A DNA stretch of 64,000 nt, taken from positions 30,477-94,476 of the IMG/VR virus record IMGVR_UViG_3300050120_000158; one strand, written 5' to 3'. Made by a program: the position numbers and the translations under genes. Of the stretch, positions 1 through 64,000 are shown one piece after another; positions within the stretch are counted from its first letter, which is position 1; each line of letters begins with the position of its first letter. Source of the DNA: a virus. A model generated the notes under the pieces. It saw only the letters and a program-made list of their open reading frames with translations, was not told the origin of the DNA and searched no databases.

Positions 1-30
1 AAAACCCCCGGACTTTCATCCGGGGGCTTA
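1..30 (-). terminator. Rho-independent terminator
   Basis: CCCCCGGA-ctttca-TCCGGGGG hairpin with an A-run at the 5' side of the + strand (U-run on minus), downstream of the 786-175 genes. Confidence 0.7.
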
Positions 31-174
31 GGGGAAGTATTCGCCGCGTACAGGGATCGAACCCGCACACCCTGCACTGTTGGTCAACTACGCAGAAGTC
101 ACCGGCGTTGTCGGCATCTGGAAAGGTTCATGGATACCCTTCCTAACCTAGTGGACGGATTACTTCCAAGCTTC

Positions 175-618
175 TTACGAACCGGCAGGGGCAACCGGAG
201 CGACAGGCGGGGTCGGGGTCGCAGCAGCGACAACAGCAGCGGCGGCGGCCGGGTCGGTCTCGGCGGGGGCGGCGACAACAGCAGCGGCGGCGGTCGCAAC
301 AGCGGTCGAGTGGGTAACGAGGGTCTGCTTGAAAGTGCCAAGCTGGCCAACAGCCGCTTCAAGCGCAGCATCGTCGCCGGAAGCCTGCGCAGCAACAGCC
401 GCGTCGATCAGGGGAATGATGCTGTTGATGGTGGTGCCGAGATCGGTGACGGCGTTAACAACGTCGGTGGTGGACTGTTTCATGTAGCGCTCCATGTGGA
501 TATCTCTGGCTGTAAGTTTCCTAACTTCGCCCGCCAGTTCAAGCAAAGCTAATTCAACGAGAGAAAGACCTTCCTCGACCGTTCTGCGGCGTTTACGTTG
601 CGGCCACTTGTCGAACAT
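175..618 (-). CDS. hypothetical Ala-rich protein (start may be downstream)
   Basis: ORF track; begins 3 nt after the DUF3309-like stop; Ala/Pro-rich tail. Confidence 0.6.
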   Translation of the reverse strand: MFDKWPQRKRRRTVEEGLSLVELALLELAGEVRKLTARDIHMERYMKQSTTDVVNAVTDLGTTINSIIPLIDAAVAAQASGDDAALEAAVGQLGTFKQTLVTHSTAVATAAAAVVAAPAETDPAAAAAVVAAATPTPPVAPVAPAGS

Positions 619-621
619 GGA

Positions 622-786
622 TCAAATTCTCCCGAGTAAGAGTAGGATAAGTAGCACGACAACGATAAGCCCAAGGCCACCGCCACCGTAGTACCCCGTT
701 CCATAGAATGGTCCGCCGCCAATTCCAGCGAACCCACCAAGCAACGCGATAACGAGAATGATCAGGATGATCGTGCCTAAGCTCAT
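622..786 (-). CDS. DUF3309-like small membrane protein (54 aa, not in ORF track)
   Basis: Hand translation MSLGTIILIILVIALLGGFAGIGGGPFYGTGYYGGGGLGLIVVVLLILLLLGRI; GGAG RBS; two hydrophobic segments around a Gly/Tyr loop, ending in GRI. Confidence 0.8.
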   Translation of the reverse strand: MSLGTIILIILVIALLGGFAGIGGGPFYGTGYYGGGGLGLIVVVLLILLLLGRI

Positions 787-821
787 GGCTGGCTCCATCT
801 GTTAAAATTGTAGTCCTTAAT

Positions 822-847
822 AACGCGCCGGGTCAAGTGAAGGTTCC
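822..847 (-). promoter_or_regulatory. EcfG/sigmaT-type (general stress response) promoter
   Basis: Minus strand GGAAC-N17-CGTT, about 35 nt upstream of the DUF3309-like ATG. Confidence 0.7.
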
Positions 848-854
848 GTGACAT

Positions 855-1097
855 TTATCCTTCCGTAAACAGCTTCGGTATCGCATCAAACGCCGGGGTG
901 CCCAGCAAACGAGACTGCATCCGCATTCGGAGAACATCGACGCCCGGCTTATGGTCGTCGGCGTTACCCAGAGCAAGATCAGTGAAACGTTTTATGTCGG
1001 CTTCCGGGTCCAGCATACCGCAATCGTTCTCGCGGACAGCGCGAGCATATGCTTCTGCCATGGCAATCCTATAGTGTGTTTCGCTAACCTCGGTCAT
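855..1097 (-). CDS. hypothetical protein
   Basis: ATG overlaps the polymerase stop. Confidence 0.65.
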   Translation of the reverse strand: MTEVSETHYRIAMAEAYARAVRENDCGMLDPEADIKRFTDLALGNADDHKPGVDVLRMRMQSRLLGTPAFDAIPKLFTEG

Positions 1098-3853
1098 GCT
1101 GCTTTCCTTGCTGGTAGTCGGATAACCCGGAACGGCGGTCTGGATTTTGCAGGTTCCTGCACGGGCTTTTTCTTGGCGTCCTCGATTGCCTTAACGTGTT
1201 CGAACGTGGTGATCTTCGCGTCGCCCAAAATCTTCTTGTCGAGTTCAATCATCTTGGCCAAGTTCATGCCGATAGATACGTCCGCAATGATTGGGATTGG
1301 CGGCGTAAAGCCAAACCATTCCTTAAGCGGATTTGTTTCCATGTAGCGCTTTACTTCTCGGGCCGCTTCCATTTCACGGCCCTTACGAGCAATACAAATA
1401 ATAGCATCGTGAACGAAACCAATAACCCGAACATAGTTATGATCAAGCCCAGCATTAATCCTAGCGAGCGCAATAAGACCAAGATCGGAACCGAAGCCCT
1501 GTACTGGTGAATTGACGGCCATACGTTCTGCGGACGAAGCAACGCCATCGTCGTCCACAACAACAGCAGGCAAATGACGAACCCGACCATCGATGCACCT
1601 GACATATTTATGTATCCTTACGAATGCCTTGACGCTTTCATGCCACGACGACAAGGCGCGGTACTTGCTAAAGAACGCACCGCGAATTCTTTTACCTTCT
1701 TCCTCGGTGTAGTCGATGCCGTAATCCGTCTTGGCATAAATGACGAACTTGCGGAAACCCATGCCATATATAAAGCCGAAGTTGACGGCCTTGGCACGGT
1801 ACCGCCCCAGAGCATACTTTTCGGGGTCGTTTTGCTTGAGGGCCATAAAGGCTTCAAGGCTAATTCCCATGACGATAGCCGCCGTCATGCAGTGAATATC
1901 GCCGCCTTCCTTGTAAATCTTGAGGAAGGTCGGCTCTTTCGAGAGAATGCCAGCGATACGAAGTTCTAGCTGCGAATAGTCGGCTTCCAGTAAGACCCAT
2001 CCGTCAGGAGCTTCGAAGATAGCTCGATACTCTTTTGCGAACTCGCCGCGCTTGGGGAAGTTTTGCCCATTTGGATTATCTGACGCAGATCGTCCGGTGA
2101 CGGTTGCATGCAACTTATAAGATGGTCGGATATAACCGCCGTTGATATATTGCCAGAAGCCAGTGGCATCAACCCACTTTCCTTCGCTGTCTTGATGCCT
2201 GTCACGCCCTATGTACGTGGTAAGCATCTTCTCGTTTTTGACGTAAGCAATAAGGTCGGCAATTAGATCGCACGTCTTCTCGACGCCGTTCCAATCCTTA
2301 TACGTCCCGCGCATGTGCTTGCCGATGAAGTACGGCAGATGCGTCTTGGTTGATGTAGAGGCTAGACCGGATTTGGTCTTATGGAGCGGCTTGATCTTTA
2401 GGCCGTCTTTATGGTCGAACAGGAAATCCCGCAACAGCACTTCGCGGGTTAGTTTGAGGCCGACGCCTGTATTCTCGAATTTGTCTCGTATCGTTTTCGG
2501 GATAAGCGACATAAGCCGCTTGCGTTCAAAGTCCTGTTTCTTTTGGACCTTTACCCGAAGCGTTTCAAGCGCGATCCTGTTGACCTTGAAGCCGCGAGGC
2601 TCGATATCGCAGAACGCTCGCAAGGCCGGTAGCACTACGCGGTTATAGCAATTCAATAGCTTGGGATCGGCGGCGATCTTCGCCTTAAGGATCGTCCTTA
2701 GCTGGAATGTGCAGTCGCTATCCGCCGCGCTATAGGCAAGAATGTCTTCGGGCGGCACAAGGTCCATGCGGGCCATGTCATAGCCCTTACGCCGGAACTC
2801 GTCTTTGTAGCCCGCCATCTCAGGAAGATAGACCCGGGCGATATCGTCAAGCGCCTTGCTCAACATGTTTTCGTTAATCATGTGAACAAGCATAAGAACG
2901 TCATCCGCATAGTTTGCGATCTTGACACCTATCTTGGTAAGCAGGAAAAGGAAATCGTACTTGAGGTTCTGGCCTACTACCTCGCAATCCTTGTTCTCAA
3001 GTAATGTCTTGAGTTGTGCGATTAATTTGGTTCGCGTCCCCGGCGCTATCGGATACCCGGGGTAGTCAATTGGAACAACGTAGCTGTCGCCAGCCTTATC
3101 AGTAAGCTGTACGGTGAGTATCTTACTGTGGGGGTTGTACCAGTGGGAGAACTCTGCGGTGCCGAATGCGCTTGTCTCCGTATCGACCGCCAGAACCTTC
3201 GGCTTCCGATTGATCAGGAATTGAAGATCGGTACACCACTTATAGTTTTTGGCCGGGCCAGTTGGACCGCCGACTTTGAAATCGTTTTTGATGATCTGCA
3301 TCGCCGTTCGCATATCGGCGGTAAACAGTTCGGCATGCTCTGGCACTCGCAAGACATGACCAAGCCCAAGCATTGGCATGATAGGAACGCCTAGCGTTTC
3401 GTCCTCAATGGCAACACCGCGAAGCTTGGTGATCTTGGCCGGTCGATTGAGGACTTGCCGTATCGCCGCCTTGCCTTGCGCTATGACCAGCCTTGGCTTG
3501 AGCGCATGGAACGCTTCCATGAATTTCGGGTGATCGTTCTTGATTGCCTTGCCGAGTTTCGAGTCGCTTGTCCAAGCGTCCTTGTCGATTGGGTTGCATG
3601 CGCTGACAAAACAAACGTTATCCCCGGAAAGCCCAGCCTCTTTCATGAACGGTGCAAGCTGGGTAAGTAGCCGGTTATGCATCGGCTTGGGGTTAACGTC
3701 GAAGAACTCGCCCTCGTAAACGATTGGATCGACCACGATCATTACCGGCGCGGCGGGGTTACCCTGCCACGGCAGTTTGCAGGTTCCTGCAAGGTTTCCG
3801 CGTCCATTGAGAACGGTGCGGCGCTTCGGTAGCTGAATTACTCTAAGAGCCAT
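1094..3853 (-). CDS. polA: family A DNA polymerase with 3'-5' exonuclease and N-terminal uracil-DNA-glycosylase-like domain (SPO1-type architecture)
   Basis: Exonuclease motifs DTET, NLKYD, YSAAD; polymerase motifs DYSQLELR, RAKAVNFGFIYG, VHDA; N-terminal GNPAAPVMIV..KPRLVIAQGKAA..ITKLRG. Confidence 0.95.
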   Translation of the reverse strand: MALRVIQLPKRRTVLNGRGNLAGTCKLPWQGNPAAPVMIVVDPIVYEGEFFDVNPKPMHNRLLTQLAPFMKEAGLSGDNVCFVSACNPIDKDAWTSDSKLGKAIKNDHPKFMEAFHALKPRLVIAQGKAAIRQVLNRPAKITKLRGVAIEDETLGVPIMPMLGLGHVLRVPEHAELFTADMRTAMQIIKNDFKVGGPTGPAKNYKWCTDLQFLINRKPKVLAVDTETSAFGTAEFSHWYNPHSKILTVQLTDKAGDSYVVPIDYPGYPIAPGTRTKLIAQLKTLLENKDCEVVGQNLKYDFLFLLTKIGVKIANYADDVLMLVHMINENMLSKALDDIARVYLPEMAGYKDEFRRKGYDMARMDLVPPEDILAYSAADSDCTFQLRTILKAKIAADPKLLNCYNRVVLPALRAFCDIEPRGFKVNRIALETLRVKVQKKQDFERKRLMSLIPKTIRDKFENTGVGLKLTREVLLRDFLFDHKDGLKIKPLHKTKSGLASTSTKTHLPYFIGKHMRGTYKDWNGVEKTCDLIADLIAYVKNEKMLTTYIGRDRHQDSEGKWVDATGFWQYINGGYIRPSYKLHATVTGRSASDNPNGQNFPKRGEFAKEYRAIFEAPDGWVLLEADYSQLELRIAGILSKEPTFLKIYKEGGDIHCMTAAIVMGISLEAFMALKQNDPEKYALGRYRAKAVNFGFIYGMGFRKFVIYAKTDYGIDYTEEEGKRIRGAFFSKYRALSSWHESVKAFVRIHKYVRCIDGRVRHLPAVVVDDDGVASSAERMAVNSPVQGFGSDLGLIALARINAGLDHNYVRVIGFVHDAIICIARKGREMEAAREVKRYMETNPLKEWFGFTPPIPIIADVSIGMNLAKMIELDKKILGDAKITTFEHVKAIEDAKKKPVQEPAKSRPPFRVIRLPARKAA

Positions 3854-4460
3854 CGAATTTTATAAATTCCGTGTTGCCGCTTACATATAGAGGATGCCGG
3901 GGAAAGCCGTCTTTGGTCAAGCCCAAGCAAACTGTCTTGTCATGGTATTTGTCTACTTCGTCCAAAACCCTGTGTGCTATCGGCATCCATCGCGGGTTAA
4001 GTGCGCCGTAGGCCATGACGATTAGATCGGCCTCTTTGGCGAACGCTGCGATGGTAGCAAAATTGTTGACGCTGAAAGGCGGCACATTGTTTCGGTAACG
4101 GTCGTTAAGCAGATCGGATGGATGCGTCGCCCGATAGTCCATTAGGTTGCACTTTACCATAGAATGCTTGGCTTCACGCCAAGTGAAGCCCATCTCTCGG
4201 CGAATGGTCGGGTCGTCTACATTTCCTTCGCCGACCGATGGGTTATGACCTATCCATAGGATATAGCCTTCCCCGCGACAGGTTCTAGTACGTTTAAGAA
4301 TGTGCCGGTAGCAACCGTCATTACTGAATACCGCGTCTCCGACAATTCCCGGCTGTAACGCCCAACGCTTAGAGCCGCCCGCGTCGTGTTTTGCAGGTTC
4401 CTGCAAGCGCGGCTTGGATATGCCTTTCAGAAAGCGGGGTGGGCGGATAATCAAACCCAT
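3843..4460 (-). CDS. DUF1643 family protein
   Basis: AVFS..YRHIL..WIGHNPS..DDPTIRR..GLTKDGFPRHPLY; start inferred from the TAATG overlap at 4460. Confidence 0.85.
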   Translation of the reverse strand: MGLIIRPPRFLKGISKPRLQEPAKHDAGGSKRWALQPGIVGDAVFSNDGCYRHILKRTRTCRGEGYILWIGHNPSVGEGNVDDPTIRREMGFTWREAKHSMVKCNLMDYRATHPSDLLNDRYRNNVPPFSVNNFATIAAFAKEADLIVMAYGALNPRWMPIAHRVLDEVDKYHDKTVCLGLTKDGFPRHPLYVSGNTEFIKFDGS

Positions 4461-5017
4461 TAGCCTAGGACCTGTCCGATAATATCCCACATATGTTCGA
4501 CCGGCATAGCATTGTTCCGGTTGAACTCGTTATCGGGGGCGGTCCCGATTGGCACAAGCACCCTTGGCGAATTGCCGGAACTGCCTATCTTGGTCATGAT
4601 CGAGGCGGACGGTCGGTCGGTGAAGCTCTCATGGTACTTCATGCCATGCATGTTGTAGCTCTGGCCCGCCGAGATCAAACGCATTGCCGGGTGATGGAGC
4701 ATAACCTTGAATGCGCCAGCGACCGGCTCAAGCACAGTGTCCTCGCCGTCGCGTGTTACCGGTTCGAACAGCGCATGCGTTGGCGCGTCGGTGACCTTGC
4801 TGAAATCGTAAACGGCGTTGATCAGTCTGCCGACGATAATCTCGCTTCGAAAGTTAAACCGGTGATTATGGATCGAGGTATCGATCTTCTGCCGGGGCAA
4901 GTCCGGGTGCCCCCAGATATGCAAGCGCTGGCCATTCTTGAAATCCAGTTGCATGAAGCCGTTACCGTGGATACGTGGAACGGTGCCTATCTCTTGTAAG
5001 TCTCTGATACTAATCAT
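4460..5017 (-). CDS. hypothetical protein, possible cupin/double-stranded beta-helix fold
   Basis: IHNHRFNFRSEIIVG...YHES His pattern. Confidence 0.6.
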   Translation of the reverse strand: MISIRDLQEIGTVPRIHGNGFMQLDFKNGQRLHIWGHPDLPRQKIDTSIHNHRFNFRSEIIVGRLINAVYDFSKVTDAPTHALFEPVTRDGEDTVLEPVAGAFKVMLHHPAMRLISAGQSYNMHGMKYHESFTDRPSASIMTKIGSSGNSPRVLVPIGTAPDNEFNRNNAMPVEHMWDIIGQVLG

Positions 5018-5024
5018 CTTTCCC

Positions 5025-6335
5025 TCAGATCATATGGCTCATGTCTTGTTGCACGGTTTCTTCTTCCTCGTTATTCGAAGCTGCACTTACAAAGTCGAAA
5101 CATACCGGGGAGAACTCGTACTTGAATTGAAAGCGCCCACCCTCGCCTTCGCGGCCTTTCATGATGGCCGCCCAGCGTCGGATTTCAGATAGCGGAGGGA
5201 ACGCTTTTGCGACGCCCAAGACGCATGACGATGCTTGGCCGATAACATCGGTTTCCGCGATCTTGGCGAGAGACAGGTGCGAAGTAGGGTTTGTGTTCTG
5301 TTGACTGTCCCGGGTCCGCACTCGTTCCGCCGAACGGTTGAACTGTGTGCTTTGGACAAGCGGTCGGCGGCGCTCAATGGTGATCCGCTTCAAATCTTCG
5401 ATTGTATCGCTGATCGTTTCCCGGCGACCATCGGAATTCTTGCGCTTGGTGCTGGACTTAAGCAAGTACCCCGCATCAACGAAAATGATATCCGGGTCCG
5501 TTGCGTCCGCTACCGATTGGACGGTTTCTACTGATTTCTTGAAACCCCCAGCGATGACATTGAACGGAATGCCATTCTGTACCATCCCCGTTGCATGATC
5601 CTGCAACTGGTTTGCCATGAAAGACGATAGACGCCCCTTGCGGATTAGATCGGGATTGATCTTGGTGTGAATACCAAACAAACGCCGGATCAATTGGGTT
5701 ACGCCAAGTTCCATAGATACGAACAGGACGTTATACCCGGCATTCCAAGCGGCATACGCCATGATCAGCATCATGTAGGTTTTGCCAACACCAATACGCC
5801 CGATCACGGAGATAAGATCGTCCGCGAACCATCCGCCAGTAATGTCGTTTAGGTAATTCCAGCCGGTCGGGATACCGCGCAATCCAGAGGTGCGGTGCGC
5901 GTCGTCATAGTCCTGTAGAACGCTCTCTAGCCCGGCTTGCAGGGTCGCGAACTCAGACGACGCGGATACGAAGCTGGCCGACCGCTGGATAACTTCACGG
6001 GCCATGGCAACGAAAGCATCCGGGTCTTTGCGTTCGATGGCATTTCGGAATTCATTGAACGGGTCCATCAGGGCGCTATAGAGTGCGCGCTTCCTGCCTT
6101 GATCCAAGTAGAACGATAGCGGCTGAGCTACCTGCAACGTAGTTATGCCGGTCTGCCGCCTAAACATGTTGGCGTCGGGAAATGCCCGGTACTGCGTAAC
6201 ATGGTCGCGCAGATATCGGAACGCCGCTAATTCGTCGGCTTCTTCGAAGTAGCTTTCAGGAGTATCGCGGATCGCGGCGGTGCTGCCGCTTCTACGCAAG
6301 GCCGATAAAAGATTAACGCCCGTAGGTGTTGCCAT
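5025..6335 (-). CDS. dnaB: DnaB-like replicative helicase
   Basis: GIPTGW, Walker A GRIGVGKT, FVSMEL, IIFVD, QFNR, KGREG. Confidence 0.92.
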   Translation of the reverse strand: MATPTGVNLLSALRRSGSTAAIRDTPESYFEEADELAAFRYLRDHVTQYRAFPDANMFRRQTGITTLQVAQPLSFYLDQGRKRALYSALMDPFNEFRNAIERKDPDAFVAMAREVIQRSASFVSASSEFATLQAGLESVLQDYDDAHRTSGLRGIPTGWNYLNDITGGWFADDLISVIGRIGVGKTYMMLIMAYAAWNAGYNVLFVSMELGVTQLIRRLFGIHTKINPDLIRKGRLSSFMANQLQDHATGMVQNGIPFNVIAGGFKKSVETVQSVADATDPDIIFVDAGYLLKSSTKRKNSDGRRETISDTIEDLKRITIERRRPLVQSTQFNRSAERVRTRDSQQNTNPTSHLSLAKIAETDVIGQASSCVLGVAKAFPPLSEIRRWAAIMKGREGEGGRFQFKYEFSPVCFDFVSAASNNEEEETVQQDMSHMI

Positions 6336-6338
6336 CCG

Positions 6339-6857
6339 TTACACCGCGAACGAACGGAGTAAGCGGCCTTGCGTGACGCGAAAACCTTCGCTCCACCAAT
6401 CCGCTTCAGCTATCGGCTTTGTCATGGAGTAGTAGTTCCGTTTCTTCTGGTTGGTGCGTTCCTGTAGAAATTCCTCGACGTGCATTCGTTGGGCATAGTC
6501 CAGTGGCATCGGAATAGAATGATCATACATGGTCGCGACATACAGGGCTACCGCCCCGGCGACTTCATCGAATGCAGGGTGGTTATCTTCGGTCACCGCA
6601 AGCATGAGCGCGGGCATAGTGACATAGCGAACGTTCCGCCCAAGTAGCGCAGCGCCCCGGGCCATTGCCGCAAAGGTCTCGAACCGTGATGCCGAGGCCC
6701 CATGAATAACGGCACCTACCCCGGCAATAATATCCTCACGATAACCATCGGTTTGTAGGTACGTCGCAATCGCCATGTTACAGGTCGATATCCTCGTATC
6801 GTGATGACGGAACGGGATGCGGGCGGCCTTTAGGATTTCGTCGGCAGAGACTTCCAT
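6339..6857 (-). CDS. putative degenerate DnaC-like helicase loader
   Basis: ARIPFRH N-terminus; position between replication genes and helicase; no intact Walker A. Confidence 0.45.
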   Translation of the reverse strand: MEVSADEILKAARIPFRHHDTRISTCNMAIATYLQTDGYREDIIAGVGAVIHGASASRFETFAAMARGAALLGRNVRYVTMPALMLAVTEDNHPAFDEVAGAVALYVATMYDHSIPMPLDYAQRMHVEEFLQERTNQKKRNYYSMTKPIAEADWWSEGFRVTQGRLLRSFAV

Positions 6858-7459
6858 TATTTATCGTCCCATTTTGGTAGACCAAGACTTACCCGTGCGG
6901 CATTGCTCGCAACCGGGTCGGCTTTATAGCGGTTAATTGGAATACGCTTTAACGGGGCAGGCGGGGCCGCTGGCGCTGGTTTCGGTATTGGCCGGGCCGC
7001 GATAGGGGCAGGCGCGGCAACCGTACCGTTGAGCCGCTTACCAAGCGGGAGGCTGGCTGCGATTTCCGGCTTGCTCCGCATGAAGCTTGCATGAACCTGC
7101 ACGAGGTTAGGGATGACGAACTTTAAGTCCGGCGCTTCCGGTCCTCGCGGGGTACTGAGCGAATAGCTGAAAACCTGCGTCCGAAGTTGCTGCCAGTTCG
7201 CAACAATCCAATAAAGGAAGTTGCACACGTCCTCATGGCGAAGCCCGCGCTTCGCAACCGCCTGCTTAAGGTTGTTGCCAACCCGGTCAGGGTAGCTAAT
7301 GACGCTTTCAGGATAGAACTCACGAAGGGCGTCCTCCCATGTCTTACGCCAAGCGGAATAGTTGCCCTTGGCAATGTTCTTCTTTCGAGAGGTTTGGGCT
7401 TTTTCTAAGGTAGACGCGACCACTGCGCTAAGTAACGCCTGTGTAGCTTGGTTCGGCAT
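6857..7459 (-). CDS. hypothetical replication-module protein
   Basis: Translationally coupled (TAATG) to the next gene. Confidence 0.7.
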   Translation of the reverse strand: MPNQATQALLSAVVASTLEKAQTSRKKNIAKGNYSAWRKTWEDALREFYPESVISYPDRVGNNLKQAVAKRGLRHEDVCNFLYWIVANWQQLRTQVFSYSLSTPRGPEAPDLKFVIPNLVQVHASFMRSKPEIAASLPLGKRLNGTVAAPAPIAARPIPKPAPAAPPAPLKRIPINRYKADPVASNAARVSLGLPKWDDK

Positions 7460-7476
7460 GTGATGCTTTCTGCGTC

Positions 7477-8145
7477 TTACTTTTTGTTGATTTGGATTTT
7501 ACGCAGTCTTACTGGAACTAAAACCTCGGTCGGAGGCGGCATCGCCGCAGGGTTAAAAATTGGATTGTTAAAGTTCTGACTATTAAGAACCCCAGCATCC
7601 TTAGTAGGGGCTACCTCAGTATTCTGAGTGGGGGTACCCAAGAATTTTGAGGTAGCCCCCTCTAGTAGAGCCTGCACCGCCGGGGCCTGTAATACCTTGG
7701 CTTGCATCCTTTCGTTAAGCGAGCGCTGGTACCGTCGAGTGTATGCAACAACATGCTCCCGGTCGATTTCAGCATCACCCCTGATCCTGTACATGTTGGG
7801 ATTTGACGTGCCGGGGTAACTGCGGACTTCTACAATCCCTTTGCCTTTAAGATGCTTCAGGCATTCCCAAATCTTGGGTTCGCTTACATCGACCGGAGGT
7901 GCAACGAGATTACCATCAGCCGAGAACACTCCGTTCTTGAAGTGTTTGATCGGGATGCTTTCCCATTCCTTCCGGTAAAGCCTAGTGCGAAGGAAAATGA
8001 AGTTGAGAACGTCGCGCTCATACGTGTCTAGGTATAGTCCGTATGGTGTCATAACGTCCCTCAAGATCGCCCAAGTATCCGCCCACGATGGGTCGCTGCC
8101 GCGCGCCGCCATTACGATTATTTCCCCGAATTTGCTGATACCCAA
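7477..8145 (-). CDS. putative replication initiator / wHTH protein (start uncertain)
   Basis: HTH-like segment VSEPKIWECLKHLKGKGIVEV; first gene of the replication module. Confidence 0.55.
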   Translation of the reverse strand: MGISKFGEIIVMAARGSDPSWADTWAILRDVMTPYGLYLDTYERDVLNFIFLRTRLYRKEWESIPIKHFKNGVFSADGNLVAPPVDVSEPKIWECLKHLKGKGIVEVRSYPGTSNPNMYRIRGDAEIDREHVVAYTRRYQRSLNERMQAKVLQAPAVQALLEGATSKFLGTPTQNTEVAPTKDAGVLNSQNFNNPIFNPAAMPPPTEVLVPVRLRKIQINKK

Positions 8146-8263
8146 TAGTACGATTTACGCGGCGCTGTCGCAATCGCGATGTACTTGGTTTTGCTGCCAT
8201 ATTCGGGGTCTTGACATAGAGCAAATCGCGCTTGCAGGTTCCTGCACCCGCATCGCACATTCT

Positions 8264-8279
8264 TGGCACGTTTCTTGCT
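8264..8279 (+). promoter_or_regulatory. sigma54 -24/-12 consensus box upstream of attP and integrase
   Basis: TGGCACG-TTTC-TTGCT with exact GG-N10-GC spacing. Confidence 0.5.
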
Positions 8280-8351
8280 TGTTTGGGATACTGCGACGTT
8301 TTGTCGCGGTCATGGCGCAGCGCGGTAAGACTAGAACGCTGCGGGAACAAA

Positions 8352-8558
8352 ACGTCCTACATACGTCCTACAAACGTCCTACGGGCCGTAATCGGCCCAT
8401 TGATTTCATTGCAGATTTTTGGTTTGTGTAGGACGTGTGGCGGAGAGGGAGAGCGCCAAGCGGACAGGCAAGAAACCCAATGGTACCAGTCAATCCATTG
8501 TACCGATTGACATTTCCAGCTTGCACGGCTTAGCTGGGCGTCCTACATACGTCCTACA
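8352..8558. other. attP: attP: core TGGCGGAGAGGGAG (8438-8451) plus six arm-type repeats
   Basis: ACGTCCTACA-type 10-mers at 8352, 8363, 8374, 8538, 8549 and inverted at 8427; the core is the reverse complement of CTCCCTCTCCGCCA, a typical tRNA-Ser 3' end; directly upstream of the integrase. Confidence 0.8.
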
Positions 8559-8577
8559 TTGCCGTTGGGTTTTTTTC

Positions 8578-9888
8578 ATGTCCGAGTACCTTACTAAGCG
8601 GAATGGCTACTGGCATTTTCAGCGACGTGTTCCCCTTGAACTAGCTGGGCTAGATAAGCGCGGCATCGTAAGGCACTCAACCAAGATCGCGGTTCGCGCA
8701 GATCGCAGGGGTGCCCGCGCTGCTGGCATAGCCGCTGGAATGAACCGGGAGCTAGAAGCGTATTGGCGCGGGCTAGAGGAAGGCAAAGCGCAAGAAGCTA
8801 TAGACCGCTATACGCGCGCTAGGAAACAAGCCCGTGCGTTCGGCTTTGAGTATGTGGAGACGCCGCAGCTAGTCGAGCGGCCAAGCGCATACGTGCTAGA
8901 GCGGCTTGAGAAACTGGTTACCACCAAGACTCTTGACGATGCGAGCGCGCGTACTGCCGTACTTGGGTATGAAAACCGCCCAGTGGTCAAGCTGTCGGAA
9001 GTGTTCTCTAGGTTCGAACACCAGACCCGGAACGAAGTTAAGGACATGTCGCCGGATCAGCTAAGGCGCTGGAAGAACGGTTACAGCCTATCGATGGCCG
9101 ACCTAATCACCGCGATAGGCGACAAAGACGTAACCGCTATCAGCCATACCGATATCCTCGATTACCTCGATTGGTTAGAGGGTCGCGTTGACGAAGGCGA
9201 CATAATCCCAAAAACGGCAAACAAGTACATCGGTCGCGCAAGCACAATGCTCAAGACCATTAACCGCAAACTTCGGCTTGGTATACCTGATCTGTTTTCC
9301 GGCATGCGCCTTCAGGGCGGGAAGAACGAGGTTCGGCCACCCTTCCCTACCGAGTTCGTCCAAGATCGAATATTGGCCGAAGGCGCTCTAATGGGGTTGA
9401 ACGATGAAGCCCGCCGCGCCGTGTTCTTGATCGCGGATAGCGGCTTACGTCTATCGGAAGCCGTCAACCTAAACGAGACCACGATTTTCCTCGAATGCAG
9501 TGTCCCATATGTGAAGGTAATGCCCGATGGGCGGCGAGTTAAGACGCCGGACTCAATCAGGGAAATACCTCTTGTCGGAACGGCCCTAGCTGCAATGCGG
9601 CTGCATCCTAAGGGCTTTCCGCGTTATCAGGATAAGGGAGCATCGTTCTCGGCATACGTGAATGGGTACCTTAAAGACGCGGGCCTTCGCCCTACCCCGA
9701 AGCATACCGTGTACTCGCTAAGGCACACGTTCAAGGATCGCTTGATCGCGCTCAAAGAGCAGGATTCTATGATAGAAGCATTGATGGGGCACGCCGATGA
9801 CCATCCTAAGTATGGTGCCGGGCCGTCCCTTGAATTGAAACTAGAGGTGCTTCAGCGTATCGCCTTCAGGCCGCCCCGGGTCCTGTAG
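8578..9888 (+). CDS. int: tyrosine integrase with DUF6538-like N-terminal domain
   Basis: YLTKRNGYWHFQRRVP N-terminus; SGLRLSE, KT, YSLRHTFKD, LMGH, Y catalytic pattern; ATG 8578 preferred to 8419, which lies inside attP. Confidence 0.92.
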   Translation: MSEYLTKRNGYWHFQRRVPLELAGLDKRGIVRHSTKIAVRADRRGARAAGIAAGMNRELEAYWRGLEEGKAQEAIDRYTRARKQARAFGFEYVETPQLVERPSAYVLERLEKLVTTKTLDDASARTAVLGYENRPVVKLSEVFSRFEHQTRNEVKDMSPDQLRRWKNGYSLSMADLITAIGDKDVTAISHTDILDYLDWLEGRVDEGDIIPKTANKYIGRASTMLKTINRKLRLGIPDLFSGMRLQGGKNEVRPPFPTEFVQDRILAEGALMGLNDEARRAVFLIADSGLRLSEAVNLNETTIFLECSVPYVKVMPDGRRVKTPDSIREIPLVGTALAAMRLHPKGFPRYQDKGASFSAYVNGYLKDAGLRPTPKHTVYSLRHTFKDRLIALKEQDSMIEALMGHADDHPKYGAGPSLELKLEVLQRIAFRPPRVL

Positions 9889-10067
9889 CTGTCGAGCAGC
9901 GCGAGGGCGCGGGCTTCGGTATCGCCAGCCGCACGCATGGCCGCTAGGTCTAGTTCCAGCTTCTCGAATATCGGGATGGCTTTCGGGCCGTCCAGCACAA
10001 CCAGATAGGCCGCGACGGCTAGGCCCCGCTCAAGTCGTTCGATTGTCACGGGTTCGCGGGATTGCAT
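9852..10067 (-). CDS. small protein convergent with and overlapping the integrase (possible directionality factor)
   Basis: 71 aa; position only. Confidence 0.5.
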   Translation of the reverse strand: MQSREPVTIERLERGLAVAAYLVVLDGPKAIPIFEKLELDLAAMRAAGDTEARALALLDSYRTRGGLKAIR

Positions 10068-10072
10068 ATTAT

Positions 10073-10088
10073 TGGCACGGTTCTTGCA
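10073..10088 (+). promoter_or_regulatory. second sigma54 -24/-12 consensus box
   Basis: TGGCACG-GTTC-TTGCA with exact GG-N10-GC spacing. Confidence 0.45.
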
Positions 10089-10136
10089 TGTATGGAAAAT
10101 CTTGCAGGAACCTGCAAGGCGACTAGGGGAATTGTA

Positions 10137-10370
10137 TCACAACCTAGTGCCTAAGACCACCGCATCGCGGTCGTGTCTATCGATGATAAACGGGGTATGC
10201 CATACCGGATGCACGTCGCAGATACCCCGCATCCGCTCCATATCGATTTCGCTGGCCGTGTCGCTATAAATCATCTTGAGGTATTCCGGCTCCGAACCCT
10301 CGTAATGCTGGTGGACGCAGAACACGTAGCGCTGGCCCCGGTCGCCAATCTTATGCGGAGGGAGAGTCAT
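10137..10370 (-). CDS. hypothetical protein
   Basis: ATGA-coupled ORF chain. Confidence 0.65.
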   Translation of the reverse strand: MTLPPHKIGDRGQRYVFCVHQHYEGSEPEYLKMIYSDTASEIDMERMRGICDVHPVWHTPFIIDRHDRDAVVLGTRL

Positions 10371-10564
10371 TCGCCGTACCGCTTCTTTATTTCGCGAAGA
10401 CCGCCCTCAATGGTATCGGTCGGAATAAGGTCTAGGGCTATTGCTAACTCCCGCATATCCTTAGCGGCGATTATCGCGTCCGCCTTGTCCGGTTCGTGCT
10501 TCACTACAATTGCCGAGGCTTGGGCAATCGCTATGATACCCTGTGCAATATCTGCGATATTCAT
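10367..10564 (-). CDS. hypothetical protein
   Basis: ATGA-coupled ORF chain. Confidence 0.65.
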   Translation of the reverse strand: MNIADIAQGIIAIAQASAIVVKHEPDKADAIIAAKDMRELAIALDLIPTDTIEGGLREIKKRYGE

Positions 10565-10902
10565 GTGAATGAATGTCCCAAGAGCCTAAGCGCGTTGCAG
10601 GTAGAAACCTCGCACTCGACGGCTTCTTCGTAACTGTCGAAGTACATAGTCTCGCCGTCGCCGTGACATTGTACGTTGCCGTTGGAGTAGAAGCAATCTA
10701 CGCTGGCTGAGCCACCCGTACTCGTATCGAATAGTGGTCCCTTGAGCCATCGGATAAAGAACTTCTGTCCGTCGTCAGTAGGTAGAACCTCGGAGAGCCG
10801 TTCGATCTGCCGGTTCCCAAGTACTCGGGTGTCGAAAACCTTGTCCTTAAGAAGGCTTTCGACCGTTCCGTCAGCGTGAAAGGCTACAACGAGTTTAGGC
10901 AT
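10561..10902 (-). CDS. hypothetical protein (MPKLVVAF...)
   Basis: GGAG RBS before ATG 10902. Confidence 0.65.
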   Translation of the reverse strand: MPKLVVAFHADGTVESLLKDKVFDTRVLGNRQIERLSEVLPTDDGQKFFIRWLKGPLFDTSTGGSASVDCFYSNGNVQCHGDGETMYFDSYEEAVECEVSTCNALRLLGHSFT

Positions 10903-10903
10903 T

Positions 10904-11401
10904 TCAAATACTCCGATTATTGATTTGTTCGCTTCGTGTGGCCCATGTGCAATTGTCGAGATTATAATGCCCGTCGTTTTCCTTCCGTTCAATAGATAAA
11001 TCTCCGTCAGGCTTTAATCCCATATCCTCCAAGAAATTTTCGAATACATGCCAGCGCACACAAACGTAGATGCCGCGACCGCCATAATGCTTAAATCGAT
11101 TGTGCTTAGGGTAATAGCAACGTTTCATCATATTCTGCCAAGCAGTGTACTCGACACTTTTGCCAGATTTACGAGCGTGACCATGCGTGGTTAAGCGCTC
11201 TACATTCGTGTCAATACGAAAACAACCGCAGGATTGCGTATGGCCACTTCTGAGATTTGAGCCGCAAACTATGCAAATGGTTTCGCATTCACAGATGCAC
11301 GTCCAGTAGATTTGCTCGCAAGAGGTATGCGCCCTTGCTAGTACGGTCAACCGTCCGAATTGCTTCCCTATTAACGGAATAGCTTGCCGACCGCGCGCCA
11401 T
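10904..11401 (-). CDS. HNH homing endonuclease
   Basis: GKQFGRLTV, CICEC, SCGC, YGGRGI, SIER..NDGHY..NC.WAT; GGAG RBS at ATG 11401. Confidence 0.85.
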   Translation of the reverse strand: MARGRQAIPLIGKQFGRLTVLARAHTSCEQIYWTCICECETICIVCGSNLRSGHTQSCGCFRIDTNVERLTTHGHARKSGKSVEYTAWQNMMKRCYYPKHNRFKHYGGRGIYVCVRWHVFENFLEDMGLKPDGDLSIERKENDGHYNLDNCTWATRSEQINNRSI

Positions 11402-11605
11402 GGTAGCTCCAAAAAACGTGCGCCGGATCAGGGCTAAGGGAGGCGTCCCCATACTGATCCGGCGCAATTGGCTAGCGATGGGATGCCCTCTCGCCGCTAA
11501 CCAATTGGTGACCGGGGCGCAGTGTTACAAACAACGCTCCCGGTCCGCTGACTATTTAAGGAGTCATGCTTATCCGGTTGCCGCACACAGCCCTAGATGT
11601 TGTGG

Positions 11606-12136
11606 TCATGTCATCCAGCCATGTTCGACTGCCTTGGCATTGCCGAGTGTCGGCTCAAAAGCGAAAAGCTCTCCCCAACTCAGCTTCCCGTGGTTGATTT
11701 TCGCCGTCAAAGCGCGATCCATTTGGCGAAGTGCATTCATCGCGCTATCCGCCTGCTCTTGCGAACGAAACGCGAGCGCACGGTTATGGTCGGAGGTCCA
11801 TTCAAAGGCCGCCGAGCCCGTCAGAACCTGTACGGCGAGGTATTTCGTCCCCGGCGCCTCGATAAGCCATCGGAAATCATCTCCTTGCGGCAGCCCCTCC
11901 ACCATGTGGCGGACCATCGCGTCGGCCTGCGTTGCGTCGAAAAGATTGGTGCCGCTAGGCTCATGCTTCATCGGGTGAGGCGTATGCTCGTTGAACGCCG
12001 CCTTGAAGCTGATCCCGGCGTCGGGACTGAAATCCTCCGGAAGTTTCCAGCCAAGGAAACGGTTCACCATGTGCTCGATTTGCTTTTTCAACATCTGGTA
12101 GCCCTTAGCGTTTGTGTGTCGGAACCGGATAAGCAT
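11606..12136 (-). CDS. hypothetical protein
   Basis: ORF track. Confidence 0.65.
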   Translation of the reverse strand: MLIRFRHTNAKGYQMLKKQIEHMVNRFLGWKLPEDFSPDAGISFKAAFNEHTPHPMKHEPSGTNLFDATQADAMVRHMVEGLPQGDDFRWLIEAPGTKYLAVQVLTGSAAFEWTSDHNRALAFRSQEQADSAMNALRQMDRALTAKINHGKLSWGELFAFEPTLGNAKAVEHGWMT

Positions 12137-12189
12137 GTAAGGAGTTAAAAGGACTAAACCCCGCGCCAGCGTTTGCAGGTTCCTGCAAG

Positions 12190-12387
12190 CTACCAGTTCT
12201 GGGCGACGGCCTGACCCTGTGACGCGGCGGCTTGATCGTCGTACTCGGGCTTGAGGTTCCGGGTCGCCGAACCGGCAAGCGCCGCTTCAATGCTGGCGGT
12301 AGCGGCAATACACGCATCGCCGGTTTCGCCTTCGACGTTGACCTTGCTGGTTCCGAACTTGTCGATGGTAACAATGATCTTGGGCAT
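12190..12387 (-). CDS. DUF2997 family protein
   Basis: IIVTIDKFG..VNVEG..G.ACIAATASIEAAL..KPEY. Confidence 0.8.
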   Translation of the reverse strand: MPKIIVTIDKFGTSKVNVEGETGDACIAATASIEAALAGSATRNLKPEYDDQAAASQGQAVAQNW

Positions 12388-12436
12388 TTCAGTATTCCTT
12401 GATGAATGAATTAGTGGGGCTGTTGGGCGACGGGCC

Positions 12437-12880
12437 TTAGGCGTATTCTGCCGTCAGCAAAATCTCGCCGTTCTTCCCGGCTTCGCGAACAACCTGATGA
12501 CCGGCAAGGGCCATTTGCTTTTCCGTGACATGGACGCCGTACATCTGCACGAGCTTGGCGATTGCAAGCTTGTCGCGGGGTTCGCCCGGCTCAATCTCGC
12601 ACGCCAGCACTGAACCATTGACCCCTCGGCCGTAGTTCATGTCGCCGTCGAACACCGGCATGTACGAACCGTCCGGCTGTTTGACGAGCCCAACGTCATA
12701 GCGCTGGCCGGGCAACTCGATGGTGTAGTCGCACGTGTTGGGCTGTCCCTCGTAGGTGCGGAACGTGCCGCTCTGCGAGAGGTTGATGCTGATCCCGCTC
12801 TGCTTCAGTTCCGCAATCGCGGTACGGAGGCAATCGATTTCGGTGATTTTAACGTCCTTGATGATGGTATTGTGGCTCAT
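12437..12880 (-). CDS. DUF1257 / Ycf35-like protein
   Basis: MSH.T.I..KITEIDCLRTAIAEL, YDVGL, KLVQMY; adjacent to DUF2997. Confidence 0.75.
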   Translation of the reverse strand: MSHNTIIKDVKITEIDCLRTAIAELKQSGISINLSQSGTFRTYEGQPNTCDYTIELPGQRYDVGLVKQPDGSYMPVFDGDMNYGRGVNGSVLACEIEPGEPRDKLAIAKLVQMYGVHVTEKQMALAGHQVVREAGKNGEILLTAEYA

Positions 12881-12887
12881 GGCACCC

Positions 12888-13526
12888 TCACTTGATTTTG
12901 ATGTTACGCCGGGATGGCGAACGATTGATCTTGATCTGGCCCTTTTCGGTTTCGACGGTTTTAACGGAAACGACGGGCCTCTTTCTCGTTTCCGCTTCTA
13001 CGATTACCGTCTGGAAGAATTCATCGGGCTCCCAGTTGTATTGATCGACCCTGCTAAGGTCGAACGTATATCCGAGTATATCGAATTGATCGGGCGGCAC
13101 AATATCGAAACGCCCCTCAATAATCCCGCTAGCCATCGTGGCATTCGGGTTCTCGGTGAAGGGAATGACAAGGCGACAAAGCGCCGCCTCGTCTCGCATG
13201 AGTAGCACAAACAGACCTGTATCATACGTTAGATCGCTTCCCTTCTTGCGTTCGATCTTGACGGTTACGCATGCACCCTCTTGGAGAGTGTACCGGCCTG
13301 TGACCCATACGCCGTGGTTGCGGTTCCGCTGGCCTGCCGGTATCTGATCGGAGCGCCCGATTTCAGCAACCTCGTTCTCTGCTCGACGCGATGCCTGCTG
13401 TAGCGGGGTATCGGTAAAGCCGGGCCTACGTCGATAGAATTGCGCGACCTTGACCGTACCGGCATACAGAGCGCCGCCGTTAGCGGCACTGAAACTCTCC
13501 ATACCTGATATTACGCCTAAAATCAT
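12888..13526 (-). CDS. hypothetical protein
   Basis: ORF track; GGAG RBS. Confidence 0.7.
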   Translation of the reverse strand: MILGVISGMESFSAANGGALYAGTVKVAQFYRRRPGFTDTPLQQASRRAENEVAEIGRSDQIPAGQRNRNHGVWVTGRYTLQEGACVTVKIERKKGSDLTYDTGLFVLLMRDEAALCRLVIPFTENPNATMASGIIEGRFDIVPPDQFDILGYTFDLSRVDQYNWEPDEFFQTVIVEAETRKRPVVSVKTVETEKGQIKINRSPSRRNIKIK

Positions 13527-13585
13527 TTGGTGGCTCCGTATAAAGTCGTTGCACGCTGCCGGATGCTAGAACGCCCGGCAAGCGG

Positions 13586-14098
13586 TTACAAGTTAATTCG
13601 GCTTCCCTTGTTAGCCCCTTGCTCCGCGTTGGTCGCCCATCGACAGTTTAGCTTCTCATAATTACCGTCTGTGTTGGGATAACGATCAAGCGTTTTACCG
13701 GCAGGCCGATTACCCATGTCGTGTAAAAAGTTCTCGAAATCGAACCAACGCGGGCAAACACTAATACCGCGAGCGCCATACCGGTAATACCTATTGTTAT
13801 TTTTGTCATAGCACCTCGAATGCATCGCCATCCAACTTCTAAACGTCCCGGTAGGGTAGATGCCTTGCTTACGTCCAACACTGTGTCCGTGCGTAGTTTG
13901 CACAACCCTTGCACGATCCACTTGTAAACACTTGCAAGATTGGGTATGGCCGCTGCGCAAATTGTCGGTCTGCACAACAATTAGAGTTCCGCAATCGCAC
14001 AGGCAATTCCACTGTGTTTTTCCGTTTTTATTGGCCGCTGCACCCTGAACAAGCAATCTGGTAAAACGGTGGCCAGCAAGGTTTACTTTGGCTATCAA
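13586..14098 (-). CDS. HNH homing endonuclease
   Basis: CLCDCG, SCKC, YGARGISVC, TLDR..NTDGNY..NCRWAT. Confidence 0.85.
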   Translation of the reverse strand: MIAKVNLAGHRFTRLLVQGAAANKNGKTQWNCLCDCGTLIVVQTDNLRSGHTQSCKCLQVDRARVVQTTHGHSVGRKQGIYPTGTFRSWMAMHSRCYDKNNNRYYRYGARGISVCPRWFDFENFLHDMGNRPAGKTLDRYPNTDGNYEKLNCRWATNAEQGANKGSRINL

Positions 14099-14436
14099 TA
14101 CGGAACCCCATTCTTGATGATCTGAGTAACCGTTTTCCGACCATCCTTATCGACCATGACCATTTCGACGTTATGCCCGGTCATCACCGAATGCATCAAA
14201 CGAATTGCACGTTTGATCGTTTCGGATTTGTCAGCCTCGATAATGCCCATGACTTCCTCAAGCATCAAGGTATGGTTCGCGGGCATACGAACCGTGATGC
14301 TCTTGGGTGGTGTCTTGTCCGCTGGTGGTGTTGGGTCAGCGGCCATTATTTTAGCTACCGCCACCATTGGCTTGAACCCCGACGACTTATTCAGTTGTGG
14401 AACGGTGAGCGGACGAACAGGCAGTTTCAGAACCAT
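14095..14436 (-). CDS. ribbon-helix-helix (CopG/Arc-like) DNA-binding protein
   Basis: SITVRMP..LEEVM..KSETIKRAIRLM strand-helix-helix pattern. Confidence 0.6.
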   Translation of the reverse strand: MVLKLPVRPLTVPQLNKSSGFKPMVAVAKIMAADPTPPADKTPPKSITVRMPANHTLMLEEVMGIIEADKSETIKRAIRLMHSVMTGHNVEMVMVDKDGRKTVTQIIKNGVPY

Positions 14437-14477
14437 AGTATTATTCCCTTGTGAGTTGTTTGCAGGTTCCTGCAAGT

Positions 14478-16241
14478 CTAGCCGTCGAGACCCTTACCCT
14501 TCGACGGCTTGGCAGGCATATTGATCCGACGCGCGCCGGGCAGTGCCCCTGCCTTAACCGGCAAAGTCTTGGGCGGTGCAACGCCGTCAAAGTGCATTCC
14601 AGATGACGCTGGCTTGGCGTTGTTCTTGGCCCATTCGTGCATGGCCTGCACTCGATCCGGGAAAGCATCGTGCAGCGGACGGATAGCTTTGGCCTCGTCC
14701 AAGAACACTTTGACGCCGGGCTTTTTCTGCTTGAGGTTGAAGCTCTCAAGCAACCCGGTCTTGACGAGTTCTTCAAGCTCCGCGCCGACGAAGTGATCCG
14801 TCGCCATGGCGATAGCGTTGATATCCTCGCCGCTCAACGAGTTTTCGTGGCCCCGGTTCTTGAGGTGGATTTTGATGATTTCTTCGCGTTCTTCGACCGA
14901 AGGGAACGTAACAGCGAAGATTTCATCGAGCCGCCCCTTTCGCATAAGCTCCGGGGGAAGACCCGTCACGTTATTGGCAGTCATAACGACGAAAACGGGG
15001 TACTTTTCGCTGTCCCTATCCTGCATCCACGAAAGGAAGCTACCGAATACACGCATGCCCACGCCCCCGTCACCGGCTGCGCCGTTCATGCCCCCGAATG
15101 CCTTGTCCACTTCGTCAAGCAGCAAGACGCAAGGGGCCATGCTTTCGATCATAACGAGGGCTTGTCGCATCCGGCCCTCGCTCTCGCCGATGAACTTGCC
15201 GAAGATTTTCCCGATATCGAATTTGACGAGCGGGACAAGCAGCGTGCTTGCCGTAGCCTTGGCGACGAGCGACTTTCCGCCGCCCGGGGGGCCAACGCAC
15301 ATGAAGCCCCTCGGAACTTCTACGCCGTAGCCCTTAGCTTCCGGCGAATAGGCATTGACCCGCTTTTTGAGCCACGCCTTGAGCAAGTCGAGACCGCCAA
15401 CGTCCGACATATTCCGGGGCTGCATCAATTCGAGAATGTCTGTCTTCTTGATCGCTTCGGTCTTGTGCTTGAGAACAACCTTGATGTAGTCGTCGGGATG
15501 CTGCTCGCCGTCCTCCCGAGTTTCGATTACGTTCTGGGTTTCAACGATACCGAGCGCCAGCGCCGTCTCGAATTCGTTGATCGTCATGCCGACCGCGTTC
15601 TGCACGATGGTATCGATCTGCCCCGCATCGAAATCCGGCTGGGCGCTGTCCTCGATGCTGTCCATGGTCTGCTGATAGCAGTCCAAGAGTTCGGCATGGG
15701 ACGGCGGACGAAAATCCATGACGTGAATATCGTCCTCAAGCTCAATCGGTATTTTGACGTTCTCAGGAACGAGAAACACCAACCGGTGATCGTGTTCTCG
15801 GGCCTTAGCAACGAAGTCTCGAATGTCCTGCTGGATCATCGCCTTGTCGAAGTGGAAGTGCAGATGGTGCAGCACAAAGATCGCCGGGGCCGTTTCCTTT
15901 ATGGCAAACTCAAGGGCCATGTGAACGTCGATAGTCCGTTCGATAGGGCCTCCTACCGGCTTTGCGATATCAATCCCATCCGTCAAACCGGCTGACGGGT
16001 CGGGAAACCGTTGCCAACCCTTGTTGCAGGTCCACATGAGGAATTGGACCGTTTTCTCGACGCTGATATCCTGAATGCAAGACGCCGCCCGTACAAGTTC
16101 CCGGGTACGAATGGCATAAACACCGATAGCAGCATTCGAGTTTTGCTTGAACTCGGTTTTGAAAAGGTCCGCGTTTTTGATTTCGCGGGTTTCGGCAGTG
16201 GTCATAAGCACGGGCATCACAAAGCTCCGATTTGAGGGCAT
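14478..16241 (-). CDS. Ycf46-like AAA+ ATPase
   Basis: DVGGLDLLKAWL, GPPGGGKS, LLLDEVDK, TANN, PPELMRKGRLDE, plus a degenerate N-terminal AAA domain. Confidence 0.88.
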   Translation of the reverse strand: MPSNRSFVMPVLMTTAETREIKNADLFKTEFKQNSNAAIGVYAIRTRELVRAASCIQDISVEKTVQFLMWTCNKGWQRFPDPSAGLTDGIDIAKPVGGPIERTIDVHMALEFAIKETAPAIFVLHHLHFHFDKAMIQQDIRDFVAKAREHDHRLVFLVPENVKIPIELEDDIHVMDFRPPSHAELLDCYQQTMDSIEDSAQPDFDAGQIDTIVQNAVGMTINEFETALALGIVETQNVIETREDGEQHPDDYIKVVLKHKTEAIKKTDILELMQPRNMSDVGGLDLLKAWLKKRVNAYSPEAKGYGVEVPRGFMCVGPPGGGKSLVAKATASTLLVPLVKFDIGKIFGKFIGESEGRMRQALVMIESMAPCVLLLDEVDKAFGGMNGAAGDGGVGMRVFGSFLSWMQDRDSEKYPVFVVMTANNVTGLPPELMRKGRLDEIFAVTFPSVEEREEIIKIHLKNRGHENSLSGEDINAIAMATDHFVGAELEELVKTGLLESFNLKQKKPGVKVFLDEAKAIRPLHDAFPDRVQAMHEWAKNNAKPASSGMHFDGVAPPKTLPVKAGALPGARRINMPAKPSKGKGLDG

Positions 16242-16252
16242 CCAATGGGGCG

Positions 16253-16298
16253 AGTATAGGCCCGGCTGTCTTACGCCGCAAGCAAAAAATCTGCGATA
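16253..16298 (-). promoter_or_regulatory. sigma70-like promoter with adjacent AAAAATCTGCGATA box
   Basis: Minus strand TTGCGG-N17-TATACT upstream of the AAA gene; box at 16285-16298. Confidence 0.45.
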
Positions 16299-16299
16299 A

Positions 16300-17109
16300 C
16301 TAGCGCGGAATGGTTATCTTGCGCCTTGGGCGGTAAGACGCTTGCTCCGGTTTAGCCTGTTTATCCTGCTTGGGTCCATCCCAGTGGGTGCCGCCTGTCC
16401 ACAGCTCGTTTGCAGGTTCCTGCAACGGTCTCACGACTAGCGTTACCTCAAACGATCCGCTGGGCATCTCTTGGATACTCTGGACCAGAACCGGGAGACC
16501 GTTATAAACGATAGTTGCCCCTATCTGATAGGAAACCAACTCAAATTCCTGCGCTAGGTGTAAGAACGTCGCCCCTTCTGGGTAGGGTGGTGGGGGCTGC
16601 TCACGAACACAAACTATATTGAATACACCGGTAGCTTGCTGCACGCAAGCAGACACAAACCACTGCTCCCCTACTCCGTCGCGCTCTATAGTAACAGCAT
16701 CCCCAATCCTCATTGACTGCGTAGCGTGGAAATCAAGTCGTTCCGTTATAGGAACAGTAAACGATGAATAGGTATACTGGGGTTCGGGGATCAGGCCCCC
16801 AAGGAGTGCCGCCGAAAGTCTATCAGCAGCCTCGCGCATCGCGCTATCTAGCCCCGGCGAATGTATCTCGGCAATTTCTTCGATAGTCCTCGTCTCATGG
16901 TCGATCCGGCGCACCGACATAGTTACCGGAACTATCTCGCAGGGAGCATCAAGGTAGCGCCGATACTCCGCTAGGGATGTTTCGTCTAGCTCCTGTCCGG
17001 GTAACGTCCGCGTAACCATGTCACGAAATGCATCAACCGGATGGGTGACGCTCCAATCCTCCCACGGGATAAATCGAGGGTTATTATCGCTTTCATCCTC
17101 TGGCGGCAT
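16300..17109 (-). CDS. hypothetical protein
   Basis: ORF track. Confidence 0.7.
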   Translation of the reverse strand: MPPEDESDNNPRFIPWEDWSVTHPVDAFRDMVTRTLPGQELDETSLAEYRRYLDAPCEIVPVTMSVRRIDHETRTIEEIAEIHSPGLDSAMREAADRLSAALLGGLIPEPQYTYSSFTVPITERLDFHATQSMRIGDAVTIERDGVGEQWFVSACVQQATGVFNIVCVREQPPPPYPEGATFLHLAQEFELVSYQIGATIVYNGLPVLVQSIQEMPSGSFEVTLVVRPLQEPANELWTGGTHWDGPKQDKQAKPEQASYRPRRKITIPR

Positions 17110-17222
17110 AACTACATCCCAATATGGCTAGGGCGGAAATCGACCACACGCCCATGGGGTCAATTCCCGCCCTTTTCACTGCCCGACTTCACGAGGCTGC
17201 TACCATTGCTGGTAGGAACAAT

Positions 17223-17250
17223 ACTATACCTATAACCGATTTTGTGTCAA
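17223..17250 (-). promoter_or_regulatory. sigma70-like promoter
   Basis: TTGACA-N16-TATAGT on minus strand in an intergenic gap. Confidence 0.5.
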
Positions 17251-17259
17251 GTCGCCGGT

Positions 17260-17562
17260 TTAGGTAATAATGCTGGTTCCGTCCGGTAGCTCACGGCTGA
17301 TCCGGTCGGTGGCGATATATTGATCTGCCGGGCTTTTACGACAAGGGCCGTTGTCATACCGCGCAGTATAGGGGACGCCCGGGTTGATATGTTTCAGAAC
17401 TGCCGCGAGTTGCTCTGCCTGCTTCGGATTGCGGATACAGAAGGCGCAAGGGCGCTCGCCGCTGGGGCCTGACGGATATGCAACGCCGCCCGCACTGTGT
17501 CCGCAGCCGTAACAGACGAGCGGCGCACCTTCTTTATCTTTCACTACGTTAGCGTGATCCAT
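17260..17562 (-). CDS. hypothetical protein with CxxC motifs
   Basis: CYGC, CAFC. Confidence 0.65.
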   Translation of the reverse strand: MDHANVVKDKEGAPLVCYGCGHSAGGVAYPSGPSGERPCAFCIRNPKQAEQLAAVLKHINPGVPYTARYDNGPCRKSPADQYIATDRISRELPDGTSIIT

Positions 17563-17571
17563 CTATGTTTC

Positions 17572-17826
17572 CTACTGTTTGCGCCACTTACCCATGTTGT
17601 TCTTGCGCCAGCGGGAACCATCGATGGCGGTCTCAATCGCTTCCTCAACCATCGCGTGATCATCCTCGGGGCGGTCGCCGTTGAAGATAGCGCGCTGCCG
17701 GTTTATTGCCCAATCCTTCACAAGGCGTTCGAAGTCAGGGTCGCGGGCGCATATGGTAAAGGTCGGTTCGTCCGGCAGAGCTTTACTGTGGCAGTCGAAT
17801 TTGCCGGGGTTGTTTTTAGTTCCCAT
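17572..17826 (-). CDS. hypothetical protein
   Basis: MGTKNNPGKFDC..PDEP.F...ARD. Confidence 0.7.
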   Translation of the reverse strand: MGTKNNPGKFDCHSKALPDEPTFTICARDPDFERLVKDWAINRQRAIFNGDRPEDDHAMVEEAIETAIDGSRWRKNNMGKWRKQ

Positions 17827-18032
17827 GGTGCAGGTTCCTGCAAATTAAAATTAAAGAGGGCCGCGCCAGCGCGATTGCTTGTGGGGTCAATCGGCGGCGC
17901 GGCCCTTATCCCGGAGCGGCTATCAGGTGCAACGACCCGGAGCGGATCAAGACGACCGTTCGGAATTGCGGGGCGTTGGTTCCCCGCATTTGGCAAATAT
18001 AAAGCGAGGCTCTTGTTATTGCAAGTGCGAAA

Positions 18033-18254
18033 TCAAGTCCAATTTTTTATTGTGTTGGCCGCCGCCTCCATGATGAATTGCTGCCATTCTTTCGGCGACA
18101 TTTCCATGGTTGTTTGAACGCCCTGACGATTACGCACTGTAACGATAACAACCTGATCCGCTACATTAAGCCGCGCATTGACATACGCTACATAAGTTTC
18201 GCCGGGGGCAGTTGGGTGTGTCGGATCAGTGAATGCAGCTAGGGTTTCGTCCAT
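18033..18254 (-). CDS. hypothetical protein
   Basis: ATG at 18254 just downstream of a terminator. Confidence 0.55.
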   Translation of the reverse strand: MDETLAAFTDPTHPTAPGETYVAYVNARLNVADQVVIVTVRNRQGVQTTMEMSPKEWQQFIMEAAANTIKNWT

Positions 18255-18276
18255 ATCGCACCATCCTGTTTGAGAT

Positions 18277-18309
18277 AAAAAAACGCCCGGCAGTTTCCCG
18301 CCGAGCGTC
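18277..18309 (-). terminator. Rho-independent terminator ending the late operon
   Basis: ACGCTCGGCGG-gaaa-CTGCCGGGCGT followed by TTTTT on minus strand. Confidence 0.75.
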
Positions 18310-18328
18310 AAGTTTGGGGGAGGCGCTG

Positions 18329-19645
18329 TTAGCCAGCGACAACGCTCAACGGCTTGTACATCGCGTTGGTGCCAACGAGGGCATTCAGCGCGGCGGCCAG
18401 TGTCGAGATGTTGTTACGGTTGTTGGTCAGCCACGTATTGACGGCGGTATTCAACATGGTAACCGCCGTCGTCGCGCCTACGCCGGTACCCGTCGCAGCA
18501 ATGGCCGCGAGAGTATAGGAGAACGCGCCGCCAAGCGCGTCGGGAATGGTGGGCTCAAGACCGAGCAAATTCGCAAGGTCATTGGTGCCCGCCGTCAACG
18601 AAGACAGCGCGTTATCGATATGGGCCATGGCCGTTGTCGCCGAAACAACGTCAACAGCAACGGTACCGGTGGAACCGTCAACGGCAACGAGCGCGACCGA
18701 CTCGGCTGCAATCGTGGTGCTGGCGGTCCCGGTCGAGTTGTCCGCGAACAACGGAAGATCGAAACCAGCCCGCAGGGCATTGAGCCGGGACGACAAACTC
18801 GCAACGGCATTGGCAATGAGTGCAACCTGCGTATCGAACCCAGCCTTCGGGGCCGAAGTGGTCGCCGCGCCAGCCGCCGCTGCCGGAGTGGCATTGGCAA
18901 CAAGGCCAGCCGCAGCGGTACCGCCCGAGCTATCGGTAAGCGCTGCTAGTCCGCCCTGTACCATGATCTGGTTCCAGCGTGCAGCAAACGTGGCGAGGTT
19001 GTTGGCAACCGCAGCCAAGAAGGCATCGGCATCGGTCTTCGCCAGAGCGCCGGTACCCGTGGTGGACGCGATTGCAACACCCAACGCAACTACGTTACTG
19101 TTCAATGACGCCAACCCCTGAAACGCGCTGACTTCACGGGTATTACCGAGACAGTCGAGAACGTGCTGGAACGAGTCATCGAGCAGCGCAAGGTTGGCGA
19201 CGATGTTGGCCATGACAGCCTTGGACGTAACGAAGTCCGCCGCCGTTGCGCCGGTCGCGCCAGTGCTGGAAAGATCGAGCGCCGGGAGGGTGTCCTTGGT
19301 GACTTGGGTTCCGGTCGTTGCCTTCAGCAACGAGACGCCGAGACGGCCACGGACATTGTTGATCGAATTGCTCAAGACGCGATAAGCATTCTCGATCTTG
19401 CCGAACGAGGTATTCAGCGCGGTAAGCTGCACACCGCCTGCCGCAGTCGCGTCGATTGCAACGGTCGGAACGGCGAGCGCCGCATACGAGGTTCCTGCGG
19501 TACCAGTGGTGTTGTCGGTGATATCGGCCACACCGGCAACTTCGATCTTGTTGCGGGCGTTGTCGATGGCGAGGGCACGAAGGGCGTTATAGACGTAGGG
19601 ACCGATCGTGAACTTGGTATCGGCGCGAAGTCGGATTGCAGTCAT
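18329..19645 (-). CDS. Ala/Thr-rich putative virion protein with an internal duplication
   Basis: Two similar halves (ITDNTTGTA / LTDSSGGTA; NNLATFAA / NNISTLAA); strong RBS. Confidence 0.65.
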   Translation of the reverse strand: MTAIRLRADTKFTIGPYVYNALRALAIDNARNKIEVAGVADITDNTTGTAGTSYAALAVPTVAIDATAAGGVQLTALNTSFGKIENAYRVLSNSINNVRGRLGVSLLKATTGTQVTKDTLPALDLSSTGATGATAADFVTSKAVMANIVANLALLDDSFQHVLDCLGNTREVSAFQGLASLNSNVVALGVAIASTTGTGALAKTDADAFLAAVANNLATFAARWNQIMVQGGLAALTDSSGGTAAAGLVANATPAAAAGAATTSAPKAGFDTQVALIANAVASLSSRLNALRAGFDLPLFADNSTGTASTTIAAESVALVAVDGSTGTVAVDVVSATTAMAHIDNALSSLTAGTNDLANLLGLEPTIPDALGGAFSYTLAAIAATGTGVGATTAVTMLNTAVNTWLTNNRNNISTLAAALNALVGTNAMYKPLSVVAG

Positions 19646-19727
19646 GTTCGGTATTCCTTGGTTGAAGCTCTAGGACAGTCCTTTGAACAACAACCAAGGT
19701 TACACGAATTTGCAGGAACCTGCAATG

Positions 19728-20099
19728 CTATCGGAGCGACATACCCTTGAAGGGGTTTCGGCTCCCGGCGTTGTCGTACACGTCCTTCTGCACCGCATAG
19801 AACGCTTCAAGCCGTCGCCCGCACTCGGACTTTTGCAAGTCCAGCTTTTCCTGCGCCGCCAAGATATCGAAGACTTGCTTGCGCGTAAGCGTCTTCGCCG
19901 CCCCCGGCTGTATCTTGGCGGGGTTCTTCGGATCGCGCTTGACGACTAGGCTTGCCGGAAGCGTAATCTCCTGCTCAAAGCAGGCAACGATATCATCGGG
20001 TACTGGCGGCAGACTTGGATTGCCCGAGAAGGTCGAGCACTGCGTCAACATCGTCGCCGACAAAGCAGTCACCACTGCTAATTTTCGCTTTAAGGCCAT
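19728..20099 (-). CDS. o-spanin (Rz1-like lipoprotein)
   Basis: Signal peptide with lipobox-like LTQC, Pro-rich segment, overlaps the i-spanin. Confidence 0.75.
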   Translation of the reverse strand: MALKRKLAVVTALSATMLTQCSTFSGNPSLPPVPDDIVACFEQEITLPASLVVKRDPKNPAKIQPGAAKTLTRKQVFDILAAQEKLDLQKSECGRRLEAFYAVQKDVYDNAGSRNPFKGMSLR

Positions 20100-20364
20100 T
20101 TACCACCCCATCCATAACATTAAGTTTGTCTTGTGTTGCTTTGAGTGCCGCGCTGTTGGCGTCATAGGCCGCCTGCTTCGCCGCAATCTGCGTATTGAGA
20201 TTGGTGATTTGCTGGCGTTCCGCGCTGGCGACATAGAACTTGCTGGTAACGACCGCCCCGCCCGTGGTGCCGACCGCAAGGCACACCGCGCCCACGATAG
20301 CCATACCCTTGAGACCGAACACGCTGCTTCCGATGCCGCTAAGGGCCGCGCCGAGAATGCTCAT
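19993..20364 (-). CDS. i-spanin (Rz-like)
   Basis: N-terminal TM segment, coiled coil, C-terminal Cys. Confidence 0.7.
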   Translation of the reverse strand: MSILGAALSGIGSSVFGLKGMAIVGAVCLAVGTTGGAVVTSKFYVASAERQQITNLNTQIAAKQAAYDANSAALKATQDKLNVMDGVVNGLKAKISSGDCFVGDDVDAVLDLLGQSKSAASTR

Positions 20365-20828
20365 GATTTATCTCCACGATTGGGGCCGGTGTTTATGTCG
20401 TGGTCAATGTCAACATGCGAGGCGCTATCATCGACCTTCACGCTAACATCGACCTTATTCTTATCGTCTGCCGTGCCGCCGTCCCCGTCGCCGCCGTGAT
20501 GGTGGTCCGGGTCGATATCCGATTGTACATCGGTTTGTTGGATGAAGTCACCCCCGGCTTTGCGCCTCAAGTGATCATCCGCGATTGCCCCGAACACGTA
20601 GGAGCAAATAACGACCATCATCATGTTGAAGGCGTTTGCGAGCATCGGCGATGCAGTCTCAATACGCATCCAGCCAGCCGCCCATGTAATCCAGATAACA
20701 CAGACAATCAGAGCGCCAAATATCACGATACGGCGGTAAGTCCAATCCCTCGTCTTTTGGTCGAGAGAAAAGAAATCGCTTACGGACTGTTTCCTAACCG
20801 TCGTCTTACGAGTAGTAGCAACTACCAT
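20361..20828 (-). CDS. putative holin (2 TM)
   Basis: Two hydrophobic helices; in the lysis cassette. Confidence 0.6.
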   Translation of the reverse strand: MVVATTRKTTVRKQSVSDFFSLDQKTRDWTYRRIVIFGALIVCVIWITWAAGWMRIETASPMLANAFNMMMVVICSYVFGAIADDHLRRKAGGDFIQQTDVQSDIDPDHHHGGDGDGGTADDKNKVDVSVKVDDSASHVDIDHDINTGPNRGDKS

Positions 20829-20833
20829 CGGAG

Positions 20834-21064
20834 TTAACCCCTCATGCGTCCCATCGGGACAACCCCATCATTCTTAACAACCCGGTCATAGTCGAGGTTC
20901 TGGAACAACTCCCCCATTACATGGGCCAGCCGGTTGCGAGATGCCTTGTTTCGCATATGGGCTTTTTCCAGTGCCTCATGACACTCTTTCAAATCTGTTT
21001 CATCCATTCCGTAGAACAGAATGCAGAACAGGCACCGTGTATTACGAAGGAGTCTAGTAAGCAT
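20834..21064 (-). CDS. hypothetical lysis-cassette protein
   Basis: Coupled ORF. Confidence 0.5.
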   Translation of the reverse strand: MLTRLLRNTRCLFCILFYGMDETDLKECHEALEKAHMRNKASRNRLAHVMGELFQNLDYDRVVKNDGVVPMGRMRG

Positions 21065-21293
21065 TGGGTCCGATCCTATCGCGGCCCTGTACGTAACTTG
21101 TGAGCCGGTCGTTCGACTCAGTTTGTTCGTTAAGGGCGTCCAATAAAACTTTCGTACCTTCTTTGGCGTTATGTATCTCTGCGTCCTTGGATTTTATAAG
21201 CAGAGCGAAAAGGCGTCCAATAACAATTGCCTCCATTACGCAGACAATACCAAGGACGCCTTGTTTAATAAGTTCGACGAATTCCTCATGCAT
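21054..21293 (-). CDS. putative holin/antiholin (1 TM)
   Basis: LIKQGVLGIVC hydrophobic N-terminus; follows the endolysin. Confidence 0.55.
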   Translation of the reverse strand: MHEEFVELIKQGVLGIVCVMEAIVIGRLFALLIKSKDAEIHNAKEGTKVLLDALNEQTESNDRLTSYVQGRDRIGPNAY

Positions 21294-21324
21294 TCACAGT
21301 CCTACCGAACGTAAAGTCCCGCTA

Positions 21325-22206
21325 TTACTGCGGCAGAGCAATTCCAAGGCTATCCAGCAACAGCGAGTCAACCTTGCCGGTCGGGGACAGCCCGGCCTTG
21401 GTCTCATACGCGATGATCGCGTTAGTCGTTACCGGACCGGCGATGCCATCCGTCTTGATGATCAAGGGCTGGCCCGGCAGAACTTGCAGCGCGGCTTGTA
21501 CGGAGGCGACGGTCGCACGATCTGCGAAGTAGCGCTGCGACGGCACAGTGTCATCGGCGGAAACGCTGGCGGCGCTTTCGCTCGACCGCAGCGAAGCCCA
21601 CTTGGCAACGAGCTTGCGGTAAGACACGGCCATCTTGTTGTCGTAGTTGTTGGCGGCGTAGCCGGGGCCGTTATACGCGCGGGCGAAATCCTTCCAGTCG
21701 TCGGTTCGGAGATAGCCGTCGATCTTGCGTTTCTGAATATAGCTACAGAAGGCTTTGAGATGATCGCCCGCCGAATGTGCCATGGCGGCAACGAAGTCTT
21801 CTACGTTGGCGAACCCGGCGTCCGCGTATTCTTCGCCGAGGATTTGGAATGCTCCGAACGAAGCGGACATGACTGCTGCAACCGGGTCGCAACCCATTGC
21901 CGTGAGCAAGCGGGTGTACTGCCAAGCGCCTGAATGACCATACAGCGTGCGATCCCAATGATCCGAGCTGATCGGCTTGCCGTTCGGATCGAGAATGTTG
22001 TTGTACTTGTGGCCGGTATGCCGACCGAAGACATGGGCCTCGAAAAGAATATCGGGCCGCTTGTCGGGCAGGAATGGCGAGCCGTTGGTTTCCACCAGCG
22101 TCACGGCTTGGAGTTCGGCGGGGCCAATGTTGACCTGCTTGGACGCGAGCAAGTAGTCGCTATCCTGCATCGGAATTGCGTCGCCGTAGAAACTATTCTT
22201 GTCCAT
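21325..22206 (-). CDS. endolysin: DUF3380-type N-acetylmuramidase with C-terminal peptidoglycan-binding domain
   Basis: VETNG, ILFEAHVF, SASFGAFQILG, FARAYNGPGY; DGIAGPVT..AI..GL..TG. Confidence 0.9.
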   Translation of the reverse strand: MDKNSFYGDAIPMQDSDYLLASKQVNIGPAELQAVTLVETNGSPFLPDKRPDILFEAHVFGRHTGHKYNNILDPNGKPISSDHWDRTLYGHSGAWQYTRLLTAMGCDPVAAVMSASFGAFQILGEEYADAGFANVEDFVAAMAHSAGDHLKAFCSYIQKRKIDGYLRTDDWKDFARAYNGPGYAANNYDNKMAVSYRKLVAKWASLRSSESAASVSADDTVPSQRYFADRATVASVQAALQVLPGQPLIIKTDGIAGPVTTNAIIAYETKAGLSPTGKVDSLLLDSLGIALPQ

Positions 22207-22293
22207 TAGTATTCTCCCGGTTTGCAGGAACCTGCAACTGATGGCGTATACTAACGGTTGTGGCGGCTCCGAACAATCATTGTAGATTTTTAG

Positions 22294-22734
22294 CTAGGCA
22301 ACCGTAACACCTAATGCGGTAGCAATTTCTGCCATGCGAGGTTGGCCGAGAACCTGTACAAGAGCAGACCAGCCCGCTAGAAACCGTGCATTGGTAACTA
22401 GCATAGGGTCGCGCTGCGCTACCATAGCCGACCATAGTAACCAGAACTGTGCGTTGGTTGCTATAGCCGCCTGTATCAAGGCAGCGTCCGCCGCAGTAAA
22501 TTGCGTCATCAAATCCTGCGGCAGTACGCTTTGTGGGGCCGGTACGGCAACAACAGGGTTCTGATCGAACGTCGCCGTTCCATTCCATCCCCATCCCGGC
22601 AAGCATACGCTGTCCGCTAACGCGATGAAGTTTCCATCCATGCCGGGCGGCACGCCAACGGGAACGGTACCGTACTCGATAACGTTCACAACGAGCTTGG
22701 TATCCGTGTTAATAATTGCGCATCGAATTGTCAT
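22294..22734 (-). CDS. tail-fibre-associated protein
   Basis: Follows the Gly-rich fibre; VVNVIEY..GWGWNG. Confidence 0.6.
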   Translation of the reverse strand: MTIRCAIINTDTKLVVNVIEYGTVPVGVPPGMDGNFIALADSVCLPGWGWNGTATFDQNPVVAVPAPQSVLPQDLMTQFTAADAALIQAAIATNAQFWLLWSAMVAQRDPMLVTNARFLAGWSALVQVLGQPRMAEIATALGVTVA

Positions 22735-23654
22735 GATCCGTAAAACTCCTCAATGATAATTATGCCGCCCGCGCCCGCGCCACCGACACCACCACCGACA
22801 CCACCGCCCCCTCCGGCGCCAAAGACATTCGCCGCCTGCCCGTTTCCATTATTTGTTCCGCCGCCAGAAGCACCGGGACCGAACGGAGTACCAGCGCCAG
22901 CACCGCCAACGTATATTGGGCTCTGCGCCCAACCGTAATAACCAACGATGCCGAGCGCGTTATAAAACCCTCCGCTTGCCGACCCACCTGCCCCTCCGAA
23001 TGAAGATGTGCTGCTTGAGGCTCCAGCATCCCCAGCGCCCGCCGTAAGTAACGACGTTCCAAATGTAGTCGTGCCGCCTGCTGCCCCAACAGCATAAGAA
23101 TAGGTAGCCGAAGGCGCTGGTATGTTTGCTTCAACATACCCACCAGCGCCGCCGCCACCGCCAGAGGTCGAGCCTACCGCGTTTCCACCAGCGCCACCGC
23201 CGCCAACCATACGAACTTTAATGCGCGTGCAACCCGTTGGCTTCGTATAAGTGCCACTGCCTGACGTGAAAACCTGTGTAGTCGGGGCAACGAAAATGTT
23301 GGACTGCACTTGTGTTTTTTGTGTCGCCGTCAACGTTTGCGCCGCACCATACGAAACGCCGTTCAAATTACCAAGAGCCGTTGCCGCGTTCGCAATCGTC
23401 GAGAGGTTGTCTTCGTTAAACGAAGGCGTCTTGGCAAGGTTGTTGATCAATACCCATACTGCCGGACCCGTTGACGTTAGCGTGTACGTCTTGCTTTGAT
23501 CCGACCGATAGCAATTCATACCGACACCTATATTGGTTGTCGGGAACGCGGTTCCTGTGAATTGCGTTAACAGCGCATCGGTATTGTTATTGAGCGTGGT
23601 ACGCGAAGTAGTCAGCGTATCGGTACCAGCCATCTGAGCATAGGTCTGCGACAT
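22731..23654 (-). CDS. Gly-rich tail fibre / receptor-binding protein
   Basis: VFTSGSGTYTKP..VGGGGAGG..GIIIIEEF. Confidence 0.75.
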   Translation of the reverse strand: MSQTYAQMAGTDTLTTSRTTLNNNTDALLTQFTGTAFPTTNIGVGMNCYRSDQSKTYTLTSTGPAVWVLINNLAKTPSFNEDNLSTIANAATALGNLNGVSYGAAQTLTATQKTQVQSNIFVAPTTQVFTSGSGTYTKPTGCTRIKVRMVGGGGAGGNAVGSTSGGGGGAGGYVEANIPAPSATYSYAVGAAGGTTTFGTSLLTAGAGDAGASSSTSSFGGAGGSASGGFYNALGIVGYYGWAQSPIYVGGAGAGTPFGPGASGGGTNNGNGQAANVFGAGGGGGVGGGVGGAGAGGIIIIEEFYGS

Positions 23655-23689
23655 TTTTTATTCCTAGTTTGCAGGTTCCTGCACGGAGA

Positions 23690-24952
23690 TCAGAGCTTCA
23701 GATGGAAAGTCACTAGAAGGTAGGGCGGCATATTGTTGTGGGCGGCCCCGCCGCCAGCGGCGGCTATACTTGCGTTGATGCCAGTATACGAACCCCCGGT
23801 TACTCCTGCCGTGTTGGAATTGAGCGCTACGCTGGGCGCGACGGAACCCGCCAGTGCGCCACCACCCGAATGTACGCTACCCTCGGAATGCGTATGAGAC
23901 GGATCGGACCAGTTAAGTCCGTGGGCATGGGAAGGCATCTCGCCGTAAGAAAGAACGTGCAGATACTCTCCGTTTACGTCACCAACCGCATTGTAGTTTC
24001 CAAGGTTCATCACACCGGCTTGGCCGGTGATGACGCTATAATCAAGCCCAACGAGCGTTCGGCCACGGGTATCGGGCAGTACCAAAACCTTGTTAGCAGC
24101 CCAATCAGCCGCATGGTTAACGCCACGACCACCAACTACTGCTGCGCCGCGATCCCACAGCCAGTTATATAAAGCCTGACAATCGTTATTTGCGCGGGCA
24201 GTAGCTCCAATGCTAGCGGCGCTGCCGATACCGCCGCCCGTCATAGGTACATAGCCCGGCATAATATCTGCGTTTGTGGCGAAGAAAGCAGCAATTTGCC
24301 CTGTCTGCGCAACACCGTTAGTGATGCCCATCAAGCTAAGCAACGTAGCGGTATCTGGCGCAGCAAGCGCCGAGAGACCTAGCGTGCCGGGTGTAACGCC
24401 ATGTAATTTATCAGCGTCGAGACCTGATCCGGCCCCGTCGTTTCCGGCATCCCATACTACCCCTGTTCTGGTCCGAACAAGACCATCAGCAATGGATATG
24501 CTAAGCGGTACGTCAACAATCGCGCCGACACTGTTGTATCTGGCAAATGTAAGATTTTGGCTCGGGTCTTTCTGGATGCTGTGTTGAACCACACCAGCAT
24601 TATTATAGAAATATACCGAGGCAGAGTCAGCACCGCCAACGCCAGAGCCTTGCAAGAGCAGGGGCGCAGGAACCATAGTTCCCTGTTGGAAATAGCGGGC
24701 GTCTGCCAACTCCTGCGACAAGTACGTCGAGCCAGTGTTTTCCGTAAGAGTCCAAACGGCGGGGCCTATAGACGCGAGCCGATATGTCTTGCTCTGGTCA
24801 GTTCTGTAGCATGATTGGCCAACAGCAATATTGGTTGTCGGAAAACTTGTGCCAGCGAAGTTGCTGAGCAAACATAACAAGTTCTCGTTGAACACCGGCA
24901 ACGAGTTGGCCAGCGTATCTGAGTTTTGGACTATGGTGTAATCTTGTGCCAC
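23690..24952 (-). CDS. tail fibre with collar domain
   Basis: GSGLDADKLHG, LPDTRGRTLVG, EMPSHAH, AHNNMPPY. Confidence 0.8.
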   Translation of the reverse strand: MAQDYTIVQNSDTLANSLPVFNENLLCLLSNFAGTSFPTTNIAVGQSCYRTDQSKTYRLASIGPAVWTLTENTGSTYLSQELADARYFQQGTMVPAPLLLQGSGVGGADSASVYFYNNAGVVQHSIQKDPSQNLTFARYNSVGAIVDVPLSISIADGLVRTRTGVVWDAGNDGAGSGLDADKLHGVTPGTLGLSALAAPDTATLLSLMGITNGVAQTGQIAAFFATNADIMPGYVPMTGGGIGSAASIGATARANNDCQALYNWLWDRGAAVVGGRGVNHAADWAANKVLVLPDTRGRTLVGLDYSVITGQAGVMNLGNYNAVGDVNGEYLHVLSYGEMPSHAHGLNWSDPSHTHSEGSVHSGGGALAGSVAPSVALNSNTAGVTGGSYTGINASIAAAGGGAAHNNMPPYLLVTFHLKL

Positions 24953-24963
24953 TGTTTATTTCC

Positions 24964-26331
24964 TTAATAGCCCAAAGCTGTCCAACTGGCCGTGCCAGTA
25001 AGGCGACTGTTGCTTACATCTATTAGCTCAACATCGAAGCCCGTTCTTGTAATGTTGCTTATACGGGGCTGGGCGAACGCTGTTGACGAAACACTGGTTA
25101 CGCTTACTTCCGGGATACCATAGAAGGTTCGCACAAAGACGACCGGCGTTACGCCAGCGGTAGAGGTTATGTTTATCCGTCCGCTATCGCTAACGTTCGG
25201 CACGTCAACAGATATAGTCCCCACGGTAAGCTTGGTGTCTTGCGCTACGTTATCGCGCGTCATCACGATCTTGATACGGGCTTTCGAGAGGCTGTAATCG
25301 CCGACAATGAATGGAACATAGTCGCTATAGGTGTACGGTGTATCGCTGGCGGCGTCGGTAAGGAACGTGCCATAGCTGATCGCAACGTTACTAAGCACCA
25401 TATCGTTTACAACTATCGAGCCACGCCGGATCAACATATCCTGCGTACTAAAACTCTCGCCCGGGAAATTGATCGAGTAGTGGTGCGGACTCAATTCAAC
25501 GAATGTCGCCGTCTCCGTATATGTCCTAAAGAAAACAACCGTTCGGCTCCAAACATCGACCGTGTTTAACGTTTCGATACTATTCTTGCGCGGGGCCTTA
25601 TACAGCACTTCGGCGGTATGGAACGCCTCGACGTATGGTGCCGGTGCCACGATCTTCATATTTATATCGACGGTCTGTAAACCCTCGCCGTAGGTCCTAA
25701 ACCAGTTGAGTTGTCGGCTCCAAACGTCAACCGTCGAGAACACCTCAAGCATGGCTTTGATCGTGGCCCTAGAGCCTACGTCAAGCGTATTGAATGCTTC
25801 AGTAAGCGTCTTGGTGGTAGTGGCCAGTCGCACGTCAGCGGTGGAAAAACTCTCGCCGTAAGTGTGGTGCCAATTACTTTGAAGGCCAACGGTTTCAGCG
25901 GTCGCGAAAGCTTGCTGAAGGGTTTGGCTATAGGTCCACTTACCTTTGGCGTCCGCCGTGGTGAATGCTTCTGCAATTTTCTTTGTTGGGCTGCGAAAAC
26001 CGCCCTCGACCGTGGAAAATGCCTCCGCGAGAAATTTACTAACCGCAGCGGTTCGCGCATCCGCTGTCGCAAACGCTTCCGTCTGGTTTTTGGTTGCGGA
26101 AACTTTTCGGGCATCAACGGTGCTGAATGCTTCGGATAATTTCTTGGTCGGCTGATTGCTTGGCGCATCCACCGTTGTAGCGGTTTCCGTAACCGTCAAC
26201 GCATAGCTGTTCGCGCTATTGGCAGTATCCCATGACAACGACGACGAGCTACCGCCAACCCAAGTGTCCGGGTAGCTGTTCCATGTATAGGCGCTACCCG
26301 GAGTCAGGACGACATTGGTGGTCGTTGTCAT
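24964..26331 (-). CDS. tail protein with about 18-22-aa EAFxTxD repeats and lectin-like C-terminus
   Basis: Repeated EAFSTVD, EAFATAD, ESFSTAD; C-terminal FYGIPEVSVT..ITRTGF..SWTALGY. Confidence 0.7.
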   Translation of the reverse strand: MTTTTNVVLTPGSAYTWNSYPDTWVGGSSSSLSWDTANSANSYALTVTETATTVDAPSNQPTKKLSEAFSTVDARKVSATKNQTEAFATADARTAAVSKFLAEAFSTVEGGFRSPTKKIAEAFTTADAKGKWTYSQTLQQAFATAETVGLQSNWHHTYGESFSTADVRLATTTKTLTEAFNTLDVGSRATIKAMLEVFSTVDVWSRQLNWFRTYGEGLQTVDINMKIVAPAPYVEAFHTAEVLYKAPRKNSIETLNTVDVWSRTVVFFRTYTETATFVELSPHHYSINFPGESFSTQDMLIRRGSIVVNDMVLSNVAISYGTFLTDAASDTPYTYSDYVPFIVGDYSLSKARIKIVMTRDNVAQDTKLTVGTISVDVPNVSDSGRINITSTAGVTPVVFVRTFYGIPEVSVTSVSSTAFAQPRISNITRTGFDVELIDVSNSRLTGTASWTALGY

Positions 26332-26352
26332 GGCGTTGCAGGTTCCTGCAAG

Positions 26353-26838
26353 CTATATGCGGAAACGACGCAACGGCATAGGGCGGCGATTGCCATTCTG
26401 CGCATCACGGGTAGCCCAAGAACAATTATCTGGATTGTAACCTTCGTCATTCTTTTCCCGTTCAAGCATAAGACCCGGAGGGCGTGGCCCCATATCAGCG
26501 TAGAAGTTTTCGAATGAGTGGAGCCAGCGATCACAGATTTTAATTCCTCGGCCACCATAGTCTTTATAACTCTTATTCATCGGGTTAGTGCAGCGCTGCT
26601 TCATACTGGCCCATGACCCATACTCAGATGACTTACGCAATCCGTGAGTGGTATGAACACCCTCTTTAAGACGGCATCCACATGTAGTTGTAGACCCTCT
26701 AAGCAAAGAGCTACTTATCGTTTCTAACGTACCACCGCATGTACACTGGCATTCCCACAAGTACCTACCATGTTTTTTACCCACTACTCTTAACGCTGTA
26801 AGGCGGCCAAATATCATTCCAGTAAGATCGTGTGCCAT
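26353..26838 (-). CDS. HNH homing endonuclease inserted in the tail module
   Basis: GMIFGRLT, CQCTCG, YGGRGIKIC, NDEGYNPDNCSWAT. Confidence 0.85.
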   Translation of the reverse strand: MAHDLTGMIFGRLTALRVVGKKHGRYLWECQCTCGGTLETISSSLLRGSTTTCGCRLKEGVHTTHGLRKSSEYGSWASMKQRCTNPMNKSYKDYGGRGIKICDRWLHSFENFYADMGPRPPGLMLEREKNDEGYNPDNCSWATRDAQNGNRRPMPLRRFRI

Positions 26839-26908
26839 AGTCGGCTCCCTATTATGGATTAGCCGACTATAGTAACACATTACGTTAATTTTCACAAATT
26901 CGTGAAAA

Positions 26909-27430
26909 TTAAGATAGAGTAAATGTGAAGGTCGAGGTGAGGATGTCCAAGGCACCCTTGTTGATCACGGCGTAGATCACATGGTTGAGCAGGAGGCCAA
27001 CCGATGCTGCGTTGAGGACACCGGCTTCCGTAAGCGCCCCCGTTGCAACGCCAGCGGCGAAAGTGGAGGACAACGTTGCGACCTTGGCCGCATAGCTGTA
27101 GGCGGCCACCTGCCGGATCGACTCCGTTTGCAGCGCGGTATCTCCGATGGCCGCAGCCGTAACACCGGTTCCAACCGCAAGATAGCTCCCGACTGCGGGG
27201 CGACCTGACTGAATGAACAGGCAGTCCGAAATAAGCTGGAACCCAGCCGCCGTGATCAGGTTTTTCTTCTCGCGAACATCCTTGAGCTTGCCGTCAGGTC
27301 CGTACAGTTCGAACTTCCAGTTGCCGGTGACCTTGAGACCTTCGCTACGCGGGTCTTTTGCTTCCGCTGGCAGGAGCAAACCGCCGCCAGTACGAAGAAA
27401 ACCATCTGGAATTGTCATGGGAGGTGACAT
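26909..27430 (-). CDS. tail/baseplate-associated protein
   Basis: KNLIT.AG..YLAVGTG..DTAL..TEAGV motif. Confidence 0.65.
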   Translation of the reverse strand: MSPPMTIPDGFLRTGGGLLLPAEAKDPRSEGLKVTGNWKFELYGPDGKLKDVREKKNLITAAGFQLISDCLFIQSGRPAVGSYLAVGTGVTAAAIGDTALQTESIRQVAAYSYAAKVATLSSTFAAGVATGALTEAGVLNAASVGLLLNHVIYAVINKGALDILTSTFTFTLS

Positions 27431-27449
27431 GAGAGAAACCTTTGCTTTT

Positions 27450-30400
27450 TTATGCGGCCACTGTGGAGTAAGTGCCCGACGCTGCGATTGAGGCGGAAGC
27501 ACGAGACGCGAGTGTACTATTCAAGTCATACATATACAAGGAGCGGGTAAAGCTATCCTGCACTATGGCAAGCTCCCAGCGCTGTTCGCCGGTGCCAGAA
27601 ACCGTCATCGAAATATCGTTCGCTGGATTGCCGTCACTCAAAAGAAGTCGTGGCCCAGTGTCGTTCTTGTACCAAAGTACCATATGGCTTCCACTATACT
27701 GACCTACCTTGGCGAGTTGTAGCGCTTGATCGAATACGCCAGCGCCAAAGATATCTGATGGTGTAAATCGAACAGTAATTTGCAGGGTAAACGTTGCCGC
27801 TACTGAGATAGTGTAGCCGGGTTCATCGCAGACAATTGACGTTCCATTATAGGTAGCGCCGACGCCTGTTACATATTTGCCTTGAGTAGCCGCCGTGCCA
27901 TTAAGCGTTCCGGTGATGCCGATCTCGAATGACCACACCTCTTGGACTGTTACGGGGTACGTGGCCGCCGCCTTGATCGTGGCAATAAACCAGTTGACTT
28001 GAGCGTTCCCCAAATCTAGCAACGGCTGCCAAGCGACCTGTGCTTGCGGATCGGTCCATAGGAACGTCGCATTCTGCCATTGCGGTGTGGCCGCATCACT
28101 GACGAAGTTGTAATCGAACCATGTTCTGGCGCGAACCTGCGCGTCATCTGGGTAGCCCGTATCAATCTGGAATTCATAGTGCCCCGTCAATACCCCGGCC
28201 TGCATTGACAATTCACTGTTATCAAATCCGCTAGGCGTCATGCCATAGCAGAACCCGGGCCATGCGAGAGCGGATTGATCGTCCGTATAAATAACATTCC
28301 TTGTTTGGACCGCGACAAGCAGCACCTCGGCAAAGCCCGCATTGAGGCTATACAACCCTACACCGGAAAGCGATTTGATCCAGAACTTACGGTTTTGCGT
28401 AAGGGGGTACATGACGTTCGCGGTGTTGCCCGATACGAGAGCAACCTTTCTGCCGATGGCAAAACTATCGCCTTCCCTTATCTCGTATCGAATATCGGTT
28501 CCGTTAACCTTATTCCAGTTGAAAATCACTCGGTCATTGTCTTGCGTTGCATAGAAGTTTTGTACGTCATCCGGGGGAGCAACGGAGGTAACAACGGATA
28601 CCGCATTGACGCTGTAGTGCTTCGTATCGTCGAGCGCCTTGATGAAGAACGTATGGTTGTTCGTGTCGTTAAGAACAACGAATTCCGTTGTGCCGTTCAT
28701 CTGTGTGGTAACTAGAGAGCCGCCATCCCATGAACTACCTTGGCGGATTTCGTAACCAACCACGTCAAGATCGGCAACAGCATTCCAGCTAAGCTGCACA
28801 CCGCTGATCGTCCGCGTTGCGGTGAAGTGCGTAACATCTGCCGGGGGCGCCGATTTTCCAAGGGCCGTATAGCTGATGTAACTAAAAGCCGAGTTTCCAC
28901 CGATAGTAGCAATCGCCCGAACTCCGAATGTATAGAGGCCCGGTGTTTCGTCGGTCATCGTGTAGCTAACGTCCGAAGTACCGGACAGTATTTGGAATGG
29001 ACTGCCCGCGAACGAATATACTAGCTGATAATAATTGATCCGGGTGTCCGGGACCGGTCCCCACGAAATAGTCAACTTCGTGCGGACTTGGTTGTTCGCC
29101 ACGTAGATAGCTTCCGAGCAAACAATATTTGTCGGCGCAGCAATCTGCGACGTATCGTCGATAAGTTTCTTGGTGGTGATAGCCTGATAGCCGGTCTCAA
29201 CACGCGCGTATTTGGTTGGGTCATACTCAAGCGCGGAAATTTCGAATGTCTGCGGCGCTATCTCTCTGTTATTGACGATCCTAAACAAGCGCGGAGCTAC
29301 ATCAGTGCCGGTAATAACGAATGGAACACCATTGTTGGGTGCCGCTGGCAGAGTACCAGCAAGCGGCACTACCGCATATGCGCCGTTCAGTCCCGGCGTA
29401 ACCGGAACGTCAACCACCGTAACAAATGAACTATAATAAAGCGTGCCACTTCTAAAGACAGAGAAGTTCTGCCCGGTGCGGCTTGTTCCGGCATAGACGG
29501 TTGTGAGTGCGAGACTGCCCGCGCTGGTTGGCGTGGCCGCGAGTTCATATTGCCTGTTATCACCCTCAAAAATGATTATGTCATTCGCCGCGAGCGGCAA
29601 AAGAGAGTTGTTAAACGCGGTGCCCGATCCATTGATAACGTTGCTGCCGTTCAATACGGCAACGCGGCCCCATGTCGGGATGACGACGCTCATTACATAC
29701 GTTTCAAGATTACTAAACGTATACGGAGCATCCATGGTGACGCTGGTGGCGGTCGCTGATACAACACGACCACCTTGCCTGAGACCGGCGTAAGCGGGAT
29801 CGCTAACGGATATAATTTCTCCCGGTACTGCGTCAGCATGGTCCCATCCTGCCCGATAGGTAACAACGTCCGTTGCATATTTCTCGGTATCAAGGGTCCA
29901 CCGACCCATGCGGCGGGCCTGCCCTCTCGATGTACATCCGAACGCCGTTATATCGATAGTGATATACCCAAATCGAGCAATAAGATCGGCATCTTCAACA
30001 ACGTCTACCGTTGGCGTATAGAAATTGGCAGGGTCATTCCATGTAACAAGGACGACGGAGTGCCGCGCGTTAAGCGGAACGCCGGTATAGGCAAACCCGC
30101 TGCTGAGTACATTGGCACGGGTAACAACGCGGCTAACTGGTCCCGGCGCGTCTTGTGACGCCATCACTTGTCCGGTGGCCCAGTAGATCATGCCGCGAAA
30201 CGTTCCGGCAAACATGTTCAAAACATCATACGCATTACTTTGCGACGTAATCTGCGTATTGAAAACAAAGCGCGGCTCTGTGCCGCCGCGACCGTCCTCG
30301 ACAAATTCATCGCAATATTTTGCGATGGTATAGAGAGTGGAGAAGTCTAGGTAATCATCGTTGATCCACTGCCCCAGCCCGTAACGCTCATGCGTCAAAA

Positions 30401-31592
30401 TATCGAGGAAACACCATACGGGATTGTTCGTCCAAGAGAGCGTGAACGTGCCATCCCATATACCTGTATAGGCCCGGGTGTATGCGTTGTAATTCGACGG
30501 AACTCGGATGATCCGGCCGTAAACATCATAGCCGCGCGTCGGTATTCCGTTGCTATCGTACTCTGTGTCCGCTGTAATACCGAACACCATTGAGTCACTG
30601 TACATGACTTGGCTATCGATGATCTCTGTATAACTCGCAAAAGTGATCTGGTCCTGCGTGTAAGTCGCATAATTCGCCGCGCCGTTAAAGTCGGTCGCAT
30701 CCGGGGTAATTCTGATGACACGGATTTCCCATGGAGCGCCGCCCGCAGGAAGCTCCATTCGGTAATCTTCGATAAACCCGGACTCGGTTTTGCCGGTCAG
30801 ATTAATCCATGCGTTTAAGTTATGGTAGGCGTTATAATTTCCAAGTCGGCCAACGCCGTTGCCGAACGTCTCAGATAGCGTCGTCTCGTACTGTGCATAG
30901 GGTATCGCAAGGGCGCTAAACTCTGGATAAAACGTTGTTGCCGCGCCAGCGTTGACCCCGGCATAGGTGCCGCCAACAATCCATGTAGGGCTACCTAGTG
31001 GGCGATAATAGAAAATAAGGTTGTACTGGCCGCCCGCAGGCACGTCCAATGATGTCATGCATTTAACGCCATCGGTCGGCCCCGACGGATTTGAAGTATA
31101 CCGTATGAAAGACGAGTCATAATAACCGGTAGTCCACTGCCCTCCATAGCTCATGTATTGGAGTTGAAACAGAACCGTAGTCGGGTTCGCGTCCCCGTTC
31201 GCGTCACCTTTGACAAAATTGCCGACGCTGATTTTGATCCTGACCGCGCTAACATTCGCGTTTTGAACGGTCTGGACGATTGGGCCATTATTCGCCTTGA
31301 CGATTTGCCCAACCTGCACCTCGTTCTCGACATCGGAAAATCCCGTCATGATGGATTGTTCGGGATAGCCTAGACGCCAATCCGCCGTCACCCCCAAAAC
31401 GCTGAATACCCCATCCGTAGGGCTTTGTAGAGGCACCCTATTGAAGTAGATAGAAGACAATCCGGCGGCGGGGCCAACGCACGGCCCTTCGGACACAAGA
31501 TCGAGGCAACGCACAAGCGTTTTCGACATGAGTGTATCGGCGGCAACATAACCAGTAGAGCCGCCGCTGCTGCCGCCAAAAAGACCACCCAT
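27450..31592 (-). CDS. central tail fibre / tail tip protein J
   Basis: DLVSEGP, WTNNPVW, RYGLG, YCDE.V.DG.GG.EPRF, FGCTSRGQARRMGRW, FnIII-like repeats. Confidence 0.92.
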   Translation of the reverse strand: MGGLFGGSSGGSTGYVAADTLMSKTLVRCLDLVSEGPCVGPAAGLSSIYFNRVPLQSPTDGVFSVLGVTADWRLGYPEQSIMTGFSDVENEVQVGQIVKANNGPIVQTVQNANVSAVRIKISVGNFVKGDANGDANPTTVLFQLQYMSYGGQWTTGYYDSSFIRYTSNPSGPTDGVKCMTSLDVPAGGQYNLIFYYRPLGSPTWIVGGTYAGVNAGAATTFYPEFSALAIPYAQYETTLSETFGNGVGRLGNYNAYHNLNAWINLTGKTESGFIEDYRMELPAGGAPWEIRVIRITPDATDFNGAANYATYTQDQITFASYTEIIDSQVMYSDSMVFGITADTEYDSNGIPTRGYDVYGRIIRVPSNYNAYTRAYTGIWDGTFTLSWTNNPVWCFLDILTHERYGLGQWINDDYLDFSTLYTIAKYCDEFVEDGRGGTEPRFVFNTQITSQSNAYDVLNMFAGTFRGMIYWATGQVMASQDAPGPVSRVVTRANVLSSGFAYTGVPLNARHSVVLVTWNDPANFYTPTVDVVEDADLIARFGYITIDITAFGCTSRGQARRMGRWTLDTEKYATDVVTYRAGWDHADAVPGEIISVSDPAYAGLRQGGRVVSATATSVTMDAPYTFSNLETYVMSVVIPTWGRVAVLNGSNVINGSGTAFNNSLLPLAANDIIIFEGDNRQYELAATPTSAGSLALTTVYAGTSRTGQNFSVFRSGTLYYSSFVTVVDVPVTPGLNGAYAVVPLAGTLPAAPNNGVPFVITGTDVAPRLFRIVNNREIAPQTFEISALEYDPTKYARVETGYQAITTKKLIDDTSQIAAPTNIVCSEAIYVANNQVRTKLTISWGPVPDTRINYYQLVYSFAGSPFQILSGTSDVSYTMTDETPGLYTFGVRAIATIGGNSAFSYISYTALGKSAPPADVTHFTATRTISGVQLSWNAVADLDVVGYEIRQGSSWDGGSLVTTQMNGTTEFVVLNDTNNHTFFIKALDDTKHYSVNAVSVVTSVAPPDDVQNFYATQDNDRVIFNWNKVNGTDIRYEIREGDSFAIGRKVALVSGNTANVMYPLTQNRKFWIKSLSGVGLYSLNAGFAEVLLVAVQTRNVIYTDDQSALAWPGFCYGMTPSGFDNSELSMQAGVLTGHYEFQIDTGYPDDAQVRARTWFDYNFVSDAATPQWQNATFLWTDPQAQVAWQPLLDLGNAQVNWFIATIKAAATYPVTVQEVWSFEIGITGTLNGTAATQGKYVTGVGATYNGTSIVCDEPGYTISVAATFTLQITVRFTPSDIFGAGVFDQALQLAKVGQYSGSHMVLWYKNDTGPRLLLSDGNPANDISMTVSGTGEQRWELAIVQDSFTRSLYMYDLNSTLASRASASIAASGTYSTVAA

Positions 31593-31604
31593 CTATTTTA
31601 TTCC

Positions 31605-32381
31605 TTAAGCCACTAGCCCAACGGCAGGTTGTTGCGGTATTGCAAACGTAAGGCTGTTCTCTGTTGGTGGAGATGAAACAACCGCGAGTGTCACCGGATT
31701 AAGCGACTCATTGTACAGCCCGGCGCTAACTACTACGGAACCAGCGATAACGCGACCGTAGACCAAGGGTACGCATACCCCCTCTGTATCTGTGTTGGCC
31801 GCGCCATTGAACGTGAAGCTACTGTAATTTTGGCCCGCCGCTGGCGTTAACATAATCGATATGCCTGCGAGCGCGATTGCGGTACCGGCCAGCGCAAGGG
31901 TGCCCCATGACATGCCACCAAAAATCGACGTGCCGGGAATAGCTGCGCCCATGCCGCCCATGAAACCAGCGGTCGAAGAAGCACCAACCGCGCTTGCGGC
32001 GTCCGCACCAAACAAGCCGCCAGCCGCCGCTCCGCCCGTCAAGGCAATAGCCAAGATCGAGACCCCGATGATCGCCATAACCATTCCCTTGCCCATACCA
32101 GAGCCGGATATTGCGGGAATGAAATGGATCGTGCCGTCTGGAAAATAGAAGTCCAAAAAGTTGTCATTACAGTAAATGCCGTGATTGGGCTCGCCAACGA
32201 CAACATGGTACGAACCATGCTGCAATGCCCCGCTGAATACCTTCGGGAAGTTGGCCTCAAGCAATCGCACTGCCTGCGAGGGGCTTTTGACCGCAAGCAG
32301 AAATTCCGACTGGCCAACAGCGTCGGCAAGGTGACCGTGCAGGACGACTTTACGCCTGCGCTGCGCTAAGGGTGCTGTCAT
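31605..32381 (-). CDS. tail assembly protein I
   Basis: LHGHL..SPSQAVRLL; SFTFNG..NT..EG.CVPLVYG...GS. Confidence 0.85.
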   Translation of the reverse strand: MTAPLAQRRRKVVLHGHLADAVGQSEFLLAVKSPSQAVRLLEANFPKVFSGALQHGSYHVVVGEPNHGIYCNDNFLDFYFPDGTIHFIPAISGSGMGKGMVMAIIGVSILAIALTGGAAAGGLFGADAASAVGASSTAGFMGGMGAAIPGTSIFGGMSWGTLALAGTAIALAGISIMLTPAAGQNYSSFTFNGAANTDTEGVCVPLVYGRVIAGSVVVSAGLYNESLNPVTLAVVSSPPTENSLTFAIPQQPAVGLVA

Positions 32382-33169
32382 GTTGCAGGTTCCTGCAAGG
32401 ATTTGTGGCGGAATGAGTGGGTCGAGAACTTACGCCAGTTATACACGCTTTCATCGGTCGATAGTCGTGGCCGCGTTACTGAACCGTGCAGATGGTGGCG
32501 CACCAGTCCGTTCCCCAAATACACACCACAATGATTAGTCGTGGGGGCGGTGGTAAGTTTACAGATCATTGCATCGCCGGGCTGCATATCTAAGAAGCCG
32601 ATTTCGAAGAACCCCGCTTCTTGGAAATGGGTCAAGAACATGTTGCTGTCCGTGGCTCCGTGAGCCTGATCCCACCACTGATCCTGCCGTGGGAAGTTCG
32701 GCAAAAGGATGTTGTACTTGTTCCTGTAGTGGTCGCGGCCCAGTGCGTAGCAGTCATAAACACCATGAATAAACGGGCGGCCTATCTCAGGTGCAATCGG
32801 AACATCGTCGCCAAAGAAAACAACGTCGATAACGTTGCTATGCCCCATGACGATAATGCCGAACGGTATCTTTGCGGTGATCTGCTTTTCCATGTCGTGG
32901 AAACTCGGGCACCGCTGCCCGCGAGGATGCGAGTGCATCACCGCCTGTAAAGACCCATGTTTCTCGATAAGCATAACGAGTTCAACCGGGTTAACTTCAA
33001 AGCTTTCTTGCGGGAGCGGATGGACATTTGCCATGGGGAAGTATTCGCCGCCCACAACCGCTCCGCAGCTTTCATTCGGAAAGGCTTTCAGCGCATGGTC
33101 CATAGCATCGTGGACCGCACTCTCAGGGACCGGATACAGCCCTTGTTGTCTCTGCCAGAATTGGTACAT
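32378..33169 (-). CDS. tail assembly protein K (JAB plus NlpC/P60)
   Basis: PNESCG, HSHP..PS..D, GVYDCY, HCGVYLG..HHL. Confidence 0.92.
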   Translation of the reverse strand: MYQFWQRQQGLYPVPESAVHDAMDHALKAFPNESCGAVVGGEYFPMANVHPLPQESFEVNPVELVMLIEKHGSLQAVMHSHPRGQRCPSFHDMEKQITAKIPFGIIVMGHSNVIDVVFFGDDVPIAPEIGRPFIHGVYDCYALGRDHYRNKYNILLPNFPRQDQWWDQAHGATDSNMFLTHFQEAGFFEIGFLDMQPGDAMICKLTTAPTTNHCGVYLGNGLVRHHLHGSVTRPRLSTDESVYNWRKFSTHSFRHKSLQEPAT

Positions 33170-33170
33170 A

Positions 33171-33887
33171 TTATGATTGTCCTCCGAATTGTCCTATCCC
33201 GAAGAATGCCCACGTAGGCAATGGGGCACTCCCGAAGCGTGCTTTGCACCCAACTTGATCTTTTCCGCATACGTCATTGGCTGGGGTAGTCGGCTGGCCA
33301 TATACGTCGAAACACGCAACTCCCGCATACGGGCACTGCGCATTCGTATAATCAAAGGTTCCATTGTTGGCGTTGTACGCACGATAAAATCTCTTGCAAT
33401 AATTCCTCAAAACCTTTCGGTTGGGGAGTTGCTGGCCCTCAACGTCGATGGCCGCCTGCAATTGAAATTCAATCTGCAACTTATCCGAGTTAACCTTCTG
33501 AGCAACTAGAAAGATATCCGGGGGGAAGTGGGCGTGCGGGTTTGGGGAAATTCCATTGTCTAGGTATTTAGCAAGCGTCCTTATCCGGGTCAGTTTGCAG
33601 CCGACCAGATCGTCACCATTCGCCACAAGGCCGGTCAAGGCCCGTGTAATATTGGCAATTTTGAAGCTAGGCGTGGGGAAGGTACCGCGTCCGCTGGTTT
33701 CAAACCCGTCAACCAGAATATCAACCGCGCTGTATTCGAGGCCACCAAAGAATAGCGAACCCTCTGCTGGATCGATGCTAGTTGTAAAATAGTGAACCAC
33801 ATCCCCGATCTTTGTAAGATCAAGCTGATACAAGAATACAACCTCGCCAAACGAGGCTTCGTGAACGTCCTGTTCAAGATCGCTCAA
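33171..33887 (-). CDS. minor tail protein L
   Basis: RIRTLAKYLD; conserved Cys (C..C.Y..C..DVC.K...C..RF). Confidence 0.9.
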   Translation of the reverse strand: MSDLEQDVHEASFGEVVFLYQLDLTKIGDVVHYFTTSIDPAEGSLFFGGLEYSAVDILVDGFETSGRGTFPTPSFKIANITRALTGLVANGDDLVGCKLTRIRTLAKYLDNGISPNPHAHFPPDIFLVAQKVNSDKLQIEFQLQAAIDVEGQQLPNRKVLRNYCKRFYRAYNANNGTFDYTNAQCPYAGVACFDVYGQPTTPANDVCGKDQVGCKARFGSAPLPTWAFFGIGQFGGQS

Positions 33888-34708
33888 AGGTCGAACTCCT
33901 GCCGCATGGTAATGGTAAGCGCCCAGATACCCGCATCAACTGGCTGGATTTTTAGATCGCGCGCTGACCACTTCGCGGCAATACTATCTCCCGGCGCGAT
34001 CCAGTAAAAGGAAGCAAAGCCTTTCTGCGCCCTGATAAAATTAACGATGGTATTCTTCTCTCTGGTTGTAACGTTCGTCCATGAAGCCGACCAAGAGTCC
34101 CTTGCGTTATTGATGCCTGACGCCGAGCGCTGTCCATACCCATCGCCGAATTCGTTTTCATCAATCGTAAACGTCACATTGTCATACGATTGGAAATCGC
34201 AGTCAGGTACGGGAATGCTGTTGCCCATGTCATCGATCTTGAATTCGATTTCCTGACAATAGACAGTATTGTTGGAAAGCTCGCCGCCGATGTTGATAAG
34301 CCTGTAGTAACGGAAGGCAGTCGAGACGATTGGGTATATTGGTATTACTTGTTTTACTCCGTTGCCCAACACGAGCGGCGAATAGACGGTATTCCATACA
34401 ACGCCGTCCGCTGACCCTTCCCAAGCAAATGTTCCCTGCGGCCCGGGAGCGTTTTGGTACCATGTGATTTCTTCGATGTACTTCGGCGTTCCGAAGTCAA
34501 AGATCCAGCCATAGTTAAGACCTTGGCTTGGATTAATGGAATAGACGCCCGTGCTGGTGTTATCGCCGTCAAGAAGTTGGCTAGGTGTACCGCTCTGCGC
34601 GACATACGAGGCCCACACACTTACTATGCCCGTGCGATCCCCTTTACCGCCCGGGTTATTGTAGTCGGTGACGTATGAGATCGTCGGGAATGTTGAGGGT
34701 ATTGCCAT
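33884..34708 (-). CDS. minor tail protein M fused to an N-terminal discoidin/F5-8-like domain
   Basis: C-terminal FGDGYGQR..GINN..F.W; N-terminal LLDG..WIFDFG..EGSADG..W..FRYYRL. Confidence 0.8.
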   Translation of the reverse strand: MAIPSTFPTISYVTDYNNPGGKGDRTGIVSVWASYVAQSGTPSQLLDGDNTSTGVYSINPSQGLNYGWIFDFGTPKYIEEITWYQNAPGPQGTFAWEGSADGVVWNTVYSPLVLGNGVKQVIPIYPIVSTAFRYYRLINIGGELSNNTVYCQEIEFKIDDMGNSIPVPDCDFQSYDNVTFTIDENEFGDGYGQRSASGINNARDSWSASWTNVTTREKNTIVNFIRAQKGFASFYWIAPGDSIAAKWSARDLKIQPVDAGIWALTITMRQEFDL

Positions 34709-34741
34709 CCGAATTTCCTAGTTTGCAGGAACCTGCAAGGA

Positions 34742-37700
34742 TTATTGACCTTGGTACAGCGCTCCACCGGGACGCTGATATTTGCGGATGACCCGGCCTA
34801 CCCCGTCCTCATGCTCCCGCTGCATATCCCGCTGCATAGCAACAAGCCTATCCCGCTGCGTTTTGCTACTTGTGCTTTGCGGTTGCGCGGCGTTGCCATT
34901 AGCACCAACATTGAAGTTGCTTTGCGGACTGAAAATTAGATTTCCTCCGCTGGCCTGCGAGCCGCCGCCATAGGTACCTATTGGCATAGCTCCGTCGTTG
35001 ATGCTGATGCCGAGCTTGCCATTCGGGCCGCGTGACAGCGGAACAACGGCTTCCGGTCCCGCCTCTGCCATAACACCAAGGTTCATCCCGCCGCCATTGG
35101 CGAACTTGAACATGGTTGGCGAATTGAATATCTGGTTTGTGAACGCACCACCATTCGCAAAGCCAAATATGTTTCCATTGGCGCTTGGCGCGACCGGGCC
35201 GAACATTGAACTTCCCGCCGTGCCCGGTAGGCCGCCCGTGCCAATGGCACCGACACCACCAAACAATGAGCTAAGGCCGCGCAGCATCAGTGCCTTGAGG
35301 ATCGTATCCGCAATACTCTTAGCGATGTTCGCAAGCGCTGCGCGCCAGTTTTTCTGCTGGCCGGTCAACAGATCGGTAAGCTGGGTCGCGGTCGAGTTGG
35401 CAAATGCCGTGTATGCGTCGGAAGCGATCTGGAAGTCCGTCTTGGACGAAATCGCCATCTTGGCTATGCCGCTATTCAATCCCTGCGTAACGGTCCCCGT
35501 GCGCTCGTACAAACGTATGTTTTCATTGATGTTTGCCTGATCCTGCTTGTAATCGCTATTGGCCTTATTCGCTGCCGAGTTCTGCGTCTCATAGGTCGAA
35601 CCTAGAAGGTCTTTGTACTTTTGCAGCGCGGAGGTCTTAGCTTCGATTGCGGAAATTTCTAGGTTGGTTTGGTCAATGGCCAGCTTGGTTGCTGCCGGGT
35701 CAGCCGTGGGCTCTAGCGCTTTCGGTGGCGTGCCTGACGCGGTGCTAGCGGTCCCGTTATCGTTGGCCGGTCCTTGCCCGAGTTGCTTCTTGTACCCCGC
35801 GATAATCGCCTGCGTCGTCTCGATAGCCTTGAAAGCATCGATGCCCTCTGCCTGCATCTTCTGATAATTTTTCAGCCGGGCAAGCTCGTCGTTCATCTTA
35901 ACGGTAATGTCGTCGCTCTGCTGTCCGCTAAGTTTATCCGCGCCGTCTTGACCAATTAGCGATGCGCCGGGAGCAATCGTAAATGTTGGTGTCGGGGCCT
36001 TACCAATCGAGCCAGTCAATGCGTCACGGTGCGCCAGAAGGTTCGCTCGTTCTTCCTGAAACGCACGAAGGTCGGCATCCACTTTCGCAATTTGCGTTCG
36101 CTGTTCGTCCAAGCGTCTTACATCGGAAAGACCTTGGCTAGGTGTGCCGCCAGCGCCCACAATAAGCGCTTCAATCTGGCTAGAGATGGCAGACTCGCCA
36201 ATCCTAGCTTGATCGGTTGCGTTCTTTATGATGTTGAGCGCAGCCGTCTGCGAGTTGGCATTTGCCGCCGCCAGATCGTGAAGCGCGTTGTTCCGGGTCT
36301 CAGTGATTATCTTGGTTCGGGTGTTGACGTATTGCTCCCACTGCGCCTTGAGCGTTGGGTCCGACTTGTACTTGCCCTCAAGGTTATCAACGAATTTCTT
36401 TTCCTCGTCGTCAAGCTGCTTAAGGGCGTCCTCGTATACTTTATTGATGGCGGTCGTATCGATCTTGAGTTTGATAGAGAAATCCTGCGATCCTCCCGCA
36501 GAGAAAATCTGTTCAAGCATTTTGGTTTGGTCGCTAAACATTGCATCGCGCAATGTCTGAACCAGATCGCGGTTGACCCTCTGCTTGTCTGGGGTTGCTT
36601 CCTTGAGCTTTACAATATCTACGGCGGATGCCTTAGAAAGCCATGCGACGATCATCGACGAGTTCGCATCTTTGATCTTGTTTATGCCGTCAAGCACTTC
36701 CTTAGGGGCGGACTCCCCCGATTTACTAATAGAGGCTAGCCGCTCGTTAAGGGCGCTGACCAGCGCTGCTTTAACAGCATCATCGGAGCCGCCACCCTTA
36801 AGAACGTCAATCGCCCCCTGAATTTGCTTCTTCGATCCATCAGCGTTTAGGACCGGTTTGAATATGGTTTCCGACTTGCCCGTGTTGTCGTTATAAATCT
36901 TGACAATTTCCGACGCAATGTAGCTCTGGCCGGTAAGCGCTTTTCCGAAGTCACCACCAACAAGCAGCGTTCCGAACTGGGTATCAATCTTCTTGCTTTC
37001 CTTGTCAGCCCAATCTTCCCACGTCTTTATCATCTTGTCGTTTACGATAGCAATATTCGCCCGCTGCACTTCGAAGGGGTCGGTATTAAGTTCCGCAAGC
37101 CCCTTCTCCAGTTCAAGCTGCGCGGCCCGCGCTTCCTTGTTTACGGCGGTCGCTATGGCATGGCTTTGGTAGGTAAACCCAGCGGCTTCCGCAATATCGG
37201 CGGCGACCTTATCTGCCTTAGCCTTATCCAGCGCAAGCGCCGTTGCTACCCCGGGTCGTGCTTGGATATCGGCAAGAGCCTTATTGTAATTATCTTCGGC
37301 TTCCTTAATCGTCTTAATGCTATCGAGGCGGTTCTTGATGTTGGACTGCGCTTGAGGAACCGCCTTACGAAGTTCAACTACCTTTTTGTCATCAGCCTGC
37401 GATGCAATAAAAGCCTGCGTAGGATCGACGTTCGCGTCGGTATCCTCAATGCCCATAGTCGTCATGGGCTGCGTCCCCGACAAGTCGGAGCCCTTGCGGA
37501 TTTCATCCGCAGTCATGTTATGGCCCTGCTTGTCAGCAGTGGCGGCGAGGTAGTCCCTTAGCGCCTTCTGGGCCGTTTCAAGTGAACCTTCGTTGACCTT
37601 GATACCGGCATTAAGGTCATCAAAAGATTGCTTAACTACCTTCAATTGATCATTAAGCTGCTTGTACTGCTCAACCGGGGTCGCCCCGCCAAGCGCAATG

Positions 37701-39415
37701 CTGCTTATAATCCGTTTGGACTCTTGCGCATAATTCTTAACGTCGATATCGGCATCAGGAACGTTTCGGTTCTTGATGTAGTCCATGATCACGGGGAGTA
37801 TCTGTGCCGCCATAACGGCAATCGTGGCAACGGTAAATACCGTACCGATAACCCCGGCAACAGCGCCAGCCATGCCCATTGCGGTTCCCGCCACGCCGGT
37901 AGCCGCGTTGACGCGGGTAGTTGTAACATCTGCCGCCCTTACAGGCCGATTGGTAGCCGGGTCAAAGAACCCGAAATTGCCAGTTGATCCGGGGCGGCGT
38001 GACAACTGAGCGCCAGTGATCGAATGCGTATAATCGTCAACTCGCTTTAATTCTCCGTACAGCGTCCTAACGTTGTCAATCGCGGAACGTATCCCGAATA
38101 GATCGCCCGTTCCTGTGAGCTGGGCACCAACCCCGAGCATGCCGGTAAATGCCTTCGTTGCCACGATGGCACCAAGAGCAAGCAATGGCAGATCGACCAG
38201 CAAACTCTTTTGGTTGTTGGTGAGCGAGCGGAAGCCGATAACTGCATCGGTAATACCATTGGCCATCGAGGACAGCGCCGGGGCGAACTGGGCACCGACC
38301 GTAAGACCGAGTTCTGTCACGGCATTTCGAGCAAGCGAGAAGGAACCTGCAAGCGTGACAAGCTGCTGGTTGGCAATTCGAGTCGCCATCTGGGTATTGT
38401 TCAGTGTGTAGTTCATCAAACCCATGTCGGTTTTGATGAGCTTCACCGGATCGTCAATTTCCTTCATTGAGTTACCGATAGCCTTATTGGCGGCGGCAAC
38501 ACGGTCGGAGTAGCCCGAGTCATAATCCTTGCTTGTCGGGGTAGTCTTGGCTTGGAAAGTCTTGGCGCTAAGGGAGTCAAGCAGAACCTTAGCGCCCGTA
38601 GTTCCACGGGTTCCAAAGATGGTATCCAGCGTTTGTATACTGGGGCCAATCTTGGCAAGGTCCGACAACACGTTGAGGAAATTACGGCTTTCCCCCGTGG
38701 TGGTCTGGATCGCAATGCCCATCGCATTGAAGGCTTCTTTAGCCGCCGTGGTCGGGGCCGAGATACGCAACAGAACGTCACGTAGGATCGTACCTGCTTG
38801 CTGGCCACGGTTACCTACGTTGAACAGTTCCGACAGCGCTCCGACGGTTTCTTCGATGCTGGCACCCATCGCGGAGGCGATAGGCGCAACTTGCCTCATG
38901 GCATAGGCAAGCTTTTCCGGGGTCGCTTGCGTCGCTGCAATCGACGCCATGAACAGGTTCGCAACACGGTTTGCATCGGTCGCTGCAAGCCCAAACGCTG
39001 ACATGGAAGTCGCCAGCGTTTCCGCGCTATGTGCAACGTCGCTAAGCGTACCTTGGGAGTACAGCATAACGGCGTTCATGGCCGACAATGACTGGCCTAC
39101 GGTATAGCCCGCCGATGCCAAGAAGTAGAGCGCCGAAGCGCCTTCCGAAGCAGAAAACTTATACGCAAGCGCGAAGTCACGCACCGCGTTTGTCATCTGG
39201 TTAAGCTGTTCGGCGGAACCTTGGGCAACCGAGTTTGCCAAGACCAGCGTTTGCTGCAATTGGGCGAACGACTGTACGGCGGACGACATAGTATACATCG
39301 AGGCTGAGATAGCCGCGAAGTGTGTTGCCATAGTTGCGACGGACATAGCCGCGCTTGTCGCTGTGTCAGATATCGACTTGAACTGGGCCGATGCTGCGTA
39401 ACCGCCCTCAGGCAT
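34742..39415 (-). CDS. tape measure protein
   Basis: 1557 aa, Ala-rich; TP901-type core (LASAG, G..AGT.LR); C-terminal FANGG..MAEAGPEAVVPL. Confidence 0.92.
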   Translation of the reverse strand: MPEGGYAASAQFKSISDTATSAAMSVATMATHFAAISASMYTMSSAVQSFAQLQQTLVLANSVAQGSAEQLNQMTNAVRDFALAYKFSASEGASALYFLASAGYTVGQSLSAMNAVMLYSQGTLSDVAHSAETLATSMSAFGLAATDANRVANLFMASIAATQATPEKLAYAMRQVAPIASAMGASIEETVGALSELFNVGNRGQQAGTILRDVLLRISAPTTAAKEAFNAMGIAIQTTTGESRNFLNVLSDLAKIGPSIQTLDTIFGTRGTTGAKVLLDSLSAKTFQAKTTPTSKDYDSGYSDRVAAANKAIGNSMKEIDDPVKLIKTDMGLMNYTLNNTQMATRIANQQLVTLAGSFSLARNAVTELGLTVGAQFAPALSSMANGITDAVIGFRSLTNNQKSLLVDLPLLALGAIVATKAFTGMLGVGAQLTGTGDLFGIRSAIDNVRTLYGELKRVDDYTHSITGAQLSRRPGSTGNFGFFDPATNRPVRAADVTTTRVNAATGVAGTAMGMAGAVAGVIGTVFTVATIAVMAAQILPVIMDYIKNRNVPDADIDVKNYAQESKRIISSIALGGATPVEQYKQLNDQLKVVKQSFDDLNAGIKVNEGSLETAQKALRDYLAATADKQGHNMTADEIRKGSDLSGTQPMTTMGIEDTDANVDPTQAFIASQADDKKVVELRKAVPQAQSNIKNRLDSIKTIKEAEDNYNKALADIQARPGVATALALDKAKADKVAADIAEAAGFTYQSHAIATAVNKEARAAQLELEKGLAELNTDPFEVQRANIAIVNDKMIKTWEDWADKESKKIDTQFGTLLVGGDFGKALTGQSYIASEIVKIYNDNTGKSETIFKPVLNADGSKKQIQGAIDVLKGGGSDDAVKAALVSALNERLASISKSGESAPKEVLDGINKIKDANSSMIVAWLSKASAVDIVKLKEATPDKQRVNRDLVQTLRDAMFSDQTKMLEQIFSAGGSQDFSIKLKIDTTAINKVYEDALKQLDDEEKKFVDNLEGKYKSDPTLKAQWEQYVNTRTKIITETRNNALHDLAAANANSQTAALNIIKNATDQARIGESAISSQIEALIVGAGGTPSQGLSDVRRLDEQRTQIAKVDADLRAFQEERANLLAHRDALTGSIGKAPTPTFTIAPGASLIGQDGADKLSGQQSDDITVKMNDELARLKNYQKMQAEGIDAFKAIETTQAIIAGYKKQLGQGPANDNGTASTASGTPPKALEPTADPAATKLAIDQTNLEISAIEAKTSALQKYKDLLGSTYETQNSAANKANSDYKQDQANINENIRLYERTGTVTQGLNSGIAKMAISSKTDFQIASDAYTAFANSTATQLTDLLTGQQKNWRAALANIAKSIADTILKALMLRGLSSLFGGVGAIGTGGLPGTAGSSMFGPVAPSANGNIFGFANGGAFTNQIFNSPTMFKFANGGGMNLGVMAEAGPEAVVPLSRGPNGKLGISINDGAMPIGTYGGGSQASGGNLIFSPQSNFNVGANGNAAQPQSTSSKTQRDRLVAMQRDMQREHEDGVGRVIRKYQRPGGALYQGQ

Positions 39416-39809
39416 TGCGGGGTCTCTTTCCTAAGACGCTTACCCCTTCGCCAGAACTTTGACCTTTATCATTTTCCGCCTTATCGCAGGCGGCCATAAT
39501 GGTATCGATCGTAGCCATGACAAACGGAAAAAGCGCCGCTTGGCTCGCCATACCCCCCGCATGAGGCAGGTAACCGTTCTTGTAGAAATTATAAGCGGTG
39601 ATTATCGAATTATACCAGTCGATATTTTCGTAGATCGGACGCCGTGGACAACGCGCTCTCGGGGTACCGTCGATATCGTTCCAGTAGTAGAAAACGGTAT
39701 CCCCGAGCTTTACGTCCTGTTCGCATCCCCGCTCTGCTTGCTTTTTCTTCGCGATACAATCTTTGCAAACATACTGCGGATATAGGCGAACAGCCGTCAC
39801 GGCGTCCAT
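39408..39809 (-). CDS. tail assembly chaperone, T part of the G-T frameshift product
   Basis: In the -1 frame relative to the upstream ORF, immediately before the tape measure gene. Confidence 0.7.
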   Translation of the reverse strand: MDAVTAVRLYPQYVCKDCIAKKKQAERGCEQDVKLGDTVFYYWNDIDGTPRARCPRRPIYENIDWYNSIITAYNFYKNGYLPHAGGMASQAALFPFVMATIDTIMAACDKAENDKGQSSGEGVSVLGKRPRNA

Positions 39810-40225
39810 TATTTTTTTCGGAGGGTATCCGAGGCGGTATTCTTCTCGATAATTTCGTCAGCGAGTTCCGCGATGACCGGACCCGGGATCAACTTGAGAG
39901 AGTCGTCGGACACGATCTTGTACGGCGCACCGCCGACAATCCGGTCAACGAATTCAATCTTGAGTTCGTTACCCTTGGCGTCCTTGAAGTTTGTCCAGCC
40001 CTTGAGGCCGAAGCGCACCATCTCGTAATTCTTGGTGGCCGACTTGTTGACCATCTGCATGCCGCCTTCGCCGGAAATCCAGCTTTGGGCATTGTCCTGA
40101 ATGGCCGACCGGACAATCACATCGACCGCCCCTAGCTCGAAACCGGTTTTCTCGGCCTCGCTTGTCCCATGGTCGTATTTTGAATAGTGAGTCCAGTGTT
40201 CGACGAGTGTAATACCTGTGAGCAT
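39809..40225 (-). CDS. tail assembly chaperone G
   Basis: Between tail tube and tape measure; ends in slippery A-AAA-AAA-TAA. Confidence 0.75.
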   Translation of the reverse strand: MLTGITLVEHWTHYSKYDHGTSEAEKTGFELGAVDVIVRSAIQDNAQSWISGEGGMQMVNKSATKNYEMVRFGLKGWTNFKDAKGNELKIEFVDRIVGGAPYKIVSDDSLKLIPGPVIAELADEIIEKNTASDTLRKK

Positions 40226-40270
40226 CTGCTGCCTTTCGGGCCTCTGGTGCTATTTGCAGGAACCTGCAAG

Positions 40271-40450
40271 CTAATCGATGGTTTTGTTCGCCATCATCTT
40301 TCTTACTTCAGTCCCCGGATTAGCCTCCACGATAGCATCTGCTGCACCGCGCATCAGCTTGATATCGTAGACAATGACCAATTCTACTCCATCCGCAGCA
40401 AACTGCCCAGTCTTCTTTATGATCATGTACACGGGAATTTCAAAAGCCAT
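40271..40450 (-). CDS. small hypothetical protein (59 aa, not in ORF track)
   Basis: MAFEIPVYMIIKKTGQFAADG..., AGGAG RBS. Confidence 0.6.
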   Translation of the reverse strand: MAFEIPVYMIIKKTGQFAADGVELVIVYDIKLMRGAADAIVEANPGTEVRKMMANKTID

Positions 40451-40464
40451 TTATCATTCTCCTA

Positions 40465-40500
40465 AGAGAAAGGGGCCACCGGTTTCCCGATGACCCCTCT
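40465..40500 (-). terminator. terminator after the tail tube gene
   Basis: AGGGGTCATCGG-gaaa-CCGGTGGCCCCT followed by TTCTCT. Confidence 0.65.
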
Positions 40501-40518
40501 GCGCACTCCCCGCCGAAA

Positions 40519-42084
40519 TCAGGAGAAAACGATGCGGATTTCGTCGTCGCCCGTGAACTGGTCTTCCACGAAGCCCATGCTCAGATCATAGATACGCTGC
40601 GTGTTGCGTGCGGCGTAGGCGATATTCGAAAGCTGGATCGTGTTGGACTGGAACTCGACAATGTTGTTCGGCAGACTGCCGACACGGGCATGGAACCGGA
40701 GAATGTCCGCAGCGGCAAGGTGCCGCCAGTACGGCTCGACCGACTCATATTCCATTTCAGGGTTACAGCCGCCCTTCGGATCGCGGGAGCTATACAGCAC
40801 GCCCTTGTAACCATCGGGGTCGGACACCGAGTCCCGGGGGTTAACCACGATGCCCATATCGACGTTGAACGACTGGGCCGCGAGGTTCATGGCACTGCCG
40901 ATAGTAAGCTGCGCCAATTCGACTTGTACTGGGTTGCTTGGCTCAAAGACAGCGTTGAGCGGAAGCGCCTGATCGTCCGGGTTGTGATACTGGCCCGTAA
41001 ACGTGAACGCGGCGGTAGCATACGCGCCAGCGGTCGCCGTGAATGCAACATTCCCGATGCAGCCGGTAAGACGATGGACTGTACCATCGTAATACATGTA
41101 CATCGTAAGCGACTGAAACCCCGTGCTGATCGGCGTCAAGTGGAAGCCGGGTCGCAGAAGTTCAATCGTCCACGTATCATTCAGAGCAAGGCTTCCGGTC
41201 CACGCCATGTTAGCGGAGGCGGCGGAAGAACCAAGAACAATGGCGGTTGTTCCCGTGGTCACCGCAATAACGCCAGCGGTAATCGTTATGGTAACAACTC
41301 CGGTTGCAGCAGCAGCGGAGAAACGCGCGTCAGCGAGCGCAGTGACGGCGGCGGCAATCGCCGTAGCTTCCGTCGCTGCGACGGCGCTTGCGATCACGTA
41401 CTTGAGGCGGATACCGCCAATACTGAGAACAACGATATCCCCAATCTGCGGGGTCGCTACCGTGTACAAAACCGCGAGGGGGTCGCTCTGATCAACGGCA
41501 ACAACCGTCGTCGGAACAACCGAACCGTTCTGCATGATGATGGTCGAGAAATCTTCACTCGGCAGAATGGTCGTATCGTTGGTATCGGTCGGGTTGCCAG
41601 TGACGCGGATTTTCGCCGTAGCCGAAACACCACCAAGGACGACACGGATTTTGTATCGACCATAGTTTTTGGTCGGCGGGGTCGTCTTCGTCCATGTGAT
41701 TGCGGGTCCGCTGTTCTGCGGGTTCGCAAAGATGTTGTTGATGACCGCAGCCGCCGTATTGGCAATGGTCGTCATCGCAAAGCCGCAACCCTTCAACAGG
41801 GTGGCCAACTTGGGTGCAACGCCGGAAAGACCGGAGCCCTTGACTTCGTGGGTGAACGACAACGTAGCCAACTTGCGGCCAACGGCGGTCGGCAATGGCG
41901 ACAGCGACGGACGATAGAAATCACGCTTGAGGACGTTCGGGCTGATCTTCGCATCGGCGTTCATAACGAGAAAAGCGTCAGTCGTCGGAACAGGTCCGGC
42001 GTCCACGTTGTAGGTCGTCTCGATCTTTCCAAGCAGCAACGCTCGCTGCGAGAGGATTGGACCAGTGGAAGTATTCGCGGTCAT
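40519..42084 (-). CDS. major tail tube protein with an internal inserted domain
   Basis: LLGKIETTY..D..P, LLKGCG, C-terminal DDEIRIVF; precedes the chaperones. Confidence 0.8.
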   Translation of the reverse strand: MTANTSTGPILSQRALLLGKIETTYNVDAGPVPTTDAFLVMNADAKISPNVLKRDFYRPSLSPLPTAVGRKLATLSFTHEVKGSGLSGVAPKLATLLKGCGFAMTTIANTAAAVINNIFANPQNSGPAITWTKTTPPTKNYGRYKIRVVLGGVSATAKIRVTGNPTDTNDTTILPSEDFSTIIMQNGSVVPTTVVAVDQSDPLAVLYTVATPQIGDIVVLSIGGIRLKYVIASAVAATEATAIAAAVTALADARFSAAAATGVVTITITAGVIAVTTGTTAIVLGSSAASANMAWTGSLALNDTWTIELLRPGFHLTPISTGFQSLTMYMYYDGTVHRLTGCIGNVAFTATAGAYATAAFTFTGQYHNPDDQALPLNAVFEPSNPVQVELAQLTIGSAMNLAAQSFNVDMGIVVNPRDSVSDPDGYKGVLYSSRDPKGGCNPEMEYESVEPYWRHLAAADILRFHARVGSLPNNIVEFQSNTIQLSNIAYAARNTQRIYDLSMGFVEDQFTGDDEIRIVFS

Positions 42085-42138
42085 GTGGGGCTAGCTCCTG
42101 TGGCGGCTTTCGAGAGAGAGATGTTTGTTTTTTTGGTA

Positions 42139-42342
42139 TTACGCGCGGACACGCTTTCCGGTATCCGGGTCGATTTTGTAGTCGCCGCCGTGCCCATGGT
42201 GCGGATCGCGATCTTCTAAGGTATCGCTGTCCTTCACGATATGGGACGGATGGGCGGGCTTTGCAGGTTCCTGCACCGGGGAAACAACCGGAATGAGGGA
42301 AGCGGCGGGCGGTATGGGGGTCTGCATTGTTTCGTCATCCAT
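42139..42342 (-). CDS. small hypothetical protein
   Basis: GGDYKIDPDTGKRVR; start at ATG 42342. Confidence 0.6.
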   Translation of the reverse strand: MDDETMQTPIPPAASLIPVVSPVQEPAKPAHPSHIVKDSDTLEDRDPHHGHGGDYKIDPDTGKRVRA

Positions 42343-42859
42343 AGCTCTGTATCTCCGATGGCATGTGGTAGGGGTCGCCTTGAACAACCCGGTAATGAAC
42401 TTGGAACGTAAGCAAACCACCGGGACTCGGATCGGTCGCGCTCTCAATCTGAGGCTGGTTGTTGGTCTCGACAACGTTTATCGAGAGACCGCCTAGCTGC
42501 CTATGGTCGATAGTGCCGAACAACACCTGTTGAAGTCTTCCGAGATAGTACCTGAAGGTCGTAAAGTTATCAACGTCCAATAAAGGTGCGAAGGCCCATT
42601 CCACATAAAGCGTGAGAACCTTATCCTCCATCGGGAACATAATATCGCTGGTAGTTTCCGGCCCTTGCTCCAAGCTGTACTTTGGGAATTCCAATGCACT
42701 AGAGCCGTACATCGGGCCTGTTGCTGATACGTTCCAAAAATTGGCGGTCGGGTCTGTGCCGTTGACCTGATCAACATCAAGCATTGCGTTGATACGGTTT
42801 ACCACTTCAGCGACAATCCGCGCCTGTACAGTGAGTGGAACGTTCTTCAAGCCAGCCAT
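42335..42859 (-). CDS. putative tail terminator
   Basis: Synteny; 174 aa. Confidence 0.6.
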   Translation of the reverse strand: MAGLKNVPLTVQARIVAEVVNRINAMLDVDQVNGTDPTANFWNVSATGPMYGSSALEFPKYSLEQGPETTSDIMFPMEDKVLTLYVEWAFAPLLDVDNFTTFRYYLGRLQQVLFGTIDHRQLGGLSINVVETNNQPQIESATDPSPGGLLTFQVHYRVVQGDPYHMPSEIQSYG

Positions 42860-43596
42860 TAGTAATTCGGCACAAGCCGCTCCCCATGCAACTCACTGGA
42901 CGGCGTGATCGAAGGCAACCGCCGCACTTTCAATTGCGGATCGATGCTATCTAGCGTCGCCAAGAATTCCTGATTGTACACTTCGGTAACTGCATCCTGC
43001 ATGATCAGAATGAATTGCGTGATCAAGTCCGGCAACCGACGATCATACGCATTGCGGATCAGCCGCATTTCCTTGAGCTTGATTGCGTCCACCAAGAGGT
43101 ACAGCAGCTTGAGCTTGCCGTCCGTCTTGGACTTATAGGCGACGTACACGTTCTTGTTTTTCTTGGACTTATAGATGAACGAGCCAAGCGAACGCCACGA
43201 ATTGGGGGATAGCCGCTTTGGCCGCCCATCGGGGAAGCAACCATCCAATATTGGGATGGCAATCATCTTGGCGTTTTTGGCTGAGAGCGCTGGCGGATTG
43301 GTGCCGTACTCATTCGCTGCGATGGATTGACTGACTAGGAAATAGCCCCGCATACTCGCTAGGTCGCCGCTGAATACAACGCGGGACGAACTACCAAGCT
43401 CTCCGGCGCTTTTGCCAGATCGACGCGGCCAATCGCTGGAAACGTCCTTAGCAACGCCTGCTAGCCACTCGCGGAATGCCTGCCCCATTTGTGGAGCAAT
43501 TATTTGCTCAAGGTACGGCCCATACTTAAGCCCCCGCAGTTTGCTAATCGCCGAAGGATCAATCCTCGTATTGACGATTTGTAGGCGTGCGGCCAT
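42859..43596 (-). CDS. putative neck / tail completion protein
   Basis: RRSG, EYGT, AKNAKMIAIP; synteny. Confidence 0.6.
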   Translation of the reverse strand: MAARLQIVNTRIDPSAISKLRGLKYGPYLEQIIAPQMGQAFREWLAGVAKDVSSDWPRRSGKSAGELGSSSRVVFSGDLASMRGYFLVSQSIAANEYGTNPPALSAKNAKMIAIPILDGCFPDGRPKRLSPNSWRSLGSFIYKSKKNKNVYVAYKSKTDGKLKLLYLLVDAIKLKEMRLIRNAYDRRLPDLITQFILIMQDAVTEVYNQEFLATLDSIDPQLKVRRLPSITPSSELHGERLVPNY

Positions 43597-44225
43597 TAGT
43601 GCCTGCCAACCATCGGCGCACGGTACGGGGTAAGCATGGCCTGTACTTCGGAAATAAGGCCGGTAGTAGCCGAGACGCTGAATTTCTCAAGGCTACTACG
43701 GGCCTTGGCTTGCTGTTCCTCGCCCATGGCGCTTGCCTTGATACGACCAAGCGTGAATGCAACTTGGATAGAGGTGGCCGTTACGAGCGTTGCAGGAACC
43801 TGCAAGATGCCGTTGGTGACAGCATACCCGCCGATATAGGTAGATCGGAGACCGCGCATATGGTGCCGCAGGCGGGTTACAACCGTGATAAACCCTTGAT
43901 CGTAGTCAACGATGTAGTCGATATTTTCGACAAGGGTTGTCGGCACATAGTTTGGGTTGACGAACACGCCGGTTGGATCGTATTCGAGGACGAAACTTCC
44001 TGCGGTGATCGGAGCTTCCTTGATGCGGAACCGGTGCTGGCCATCGGGAGACATGGTGTATTCAACGTAAGTACCCAGATCGAACTTCCTGCGGCAGAAG
44101 TTCTTAATATTGGTTGAGGTCGAGGCTATCAATGGCGTTATCTGGTTATTGAAACCAGTGAAGCCGGGGGTGATAGGCGCATTAAGCACAACGTCAGTGG
44201 TGGCGCAAAATACACTATCGACCAT
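43596..44225 (-). CDS. head-tail adaptor
   Basis: IKNFCRRKF, Y.GGY..VP..L..A, LTPYR. Confidence 0.7.
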   Translation of the reverse strand: MVDSVFCATTDVVLNAPITPGFTGFNNQITPLIASTSTNIKNFCRRKFDLGTYVEYTMSPDGQHRFRIKEAPITAGSFVLEYDPTGVFVNPNYVPTTLVENIDYIVDYDQGFITVVTRLRHHMRGLRSTYIGGYAVTNGILQVPATLVTATSIQVAFTLGRIKASAMGEEQQAKARSSLEKFSVSATTGLISEVQAMLTPYRAPMVGRH

Positions 44226-44299
44226 CGGTATTCTCCAAGTGTAAAGGGCCGCGACGTGGTTAGCCGCGACCCTCTAGGTAACAAAGACGGTCGAAGACC

Positions 44300-44623
44300 T
44301 TAGCGGCTTAGGGGTACGATTGGCAACCGCCGCATTGGCTTCTTCGATCCATCAAGCGGAGCCTTGCTGGGTTCGGGCTGGTTACGCTTCACATGGAAGA
44401 AAGCCTTTTCGAAGACTTCGCCTTCGCCGTCCGGCACTTCCTCGTGAATTTCTTCCAGAGCAATTCCAGTTTCTTCGTCAACCTTGACAGGCAGGCCGTA
44501 ATTAAACTGCAAATTCTTCCAGAAGTAGACCCGACCCCGAATGAGCGTTGCGGTTGTTACACCTTTCGCTACCGGGGCCGGTTGTGTTGCGGCTGCTCCT
44601 ACCGTTCTTGCTGGTTTCAACAT
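44300..44623 (-). CDS. hypothetical head-module protein
   Basis: After the capsid gene; strong RBS. Confidence 0.65.
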   Translation of the reverse strand: MLKPARTVGAAATQPAPVAKGVTTATLIRGRVYFWKNLQFNYGLPVKVDEETGIALEEIHEEVPDGEGEVFEKAFFHVKRNQPEPSKAPLDGSKKPMRRLPIVPLSR

Positions 44624-44688
44624 GGACTATTCCTTACGAGATTATGGGCGTGTATTACAACAATTACAGATGGTGCAGCGTTGGCGCC

Positions 44689-45642
44689 TTAGCCGATGTT
44701 GATGGCCTTGACGACCATGTTTTCTTCTTCGAACTGGACGGCGAGACGCATGGTCACCACGATGATGAACGCACGCTCGCGAATGTCCTTCGCGAATTCC
44801 ATGCGCAGGTTCCGCTGAACGCCGATGATCAGGTTGTTCGGGTTCATCAGGATCGCGTTGGACGAGGGCATGTAGGCCGCCGATGACATCGGGATGCCGA
44901 GGACGCTCACAGGGAAGTTTCCCTGCAACATCGCATCACCGAGTTGGGTCTGCCGCTGGGCAACCGTCATCCGATAATCGATTTCCTTCGGACGCGACAC
45001 GTACATCTTGTACTTGTTCAGCAGCTTGTAGTATTGCGTCGGCAACGCCTTGATCATGTTGCCGAAAAGCTGCGGACCCATCGGATCACCGGCTTGGTTG
45101 ACGATGTTCGACACGGACTGCTTGATCACGCCGTTCTGCAAGGCGAGGAAGGTGTCGCCCGAGGTGGTGTCGCCGAGGACAACCATTTCTTCCAGATCGA
45201 GCGAGATACGCATCGCCATCATGTCGAGAATGGTCTGCTGGAACGTCGCCGTATCCAGATCGCCACCCTCGATGGAGTCTTCGATGGCTTCGTAGGGCAG
45301 ATCGATTTCGGCGATGACTTCCGAGGTCGTCAGCGTGATGCGCTCGGTGGTCGGCTTGTAACGATCCGTGGGCGACAGCGCACGGGTGCCAGAGATGGCA
45401 TTTTCCGGCGACGAAATCGTGCCCTGATTGGCGGCGCGCAGAATGCGGGTGCCGAAACCCAGCTTGTTGATTTCCATCTTCGGGCGCGACATGGGAACGA
45501 TGCGCGCGTCCTTCAGGATGGTAGGTTCTTCCATCATCTTGCGGAAGAACTTGTTGTTCTGCTGCGTGGTCAGATAGCCACCGGTGCTGACCAGATCGGA
45601 CAGCGCCAGATCGGCTCGCTGGATGAGTTCCTGCTCGTTCAT
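44689..45642 (-). CDS. major capsid protein (HK97 fold, XkdG-like)
   Basis: GGYLTTQQ..F, EDSIEG, DLEE...GDT, NPNNLIIG. Confidence 0.9.
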   Translation of the reverse strand: MNEQELIQRADLALSDLVSTGGYLTTQQNNKFFRKMMEEPTILKDARIVPMSRPKMEINKLGFGTRILRAANQGTISSPENAISGTRALSPTDRYKPTTERITLTTSEVIAEIDLPYEAIEDSIEGGDLDTATFQQTILDMMAMRISLDLEEMVVLGDTTSGDTFLALQNGVIKQSVSNIVNQAGDPMGPQLFGNMIKALPTQYYKLLNKYKMYVSRPKEIDYRMTVAQRQTQLGDAMLQGNFPVSVLGIPMSSAAYMPSSNAILMNPNNLIIGVQRNLRMEFAKDIRERAFIIVVTMRLAVQFEEENMVVKAINIG

Positions 45643-45734
45643 AGTGGGTAACCCCTTGAGTTGCCGTGTTGGTTTTCGAGAGAGATAGTTTTTCTTTTTT
45701 TACGCTGTTACGCGGTAGGTCGGCAGGGAGGGGC

Positions 45735-46985
45735 TTAGAAGCCCGCAACCCGCTTCAGGTTCGCTTGGGCTTCTGCCGTCCGTTCGGCCTTGGCGGCCAT
45801 TTCCGGCGTCGGTTCGGTGCTGGCGGGGGCAACTTCGCCAACGCCCTTCTTGGACGGAGCGCGGGAGGCGAGACCCTGCAACTGCTCGATGGCAGTCGCG
45901 GACTTCTTGGCGGTGTCTGCCGCCGTGGCGCTGGCCTTGGCCACGTCGCCCTTGATCGTGGCGATTTCCTTCTGAAGCGGCTCGACGGCGGCGGCGACGG
46001 CCTTGCCGACGATGGACGCGAAGACTTCCGGGTCGAACGTACCAATGGGACGCACTTCGGCGACGGCAACAACAGCCGGGGCCGCTGCAACCGGTGCAGG
46101 AACCTGCACGGTCTGACTGTCATCAACCGCTTTGACGGCGGGGACGGCGGGAACAACCGGCTCGACTACCGGTTCCTTCTTTGCGGCGATTTCAGTCAAG
46201 ACAGTCACTCCTGCGTTGTGAGCGTCAATGAACTTCTTGACGTTCTCATGTTTCTGGGCACTTTCGGAAGCAAGGGCCGCGACGAACAGCGCGTCAACGG
46301 CGGTAATCATCGAACCCATCTCGTTGCAGATGGACGCAACCTTGGTGGCCCGCTCGGTGGTATCGTCGCCGCCAAGCACGTTGCCGATGGCGGTAAGGGC
46401 GGACGAGAAGATAACTTCGACGCCGGGGGGAACGCCATCGGCCATGCCCGACTCAAGCACGTCCGCGACGGTCTCGCCCTTGGAGCAATAGGCGGCGTAC
46501 CAGTCGAATTTCAGCGCAGTATCCTCGGCCTTGATCGCCGATTTCTGCGTCGAAGCAACCTTGGTGCCAACGAAGCCGGTAATGCCATCGCCCATCGCAA
46601 CCTTGGCGACCTTTTCGAACATCGCGTCCGTGTTGCCTTCGACTTCGGCAACGAAGGTTTCGCCGTCCGCCTTGACGACATAGCCATCATAGCCCTCGCC
46701 CTTGAGGTACTTGTTGACGCTTGCTTCGTCGGTGTACTGGGCTTTCGCGAAGACGATCTTGCGAACGCCAACGGCGACAGCCTTCTGTCCGAGGACAGGG
46801 TGGGATGAAATCGTCGGAGCGGAGGGGCGCGGCTTGATGGCCATGGGTGTCGGTCCTTTTTCGGCGTGTTTGAGGCTGGTGAAGGGTTCTTGGATGGCAC
46901 CATGATTTACAACCGACACGAACTTGGGGTTCGGGTCGGTCAGAATTTTGACCTTTCGGGTCACCGTCTTCGGCTCTGGCGTCAT
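45735..46985 (-). CDS. putative scaffold protein
   Basis: Between protease and capsid; Ala/Pro-rich linker and coiled-coil C-terminus. Confidence 0.65.
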   Translation of the reverse strand: MTPEPKTVTRKVKILTDPNPKFVSVVNHGAIQEPFTSLKHAEKGPTPMAIKPRPSAPTISSHPVLGQKAVAVGVRKIVFAKAQYTDEASVNKYLKGEGYDGYVVKADGETFVAEVEGNTDAMFEKVAKVAMGDGITGFVGTKVASTQKSAIKAEDTALKFDWYAAYCSKGETVADVLESGMADGVPPGVEVIFSSALTAIGNVLGGDDTTERATKVASICNEMGSMITAVDALFVAALASESAQKHENVKKFIDAHNAGVTVLTEIAAKKEPVVEPVVPAVPAVKAVDDSQTVQVPAPVAAAPAVVAVAEVRPIGTFDPEVFASIVGKAVAAAVEPLQKEIATIKGDVAKASATAADTAKKSATAIEQLQGLASRAPSKKGVGEVAPASTEPTPEMAAKAERTAEAQANLKRVAGF

Positions 46986-47593
46986 GGCAATTGATACCTG
47001 TGGGCGTGCTTTTCGGCTATGTCCGTAGCCGTTCCGAACGTAATACTGTGAACGTGTCCGTCTTCAGCGGGAGAAGTGGTACCGCCAATGATGCGCCCGT
47101 CATCATCTATTTGTATGAAAAAATAATGATCATGTCCATCAGCTTTTTCGGTGGCCCCAAAAACCTGCGGGAAAAACGTCAATTCGACTTCTGCATCTAC
47201 CTTCGTAATGTAGGTCTCGACGGAGAAACCATTGTAAATTCCGGCCTTGATATCCGCCCAAAGCGCCGGGTCCTCGATCTTGATCGAGAGTACCCATGAC
47301 CCTTCCGGGTAAAGCGGATGATCGGCGCAGGCAACGTAGCTCTCGACCGCAACCGCCTTCACAACGGTATTGTTGTGCATAAGATCGATTTGATTGTTCT
47401 TGAGAGTGGCCATGAACCGGTGAGCCATAAGCTCAACATCGGCGGCAAGCATCATTTCGTCATGGGTATCCACTACGTCCGGCACGTACACAATCCCGGT
47501 GGCGATATGCTTCTCGGTATCGACGCTCTTGAAAGCAACGTCAACCTGAGTGATGCCGTCCCGGTAGAATTGTTCTAGTGCTTCAAGTTTCAT
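46982..47593 (-). CDS. prohead serine protease (XkdF-like)
   Basis: GIVYVPD..DTH, IDLMH, VESY, GSW, IKAG.YNGFSVE. Confidence 0.85.
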   Translation of the reverse strand: MKLEALEQFYRDGITQVDVAFKSVDTEKHIATGIVYVPDVVDTHDEMMLAADVELMAHRFMATLKNNQIDLMHNNTVVKAVAVESYVACADHPLYPEGSWVLSIKIEDPALWADIKAGIYNGFSVETYITKVDAEVELTFFPQVFGATEKADGHDHYFFIQIDDDGRIIGGTTSPAEDGHVHSITFGTATDIAEKHAHRYQLP

Positions 47594-49545
47594 CTTGCAG
47601 GAACCTGCATGTCCATATGGTGGCGAAGCTCTTGCGACAACGAGCGCATTTCCTTTCGTACCATATTTTGCAAAATATGGCTCTGCAAGGCTTTGGTAAC
47701 CGCCGTGTTCTTTGACTTGCTCTTGGCTTTTTTCTTGTTCTTGCCCCCGGGCTGATTGGTCTTGCCCGGCTTCCCTCTGTTCTGCGGGCTGGCCGGGTCG
47801 GCAGGGTCCGGCTTTCCAGCGGTGGCAACGTCAAGTGCGTTTTGCTGCGCTTCTGCGGCTTTCTCGGCCTCCGCTTCCATATCCACGATGAATTCGGTAA
47901 GACCATCGACCTGATTGCCAGCAATGACATACTGCATAACCGCAGCCCAAGGATAATCGCCCCAAGCTTCGGTGACCGGCTTGATATCAATATCCAAAAT
48001 CTTGTTCGCGATCTTGATAACAGCGTTCGGAGTGAGCGCCCCCGTGCTATCAAGCGTGGTAAGCATGGTGGCCAAGCTATCCGGGTCGGCAAGCGGCACA
48101 CCAACTGACTTGAAGCGCCAATACCTCGGACGGTAGGTCCGCAGTATCTTGTTGTTCATAAGATCGTCAAAGCTCTGCCGCTCGGGTCCGAAAATCTGCT
48201 GTTCGGCGGTGACAACCGACGCGAAGGCGCTGGCCCGAGTATAGTCTTCGGCGCGACCGGCATAGATTGGGGGCAGTCGGAACGAAGAACGGATTTTCTG
48301 CTGGTTGGCCTGATCGTAATCCTTGAACAGGCCGTCCTGCTGCCGCTCCGATATCATCGGCTTCATATCGATACGCGGTGCCGATACCGAATGGTCCGTC
48401 GAGCCAGAAGTGTCGTCACCGCTTGCCTCAAGAACCAGAATTCGGTTCATAGCCGCCGTGCCCTTGAGGGCATTGATGTAGGCATCGATGACTTCAAAGC
48501 TCTCTTGGGTGAGCGCGCCGCCCGAAATCAGAACGGCCATTGCCGGGATGGCATTCTCTCGGAAGAAATTGAGGTTCACCATTTCGGACTCTCTTGAGCC
48601 GAGAATGGACGGCAACTGGCCTATCCAGCGGGGCAAACCGTAAATCTGCCCCGGCGTGTACAGCGAAAGCATCAGGCATTCAGTCGCCTGATCCTCGATG
48701 GGGAGCGCCGGGTTTTCTTCGCCGGTCTTAGGATCGATTGATCGCGGGTCTCCGAACTCCTTGAAATACGTCTTGTGGTAAATGTGGTTCGTATAGCTGA
48801 TCTGCACATAGCGACAGAAGTGCTGGAAGGCGGTCTTGACGATCATCTGCGACGGGTCGGCAGGATTGGGTACCTGTAAGATAACCTCTGTTTGTTCCAC
48901 TTCGCGGATTGTCCGGCGCATGGTCGTACCGGGCAAGTGATCGAACATGATGATGCGACCGGCCAAGTCCCGCGAAATCTCGAAGAACCGGTTTCCAATC
49001 GTTTCGAAATCCCATCGGGTACGTTCCCGGATTTCTTTCAATGAAGCATCTGGGGAACACAACGAGAGGAAGTTCTCAAGCATGACCTTCTCTGCTTGAA
49101 CGTCCGGGGCTTTCTCGCTCCCTTCTTCCCCTATGTATTCGAGCATGTGGCCGTAGCTCTCGATATTGACCACATAGGCTTCGATGCACTGGCGCAGTGT
49201 ATTGGAGTTTTGCACCAACCGGGCAAGGTGATTGAATTGATAGCTCGGCACGATGGGGCCGAAACCGGCTATAACGTCGCCGCTGGCTGCGTTGGAATAG
49301 GAAAACGGGTCGGGGGCTGCGTTGGATTTGAGCGGCGTTTTGGAGGCCCGCTTTTTGGCGGGTTCCGGTGTGACAGTTTCGCTGACGGGCGCACCGCTGG
49401 CTTGACTGAGCAAACCGTCGAAACCGGAAGTGTGATACTTCGCTTCGGTCTGAATAAAGCGGACGTTACGCGCGGCTCGCTGTTGTCGCGGTTCCACCTT
49501 GGCAACCGGAAGCGTGATCCGCCTAGACAATGGTTTGATTGACAT
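47590..49545 (-). CDS. portal protein
   Basis: DFETIGN, YGLPRW, N.NFF.ENAIP, FRLPPI; between terminase and protease. Confidence 0.88.
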   Translation of the reverse strand: MSIKPLSRRITLPVAKVEPRQQRAARNVRFIQTEAKYHTSGFDGLLSQASGAPVSETVTPEPAKKRASKTPLKSNAAPDPFSYSNAASGDVIAGFGPIVPSYQFNHLARLVQNSNTLRQCIEAYVVNIESYGHMLEYIGEEGSEKAPDVQAEKVMLENFLSLCSPDASLKEIRERTRWDFETIGNRFFEISRDLAGRIIMFDHLPGTTMRRTIREVEQTEVILQVPNPADPSQMIVKTAFQHFCRYVQISYTNHIYHKTYFKEFGDPRSIDPKTGEENPALPIEDQATECLMLSLYTPGQIYGLPRWIGQLPSILGSRESEMVNLNFFRENAIPAMAVLISGGALTQESFEVIDAYINALKGTAAMNRILVLEASGDDTSGSTDHSVSAPRIDMKPMISERQQDGLFKDYDQANQQKIRSSFRLPPIYAGRAEDYTRASAFASVVTAEQQIFGPERQSFDDLMNNKILRTYRPRYWRFKSVGVPLADPDSLATMLTTLDSTGALTPNAVIKIANKILDIDIKPVTEAWGDYPWAAVMQYVIAGNQVDGLTEFIVDMEAEAEKAAEAQQNALDVATAGKPDPADPASPQNRGKPGKTNQPGGKNKKKAKSKSKNTAVTKALQSHILQNMVRKEMRSLSQELRHHMDMQVPAR

Positions 49546-49606
49546 ATCCGCCCCTGTTGAACAGGTAACGGATATTACGAGCGGCGAGTCAGATAGTCAA
49601 CGCACC

Positions 49607-49984
49607 TTATTTTCGGTTGAGCGGGTTGTTCCCCATCCGAAAGCTCCATAATGCGCAATCGACAACCTCGCACATACGAGCGCCCTTGGCTCCGCTCGCA
49701 CATAGAACGCAAAACGCGCGGATTGCCGAACCTTTACTACGGATGCGATTACGATACGAATGGTCAAGATCGGTATCGTTGTCCGCGTCTCGGACCATAA
49801 GGGTAAGGTCATCTACCGGAGCCTGCATCGGGTTCGTGCCGCTGTAGGTCAAGTGCCCAGCAGTTCGCAAGGTATTGGCGGTTCCCCCGGTAAGAACAGC
49901 ATCCTTGCTAGGAACGTGCGGGGCCGCGACTCTTGCAGGTTCCTGCACGGACCCGACGACAAAATTGCGCTGCTTAATCGCCAT
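49607..49984 (-). CDS. Cys-motif hypothetical protein, paralog of 50401-50931
   Basis: AIRAFCVLC..C....CALWSFRMGNNP. Confidence 0.7.
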   Translation of the reverse strand: MAIKQRNFVVGSVQEPARVAAPHVPSKDAVLTGGTANTLRTAGHLTYSGTNPMQAPVDDLTLMVRDADNDTDLDHSYRNRIRSKGSAIRAFCVLCASGAKGARMCEVVDCALWSFRMGNNPLNRK

Positions 49985-50408
49985 GTCGCTTATTCCTACT
50001 CGTATTGTTAGCTTGTTCGATTTTGGTAGACCATTTGACATTACCCGGAACATAGGGCCTGTCGTTTTCAATTCGATCTATGGAATGCTTGGACGTGGGA
50101 CGCTTACCAACGTGTGCAAAGAATTTGCCGAAATCGTCCCACTCGGCGCATACCTGAATACAATGCATGGTTACCCATACATTGTATTCAGGTATGCCGG
50201 ATAGCCCATGCCTATAACTGCTTTTGCTAACAACCTCTTTATGAAAACAGCCGCAAGACTTAGAATTCCCATTCTTTAGGTTTGTGGCTCGTACAACCCG
50301 TGCAGCCCCGCATTTACAAGCACAGTTCCAGTAATACGCGCTACCGCGACGTTCATTGAAAGAAACAACGGTAAGATACCCGAATACCTGCCCGACAAGG
50401 CTATTCAT
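49974..50408 (-). CDS. HNH homing endonuclease with apparent internal deletion
   Basis: GQVFGYLTV, CACKCG, SIDRIEND..Y.PGNVKW; lacks the RC..YGGRG segment of its three relatives. Confidence 0.75.
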   Translation of the reverse strand: MNSLVGQVFGYLTVVSFNERRGSAYYWNCACKCGAARVVRATNLKNGNSKSCGCFHKEVVSKSSYRHGLSGIPEYNVWVTMHCIQVCAEWDDFGKFFAHVGKRPTSKHSIDRIENDRPYVPGNVKWSTKIEQANNTSRNKRHGD

Positions 50409-50931
50409 CGCTAGCCCCGTCATCAGGATCATCCTCAACCTCTATTTTCTCGTCGCCCTCAACTTCGATATCCGCGACGGGCATAAGGGTCTTGCCAAAG
50501 AACGGGTTGTTGCCGAGACGGAACGGCCACAACGGGCAATGGGTCGCCGGGCAAAGGCGCACCTCGACGGGCTGACCCCCCATGCAAGTGATACAGAACG
50601 CGCGAATACCGGTGCCTTGGTTCCTGATCCGCTTGAAAGACGCCTTGGTGTTACTATCCTCAATCGGGCGGTCGTGTATCTGCGCCTTAAGGTCTTTGAC
50701 CGGAATTTCCTTAGGATTTTTGCCCTGATACTTCAAAAGGAATTCGAGGCTCGCGACATGCGCCTCAAGATCGAGAACCGCATCCCAATCTTTTTCAGCG
50801 TTCGCCGTGTCGAGTTCGACCAGCGAAACATAATATCGTGACTCATTGCGCCGAAAGGATTTAATATCGATGATACTAAAGCCGTCCGCTCTAAGTTGTT
50901 CGTCTGTGCGTATCGTTGATTTGTTTAGCAT
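50401..50931 (-). CDS. Cys-motif hypothetical protein
   Basis: GIRAFCITC..C....CPLWPFRLGNNP. Confidence 0.75.
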   Translation of the reverse strand: MLNKSTIRTDEQLRADGFSIIDIKSFRRNESRYYVSLVELDTANAEKDWDAVLDLEAHVASLEFLLKYQGKNPKEIPVKDLKAQIHDRPIEDSNTKASFKRIRNQGTGIRAFCITCMGGQPVEVRLCPATHCPLWPFRLGNNPFFGKTLMPVADIEVEGDEKIEVEDDPDDGASDE

Positions 50932-51079
50932 GTCCGCTTTATCGCACGCTTTTTCTAGTTGTTGTTAATTTGTTTCATGCCAATGGGCGGGCACAAGGGC
51001 GGGCTTCACGTAGCCGCACGGGCAATAGGCTGGCTCAACCCGGTCGCCGCTAACGTAGCATTTTGCAGGCCAGCCGCAG

Positions 51080-51715
51080 CTAATCGTCGTCGTACTCGGA
51101 AGCGGCTTTATCGATAATGGCTTGCCAATCACAAGGGGGGGACTTGCCTTCGTACTTCCGGGTCTCGGCAGGATTTTCATAGCGGGGCATCGCTGTTTGA
51201 GGAACAGGTGTAAACAAAGCGCCGTTCTCCCGCTGGCGGCGTTTCCTGCGGAATATAAAATGCTCGTCAACGGACGTAAGATAATACTTATCGATGAAAA
51301 GGTCCGGCATAAGTGCGTCGGAAACTTCTAAGTCTAGCTCGCGGTTCGTCCATGGATTGTAGTTTTGAAGGTCATCCGGCACGTCTATAGACAACGGTGC
51401 GGCTCGGACAGGCTTCAATATGAAACCCTCGGCGGCGTCCGGATCGACTAGCGAGGCACTGATTGGCTTTACTATGCCTTCTGCTAGCCCGCATCGAACA
51501 AGCCCGATCATCCATTCGGTTGCTATGATCCGATGTACGTCTAGAAATTCGGCAACCTCGAAATCGCCGTACAGTTTCCCCGGGACGAATTTGAGGGTTA
51601 AAGCTCTATGAAAAAGCTCTAAACCCTCAATCCAGTATTCTTTCGTATCACTTAGGTACGGGGTCGCCGCAAGTATGATCTTCGATGGAGCAAGCGGGCG
51701 AATAGCGAGCGCCAT
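51080..51715 (-). CDS. hypothetical protein
   Basis: ORF track. Confidence 0.7.
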   Translation of the reverse strand: MALAIRPLAPSKIILAATPYLSDTKEYWIEGLELFHRALTLKFVPGKLYGDFEVAEFLDVHRIIATEWMIGLVRCGLAEGIVKPISASLVDPDAAEGFILKPVRAAPLSIDVPDDLQNYNPWTNRELDLEVSDALMPDLFIDKYYLTSVDEHFIFRRKRRQRENGALFTPVPQTAMPRYENPAETRKYEGKSPPCDWQAIIDKAASEYDDD

Positions 51716-51718
51716 AGG

Positions 51719-51997
51719 CTATACCTTGTTTGCGATAAGCATCCCGCTAGCCGTTAACAAACTGGGATCATCTGGCGGCGGTGCTGGGTTCTTGGTGTTC
51801 CAATCGCCAACCAATATATCCCAGTCGGAGACCGGGTGACAAATGGTGGGTCCGCAAGCGCATTCGAGATACGAAATCGGCATATCGTGAAAGTGATGCT
51901 CCACAATTTTCCCATCTTTGATATCGTCGTACTCGATGGCCGAATTCGAGATCATAACCGGCGAGTTACCGCACTTAACGCATGGATTGATATGCAT
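51719..51997 (-). CDS. small Cys-containing protein (Lar-like pattern)
   Basis: PCVKCG..C.C..WN. Confidence 0.5.
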   Translation of the reverse strand: MHINPCVKCGNSPVMISNSAIEYDDIKDGKIVEHHFHDMPISYLECACGPTICHPVSDWDILVGDWNTKNPAPPPDDPSLLTASGMLIANKV

Positions 51998-52018
51998 GAC
52001 GATCCCTCATTTGTTAAA

Positions 52019-52047
52019 ATTGTAAGCCTATCGCGGATTTTTGTCAA
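52019..52047 (-). promoter_or_regulatory. sigma70 promoter containing the AAAAATCCGCGATA box
   Basis: TTGACA-N17-TACAAT on minus strand. Confidence 0.65.
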
Positions 52048-52050
52048 GGC

Positions 52051-54183
52051 TTAGCTGCGTTGAACGCTGCGCCTAAACACGGACTTTCTAATCGAGACGT
52101 GCCTAGTAATTGCTACCTTGGCCTTGGACGCTTCGGCATTCACGCCGGTTGCAGGTTCCTGCACGGGCTTGCCAACGTTAACCTTGCCCATGATCGGGCT
52201 CCAAGCAACGCGGCGCTTAAGCAGGAACGAGGTAACGCCGCAGACAGCATCCGCAACGTCCTTGGTGCCGTTCGATCGATGGTCAACCTTGTCTGGTGCC
52301 GTCCCCTGCCCTCTGACGTACTCAAGGCCAGCTAGTTCGTTCGCAAGCCATTGGTGATTGGGTAAATACACGGCGGCATCGTACAAAGAGTCACGAAGCG
52401 AGCGGTACGGATCAATCTTCTCGACGCTAAGGTAGTCGGCCTTGAAGTTCTTGGTCCGCAGAATTTGACGGCTATCTACTGATTGGAAGCCGTCAAACGT
52501 GACATACTCAATCGGCAAATTGTATTGATCGCGCATCATGATAAGGAATTCGCGAACATGCGCGAACTCGATTTCACCGCCCGGTGGCGGAACTACGCGC
52601 ATGATAACGTCAAACCCAACGATTGGTTTCAGTTCACTAATGCGCAACTTGGTTACCGGATCGTATCGCTCAATTAGCTTCTGCCCGGCGATATGGCCGA
52701 TTGCAATTCCGCAAGCATCCCGCTTATGGCCAAGATCGATATGGGCCATTCTAAACATCGGAATATTCGTAAGCAGTCGATCCCGGTGCGGCTTGGGTAT
52801 CCCAAGCGAAAAGTCGTATTCTTCCCGGTCGAACGGATTGATGTACCCATGCTCCGTTCCGTCACGCATACAATCATGTATCGCGGAACGTCGACTAATG
52901 AACGGACGCGATGCGAGGATGGTGACGCCAGCGAAGTCGCGCAGTGATCCGTCTGTGTCTTTTTCGAAGTCGCCCTTGAAGTCCATCGGCACGTCGATGA
53001 CTTGGCAGTCGGCAATTGGTTCCTCACCTTCCGCCAAGATGCGGGATCGCACCATGTTATTGCCGACCATGACGCGGAATGTTTCGTCTAGGAACTGTTC
53101 GCGGCCCTTAACTTCCCATATCGCTTTCGACATGACGAAGATGTTGGGGTCCGTGCCGCCCGCCATGGTTGACTCCATGGCCTTAAGCTCAGTGAAGTCG
53201 TCTGGGAAGCGTGACGATGAAATCAGAAACAAAATGCCGGGCAGTTTGCCACGGTTGGCGAACCGCGACCGGCGACGGCGGCTGATAGCTTCATAGATCG
53301 ACTTAGCTTGGCTGTAAGAGCCGTCGAGTTGGGCGTTCTGCGATTTGGACTTAAGAACCTTCTGCATGAAGTTCATTTCGTCCAGCACGCCGCCCATGAC
53401 GTTCATGGATATTGCACCCGTAGACGACGACGAGACCGGGAGGACAGAGAGCTTCTGTTCATCAAAACGCATCTCGGTAGTAATGAACTTGTTGTAAGGG
53501 TAAATATGCTTGAAATACGGACTGTTCTTAATGTTTCCTCCGAAGTCATCGAAGACCGCTTTCTTTGCAGTAGCGAGCCTAATAGACTGGATTGTAAATA
53601 CGATGGTGGACCCGGCACGAATGCCATAGGTCGTTTGTGGGTGCCGCATGCATGAGGTCTTATAGATGCTCCGCGCAAGCATAATATTAGACAAAGTAGT
53701 TTTACCATAACCAAGCGCTCCCTTTAGAACCGCCTCGACATATATATCCTTGTCGAGTTCAAGCATAGCCTCCAAGACGCCGGGGAAGATATCCTCCCTC
53801 TTGATGCCAAGGTAAGCTTGCCCGAATATGAATTCCTCAAGCGGAACCACTTTCCGGCGAAGCTCGGTAAGGGATACGAGTGCATCTATATCGCCCGTAT
53901 CGCGGAACGTCTCAACGCCATCAAGCCAAAGATCGCGGGTTTCGCCATCATCCTGTTGATTAGCTTCCTCAATGATCTGGTCGAGAATAAGCTGGGTCCG
54001 CTCGTCTAACCCGTATTGCGTGTCTGCCGGGCTGACTTTAGGTGCAGGAACCTGCAAGTTAATATGGCGGCGAATGTGCAGAACCGGCGCTGCAATCTTC
54101 TGCAACACCGGCTTGGTAACTATAAGTCTTGGCTGCGGCAGTATCTTGAAGCCGCTCTGCCTAACGACAGTGATCGTTTGCAT
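52051..54183 (-). CDS. terL: terminase large subunit
   Basis: GALGYGKT, GVLDE, ISS; nuclease motifs HIDLG, TFDGFQS, KDVADA. Confidence 0.9.
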   Translation of the reverse strand: MQTITVVRQSGFKILPQPRLIVTKPVLQKIAAPVLHIRRHINLQVPAPKVSPADTQYGLDERTQLILDQIIEEANQQDDGETRDLWLDGVETFRDTGDIDALVSLTELRRKVVPLEEFIFGQAYLGIKREDIFPGVLEAMLELDKDIYVEAVLKGALGYGKTTLSNIMLARSIYKTSCMRHPQTTYGIRAGSTIVFTIQSIRLATAKKAVFDDFGGNIKNSPYFKHIYPYNKFITTEMRFDEQKLSVLPVSSSSTGAISMNVMGGVLDEMNFMQKVLKSKSQNAQLDGSYSQAKSIYEAISRRRRSRFANRGKLPGILFLISSSRFPDDFTELKAMESTMAGGTDPNIFVMSKAIWEVKGREQFLDETFRVMVGNNMVRSRILAEGEEPIADCQVIDVPMDFKGDFEKDTDGSLRDFAGVTILASRPFISRRSAIHDCMRDGTEHGYINPFDREEYDFSLGIPKPHRDRLLTNIPMFRMAHIDLGHKRDACGIAIGHIAGQKLIERYDPVTKLRISELKPIVGFDVIMRVVPPPGGEIEFAHVREFLIMMRDQYNLPIEYVTFDGFQSVDSRQILRTKNFKADYLSVEKIDPYRSLRDSLYDAAVYLPNHQWLANELAGLEYVRGQGTAPDKVDHRSNGTKDVADAVCGVTSFLLKRRVAWSPIMGKVNVGKPVQEPATGVNAEASKAKVAITRHVSIRKSVFRRSVQRS

Positions 54184-54794
54184 TAGCCCTTAACTTCCAA
54201 AACCTGCTTCACAAGGTTGTGCATGCGGTCCCGGCTTGTCTGATCCTTCTTGACCCGGCCAAGGTCTTCGACAACGGTAGCATCCTCAGGGGCCGAACCT
54301 CTGGGGCCATCTGTGATGCGGCCTTCCATCTTGGCAATCGTTTCGACAAGCTTGGTGGTCGAGTCAAATGCTTTGGTGTTGCTATCGAGAAGCAGATTGA
54401 AATCTTTCTCGTTCTTGATCGCGATACCAAGACGAAGCTGCTGTACCTTAAGCAATTGCTTGGCGGCTCGCAACGTATCGACATAGGGCTGGCTGGGGTT
54501 GGCGTGTTCGTCCAGCCCTTCCGTTGGGGCAGCTTCAATAAGCTCCGGGTGCTTGGTACGGTAAGCCCTGATCGCCTCTGCAAACGTCCGCTCGTTGACC
54601 GTGATCCAACCTTGGGAGGCCCAGTGAGAGGCCAATTGCGTGGGTCCGATGCCGCTTTTAAGCGACGCCAGCAAAAGTTTGTACTGGGGGTTGTTTGCGA
54701 CCAGATTGATAAGATAACGCGCCTGCACTTCCTTTTGCGGAGTGACACCTTTGGCATTGATGAAGCGCGGTTGTGGGCGGCGGATAGCAATCAT
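54183..54794 (-). CDS. putative terminase small subunit
   Basis: Coupled directly upstream of terL; helical. Confidence 0.55.
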   Translation of the reverse strand: MIAIRRPQPRFINAKGVTPQKEVQARYLINLVANNPQYKLLLASLKSGIGPTQLASHWASQGWITVNERTFAEAIRAYRTKHPELIEAAPTEGLDEHANPSQPYVDTLRAAKQLLKVQQLRLGIAIKNEKDFNLLLDSNTKAFDSTTKLVETIAKMEGRITDGPRGSAPEDATVVEDLGRVKKDQTSRDRMHNLVKQVLEVKG

Positions 54795-55651
54795 TTCTTA
54801 AGCCTGAGGGTTTTTCGGGTCTCGACCTTATCCGACTTTTTGATTTTGCTCAAGTCGGGGTTAGCCAGAAGCGCCTTGAAAACGTCTGATAACATAAGAC
54901 CCTTGCTGCGAATTTCGTCCTCAAGCTTTTCCAGCAAGCCGTTAAGCTGCTTATCGGACTCGACATAGTGGTGGTTCTTGCCGCCGAAGTTGAATACGAC
55001 AAAGCCATGGTCAAGGTCCGAACCCTTGTCCTTGAAGATGTTGTTGAGGACCGACGACAGGCCGTCGATGCTCGAAATCTTTTCCTTGGCCTCGGCGAGC
55101 TTTTTCTTCTGCGCCGGATTGAGGTTCTGTTCGACGGCTTTGTATAGCTTCTTGAACACGTCCTCTTTGGTAATGCCCATTTGAAGCTTCAAGATCGAGG
55201 CATCGTACTTCTTGGACATTTCGTTCCACAGTTGCGTGAACTTCTGCGGATTGGTATTGCCGCGAAGATGGTTCTCGCGAATGAGCGCTATCTTTCGCTC
55301 GTCTTCGGACCATCCCTCCTTAATGACGCAAGGGACCGCCGTATACTTGAGAACTTTCGCGACCTTGAAGCGGTGGTGACCAGAGTAGATAATGTACTTG
55401 CCGGGCTTCCCATGCGCGGGAACGACTTTGATTGGTTCGTCAAAGCCGTTATCTTTGATAATTTGGACAAGCTGATCGAAGGTGGCTTCGTCTTGCTCAT
55501 TGGGGTTTTCCTTGGACTCTATCAAGTCCTCTATAGGAATGTCGAACACGTCCAGCATGGTGCTTTTCTTGAGCGCGACCGGCTTAACGAGCGTAACTTT
55601 CGCGGCCGTTGTCGGGCGCTCGGCAGAGAGCTTCTTAATTGCGAGCGCCAT
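54791..55651 (-). CDS. ParB/Srx-like protein
   Basis: IPIEDL..ENPNE..L...I..NGF.EPI.V..IYSGHHR..EN.LRG. Confidence 0.85.
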   Translation of the reverse strand: MALAIKKLSAERPTTAAKVTLVKPVALKKSTMLDVFDIPIEDLIESKENPNEQDEATFDQLVQIIKDNGFDEPIKVVPAHGKPGKYIIYSGHHRFKVAKVLKYTAVPCVIKEGWSEDERKIALIRENHLRGNTNPQKFTQLWNEMSKKYDASILKLQMGITKEDVFKKLYKAVEQNLNPAQKKKLAEAKEKISSIDGLSSVLNNIFKDKGSDLDHGFVVFNFGGKNHHYVESDKQLNGLLEKLEDEIRSKGLMLSDVFKALLANPDLSKIKKSDKVETRKTLRLKK

Positions 55652-55652
55652 A

Positions 55653-56150
55653 TTACTTGACCTTCTTTAAGAGTTTGGGCTTTGCAGGAACCTGCAAATT
55701 GTTGTGTTCTTCGACGTGATGTTCTCTGCAAAACCACTCTACTTCTAATGGCTTCGTATAATCTGGATGGTGGGCTTCCGCCGATGCTCCGCACACTTTA
55801 CAAGGTTCTTTCTTTAGTAGGCCACCTTTAAGGGCGTGGTATACAATCTGTCGAGCGGCATACTTAAGCGGGTTATTTATTCTTGATTTCTTAGCCTTCC
55901 GCGCTCTACTTGCCCGATACCCCGCCGTTTCAGTATACCGCTCCCACGTTTCCTTGCCTTTTGGGGTTTTGCGATATCTTTGAGTTTTTTCTACTCCTTT
56001 CCGCTTGCCTTGTTCCGTCTGCGTATACTCACTTATTTTTAGTGTTTGACATTTTTTGCAATATGGTTGGAGGCCGCTTGGCGAGCGGCTTGACCGGTAA
56101 AACTCGGTCGGAAGCTTTAACTGATTGCAGCACGGGCAGAGTTTCTTCAT
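55653..56150 (-). CDS. HNH endonuclease with N-terminal Zn finger
   Basis: CPCC..YCKKC; C..CG..AEAHH.DY.KPLEV.W.CREHH. Confidence 0.8.
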   Translation of the reverse strand: MKKLCPCCNQLKLPTEFYRSSRSPSGLQPYCKKCQTLKISEYTQTEQGKRKGVEKTQRYRKTPKGKETWERYTETAGYRASRARKAKKSRINNPLKYAARQIVYHALKGGLLKKEPCKVCGASAEAHHPDYTKPLEVEWFCREHHVEEHNNLQVPAKPKLLKKVK

Positions 56151-57741
56151 CTAGTGATATATCCCCGTCAAATTCGGTTATATCACTTATGTTAATCGGT
56201 GGAATAACTTTAGGCAAGTAGTCCCTGTCAAAAATATCCCTTCTTATGAACACGTCATCCGGCCCCTCACACGTATCTACGTAGTTGGCTAAAGCCATCG
56301 TGTGATGAATAGCAGAACGAGCGTATGTAAACGTGGTTCTTATTTTCATATCGCCAATGCTGATCCCAAGGTTGCCACACTTATTGAGGTAAGCAACGAT
56401 ATCAGCAAAAGTGTATCTTGTTCCTTTAAGCTCTTGGCAGAACTTGATGACGGCCCCGGAAGTCTTGAAGCGGTTGAGGTGCGCGCGGGCCTGCAACTCG
56501 ATTTCATCGGCGAGTTTGGCGATGTTATCTTTAGCATTGTATTTCTCCCGGATCGTGTTCCGCCACGGCAGTATCATGTCCCGGGCTTCTTGTTTATTTT
56601 CACGTATCCAGTTCAGAGTAGCTAGTAAAGCGGCCTTGTCCTTCGGTTCGATAACAAACGGATAGTCAGCAAAGAAGGATTGTTGATAATCTGATACCGG
56701 CATAATTCCCGGCAACCCCATGTAAAGAGCCTCAAACAGTCCGGTAGGATGATCAAGGTGAGACATAGGGCAAATAAAGGCATGGTAGCCCCGCAATTGT
56801 CGGATGAAGTTCGCCCGGTTGTTGTTCTCAAGAATGCGGAACTGGCGACCTACGTTGGCGAAGTCGAAGCCTATGCCAGCAAGCTTGCTGCGCATCGGGC
56901 CGCCTAGAGCGCCGGAAAGGGAAACGGTAAGGGTAACATCATCGATACCGGATTTGAACAAGTAGTCGAACCACGGCAGATACTCGATATACGAGACACC
57001 GAAAATACGACCGATGCTTACGACATTGAAGCCGGTCTCAGCCTTCCAGCGGTCAGGATCATAAATCTGGTCGAGTTGATCGCATTCGATACCAGCCGGG
57101 ATAACCTTGGCCTGTTCGCTCGCAAATTTCTTCACGCGGCTTGTAACGAATATCTCTGCCATTTCTTTGGTAACTTCGGAACGATTGTGGTCCGAGAGAA
57201 AGACGGTGCTATCAGATGCGAGATACCCAAGGCACTGCATGAGCCAATATGTCTCGCCTGAGTTCTGTCTTTGTTTCGTCTGAGGGAATTCTTCGATGAG
57301 TACGACAGGGAGACCGTATCCCTTGTCTGTGTAATTACCGCCGTTATCGTGAAACCTTGGGGGTTCCAACAAACGTTTGTAATATGCGGCGAGAGAGTTC
57401 CGAGACGTGCATAGTACGTCAACGTGATACTTACCGGCCACACGGTTAAAGAGATTGAAGAATTCGTCTGTAACCAATCCATCAACGACGAATTGATCCT
57501 GAATAGGAGAGGTACGGATGATCCCGACATTAGGATGCCCCTCAATCTCATCAGGGGTGTATTTAGCTTCATCTGGCACCATCCAAAAAACATAGTGGCC
57601 TCTTTTGACCAACTCCCTAACCAACGTAACGTATTTCCTATATGTACTCGACCCAGATAAGTTAGAAATCTGAACGTAGACTGGATCGATAAGGATACGT
57701 AGTCTAGGGCGATACACCTCAGGCACGTCGAGAACTCCCAT
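56029..57741 (-). CDS. GT-B (family 4-like) glycosyltransferase
   Basis: ELVKRGHYV, FLSDHN, VIPAGI, SIGR, GLFEALYMGLP. Confidence 0.75.
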   Translation of the reverse strand: MGVLDVPEVYRPRLRILIDPVYVQISNLSGSSTYRKYVTLVRELVKRGHYVFWMVPDEAKYTPDEIEGHPNVGIIRTSPIQDQFVVDGLVTDEFFNLFNRVAGKYHVDVLCTSRNSLAAYYKRLLEPPRFHDNGGNYTDKGYGLPVVLIEEFPQTKQRQNSGETYWLMQCLGYLASDSTVFLSDHNRSEVTKEMAEIFVTSRVKKFASEQAKVIPAGIECDQLDQIYDPDRWKAETGFNVVSIGRIFGVSYIEYLPWFDYLFKSGIDDVTLTVSLSGALGGPMRSKLAGIGFDFANVGRQFRILENNNRANFIRQLRGYHAFICPMSHLDHPTGLFEALYMGLPGIMPVSDYQQSFFADYPFVIEPKDKAALLATLNWIRENKQEARDMILPWRNTIREKYNAKDNIAKLADEIELQARAHLNRFKTSGAVIKFCQELKGTRYTFADIVAYLNKCGNLGISIGDMKIRTTFTYARSAIHHTMALANYVDTCEGPDDVFIRRDIFDRDYLPKVIPPINISDITEFDGDISLDEETLPVLQSVKASDRVLPVKPLAKRPPTILQKMSNTKNK

Positions 57742-58189
57742 TAATAATACGTCGTATTTGTCTAGCCTTAACCGGGAACATCTTAGCTAGCTCAACTGAG
57801 TTAAGACCGGTCGCCGCCAACTCACGCATTCTAGCGACTTCTGCATCACTAAGTACAGCATTATGATGGGCTTCGCCGGGGTGAGCACCAACAAACCGTG
57901 ATGCACGGCCTTTGGCTTCCATGTCTCGCATATTATCTAAATGCGTACCGTCGAATAGGTGCGCTAGGTCACAACAGGGCGGATGGTCGCACGAATGCAG
58001 AATATCGATCCCGTCAGGGATTGGTCCCTTAGCTTCCGCCCAGACAACCCTATGTACAAGGTAGTTTTTGCCAGCAATCTGCATACGGCCATAGCCGCCA
58101 ACGTTATCCCCTTTCCAATAGAGACAGCCGTTGATAGCTCTGTACGTGTTCTTTCTAATTCTTTCGGAAATTGTCATCTTGCGGGTCAT
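57719..58189 (-). CDS. HNH endonuclease
   Basis: CLYW.G..GYG, VHRVVW, ILHSCDHPPCC..HL..GT..DN..D. Confidence 0.88.
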   Translation of the reverse strand: MTRKMTISERIRKNTYRAINGCLYWKGDNVGGYGRMQIAGKNYLVHRVVWAEAKGPIPDGIDILHSCDHPPCCDLAHLFDGTHLDNMRDMEAKGRASRFVGAHPGEAHHNAVLSDAEVARMRELAATGLNSVELAKMFPVKARQIRRIINGSSRRA

Positions 58190-58228
58190 GCGGCCATTAT
58201 AGCATGGTGCATACCCGGCGACAATCGT

Positions 58229-58603
58229 TTAGATCATGGGATACAAGACGACTTTTTTTTGCAGGAACATGCAACGCGACATGATCGGGACCATGGCCGC
58301 GAAAGTTCCGTCCCAAAACATGACAACGCCGTCCGCGTCGGCGATCATAGCTATGTTTCGGTTGTCGAATGCTTGGGCGGTGGTGATCGAAACACCGGAC
58401 TCGCCTTGGTAGTTCGGAGGGGTACGCACAATCTCAATGCTGCTATCGCGGGCATATTCTTCCGCTAGGGCTTCTATGCCCCTACCACCGCCTGAGATAA
58501 GCACGTCAAGGTCGGGTATGGCCCCGAGACAACCCGCGACATGCGTTTTGTTATCGTAGACCTTAAACCGATATTCGCGAGGCCCGAAAACAGCATAGCG
58601 CAT
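58229..58603 (-). CDS. SLOG-family (DUF2493/YspA-like) protein
   Basis: GPR, ISGGGRGIEALA, RNIAM, FWDG. Confidence 0.7.
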   Translation of the reverse strand: MRYAVFGPREYRFKVYDNKTHVAGCLGAIPDLDVLISGGGRGIEALAEEYARDSSIEIVRTPPNYQGESGVSITTAQAFDNRNIAMIADADGVVMFWDGTFAAMVPIMSRCMFLQKKVVLYPMI

Positions 58604-58681
58604 TCACCCAGCCCTTGTAAGGGATGCTTCTTATGTCCCTTATAGCCGAGATTTGCAGGTTCCTGCAATCGTTGTAGATTT

Positions 58682-59224
58682 TTAGTCTTTGTTTGGTTCA
58701 ACGTCGATGATCGGACCTTCGGAAAAGTCCGAGGCGCTGTCTCTGAACTTCGGGTCAAAGATTTGCCGGGTCTTGAACGTTTCGGTAGACCGAGGAACCG
58801 CCGCGTAGTGCGTCACAGTATGGACCGGATGCGTCCCCGGCGCTGCTCTAGCGCCCGGCGCTTCGTTGGTCACCCTTGAAACAGCGGAGTACTCGCCGAA
58901 GTCGTTGACAAAAATCGTTGTGACGATTTCAACGCGATCCCGGGCAAAGCTTGTCTCGTTCTCTAGGACCGCCCGGTAAGGGTTAATAACCCGGTTACCC
59001 TTCTGCATCGGAACTTGGATGACAAGCCCCTCGGCTTTGAGACGCTGGATCGCCGCGTTGATGCTTTGGCGGTTGCCCTTGAGGACGCTATGGACTTGGG
59101 CGATGGTTTGGTCCGGGTTCATCTTGAGGTGGCGATACACGTCGCCGGTAAGTGACCCTGTTTTCAGGAGCGGATGTCGGCCTCGACCGCGACGGCGGTT
59201 CTCAAGATGGGTCGGCTCTGACAT
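58682..59224 (-). CDS. winged-HTH DNA-binding protein
   Basis: TIAQV...L...RQSINAAIQRLKAEGLV. Confidence 0.65.
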   Translation of the reverse strand: MSEPTHLENRRRGRGRHPLLKTGSLTGDVYRHLKMNPDQTIAQVHSVLKGNRQSINAAIQRLKAEGLVIQVPMQKGNRVINPYRAVLENETSFARDRVEIVTTIFVNDFGEYSAVSRVTNEAPGARAAPGTHPVHTVTHYAAVPRSTETFKTRQIFDPKFRDSASDFSEGPIIDVEPNKD

Positions 59225-59441
59225 AATCTGATCCTAGCTCGTCTTGTAAATAGGCTTCGATCCGGTCGAACTGCGCTTCTTGCCCGTCGGATACGAACGT
59301 ATGCCGTTTGTATTTATCGAATTTGGTGTGGTAGTCCAGCAGAAATTGCCGGTCAAAGTCCGTAAGAAAATCCATATTCGTAAGCCCGTTAAGGATTACA
59401 GAACGGAGCCGGTCGAACTCGCTTGTCGGTATCATACCCAT
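59202..59441 (-). CDS. hypothetical protein
   Basis: LTDFDRQF..VSDGQ; start placed at the ATG just after the palindrome. Confidence 0.6.
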   Translation of the reverse strand: MGMIPTSEFDRLRSVILNGLTNMDFLTDFDRQFLLDYHTKFDKYKRHTFVSDGQEAQFDRIEAYLQDELGSDYVRADPS

Positions 59442-59456
59442 TGCAGGTTCCTGCAA

Positions 59457-59490
59457 GAAAAAGACCTGCCAGCGTATGAGGCTGGCAGGC
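59457..59490 (-). terminator. terminator-like hairpin
   Basis: CCTGCCAGC-N7-GCTGGCAGG followed by TCTTTTT on minus strand. Confidence 0.55.
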
Positions 59491-59905
59491 TAAGGTTTCT
59501 CTCGAAAACCGCCAACTCAAGGAGCCGGAAGCTTTCAAGCATTAGAGTATCGCGGATTTTTGGCTATGTCAAGCCGTTTGTCTTTGCTCAAGTGAAGGAT
59601 AGACTTCGAAGCCCATAAGGGAAATATGCTGTTTCCCCCGGGAGGTGATGACCAAGTGGCCCGTATCAATATCCATCTTGATAAGGCGTTCGAACTTGAG
59701 CAACATAAGGGCTTCCGTTTCTGGAACGCCCTTCCGTTTGGGCTGTTCTCCGTTGTGCAATTCAACCAGCGCACGAGTTGCTCTTGCCCTTATTGTATGT
59801 GGCGGGTTCTTGTAGTTCATAGTGATGCGCCCCTGTGGATAACTTTTTGTCCCATACCGTATTGTACCGCCCCGAACTCGCTGTTTCAATGAAGGATTGA
59901 ACGAT

Positions 59906-59931
59906 GGAACCTAATCAACTACTATCGCGTT
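59906..59931 (+). promoter_or_regulatory. EcfG/sigmaT-type promoter
   Basis: GGAAC-N17-CGTT, 35 nt upstream of ATG 59966. Confidence 0.7.
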
Positions 59932-59965
59932 GTTCTTAATCATAACCCCGAAGGAAGACTTGACC

Positions 59966-60547
59966 ATGCCAATCGCACCCCGCACCGACGCCGCTGGCGT
60001 CATCGATCAGGCCGCTGTTACCGTGGAAACGGACGTGAAATCAGAGGAAGCGAAGATCGCCGACGACCTGACAAACGAACTCAAGTCAATCGAAGGCGAA
60101 GCTATCAAACTTGAGGGCGACGTGAAGGCTACTGTTGATCCTGCCGTGGGTGCCGACGCGGTGGTGACGATACCGCCTGCGAACGAGTTCCCGCAGGCTG
60201 TAGAACCCGCCGCGCCCCCCGTAGCGGCCCCCGCACCGGTCCCCGTGATGGCATCGACCGGCAACGCTAACGAGAATGCGCTGTTGAAGGATATCGTGCT
60301 TGCGGACTTGCCGACGATCGCGGAAGCTCAGGCGGTTGCCGGTCTCAAGGAAGGCGATCTGTTTATCGCCGCGTTCTTGATCACGCCGGGCAGTGATGGG
60401 GCATGGCATGCTTCGCAGATCATCGGTGATTTGCTGAGTGGCAGGGCGATCAAGCATGGTCTGTCGCAGGCATACTGGCAGTACCACTACAAGAACCGTC
60501 CGCCGATTGCCCAGAAGAAGGGTACGAGCTACACGCTTCTCGACTGA
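59966..60547 (+). CDS. acidic accessory (moron-like) protein on the opposite strand
   Basis: AAGGAAG RBS; own promoter and terminator. Confidence 0.75.
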   Translation: MPIAPRTDAAGVIDQAAVTVETDVKSEEAKIADDLTNELKSIEGEAIKLEGDVKATVDPAVGADAVVTIPPANEFPQAVEPAAPPVAAPAPVPVMASTGNANENALLKDIVLADLPTIAEAQAVAGLKEGDLFIAAFLITPGSDGAWHASQIIGDLLSGRAIKHGLSQAYWQYHYKNRPPIAQKKGTSYTLLD

Positions 60548-60572
60548 GTTGCAGGTTCCTGCACGCAAGCGA

Positions 60573-60605
60573 AAGCCCCGGTTATTAACCGGGGCTTATT
60601 CTTTT
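60573..60605. terminator. bidirectional terminator
   Basis: AAGCCCCGGTT-att-AACCGGGGCTT between convergent genes. Confidence 0.8.
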
Positions 60606-60606
60606 G

Positions 60607-60918
60607 TCAGATATCGTTCGGACGAAGTGAAATGGGCGCGCAAGTTGTTCCGGTTGCGTACAGCCGTCGAACCAAGAAGGGGCAAACCCAGCCCGCGAGA
60701 ATGCCCGTAAACGTAACTGGTGCGGCGTCGTCGTTGGTAGCGGGAAGGACCGTGAGATTGCCGCCAGTGGTTGCCATGATCTTCGCGTAGGTGGTCAGAT
60801 CATTGGCGTCGTCAGGGGCATGCCCCGGGGTCGCGATGGGGATTGATCCAGAGTACATGCCGCCGTAGCTGTTCTGCGACGAATAGGGGTTATTGACCGA
60901 ACTGAAACTTGATGCCAT
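60607..60918 (-). CDS. head-spike base protein, RcGTA Rcc01079-like
   Basis: PDDANDL..GGNLTV..VTFTGILAG..P..VRRLYATGTT. Confidence 0.6.
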   Translation of the reverse strand: MASSFSSVNNPYSSQNSYGGMYSGSIPIATPGHAPDDANDLTTYAKIMATTGGNLTVLPATNDDAAPVTFTGILAGWVCPFLVRRLYATGTTCAPISLRPNDI

Positions 60919-60968
60919 TGGGCGCTCCGGGGTTGTGAAGCGGCCAATGTATCATTTCGGCTACCCGG

Positions 60969-61193
60969 CTACAAGCGAGGACGCGGTGGCTTTGGGATTT
61001 CTTCCAATACCCAGCCGCGCTGCGATGCAATTTCGCGGACCTTATCGTAGCGCTGGTCTATGAATGAGTGGAGTTGCGGGTCGGCTTTCGCAATCCTCTC
61101 ATGAGTAACTTGAAGTTTTGCCGAAAACTGCGGCGTCGTAATTGTGTGCGTCCACCGAATAGGAACCGAAACTTCGCGCCGCGCTATTGCCAT
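60969..61193 (-). CDS. hypothetical protein
   Basis: GGAG RBS; ATG 61193. Confidence 0.55.
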   Translation of the reverse strand: MAIARREVSVPIRWTHTITTPQFSAKLQVTHERIAKADPQLHSFIDQRYDKVREIASQRGWVLEEIPKPPRPRL

Positions 61194-61206
61194 TATATGG
61201 CTCCGA

Positions 61207-61704
61207 TTATTTTGTTTTTCGCTTTGCAGGTTCCTGCAAGTGTTTATCTGGCTTGCCGCGATGCTGCCAAACACCTTTGACGCGCACGCGGGTATAGAAA
61301 TGATGTGACCGGGCGGCTTTCTTATTCTTGATTTGTTTGAAGCCGCCCGTTGTCTCTGGAAAGAGCGCCGGGATTGCGACGCCTTCATCGAACTCAGCCC
61401 AATCCTGCGCTATTATCTGCGTCGGTGACAGGTCGGCTTTCGCCGAAGCCATCAACGGCAAGCCGCTCAGCAACATACCTGCCATTGCCGCGCGAAATGA
61501 TTTGGAGACGCCTAGCGACGTGGTGGGGGTACATTGTGTTCGTGATATCACGAGCCGACAAGAGCGCGAGCAAGAAAGCAATTTCTTCGTCGCGGTCCCG
61601 GTTGAAGTTGCGAAAATGAGCAAGGTGCCTCTCAAGCTCTGCCACACGGGCAAGTGCCCCGCGCTGTTCGGTAGTCGCTGGCTGGGTGAATGCACCATGT
61701 TCAT
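61207..61704 (-). CDS. hypothetical coding region; frame ambiguous with 61394-61780
   Basis: Two overlapping minus-strand ORFs. Confidence 0.35.
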   Translation of the reverse strand: MNMVHSPSQRLPNSAGHLPVWQSLRGTLLIFATSTGTATKKLLSCSRSCRLVISRTQCTPTTSLGVSKSFRAAMAGMLLSGLPLMASAKADLSPTQIIAQDWAEFDEGVAIPALFPETTGGFKQIKNKKAARSHHFYTRVRVKGVWQHRGKPDKHLQEPAKRKTK

Positions 61705-62258
61705 GATGTGATTGTCTTGTACGTTTCGTACTGCGCCTTTTTGACGCCGTAGCGTTCTTCATGCGAGATGGTTTGCGCATTAATAGTATCCTCCACTTTT
61801 AGACGTTCAACGAGACGAGGCATGGTGACGAGATACTTGCTCCATGCCGGGTGTTCTACAAAGAAGGCGGTGCAGTAATTGAGCCCTTCGCGGAAGCGTC
61901 GTACAACGCGATGGTTACCGTCGATAAGGACGTGTTCGCCTTGAGGGAATTGCGCTACAAGGATCGGTCTGCGGCAGATGTTATAGGTGAGCCGATCTAC
62001 CCGTGGTTCTTCGACGCCGTTGTCATTGACTATCCGCAAATAGTCGGACCCGGTGAAAGGAACCACGAACACGCTGTAGTTCACCTTACCGGCCAGAATA
62101 TCACGGTATAGGTCGGTTGCGTTGAAGTGACGTATCTCCCGCTCTAGGTGATCGACGTGCGTGAAGATTTCGTGGTACTTGGTAGCCTCGTATCCCGGGC
62201 TACGGAACCAAGCAGCGGCTTCGGCTTCTTCCTCGGGAGTAAATTTGATCTTGGGCAT
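61701..62258 (-). CDS. second ParB/Srx-like N-terminal domain protein
   Basis: RPILV...VLIDGNHRV. Confidence 0.6.
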   Translation of the reverse strand: MPKIKFTPEEEAEAAAWFRSPGYEATKYHEIFTHVDHLEREIRHFNATDLYRDILAGKVNYSVFVVPFTGSDYLRIVNDNGVEEPRVDRLTYNICRRPILVAQFPQGEHVLIDGNHRVVRRFREGLNYCTAFFVEHPAWSKYLVTMPRLVERLKVEDTINAQTISHEERYGVKKAQYETYKTITS

Positions 62259-62344
62259 CCGTAATTCCGTTAGTGTTCGTTTGTGTCGCGCTTAGCTTAG
62301 CCCGAAAAACTCCGCGACGCCTTAGGAAAGTCCTTGTCTTTGCC

Positions 62345-62557
62345 TTATGCGGGCGGCGGCGTTATGTTCGTCAACTCTATTTTCAACGAAACCCAGTTCC
62401 GGTCTTGGTTGTCGTAGGCCGAGTTCACGTCGAGGATCAAATTGGCCAGCGCAACGCTAGGCTGCGAGTCTTGGCGGCTCATTGATATGATCGCTTGTCC
62501 TTTATCGTCAAGCAAAGCTGCCGTTGCCATGACGATACTGTTGAAATCCCCTCGCAC
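62345..62557 (-). CDS. hypothetical protein
   Basis: ORF chain. Confidence 0.5.
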   Translation of the reverse strand: MRGDFNSIVMATAALLDDKGQAIISMSRQDSQPSVALANLILDVNSAYDNQDRNWVSLKIELTNITPPPA

Positions 62558-62560
62558 AGA

Positions 62561-62902
62561 CTAACCCCTTTTCTTCGTTTTGGTGGTAACGCTCTTGGAA
62601 GTTCCTTTGAACATCGCCTTGATATCCTTGAGTGTATCGGAAACCTCAAACACAACGGTCGGGGTATACACGCGCCGCTTATTCTCCCCTTCCTTGCCCC
62701 TACCGTAGGCGACGATAACGTCCCGCCTAATGTGGAACGAGTATTCCGGGTTAGTCCCTTCGATGAACTCAAGGAATTCATGATCCTCTGGCATAACTAT
62801 CCCCCATATTAGATGCTGATAACAAAATCGATGAAGCCCGCGAACGCGATACCCATTATAAATGTAGCAGCGGTAGCGTCCCTGCCGGGAGTGATCCAAC
62901 AA
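62561..62902 (-). CDS. hypothetical protein (probable start MPEDHEF)
   Basis: ORF chain. Confidence 0.5.
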   Translation of the reverse strand: MLDHSRQGRYRCYIYNGYRVRGLHRFCYQHLIWGIVMPEDHEFLEFIEGTNPEYSFHIRRDVIVAYGRGKEGENKRRVYTPTVVFEVSDTLKDIKAMFKGTSKSVTTKTKKRG

Positions 62903-63009
62903 AAGAAGCTAAGCAGTGCTGCAAAGGCGATAAAAAGCATCGCGTTTTTGATTGCTAGCTTAAGCATGGGTTGCAGGTTCCTGCATGGGTGATAGCCGAT
63001 TATTTGCAT
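62809..63009 (-). CDS. small membrane protein (probable start MLKLAIK)
   Basis: Two hydrophobic segments. Confidence 0.45.
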   Translation of the reverse strand: MQIIGYHPCRNLQPMLKLAIKNAMLFIAFAALLSFFCWITPGRDATAATFIMGIAFAGFIDFVISI

Positions 63010-63213
63010 TGTAGTCTAACCCTACGCTGGCGGCAAGGCGTTAGCCGCCCTGAATGAACTTAAGAAAGTCCGCTACGGTAACCTCGTTAAATGAGTTTGG
63101 AAGCTGGTGAACTTCGCGGCAGAGCGCGCATAGCATTATCTGCACGGGCTTAGGCTTGTTGCCGACTAGGACAACCGTAACAGCCTCGCTCGGGCAGTCG
63201 TCGCACCGTATCT

Positions 63214-63471
63214 TCATTTCTTCCTCGATCCATTGGCGAACTTGGTGCCATGGACCTTAACCCATTCCGCGTCGGACTTCCAGAACGTGCCCGACTCGTT
63301 AACAACAGACGTGATTTCGCTGCTAGCCTCTAGGCCGAGAAGGATCGGCCTAAGCGTGGCTTGATCAATGGCCGTGATGGCTCCGAGGGCGACGGCATCT
63401 ATCGCCATGTCACTGCTTATATGCAGCGTGTACAAAAGTTGTTTAACCCGTTGTGCTGGCATGAGAGCCAT
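63214..63471 (-). CDS. hypothetical protein
   Basis: GGAG RBS. Confidence 0.55.
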   Translation of the reverse strand: MALMPAQRVKQLLYTLHISSDMAIDAVALGAITAIDQATLRPILLGLEASSEITSVVNESGTFWKSDAEWVKVHGTKFANGSRKK

Positions 63472-63620
63472 GTTGCTGCTCCTTCTCTGCCCGCATTCGG
63501 GCGCGTTGCTTGGCTTGACTGCGTTCTTGGTTAAGATCGCAGCACGATTGGCACTTGCGCTTATAGTTCCGGCCCGTGCGCTCTTGGTCGAATAGCCGGT
63601 CGCACTGCTGGCAACGGAAC

Positions 63621-63872
63621 CTAAGTATCATCCGTAACCCCAAGCTTTATAAGGTCGGAAAGGAGTTCTGCGATATCCGCTTTAAGCTGCGCTTGTATGA
63701 TCGAGACAAGCACGGGGTTTTCATCAAGCGGATAGCTCGCGAAGTGGTCACCGAGGGTTACCCGTATGGGCTTATCCTTTGAACGCGCATGCAGGGCCCT
63801 GAGTTGGTCCTTCCGCAACACTAAGGAGTGAAGCAGCTTCGAGACGTTATCGACATCGCTAACCTTCATCAT
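63621..63872 (-). CDS. hypothetical protein
   Basis: ORF track. Confidence 0.5.
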   Translation of the reverse strand: MMKVSDVDNVSKLLHSLVLRKDQLRALHARSKDKPIRVTLGDHFASYPLDENPVLVSIIQAQLKADIAELLSDLIKLGVTDDT

Positions 63873-64000
63873 CGCTATTCCCCATTGTGCCGGGTATGAG
63901 CCAAGCGGAAGCGCTAGGACTATTCCACACCGGACTGAGTTTAGTTGGGTACGTCCCGCGACAAAGCGTGCAATACACTTCGCCGTCGATGACGTAATAA

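Follow-up and report, generated by a model that had tools for sequence, protein, structure and literature searches.

An evenly spaced, genome-wide array of 14-bp palindromes in a 94-kb tailed phage and a ParB/KorB-like protein as its candidate reader

The chromosome of a 94-kb tailed phage carried the 14-bp palindrome TGCAGG(TT/AA)CCTGCA over its whole length, at a density of one copy per ~2.2 kb. We propose that the palindromes are docking or loading sites for a dimer of the phage's 286-aa ParB/KorB-like protein, and that together they would act as a grid through which promoters are controlled and the chromosome is coated along its whole length; this reading is one that we hold with about as much confidence as doubt. 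The choice of this protein as the reader, its sliding, and the output are points that we infer rather than observed.

The window analyzed was a 64-kb stretch corresponding to bases 30477-94476 of the 94,476-bp virus record. An exact search of the window recovered the 29 exact cores of a preliminary description of this DNA at the same coordinates (Table 1); 19 had a TT center and 10 had an AA center on the plus strand. When the scan was extended to the full record, as the preliminary description had proposed, 42 exact copies (none expected by chance) and six one-mismatch variants were found, and no palindrome copy in the exact scan had a center other than TT or AA. The 14-mer had no match in any of 100 dinucleotide-preserving shuffles, in agreement with the earlier claim that its frequency was far above chance. 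The base 5' of the core was T in 28 copies, G in 12, and A in 2, and the base 3' of the core was A in 35 copies and C in 7, which bore out the described extension to TTGCAGG-WW-CCTGCAA/C; beyond these one or two flanking bases, no conserved sequence surrounded the copies. The earlier division into 15 intergenic copies and 14 copies in coding sequences was compatible with new gene calls, which placed 10 of the 29 copies strictly between genes and about 5 at first codons or in doubtful short ORFs.

The copies were also evenly spaced, a property that the preliminary description did not include. The coefficient of variation (CV) of the inter-copy distances was 0.52, versus 0.96 for random placement (P < 5e-5), and 90% of the genome and 95% of gene starts were located within 1.5 kb of a palindrome (random placement, 74 ± 4.5%).

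TABLE 1 Palindrome copies in the window and genes discussed in the text (window positions unless marked; G001 and G003 are related genomes)
Feature	Position	Strand	Context
Palindrome, TT	1148..1161		In PolA, 54 nt before its end, frame 1; G001 site at matching position
Palindrome, TT	3778..3791		In PolA, 62 nt from start, frame 2; aligned position kept in G001 and, with another motif, Paracoccus phage
Palindrome, TT	4392..4405		55 nt inside DUF1643 gene
Palindrome, TT	8233..8246		Noncoding or doubtful 52-aa ORF, left of integrase gene
Palindrome, AA	10103..10116		Intergenic, right of integrase gene
Palindrome, TT	12174..12187		Within 89-aa ORF, 69 nt before its end
Palindrome, TT	14461..14474		Junction of AAA ATPase stop and 126-aa gene start; junction shared with G001
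Palindrome, TT	16411..16424		Within 269-aa gene, 111 nt before its end
Palindrome, TT	17829..17842		3' of terminator-like hairpin, in doubtful 92-aa ORF
Palindrome, AA	19711..19724		Intergenic, 65 nt 5' of 438-aa gene; outer half usable as -35-like hexamer
Palindrome, AA	22223..22236		Intergenic, 16 nt 5' of muramidase gene
Palindrome, TT	23670..23683		Intergenic, stop 6 nt before, next start 15 nt after
Palindrome, TT	26337..26350		Intergenic, 2 nt past a stop, 5 nt 5' of 455-aa gene
Palindrome, TT	32384..32397		Last codons of 263-aa tail gene, next start 2 nt on; junction shared with G001 and Paracoccus phage
Palindrome, AA	34724..34737		Intergenic, 4 nt past tape-measure stop
Palindrome, AA	40255..40268		Intergenic, 29 nt 5' of 138-aa gene; junction shared with G001 and G003
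Palindrome, TT	42262..42275		Intergenic
Palindrome, AA	43791..43804		Mid-gene, 209-aa gene, frame 1; codon position shared with G001
Palindrome, AA	46095..46108		Mid-gene, 416-aa gene, Pro/Ala-rich linker, frame 1; aligned position shared with G001 and G003
Palindrome, AA	47596..47609		Last codons of portal gene; position shared with G001 and G003
Palindrome, TT	49934..49947		124 nt inside 154-aa gene
Palindrome, TT	52150..52163		In TerL-like gene, 99 nt before its end
Palindrome, AA	54043..54056		In TerL-like gene, 127 nt from start
Candidate reader, 286-aa ParB/Noc/KorB-type protein	54791..55651	-	N-terminal ParB domain and helix-turn-helix; just upstream of terS-like and TerL-like genes
Palindrome, AA	55683..55696		31 nt 5' of ParB-like gene
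570-aa protein beside ParB-like gene	56029..57741	-	Homologues annotated glycosyltransferase in cultured relatives
Palindrome, TT	58654..58667		Intergenic, 50 nt 5' of SLOG/DprA-like gene
Palindrome, TT	59442..59455		On start codon of 84-aa ORF
Palindrome, TT	60550..60563		Start of 160-aa ORF, 3' of terminator-like hairpin
Palindrome, TT	61225..61238		18 nt before end of 165-aa ORF
Palindrome, TT	62972..62985		Intergenic
AlpA/MerR-like 173-aa protein	genome 23134-23655 (outside window)		Beside SF2 helicase

The arms of the palindrome were invariant and the flanks of the two half-sites varied independently of each other, with 25 Watson-Crick pairs at flank positions versus 25.3 expected under independence. 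Because the flanks lacked base-pair covariation, we predict that each palindrome is a two-half-site protein-binding site on double-stranded DNA and not a hairpin. The preliminary description had inferred that a dimeric protein reads the DNA, and this anatomy fits that idea, as does the weakness of the RNA hairpin that the palindrome could form (-6.1 kcal/mol; -3.5 kcal/mol for the commonest motif among relatives). Copies occupied gene junctions or the interior of genes. In the case of the in-gene copies, which were mostly located in termini and linkers, 24 of 30 were in one reading frame (P = 2e-7). At least 20 of the 42 sites kept their aligned position in a relative with a 69% identical portal, despite a different center dinucleotide. 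Together with the frame preference, this suggests that selection acts on the DNA.

A hairpin of RNA or single-stranded DNA, serving as a terminator, a processing site, a transcript stabilizer, or a translational operator before start codons, would suit the many copies located 2 to 30 nt 5' of start codons on the coding strand and the copies in relatives that were located 3' of terminator-like hairpins. We consider this very improbable, and we rejected a structured RNA element or intrinsic terminator, given the stem energies, the number of flank pairs, which matched expectation with no compensatory covariation, and the lack of a T-run 3' of the copies. Both center orientations occurred on the coding strand (AA in 25 and TT in 17 of the 42 copies), with no bias relative to transcription. 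Furthermore, the motif was identical within a genome and different between genomes; therefore, it is presumably the sequence that is read and not a structure.

A wide clade of ~95-kb phages showed the same array habit at the same density with other palindromes, which had the form TGCA-N6-TGCA and lineage-specific inner bases. The carriers were ~25 IMG/VR contigs and the cultured phages Rhodobacter RcDurkin, Agrobacterium JP1, Stenotrophomonas DLP5, and Vibrio VH2_2019. The sites of these relatives were partly at the same gene positions as in this phage, and the spacing was even in every genome tested (CV 0.40 to 0.69, versus ~0.95 for random placement). Because the palindrome differs phage by phage, the host protein that the preliminary description had allowed as a reader is unlikely. 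A role confined to the prophage is likewise doubtful because RcF cluster relatives, which are described as virulent (PMC8601537), also carry the array.

The preliminary description had raised the question of whether the motif is a host repeat, and in the isolate genome and the MAG bin that were checked (one of each), all copies were on phage DNA. Specifically, 34 of 34 copies of the palindrome of the Paracoccus phage in a 5.4-Mb isolate genome were on the phage contig, and 45 of 45 copies in a binned MAG were on two contigs that summed to 94.8 kb. It is thus scarcely credible that the motif is a host repeat or host-factor site (an uptake signal, a REP-like element, or a host regulator box) that was inherited or mimicked, even though the AACGTT core of one relative's motif is also the core of the Escherichia coli PurR box. 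The possession of its own motif by every phage lineage, and the finding that the exact motif was multi-copy in just one other contig among 2.9 million viral contigs, also argue against a host origin. Since the flanking sequence was not conserved beyond one or two bases, the array is not a mobile element, and a REP/MITE-like dispersed host repeat was rejected on this basis and on the confinement of copies to phage contigs in the isolate genome and the MAG bin.

Many copies in the relatives abutted early promoters. The sites of the Paracoccus and Vibrio phages were located 6 to 19 nt upstream of TTGACA promoters, and those of the related genome G003 were located within the -35/-10 spacer. Of the 86 promoter-like sites in the Paracoccus phage, 32 were no more than 80 nt from a copy, versus 6.9 expected. 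In the phage studied here, the sites were not enriched near sigma-70-like promoters (18 observed versus 14.4 expected). The preliminary description had listed five outputs (compaction, segregation, protection, packaging, and transcriptional road-blocking) and chosen none; the evidence from the relatives points first to promoter-linked control combined with genome-wide coverage.

The sites, which overlap or abut early promoters in relatives, could also be operators of a conventional dimeric transcription factor, either an AlpA/MerR-like 173-aa protein or an unrecognized repressor, which would shut early promoters and block read-through in the manner of L5 stoperators or the dispersed C1 operators of P1. 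We view this as possible but unlikely, with the AlpA/MerR-like regulator as the main rival to the ParB-like protein. The 173-aa protein was conserved in all four close genomes, the gene order around it was likewise kept in DLP5 and VH2_2019, its Paracoccus orthologue is named an AlpA family transcriptional regulator at NCBI, and it weakly matched the MerR-like BldC entry 6amk; the phage also encodes an integrase. However, direct repeats, bound by monomers or filaments, and not 14-bp palindromes are the usual targets of AlpA/Xis-type proteins, and the even spacing and many in-gene copies are superfluous for promoter control. The unbiased orientation of the center dinucleotide, unlike stoperators, and the retention of the array in relatives reported as virulent also count against this idea.

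As for the reader that we favor, the comparison to ParB and Noc sites in the preliminary description was followed by the identification of a ParB/Noc/KorB-type protein encoded in the window itself. The 286-aa protein matched Pfam ParB_N (PF02195; 2.8e-8, 34.1 bits versus a cutoff of 26.3) and phrog_26387 (1.4e-56), and a phmmer search of PDB sequences returned ParB, Noc, Spo0J, and KorB chains. The best match of its structural model (mean pLDDT 69) was KorB 8qa9_B, with a Z score of 15.0 over 171 residues (residues 34-213 versus KorB 52-258), followed by Noc 26-224 (Z 14.3); the matches to KorB, Noc, and ParB had Z scores of 13 to 15 and spanned the N-terminal and DNA-binding domains. In the model alignment, a helix-turn-helix DNA-binding domain followed the N-terminal domain. 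Box III (RNxLRGNLNP; reference ENLQRxxLxP) kept N, R, and LNP, and box II (SGHHRxKA; reference GERRxRA) kept G and the last R, with E and R replaced by H and H. Because box II reads GHHR and not GERR, CTP binding and clamp behavior are uncertain for this protein. The gene was in the same place beside the terminase in all array-bearing relatives examined; the ParB-like proteins of the cultured relatives are RcDurkin gp23, JP1_007, DLP5 gp114, and VH2_2019 noc.

Several findings counted against this assignment. The Arthrobacter phage KellEzio encodes a homologue with 41% identity, yet no array was found in it. The Paracoccus phage has two ParB_N proteins, both only distantly related to the 286-aa family (profile E value 0.84; Pfam 3.5e-6 and 0.0069), and the putative recognition helix was nearly identical in two relatives despite a difference between their palindromes at the inner four bases. 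In addition, a site just 5' of the ParB-like gene was present at only 4 of 29 loci and was not generally conserved. A ParABS partition system was rejected because no ParA-type partner was identified: none of the ~90 proteins scanned against Pfam or PHROGs, a set that excluded some short ORFs, matched ParA, CbiA, or AAA_31.

The nearest published precedents for the array were the 17-bp repeats of Cluster O mycobacteriophages and KorB on plasmid RK2. Cluster O phages, including Ryadel (PMC6439249), carry a 17-bp dyad repeat that is present in 34 copies in Corndog (PMC4351075). The annotation of the cluster includes a ParB-like gene; the authors assigned no function to the repeat, named no reader, and judged a transcriptional role unlikely, and the evenness of spacing was not analyzed (PMC4351075, PMC6439249). 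Like the array described here, the Cluster O repeat has more than 30 invariant inverted copies per genome, an A/T-run center, no orientation bias, and intergenic, 5'-proximal, and mid-gene copies, and it is absent from host genomes. The layout is 6+2+6 here versus 7+3+7 in Cluster O, and the sequence, hosts, and lineage differ, which suggests an analogous anatomy and not a family.

KorB, which acts at O_B operators, is a global regulator of the ParB-CTPase family on the IncP plasmid RK2 and acts on promoters at distances of up to 1.5 kb (PMC11790492, PMC13584720, PMC13768133, with the reach from PMC11790492). It loads at O_B and slides up to ~1.5 kb, and it is the best fold match of the phage candidate; in both systems, a dispersed palindromic site on a mobile genome has copies near and far from promoters. 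Class I O_B sites are located just upstream of -35, as are the sites of the Paracoccus and Vibrio relatives. RK2 has 12 O_B sites on ~60 kb, whereas the 94-kb phage has 42 sites, many of them within genes, and their even spacing is enforced. Also unlike the KorB system, the phage has no identified KorA/TrbA-like clamp-locking partner or ParA/IncC, its box II reads GHHR, and the carrier of the array is a lytic or temperate phage.

The site resembles Noc binding sites (NBS) and ParB-parS in being a 14- to 16-bp palindrome for a ParB-family dimer, which in the phage is predicted. There are ~70 Noc sites per 4-Mb chromosome and a few parS sites near the origin; the density in the phage is ~25 times that of Noc sites and the whole viral genome is covered. 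The stoperators of L5 and Cluster A phages are phage-private, occur about once per 1.5 to 2 kb in short intergenic gaps of all modules, and coevolve with their reader, and in these features of privacy, density, and coevolution the array is similar. In contrast, stoperators are asymmetric, oriented with transcription, and bound by a monomeric immunity repressor in lysogens, and the phage site is palindromic, unoriented, often in-gene, and present in relatives reported as virulent. An L5-type stoperator was thus rejected.

By analogy with KorB, each site would be a loading point for the 286-aa protein, which would then spread or slide over the adjacent 1 to 2 kb; with a site every ~2.2 kb, little of the chromosome and few promoters would be out of its reach. 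One output may be control of phage promoters, through early-promoter shut-off or silencing, and a second may be coating or organization of the phage chromosome. No such phage-wide ParB/KorB docking grid was described in the literature searched. A bolder idea, to which we give little credence, is that a ParB-type clamp with no partner is loaded at 2-kb intervals, coats the whole phage chromosome, and distinguishes it from host DNA, which would either concentrate the phage's own proteins for replication, recombination, and packaging on it or keep host nucleases off. If this were true, promoter control would be one of several outputs, and drift in clamp specificity would force coevolution of all 40 to 50 sites and isolate phage lineages from each other.

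A further alternative, which we judge quite improbable, is that the sites mark a DNA transaction: nicking at specific sites, recombination, priming of the lagging strand, checkpoints in packaging, or targeted modification by the conserved cassette of SLOG/DprA-like, glycosyltransferase-like, and ParB-like genes beside the terminase. Okazaki fragments are of a length similar to the regular ~2-kb spacing, and primase, DnaB, PolA, RecA-like, and RuvC-like proteins are all phage encoded; in all relatives, the terminase and a highly conserved glycosyltransferase-like gene belong to the same cassette as the ParB-like gene. However, double-strand cutting of the palindromes would break the chromosome, and promoter adjacency in the relatives would be left unexplained; to our knowledge, the nick sites and primase sites described for phages are also short or asymmetric. 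In the case of modification, none of the 15 restriction enzymes tried cut the DNA of the relative DLP3, which points to modified DNA (PMC7326821), but palindromic hexamers were strongly avoided in this phage, which argues against a blanket protective modification.

The 570-aa protein encoded beside the ParB-like gene was 65% identical to JP1_004 and 59% identical to RcDurkin gp21, and it had no Pfam or PHROG match. The ParB-like protein and many of the phage's replication, recombination, and packaging proteins started with a similar short basic-hydrophobic peptide.

All 29 palindromes, TGCAGG(TT/AA)CCTGCA, that had been counted in the window were recovered in place by exact search, and 100 dinucleotide-preserving shuffles yielded no matches. 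The complete 94,476-bp record, an IMG/VR entry rated 95% complete of which the window forms the right two-thirds, contained 42 copies. The centre was TT or AA in all 42 copies, with no other centres in the full record, and only six one-mismatch variants were present there. The same variant, a T-to-C change in the right arm, occurred three times within the leftmost 10 kb, outside the window (genome positions 3118, 3951, and 9168). The previously described extension of the palindrome also held, with T or G as the left flanking base and A or C as the right flanking base.

The copies were more evenly spaced than randomly placed sites. The mean gap was 2,274 bp, with a coefficient of variation (CV) of 0.52 versus 0.96 for random placement (P<5e-5). 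The minimum gap was 614 bp, and the two widest gaps coincided with the two largest genes, which encode the tape-measure and J-like proteins. A copy was no more than 1.5 kb away over 90% of the genome and for 95% of gene starts; under random placement, genome coverage at this distance was 74 +/- 4.5% and was at most 86% in all 2,000 trials.

Twelve copies were strictly intergenic in a genome whose non-coding share was just 9% (P = 3e-4), and several further copies overlapped the opening or closing codons of a gene. At junctions, the usual placement was 2 to 20 nt past a stop codon and 5 to 30 nt ahead of the next start. The in-gene copies were found in protein termini and Pro/Ala-rich linkers, and 24 of 30 were in the one reading frame that encodes L/V-Q-E/V-P-A; cysteines would result from the palindrome in either of the other frames. 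This is how selection on the DNA word, with the protein accommodating it, should look.

The same kind of array was observed in related phages. The closest relative (G001), a 101-kb provirus whose portal protein was 69% identical and whose ParB-like protein carries an NCBI name under unclassified Bradyrhizobium, was collinear throughout and had 49 copies with the same arms and nearly any dinucleotide at the centre. For 20 or more of the 42 sites, this provirus had a counterpart at the corresponding aligned codon or junction, which is far above what neutral DNA at such divergence would keep. In more distant relatives, the word itself had changed: an element in Paracoccus sp. MKU1 (portal 39% identical) had TGCAAC arms and a CC or GG centre, and a phage binned in a metagenome-assembled genome (MAG; portal 52% identical) had a 12-mer with an AACGTT core. 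Despite the changed word, some sites were kept in place, for example at the N-terminus of PolA, the C-terminus of the RuvC-like protein, the portal 3' end, and a linker in the 416-aa head protein. When the ParB-like protein was used as a query, about 25 further IMG/VR contigs were identified, and all of those with at least 39% identity and sufficient sequence carried arrays of about one copy per 1.5 to 4 kb. Arrays were also found in the cultured phages RcDurkin of Rhodobacter (20 to 21 copies in 50 kb), JP1 of Agrobacterium (13 to 19 copies in 50 kb), VH2_2019 of Vibrio (30 copies in 81.7 kb; CV 0.44), and DLP5 of Stenotrophomonas (30 copies in 90.7 kb; CV 0.47). The words differed, and the outline TGCA-N6-TGCA was common to the relatives' arrays. 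The palindromes are unmentioned in the descriptions of RcDurkin (PMC8601537) and of DLP3 and DLP5 (PMC7326821, PMC5834331), and no spelling of the motifs occurred in a phage context in the literature searched.

All 34 copies of the Paracoccus palindrome in the 5.4-Mb genome of the one isolate tested were on the phage contig, and all 45 copies of the other palindrome in the 2.2-Mb MAG were on two contigs summing to 94.8 kb. Because copies were confined to phage DNA in this isolate genome and this MAG bin, the host-repeat reading was rejected. The array in the preliminary description was confirmed and proved larger than claimed, being genome-wide, evenly spaced, clade-wide, and private to the phages. 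The MAG is labelled Rickettsiales, and its two contigs (61.7 and 33.1 kb) make up one 94.8-kb phage of the clade; this phage was probably binned along with a bacterium, and the Rickettsiales host label is unsafe.

Were the palindrome to act as a hairpin, pairing would be expected between its variable flanking positions. The flanks formed 25 Watson-Crick pairs versus 25.3 expected under independence, and flank pairing was likewise at the independence level in three relatives. The predicted RNA hairpin energy was -6.1 kcal/mol for the palindrome and -3.5 kcal/mol for the commonest motif of the relatives. In addition, no T-run followed the copies, and the centre showed no orientation bias with respect to transcription (AA on the coding strand in 25 copies and TT in 17). 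The hairpin reading was rejected on the basis of the flanks, which lacked covariation, and the weak fold energy. Together, these results indicated that the palindrome behaves like a pair of independent half-sites in duplex DNA, the signature of a symmetric dimer. The earlier proposal of a site for a dimeric protein fits this half-site anatomy, with flanks that pair only at chance level, and it is highly probable that the palindrome is a protein-binding site on duplex DNA.

Palindromic hexamers were strongly avoided in the phage genome and even more so in relatives. Ten of the 64 palindromic hexamers were missing from the 94-kb record versus just 36 of the 4,032 non-palindromic hexamers; CTGCAG (about 37 expected) and CCGCGG (46 expected) were both absent. 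In the Paracoccus phage, 36 of the 64 palindromic hexamers were absent, and the GTAC count was zero. Such avoidance, as judged from composition, points to heavy restriction pressure, and against this background the 42 copies of a 14-bp palindrome stand out all the more. It can partly account for the asymmetric centres in relatives. GGTACC occurred 27 times in the phage genome, yet never as the palindrome centre.

The protein that reads the sites is likely to be phage encoded, because the word differs from lineage to lineage and was absent from host DNA in the isolate genome and the MAG bin tested; a host protein is an unlikely reader. ParB-family dimers read palindromes of 13 to 16 bp, and the phage encodes a 286-aa ParB-like protein that has a ParB N-terminal domain and matches structures of ParB, Noc, Spo0J, and KorB at the sequence level. 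An AlphaFold model built with 20 homologues (mean pLDDT 69) had KorB as its top structural match (8qa9_B; Z 15.0 over 171 residues, model 34-213 versus KorB 52-258), with Noc and CTP-bound ParB among the best matches. The KorB, Noc, and ParB matches spanned the N-terminal and DNA-binding domains, and box II read GHHR, not GERR. In all array-bearing relatives examined, the gene had a constant position, with a glycosyltransferase-like gene before it and terS-like and TerL genes after it. The order of the whole cassette was the same in RcDurkin and JP1 and varied in DLP5 and VH2_2019, and the Paracoccus phage had two weaker ParB_N proteins at the corresponding position.

Genes of the conserved cassette (window 52051-58603) that contains the ParB-like gene
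Gene product	Window position	Strand
SLOG/DprA-like	58229-58603	minus
Glycosyltransferase-like (570 aa)	56029-57741	minus
ParB-like	54791-55651	minus
TerS-like (203 aa)	54183-54794	minus
TerL-like	52051-54183	minus

The glycosyltransferase-like protein greatly exceeded its neighbours in conservation, being 65% identical to its JP1 homologue versus 43% for the ParB-like protein. Arthrobacter phage KellEzio had a ParB-like homologue and no detectable array. The putative recognition helix was consistent with the classes of outer motif arm but inseparable from phylogeny, and it did not track the inner motif bases in one pair of relatives; helix-motif covariation was therefore dropped as proof of the reader. 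A palindrome was located upstream of the ParB-like gene in the phage and three close relatives but at just 4 of 29 loci overall, and an autoregulatory site was thus rejected as a general feature. We consider this ParB/KorB-type protein the most likely reader of the palindromes, at about even odds. The main alternative is that they are read by a 173-aa AlpA/MerR-like regulator encoded next to an SF2 helicase; this regulator and its gene order are retained even in DLP5 and VH2_2019.

The copies were next to transcription signals in several lineages. In the MAG-binned phage, early-region copies fell exactly within the 17 bp that separate a -35-like hexamer from a TAnnnT -10, with the right half of the palindrome providing a TGn extended -10. 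In the Paracoccus phage and VH2_2019, copies preceded near-consensus TTGACA promoters by 6 to 19 nt and often came right after an intrinsic terminator, and 32 of 86 promoter-like sites in the Paracoccus phage were within 80 nt of a copy versus 6.9 expected. The early promoters of these two phages were repeated cassettes with 8 to 10 conserved bases beyond the -35 hexamer; by analogy with O_A for KorA, these bases may constitute a second operator, bound by a partner protein at the promoter. Under a crude sigma-70 model that gave many false hits there, promoter-like sites were not enriched near copies in the phage (18 observed versus 14.4 expected) or in G001, and a promoter-element role was not supported in the phage. 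Terminator adjacency was clear in VH2_2019, G001, and the MAG-binned phage (G003a) and not evident in the phage itself (2 observed versus 1.3 expected). As a cautious generalization, copies mark gene and transcription-unit boundaries and touch early promoters in several lineages.

The stoperators of mycobacteriophage L5 occur at a density close to that of the array; they differ in being asymmetric and oriented. Among published phage systems, the nearest precedent is a 17-bp dyad repeat found in Cluster O mycobacteriophages. In Corndog, its 34 invariant copies are centred on an A/T run and show no orientation bias; host genomes lack the repeat, and its authors suggested a dimeric binder and no function (PMC4351075). 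Its copies are variously intergenic, 5'-proximal, and mid-gene (PMC4351075), a mixture also seen in the array described here, and a ParB-like gene is annotated in Cluster O (PMC6439249). The closest mechanistic model, by analogy, would be KorB and its O_B operators on RK2. After loading at its operator, KorB, a CTP-dependent clamp, slides along the DNA and can reach promoters 1.5 kb away at most (PMC11790492; also PMC13584720, PMC13768133), a reach matched by the 2.2-kb site grid of the phage. Neither a KorA-like partner nor ParA was found in the phage. Our best guess is that the sites serve promoter control and chromosome-wide coverage. The output is probably not restricted to the prophage state, as RcF relatives reported to be virulent retain the array and DLP5 lives as a phagemid.

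To our knowledge, ParB clamps have so far been tied to chromosome or plasmid segregation and to plasmid or ICE gene control. If the ParB/KorB-type reading is correct, a clade of 80- to 100-kb phages of alpha- and gammaproteobacteria, including cultured phages of Rhodobacter, Agrobacterium, Stenotrophomonas, and Vibrio, pairs such a protein with a dense and even site lattice. The clamp mechanism would then extend to viral chromosomes in a new geometry, full-genome coverage, and the long-unexplained Cluster O repeats could be accounted for. The concerted change of 40 to 50 sites between relatives provides a natural system for the co-evolution of specificity and target, and the availability of culturable relatives opens the docking-site reading to direct tests.

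The phage is a siphovirus that encodes PolA, DnaB, a DnaG-like primase, RecA-like and RuvC-like proteins, an integrase, and tape-measure, J-like tail, and portal proteins, with nearly all genes on the minus strand. A megablast search of the window against cultured phages gave no match, and neither a classical CI/Cro repressor nor ParA was detected when about 90 proteins were scanned with Pfam and PHROG. A sequence of about 30 nt occurred twice in direct orientation (window ~8251-8291 and ~10056-10086), flanking the integrase gene (8419-9888), and each repeat adjoined a palindrome copy; the repeats may serve as arm-type sites for the integrase or as operators of an immunity region. The SF2 helicase gene (genome 23655-26306, minus strand, outside the window) contained an intein, with Hint and LAGLIDADG homing-endonuclease domains within the ResIII helicase, and its G001 orthologue was shorter (498 aa). 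The ParB-like protein began (window 55651) with a short basic-hydrophobic peptide, M-A-L-x-I-K-K-L, and a similar peptide began many non-virion proteins, among them PolA (window 3853), SSB, and the RecA-like and RuvC-like proteins. Palindrome copies were frequently located just downstream of these N-terminal tags.

Follow-up and report, generated by a model that had tools for sequence, protein, structure and literature searches.

The phage sequence analysed here raises two questions: why should one short palindrome recur along a viral chromosome, and what might read it?

A 14-base palindrome is kept about every 2 kb

In the window (the whole stretch of DNA that was analysed, 64,000 nt) we found 29 exact duplex copies of TGCAGGTTCCTGCA, against 0.1 expected, and the whole phage, IMGVR_UViG_3300050120_000158 (94,476 bp), carries 42. 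The motif was defined as one 14-bp duplex, counted in either orientation. All 42 copies have AA or TT as their central pair; the two orientations occur in a ratio of 17:25 (AA:TT), and this phage follows no orientation rule. When up to one mismatch was allowed, the real window gave 32 matches (29 of them exact) and the shuffled window 0.11; near-sites number four (5592, 7088, 38338 and 58260), with 0.35 expected. Sites and near-sites are listed below in window coordinates, with the central pair of each exact copy as read on the plus strand; none is assigned to a strand.

1148..1161, TT, in the DNA polymerase gene, stop 54 nt downstream
3778..3791, TT, in the DNA polymerase gene, 62 nt past the start
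4392..4405, TT, on the called start of a 187-aa ORF
5592..5605, near-site TGCATGATCCTGCA, 2 mismatches, in the DnaB-like helicase gene
7088..7101, near-site TGCATGAACCTGCA, 1 mismatch
8233..8246, TT, between the divergent genes for a 191-aa winged-helix-like protein and the integrase
10103..10116, AA, intergenic
12174..12187, TT, 2 nt past the stop of the DUF2997 gene
14461..14474, TT, 3 nt past the stop of the AAA ATPase gene
16411..16424, TT, in a 269-aa ORF, stop 111 nt downstream
17829..17842, TT, intergenic, start codon 2 nt downstream
19711..19724, AA, intergenic, 3 nt past a stop
22223..22236, AA, intergenic, start 16 nt downstream, directly ahead of the ribosome-binding site
23670..23683, TT, fills a 35-nt junction, 6 nt past a stop and 15 nt before a start
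26337..26350, TT, intergenic, start 5 nt downstream
32384..32397, TT, last codons of a 263-aa tail gene (stop 6 nt downstream), 2 nt upstream of the next start
34724..34737, AA, 4 nt past the tape-measure stop
38338..38351, near-site, 2 mismatches, one half intact, in the tape-measure gene
40255..40268, AA, intergenic, 2 nt past a stop
42262..42275, TT, in a 67-aa ORF
43791..43804, AA, in a 209-aa head-tail gene
46095..46108, AA, in a 416-aa gene lying upstream of that for the capsid, stop 360 nt downstream
47596..47609, AA, final portal-gene codons, protease start 2 nt downstream
49934..49947, TT, close to the start of a 125-aa ORF
52150..52163, TT, in the large terminase gene, 99 nt before the stop
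54043..54056, AA, in the large terminase gene, 127 nt past the start
55683..55696, AA, 31 nt upstream of the ParB-like gene
58260..58273, near-site TGCAGGAACATGCA, 1 mismatch
58654..58667, TT, intergenic
59442..59455, TT, intergenic, touching a start codon
60550..60563, TT, intergenic
61225..61238, TT, close to the end of an 81-aa ORF
62972..62985, TT, intergenic, start 4 nt downstream

All 29 positions and 28 gaps given by the first-pass annotation were recovered as listed. The median gap is 1978 bp (it had put it at about 2.0 kb), and 21 of the 28 gaps fall within 1.4-3.0 kb, against 7.8 expected (P<5e-5; its estimate was about 8), while the shortest is 614 bp where about 76 bp would be expected. 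The largest gap (6047 bp) covers a GpJ-like tail gene and the second largest (5531 bp) the tape measure gene, and Pfam matches agree with the identities that had been proposed for both. The near-matches that it had placed in large gaps, at 5592, 7088 and about 38339, are also present, the third at 38338, with 2, 1 and 2 mismatches.

27450..31592, minus strand, GpJ-like tail tip protein (Pfam FNIII-A_GpJ, Phage-tail_3)
34742..39415, minus strand, tape measure protein (Pfam PhageMin_Tail)

Over the whole genome the coefficient of variation (CV) of the 41 gaps is 0.527, against 0.98 +/- 0.14 for uniform placement. The idea that a random choice among gene boundaries could generate the spacing fails, since placing all sites at random gene junctions gives a CV of 1.03 +/- 0.16 (P<2e-4); randomising junction and coding sites separately gives 0.98 +/- 0.15, and the observed value was reached in none of 5,000 null trials. 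For 90% of the genome the nearest site is no more than 1.5 kb away, against 74 +/- 4%. A 14-base palindrome is thus kept about every 2 kb along the genome, even within genes. We found no published description of even spacing of such sites in the literature.

Sites inside genes mostly share one reading frame

About 20 of the sites of the whole genome are intergenic and 22 of the 42 lie inside called genes. Fifteen of these 22 are within 15% of a protein end, and 18 are in one reading frame (L/V-Q-E/V-P-A; LQEPA/LQVPA). Where there is no free junction, a site is accommodated within a gene, in the one frame that is tolerated. The claim that the palindromes are even rather than clustered at promoters therefore stands for evenness, but the sites do favour gene boundaries and protein ends. 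No flank position is conserved beyond +/-2 nt of the motif.

Three kinds of known element were rejected. REP/REPIN-type mobile palindromes do not account for sites of which half are in frame inside genes, with unrelated flanks, and which orthologous proteins carry without indels at the corresponding place. Sigma-70 promoter or activator sites lack their -10 element, since no -10 box stands at a fixed distance and -10 scores in five genomes equal those of random positions. Intrinsic terminators would need more than weak 6-bp stems (0 to -7 kcal/mol), and the flanks have no U-tract or T-run.

The array is a trait of a phage clade

TGCA-N6-TGCA palindromes, 24-48 per genome, were found in phages of Rhodobacter, Agrobacterium, Rhizobium, Pseudomonas, Stenotrophomonas and Vibrio. 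The arms are common to all and the central bases vary; the sites are evenly spaced (CV 0.41-0.77). The array occurs in RcDurkin, JP1, L338C, RHph_I4, SM1, DLP_5, VH2_2019, RcZahn and IMG/VR contigs, and is a trait of a clade, a wide family of 80-110 kb phages. Aeromonas phage HJ05 has 16 sites only, and their evenness is not significant. Among the bacterial genomes listed, the motif gives single chance matches only.

Exact positions seldom coincide between distant relatives. The portal/protease junction (47596 here) also bears a site in RcDurkin and JP1, and JP1 has one about 350 nt before the stop of the gene orthologous to the 416-aa gene (site 46095). The check on relatives that had been suggested thus came out in favour of spacing: other motifs, mostly other exact positions, and still even gaps. 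The Rhizobium phages L338C and RHph_I4 (79% identical) keep 37 of 38 alignable sites, whereas the flanks and the central two bases are merely ~50-75% identical, and the sites are therefore under purifying selection.

The asymmetric form of the motif in SM1 is found in its two orientations 11:10, which, together with the 17:25 ratio in this phage, argues for symmetric use at the DNA level. In RcDurkin-type phages the upstream arm is TACA along the direction of transcription, which is unexpected for a purely symmetric reader.

As for life style, the relatives DLP5 and DLP3 are temperate; the former was isolated as a phagemid, a state also suggested for the latter (PMC7326821). The Samunavirus and Vibrio relatives are described as lytic. 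The present phage encodes an integrase.

In the first-pass annotation, selection was proposed to act on the linear density of sites rather than on regulation, with loop size, the spreading of a sliding clamp and a translocation or ejection step as possible causes. The proposal is partly supported. Its first half passes the test that was set for it, since the gene-boundary null fails and relatives with different motifs stay even. The exclusion of regulation is not shown, given the preference for boundaries and the enrichment in the small-gene region at the right end of the window, where density is about twice as high (0.79 vs 0.42 per kb). A clamp of the KorB type would combine both roles, density device and regulator.

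A ParB-like protein is a candidate reader

The genes relevant to a possible reader are the following.

52051..54183, minus strand, large terminase, 710 aa, orthologue of annotated terminases
54183..54794, minus strand, 203-aa gene lying between those for the terminase and the ParB-like protein, resembling a small terminase in position only
54791..55651, minus strand, ParB/Noc/KorB-like protein, 286 aa, candidate reader (Pfam ParB_N; PDB sequence matches ParB, Noc, KorB)
56029..57582, minus strand, glycosyltransferase orthologue, 517 aa (E 1e-209 to JP1_004, 2e-181 to RcDurkin gp21)
58682..59224, minus strand, winged-helix protein (weak MarR/TrmB-like), 180 aa, alternative reader, with orthologues in JP1 and RcDurkin

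The 286-aa protein is the sole ParB_N match in the genome (34.1 bits, cut-off 26.3). In its predicted structure, a moderate model (pLDDT 71), both the N-terminal and the DNA-binding domain match Noc (7nfu), KorB (8qa9) and ParB (7bnk), with alignments over 180-190 columns to C-terminally truncated forms of the three. Both the model and the sequence alignment, which with H. pylori ParB reaches residue 164, place a helix-turn-helix domain directly after the N-terminal domain. The CTP signature GERRxRA (box II) is absent and reads SGHHRFKVA in 11 of 11 aligned orthologues; box I (NPxQPR) is also absent, reading ENPNEQ, and box III (ENxLRG..NP) is retained. With its signature altered, CTP-clamp chemistry is putative and unproven for this protein. 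A ParABS partition system was rejected, as no ParA-type Walker ATPase was found: the 95%-complete genome has no AAA_31 match, in a search whose control was positive in 14 of 14 genomes.

Every array genome examined has a ParB_N protein, those found in HJ05 and SM1 being diverged ones only. The gene belongs to a conserved glycosyltransferase / ParB-like / terminase module, which includes the 517-aa gene. The 203-aa gene gave no family match, and its position is kept in RcDurkin, JP1, DLP_5, VH2_2019 and RcZahn. A close orthologue of the ParB-like protein (41% identity, E 6e-45) lies beside a glycosyltransferase in Arthrobacter phage KellEzio, which has no palindrome array despite this gene.

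We infer that the palindromes are most likely docking sites of a phage-encoded DNA-binding protein. A two-fold-symmetric protein would bind them with high affinity on double-stranded DNA, each half reading one arm (TGCA plus two bases), and selection would hold a perfect site about every 2 kb, leaving nearly all of the chromosome within 1-1.5 kb. The likeliest reader, named here tentatively, is the ParB/Noc/KorB-like protein, which would load at each site and spread or slide a limited distance, so that the whole chromosome might be covered. By marking, organising or silencing the DNA, coverage of this kind could serve packaging, or an episomal or prophage state. Other DNA-binding proteins, namely a 173-aa helix-turn-helix protein and the 180-aa and 191-aa winged-helix proteins, are alternative candidates.

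Comparison with known systems

Cluster A mycobacteriophages carry stoperators, bound by the L5 gp71 repressor, at about one short near-identical site per 2 kb, and their sequence changes between related phages. Each is a 13-mer without symmetry that follows the direction of transcription, and they occur only in short intergenic gaps. The present array shares their density through the genome and the differences between relatives, but sites of this type were rejected: ours are palindromic, orientation-free (25:17) and in half of the cases (22/42) inside called genes. Chi sites are 5-8 nt long, asymmetric, orientation-dependent and fixed by the host enzyme. Like Chi, the phage motif is a short word at regular density that could mark self; unlike Chi, it is a 14-16 bp palindrome specific to a phage lineage.

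The 12 OB operators of KorB on the IncP plasmid RK2, and likewise the Noc/NBS and ParB/parS systems, resemble the array in having dispersed copies of a 13-16 bp palindrome on one replicon and a reader of ParB fold, a role for which the phage protein, whose closest solved folds are Noc, KorB and ParB, is here a candidate. From its operator, the KorB clamp slides as far as 1.5 kb (PMC11790492). Unlike RK2, the phage has 42 sites rather than 12, evenly tiled on a virus genome and partly in coding DNA; GHHR replaces the GERR CTP motif; and no ParA/IncC partner was found, nor a KorA-like partner identified, in the phage.

Cluster O mycobacteriophages (Corndog) have 17-bp dyad repeats, TGTTCGG-N3-CCGAACA, which number more than 30, keep their arms invariant and use an asymmetric, A/T-rich centre in both orientations (PMC4351075), and a ParB-like gene has been annotated (PMC6439249). 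The present phage has the same features (42 copies, invariant arms, an AA/TT centre either way round). In both, sites lie between genes, near gene starts and within genes, the motif is not in the host and a dimeric protein is suspected. Unlike ours, Corndog's 34 sites are uneven (CV 1.07, null 0.97) and crowded into the right arm, and its motif and lineage are unrelated.

Alternative readings

A different dimeric helix-turn-helix phage protein could bind the sites as a genome-wide roadblock or repressor, like Cluster A stoperators, which we consider possible though unlikely. The candidates would be the 173-aa protein beside the helicase and the 180-aa MarR-like protein. The family of the former is present in this phage, RcDurkin, HJ05, SM1 and both Rhizobium phages, with weak matches in JP1, DLP_5 and VH2_2019, but was not detected in RcZahn, while the latter, with weak MarR/TrmB matches, had orthologues only in JP1 and RcDurkin. 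The twofold density in the small-gene region, the integrase, the temperate DLP3 and DLP5 and the absence of an array from KellEzio all speak for this reading; the lytic relatives speak against it, and a roadblock alone requires neither even spacing nor sites within long genes.

It is improbable that the palindromes are substrates of a DNA enzyme, as regular points of nicking, cleavage, priming or recombination start, possibly as extruded hairpins, serving T4-like recombination/replication machinery or packaging. The phage does encode RecA-like, Cas4-like, RuvC-like, helicase, primase and gp32-like proteins, the ParB_N fold occurs in nucleases too, and 29 perfect against just 4 near-copies in the window fits an all-or-none site. 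However, known phage nick sites, unlike the present ones, are strand-specific and asymmetric, the 6-bp stems are weak, and RcF relatives are reported to have a single P1-type headful end rather than many ends (PMC8601537).

Decidedly improbable is a role as targets of sequence-specific DNA modification by the conserved glycosyltransferase / SLOG / ParB-like module, in which modification at regular intervals would label the DNA as self or stop translocating host nucleases. ParB-like proteins do have a part in DNA-modification systems (DndB, DpdB), no protein is better conserved among this phage, JP1 and RcDurkin than the glycosyltransferase, and its gene occurs together with the ParB-like gene in this phage, JP1, RcF, DLP_5, VH2_2019 and KellEzio; but L338C, RHph_I4, HJ05 and SM1 have arrays with no detectable glycosyltransferase orthologue, and KellEzio carries the module without an array.

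Action in RNA, as a short hairpin for processing, stability or translational control in long one-directional transcripts, is the least credible reading: about 16 sites lie at most 35 nt upstream of a start codon and folding of the form found in this phage yields -7 kcal/mol (z = -3), but half of the sites are within genes, some deep, both loop versions are used irrespective of strand, stems never co-vary within a genome, no U-tract follows the sites, and the commonest coding-strand form of RcDurkin-type phages (TACA arm) has a folding energy of zero, with only -3.8 to -4.8 kcal/mol in other relatives. Because of the single coding frame, the lack of a -10 box or U-tract, the absence of an orientation rule and the unfoldable form of one relative, the sites act as double-stranded DNA, not RNA.

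Implications

Even tiling by one exact word, kept up inside essential genes and in phages whose hosts span seven genera, points to a process acting on the whole chromosome and not to ordinary gene-by-gene control. Returning to docking sites for a ParB-like protein, a broader proposal, which we regard as doubtful but possible, is that a large group of siphoviruses (80-110 kb) carries, tiled along its chromosome, the loading sites of a ParB-type protein that works without ParA, with spacing tuned to the sliding range of that protein, that coating of the whole genome is a virus-specific means of marking, compacting or silencing the phage's own DNA, and that motif and reader co-evolve across ~40 sites. 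If the reader is the ParB-like protein, site spacing would report the working range of a DNA clamp in a natural case, and the common 'ParB-like nuclease' genes beside phage terminases would gain a function. The system is testable, with cultured members on Vibrio natriegens, Rhodobacter capsulatus, Agrobacterium and Pseudomonas, and the concerted change of ~40 sites and their reader would offer a clean case for the evolution of DNA-binding specificity.

The palindrome and its copies

The 14-bp duplex TGCAGGTTCCTGCA is a 6-bp inverted repeat flanking a non-palindromic AA/TT centre, and can therefore lie in two orientations. The window holds 29 exact copies, plus three with one mismatch, against 0.11 expected, and the whole 94,476-bp record (estimated to be 95% complete; the window is its bases 30477-94476) holds 42, none with another centre (0/42). 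Since the preceding base is T in 35 of the 42 copies and G in 7, and the following base is A in 28, C in 12 and T in 2, most copies are 16-bp palindromes. At these 42 sites and in the relatives L031-L033 the preceding base is never C and the following base never G, so that CTGCAG (PstI-type) is found at 0 of 142 arms in TGCAG-type arrays; RcDurkin has C at that flank position in 14 of 43 sites, where CTGCAG would not form. That the AA/TT centre is asymmetric in order to avoid restriction was rejected, as L031 uses GGTACC. A megablast of 20 kb against GenBank phages returned no near-identical match. A host-wide repeat was discarded because, among the matches listed, a 16-mer scan of bacterial genomes gave only single hits.

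Spacing of the sites

The first-pass annotation had proposed that selection acts on the linear density of the sites, and its list of gaps proved exact on recheck. Over the whole genome, the 41 gaps have a CV of 0.527, a median of 2071 bp and a minimum of 614 bp, and 29 of them measure 1.4-3.0 kb, versus 11.4 expected. This CV lies below those of five null models (P at most 2e-4 each).

Table. CV of the gaps under null placements
Uniform placement: 0.98 ± 0.14
Every site at a random gene junction: 1.03 ± 0.16
Junction and coding sites each randomised separately: 0.98 ± 0.15
Coding sites random, junction sites fixed: 0.95 ± 0.17
Junction sites random, coding sites fixed: 1.07 ± 0.21

Random choice among gene boundaries therefore fails to explain the spacing (1.03 versus 0.527), and the junction and stratified nulls also reject gene length as an artefactual source of the evenness. 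Over 90% of the genome the nearest site is no more than 1.5 kb away, as compared with 74 ± 4% expected. The two long gaps do correspond, as had been noted, to long genes, those of the GpJ-like protein and the tape measure. Near-sites, with one or two mismatches, number four versus 0.35 expected, and three of them fall within long gaps. Selection on site density is supported by these results.

The array in related phages

Relatives were found through their DNA polymerase: the RcF phages of Rhodobacter, JP1 of Agrobacterium, the L338C-like phages of Rhizobium, HJ05 of Aeromonas and SM1 of Pseudomonas. TGCA-N6-TGCA arrays are present in every one of these, as well as in IMG/VR relatives, while a reversed control pattern gave 0-6 matches per genome. 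Uncultured relatives supplied the further forms TGCAGGTACCTGCA and TGCAGACGGCTGCA.

Table. Arrays in relatives (phage; motif; copies; CV of spacing; P)
VH2_2019; TGCA(A/G)TTAA(T/C)TGCA; 34; 0.41; <=0.003
DLP_5; TGCAAT(CA/TG)ATTGCA; 35; 0.49; <=0.003
SM1; TGCAA(A/G)CG(C/T)TTGCA; 28; 0.54; <=0.003
JP1; TTGCAAA(CG/CA)TTTGCAA; 33; 0.56; <=0.003
L338C, RHph_I4, P11VFA; TGCAACnnGTTGCA, centre free; 45-48; 0.61 (L338C), 0.77 (RHph_I4); <=0.003 (L338C), about 0.001-0.05 (RHph_I4)
RcDurkin; T(G/A)CAATCGATTGCA; 43; 0.65-0.74; about 0.001-0.05
RcZahn; TGCAATCAACTGCA-like; 24; 0.68; about 0.001-0.05
HJ05; TGCAAC(CG/TG)GTTGCA; 16; 0.79; not significant

The mean distance between sites varies among the phages, from about 1.4 kb up to 4.9 kb, so evenness is general and 2 kb is no constant. 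The central CpG variants are strand-biased in JP1 (CA 9 versus TG 0) and HJ05 (TG 8 versus CA 1), which could reflect deamination or codon constraints.

Position and turnover of the sites

Almost all genes of this phage are on the minus strand. Some 20 of the sites fall between genes, typically 2-6 nt past a stop codon and shortly before the next ribosome-binding site, and 22 are within called genes. The latter are read as L/V-Q-E/V-P-A in 18 cases, as AG(T/S)CK in four and in the third frame in none, and 15 of the 22 fall within 15% of one or other end of the protein; the one-frame rule (L-Q-x-x-A) is also true of relatives. It looks as if a DNA word had been pushed into the least harmful places where no junction was available.

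L338C and RHph_I4 share 79% identity across 76% of their length, and both retain an intact copy at 37 of the 38 sites that can be aligned, with flanks and two central bases only about 50-75% identical. Among distant relatives, only 1-2 of 17-29 comparisons put a site at an equivalent distance (to within 40 nt) from the orthologous stop, which rejects inherited positions as the cause of the evenness. The idea that relatives would keep the spacing while positions differ was thus borne out: their spacing is even in all but HJ05, yet their positions rarely agree. Neighbourhoods are reused (the end of the portal gene, both ends of the polymerase gene, the terminase and the end of RuvC), so what persists is the spacing, while the exact positions shift and the sequence of the word is altered.

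Use as double-stranded DNA

A promoter would be expected to show a -10 element. None was found at a fixed distance from the motif, and no position beyond ±2 nt of it is conserved, so this reading was rejected. In RcDurkin (L001/L002) and the IMG/VR relatives G002 and G003, the upstream arm, relative to transcription, usually reads TACA; the resulting TACAAT is similar to a -10 box and introduces an oriented asymmetry into an otherwise symmetric site. A terminator or RNA hairpin was also rejected: no T-run or U-tract follows the sites, and the folding energy of the motif RNA, -7 kcal/mol in this phage, reaches only -3.8 to -4.8 in the forms of RcDurkin and JP1, and the coding-strand form that is commonest in RcDurkin-type phages has no fold at all. 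Orientation is free (25:17 in this phage, 11:10 for the asymmetric form of SM1). Given the lack of a -10 box, T-run or orientation rule, and the weak or absent RNA fold, we conclude from sequence that the element works as double-stranded DNA, read with two-fold symmetry; the TACA orientation in RcDurkin-type phages is a complication for this conclusion.

Neighbouring genes

Several genes near the sites were annotated, at these window positions:

8437-9888 (+): tyrosine integrase (PHROG 1, weak Pfam Phage_integrase)
12190-16217 (-): trio of AAA ATPase (579 aa), DUF1257 (147 aa) and DUF2997 (65 aa)
54791-55651: 286-aa ParB-like protein
56029-57582 (-): 517-aa glycosyltransferase
57719-58189 (-): HNH endonuclease (Pfam HNH_3)
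61701-62258 (-): 185-aa ORF

The integrase gene is one of only five plus-strand genes called, and searches of ten relatives found no counterpart, so this phage may integrate, whereas DLP5 was isolated as a phagemid. The HNH gene lies between a SLOG-like gene and the glycosyltransferase; as JP1 and RcDurkin have nothing at that position, it probably arrived as a homing insertion. The trio is kept in most relatives. The glycosyltransferase (E 1e-209 and 2e-181 in comparisons of this phage, JP1 and RcDurkin) is about as conserved among these phages as the much longer polymerase; no orthologue was detectable in L338C, RHph_I4, HJ05 or SM1.

Known systems and candidate readers

Among published cases, the nearest is a 17-bp dyad repeat in Cluster O mycobacteriophages: its invariant arms occur in more than 30 copies, its AAA/TTT centre lies in either orientation, its sites fall both within genes and between them, and it has no known function (PMC4351075). 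That cluster also has an annotated ParB-like gene (PMC6439249). The 34 sites that we measured in Corndog (Cluster O) are uneven (CV 1.07), whereas those of this phage are even (0.527). None of the papers searched contained the motif strings of this clade, and the palindromes go unmentioned in the genome papers on RcF, DLP3 and V-YDF132.

The leading candidate for a protein docking on the sites is the 286-aa protein, which has a ParB_N domain and sequence matches to ParB, Noc, KorB and Spo0J chains; its model (pLDDT 71) matches Noc 7nfu, KorB 8qa9 and ParB 7bnk over the N-terminal and DNA-binding domains. A block of glycosyltransferase, small gene, ParB-like gene, 203-aa gene and large terminase is conserved in this phage, JP1, RcF, DLP_5 and VH2_2019, and RcZahn has its ParB-like, small gene and terminase part. 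KorB can slide as far as 1.5 kb away from its operator (PMC11790492), a range that would fit the site spacing here. Both DLP5 and DLP3 are temperate phages, the former isolated as a phagemid and the latter suggested to be one as well (PMC7326821). A ParA-type ATPase was not found in the genome of this phage. Against the candidate, its box II is GHHR, not GERR, HJ05 and SM1 carry only diverged ParB_N proteins, and Arthrobacter phage KellEzio lacks an array although it encodes a close orthologue and the glycosyltransferase. The recognition helix of the ParB-like protein does vary with the motif groups, but only to the extent expected from shared ancestry, and thus does not name the reader.

Other helix-turn-helix proteins are possible readers. 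Shared presence did not single out a 173-aa one, which has no solved relative and few homologues; a 113-aa core protein was rejected, being absent in VH2_2019, DLP_5 and RcZahn, as were DUF1257 and DUF2997, which are no known DNA binders.

Orthologues of the ParB-like protein (relatives L031-L047) have a short basic N-terminal peptide (MALAIKKL, MPIRKK, MAVKKR) and a lysine/arginine-rich C-terminal tail. Homologues of the 185-aa ORF occur in L338C, RHph_I4 and RcZahn; they match the ParB-like profile with E 3e-5 in RcZahn but no better than 0.01-0.03 in the Rhizobium phages. Pfam gives no match, and the ORF may encode another, diverged ParB-like protein. Six GCGAACG-N-CGTTCGC palindromes lie within 11 kb on a 45-kb viral contig that is unrelated (L049:1782-10887), surrounding a distant ParB-like gene (24% identity).

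Which protein reads the sites, and by what mechanism, we only infer; the array itself is real, statistically strong, conserved and under selection.
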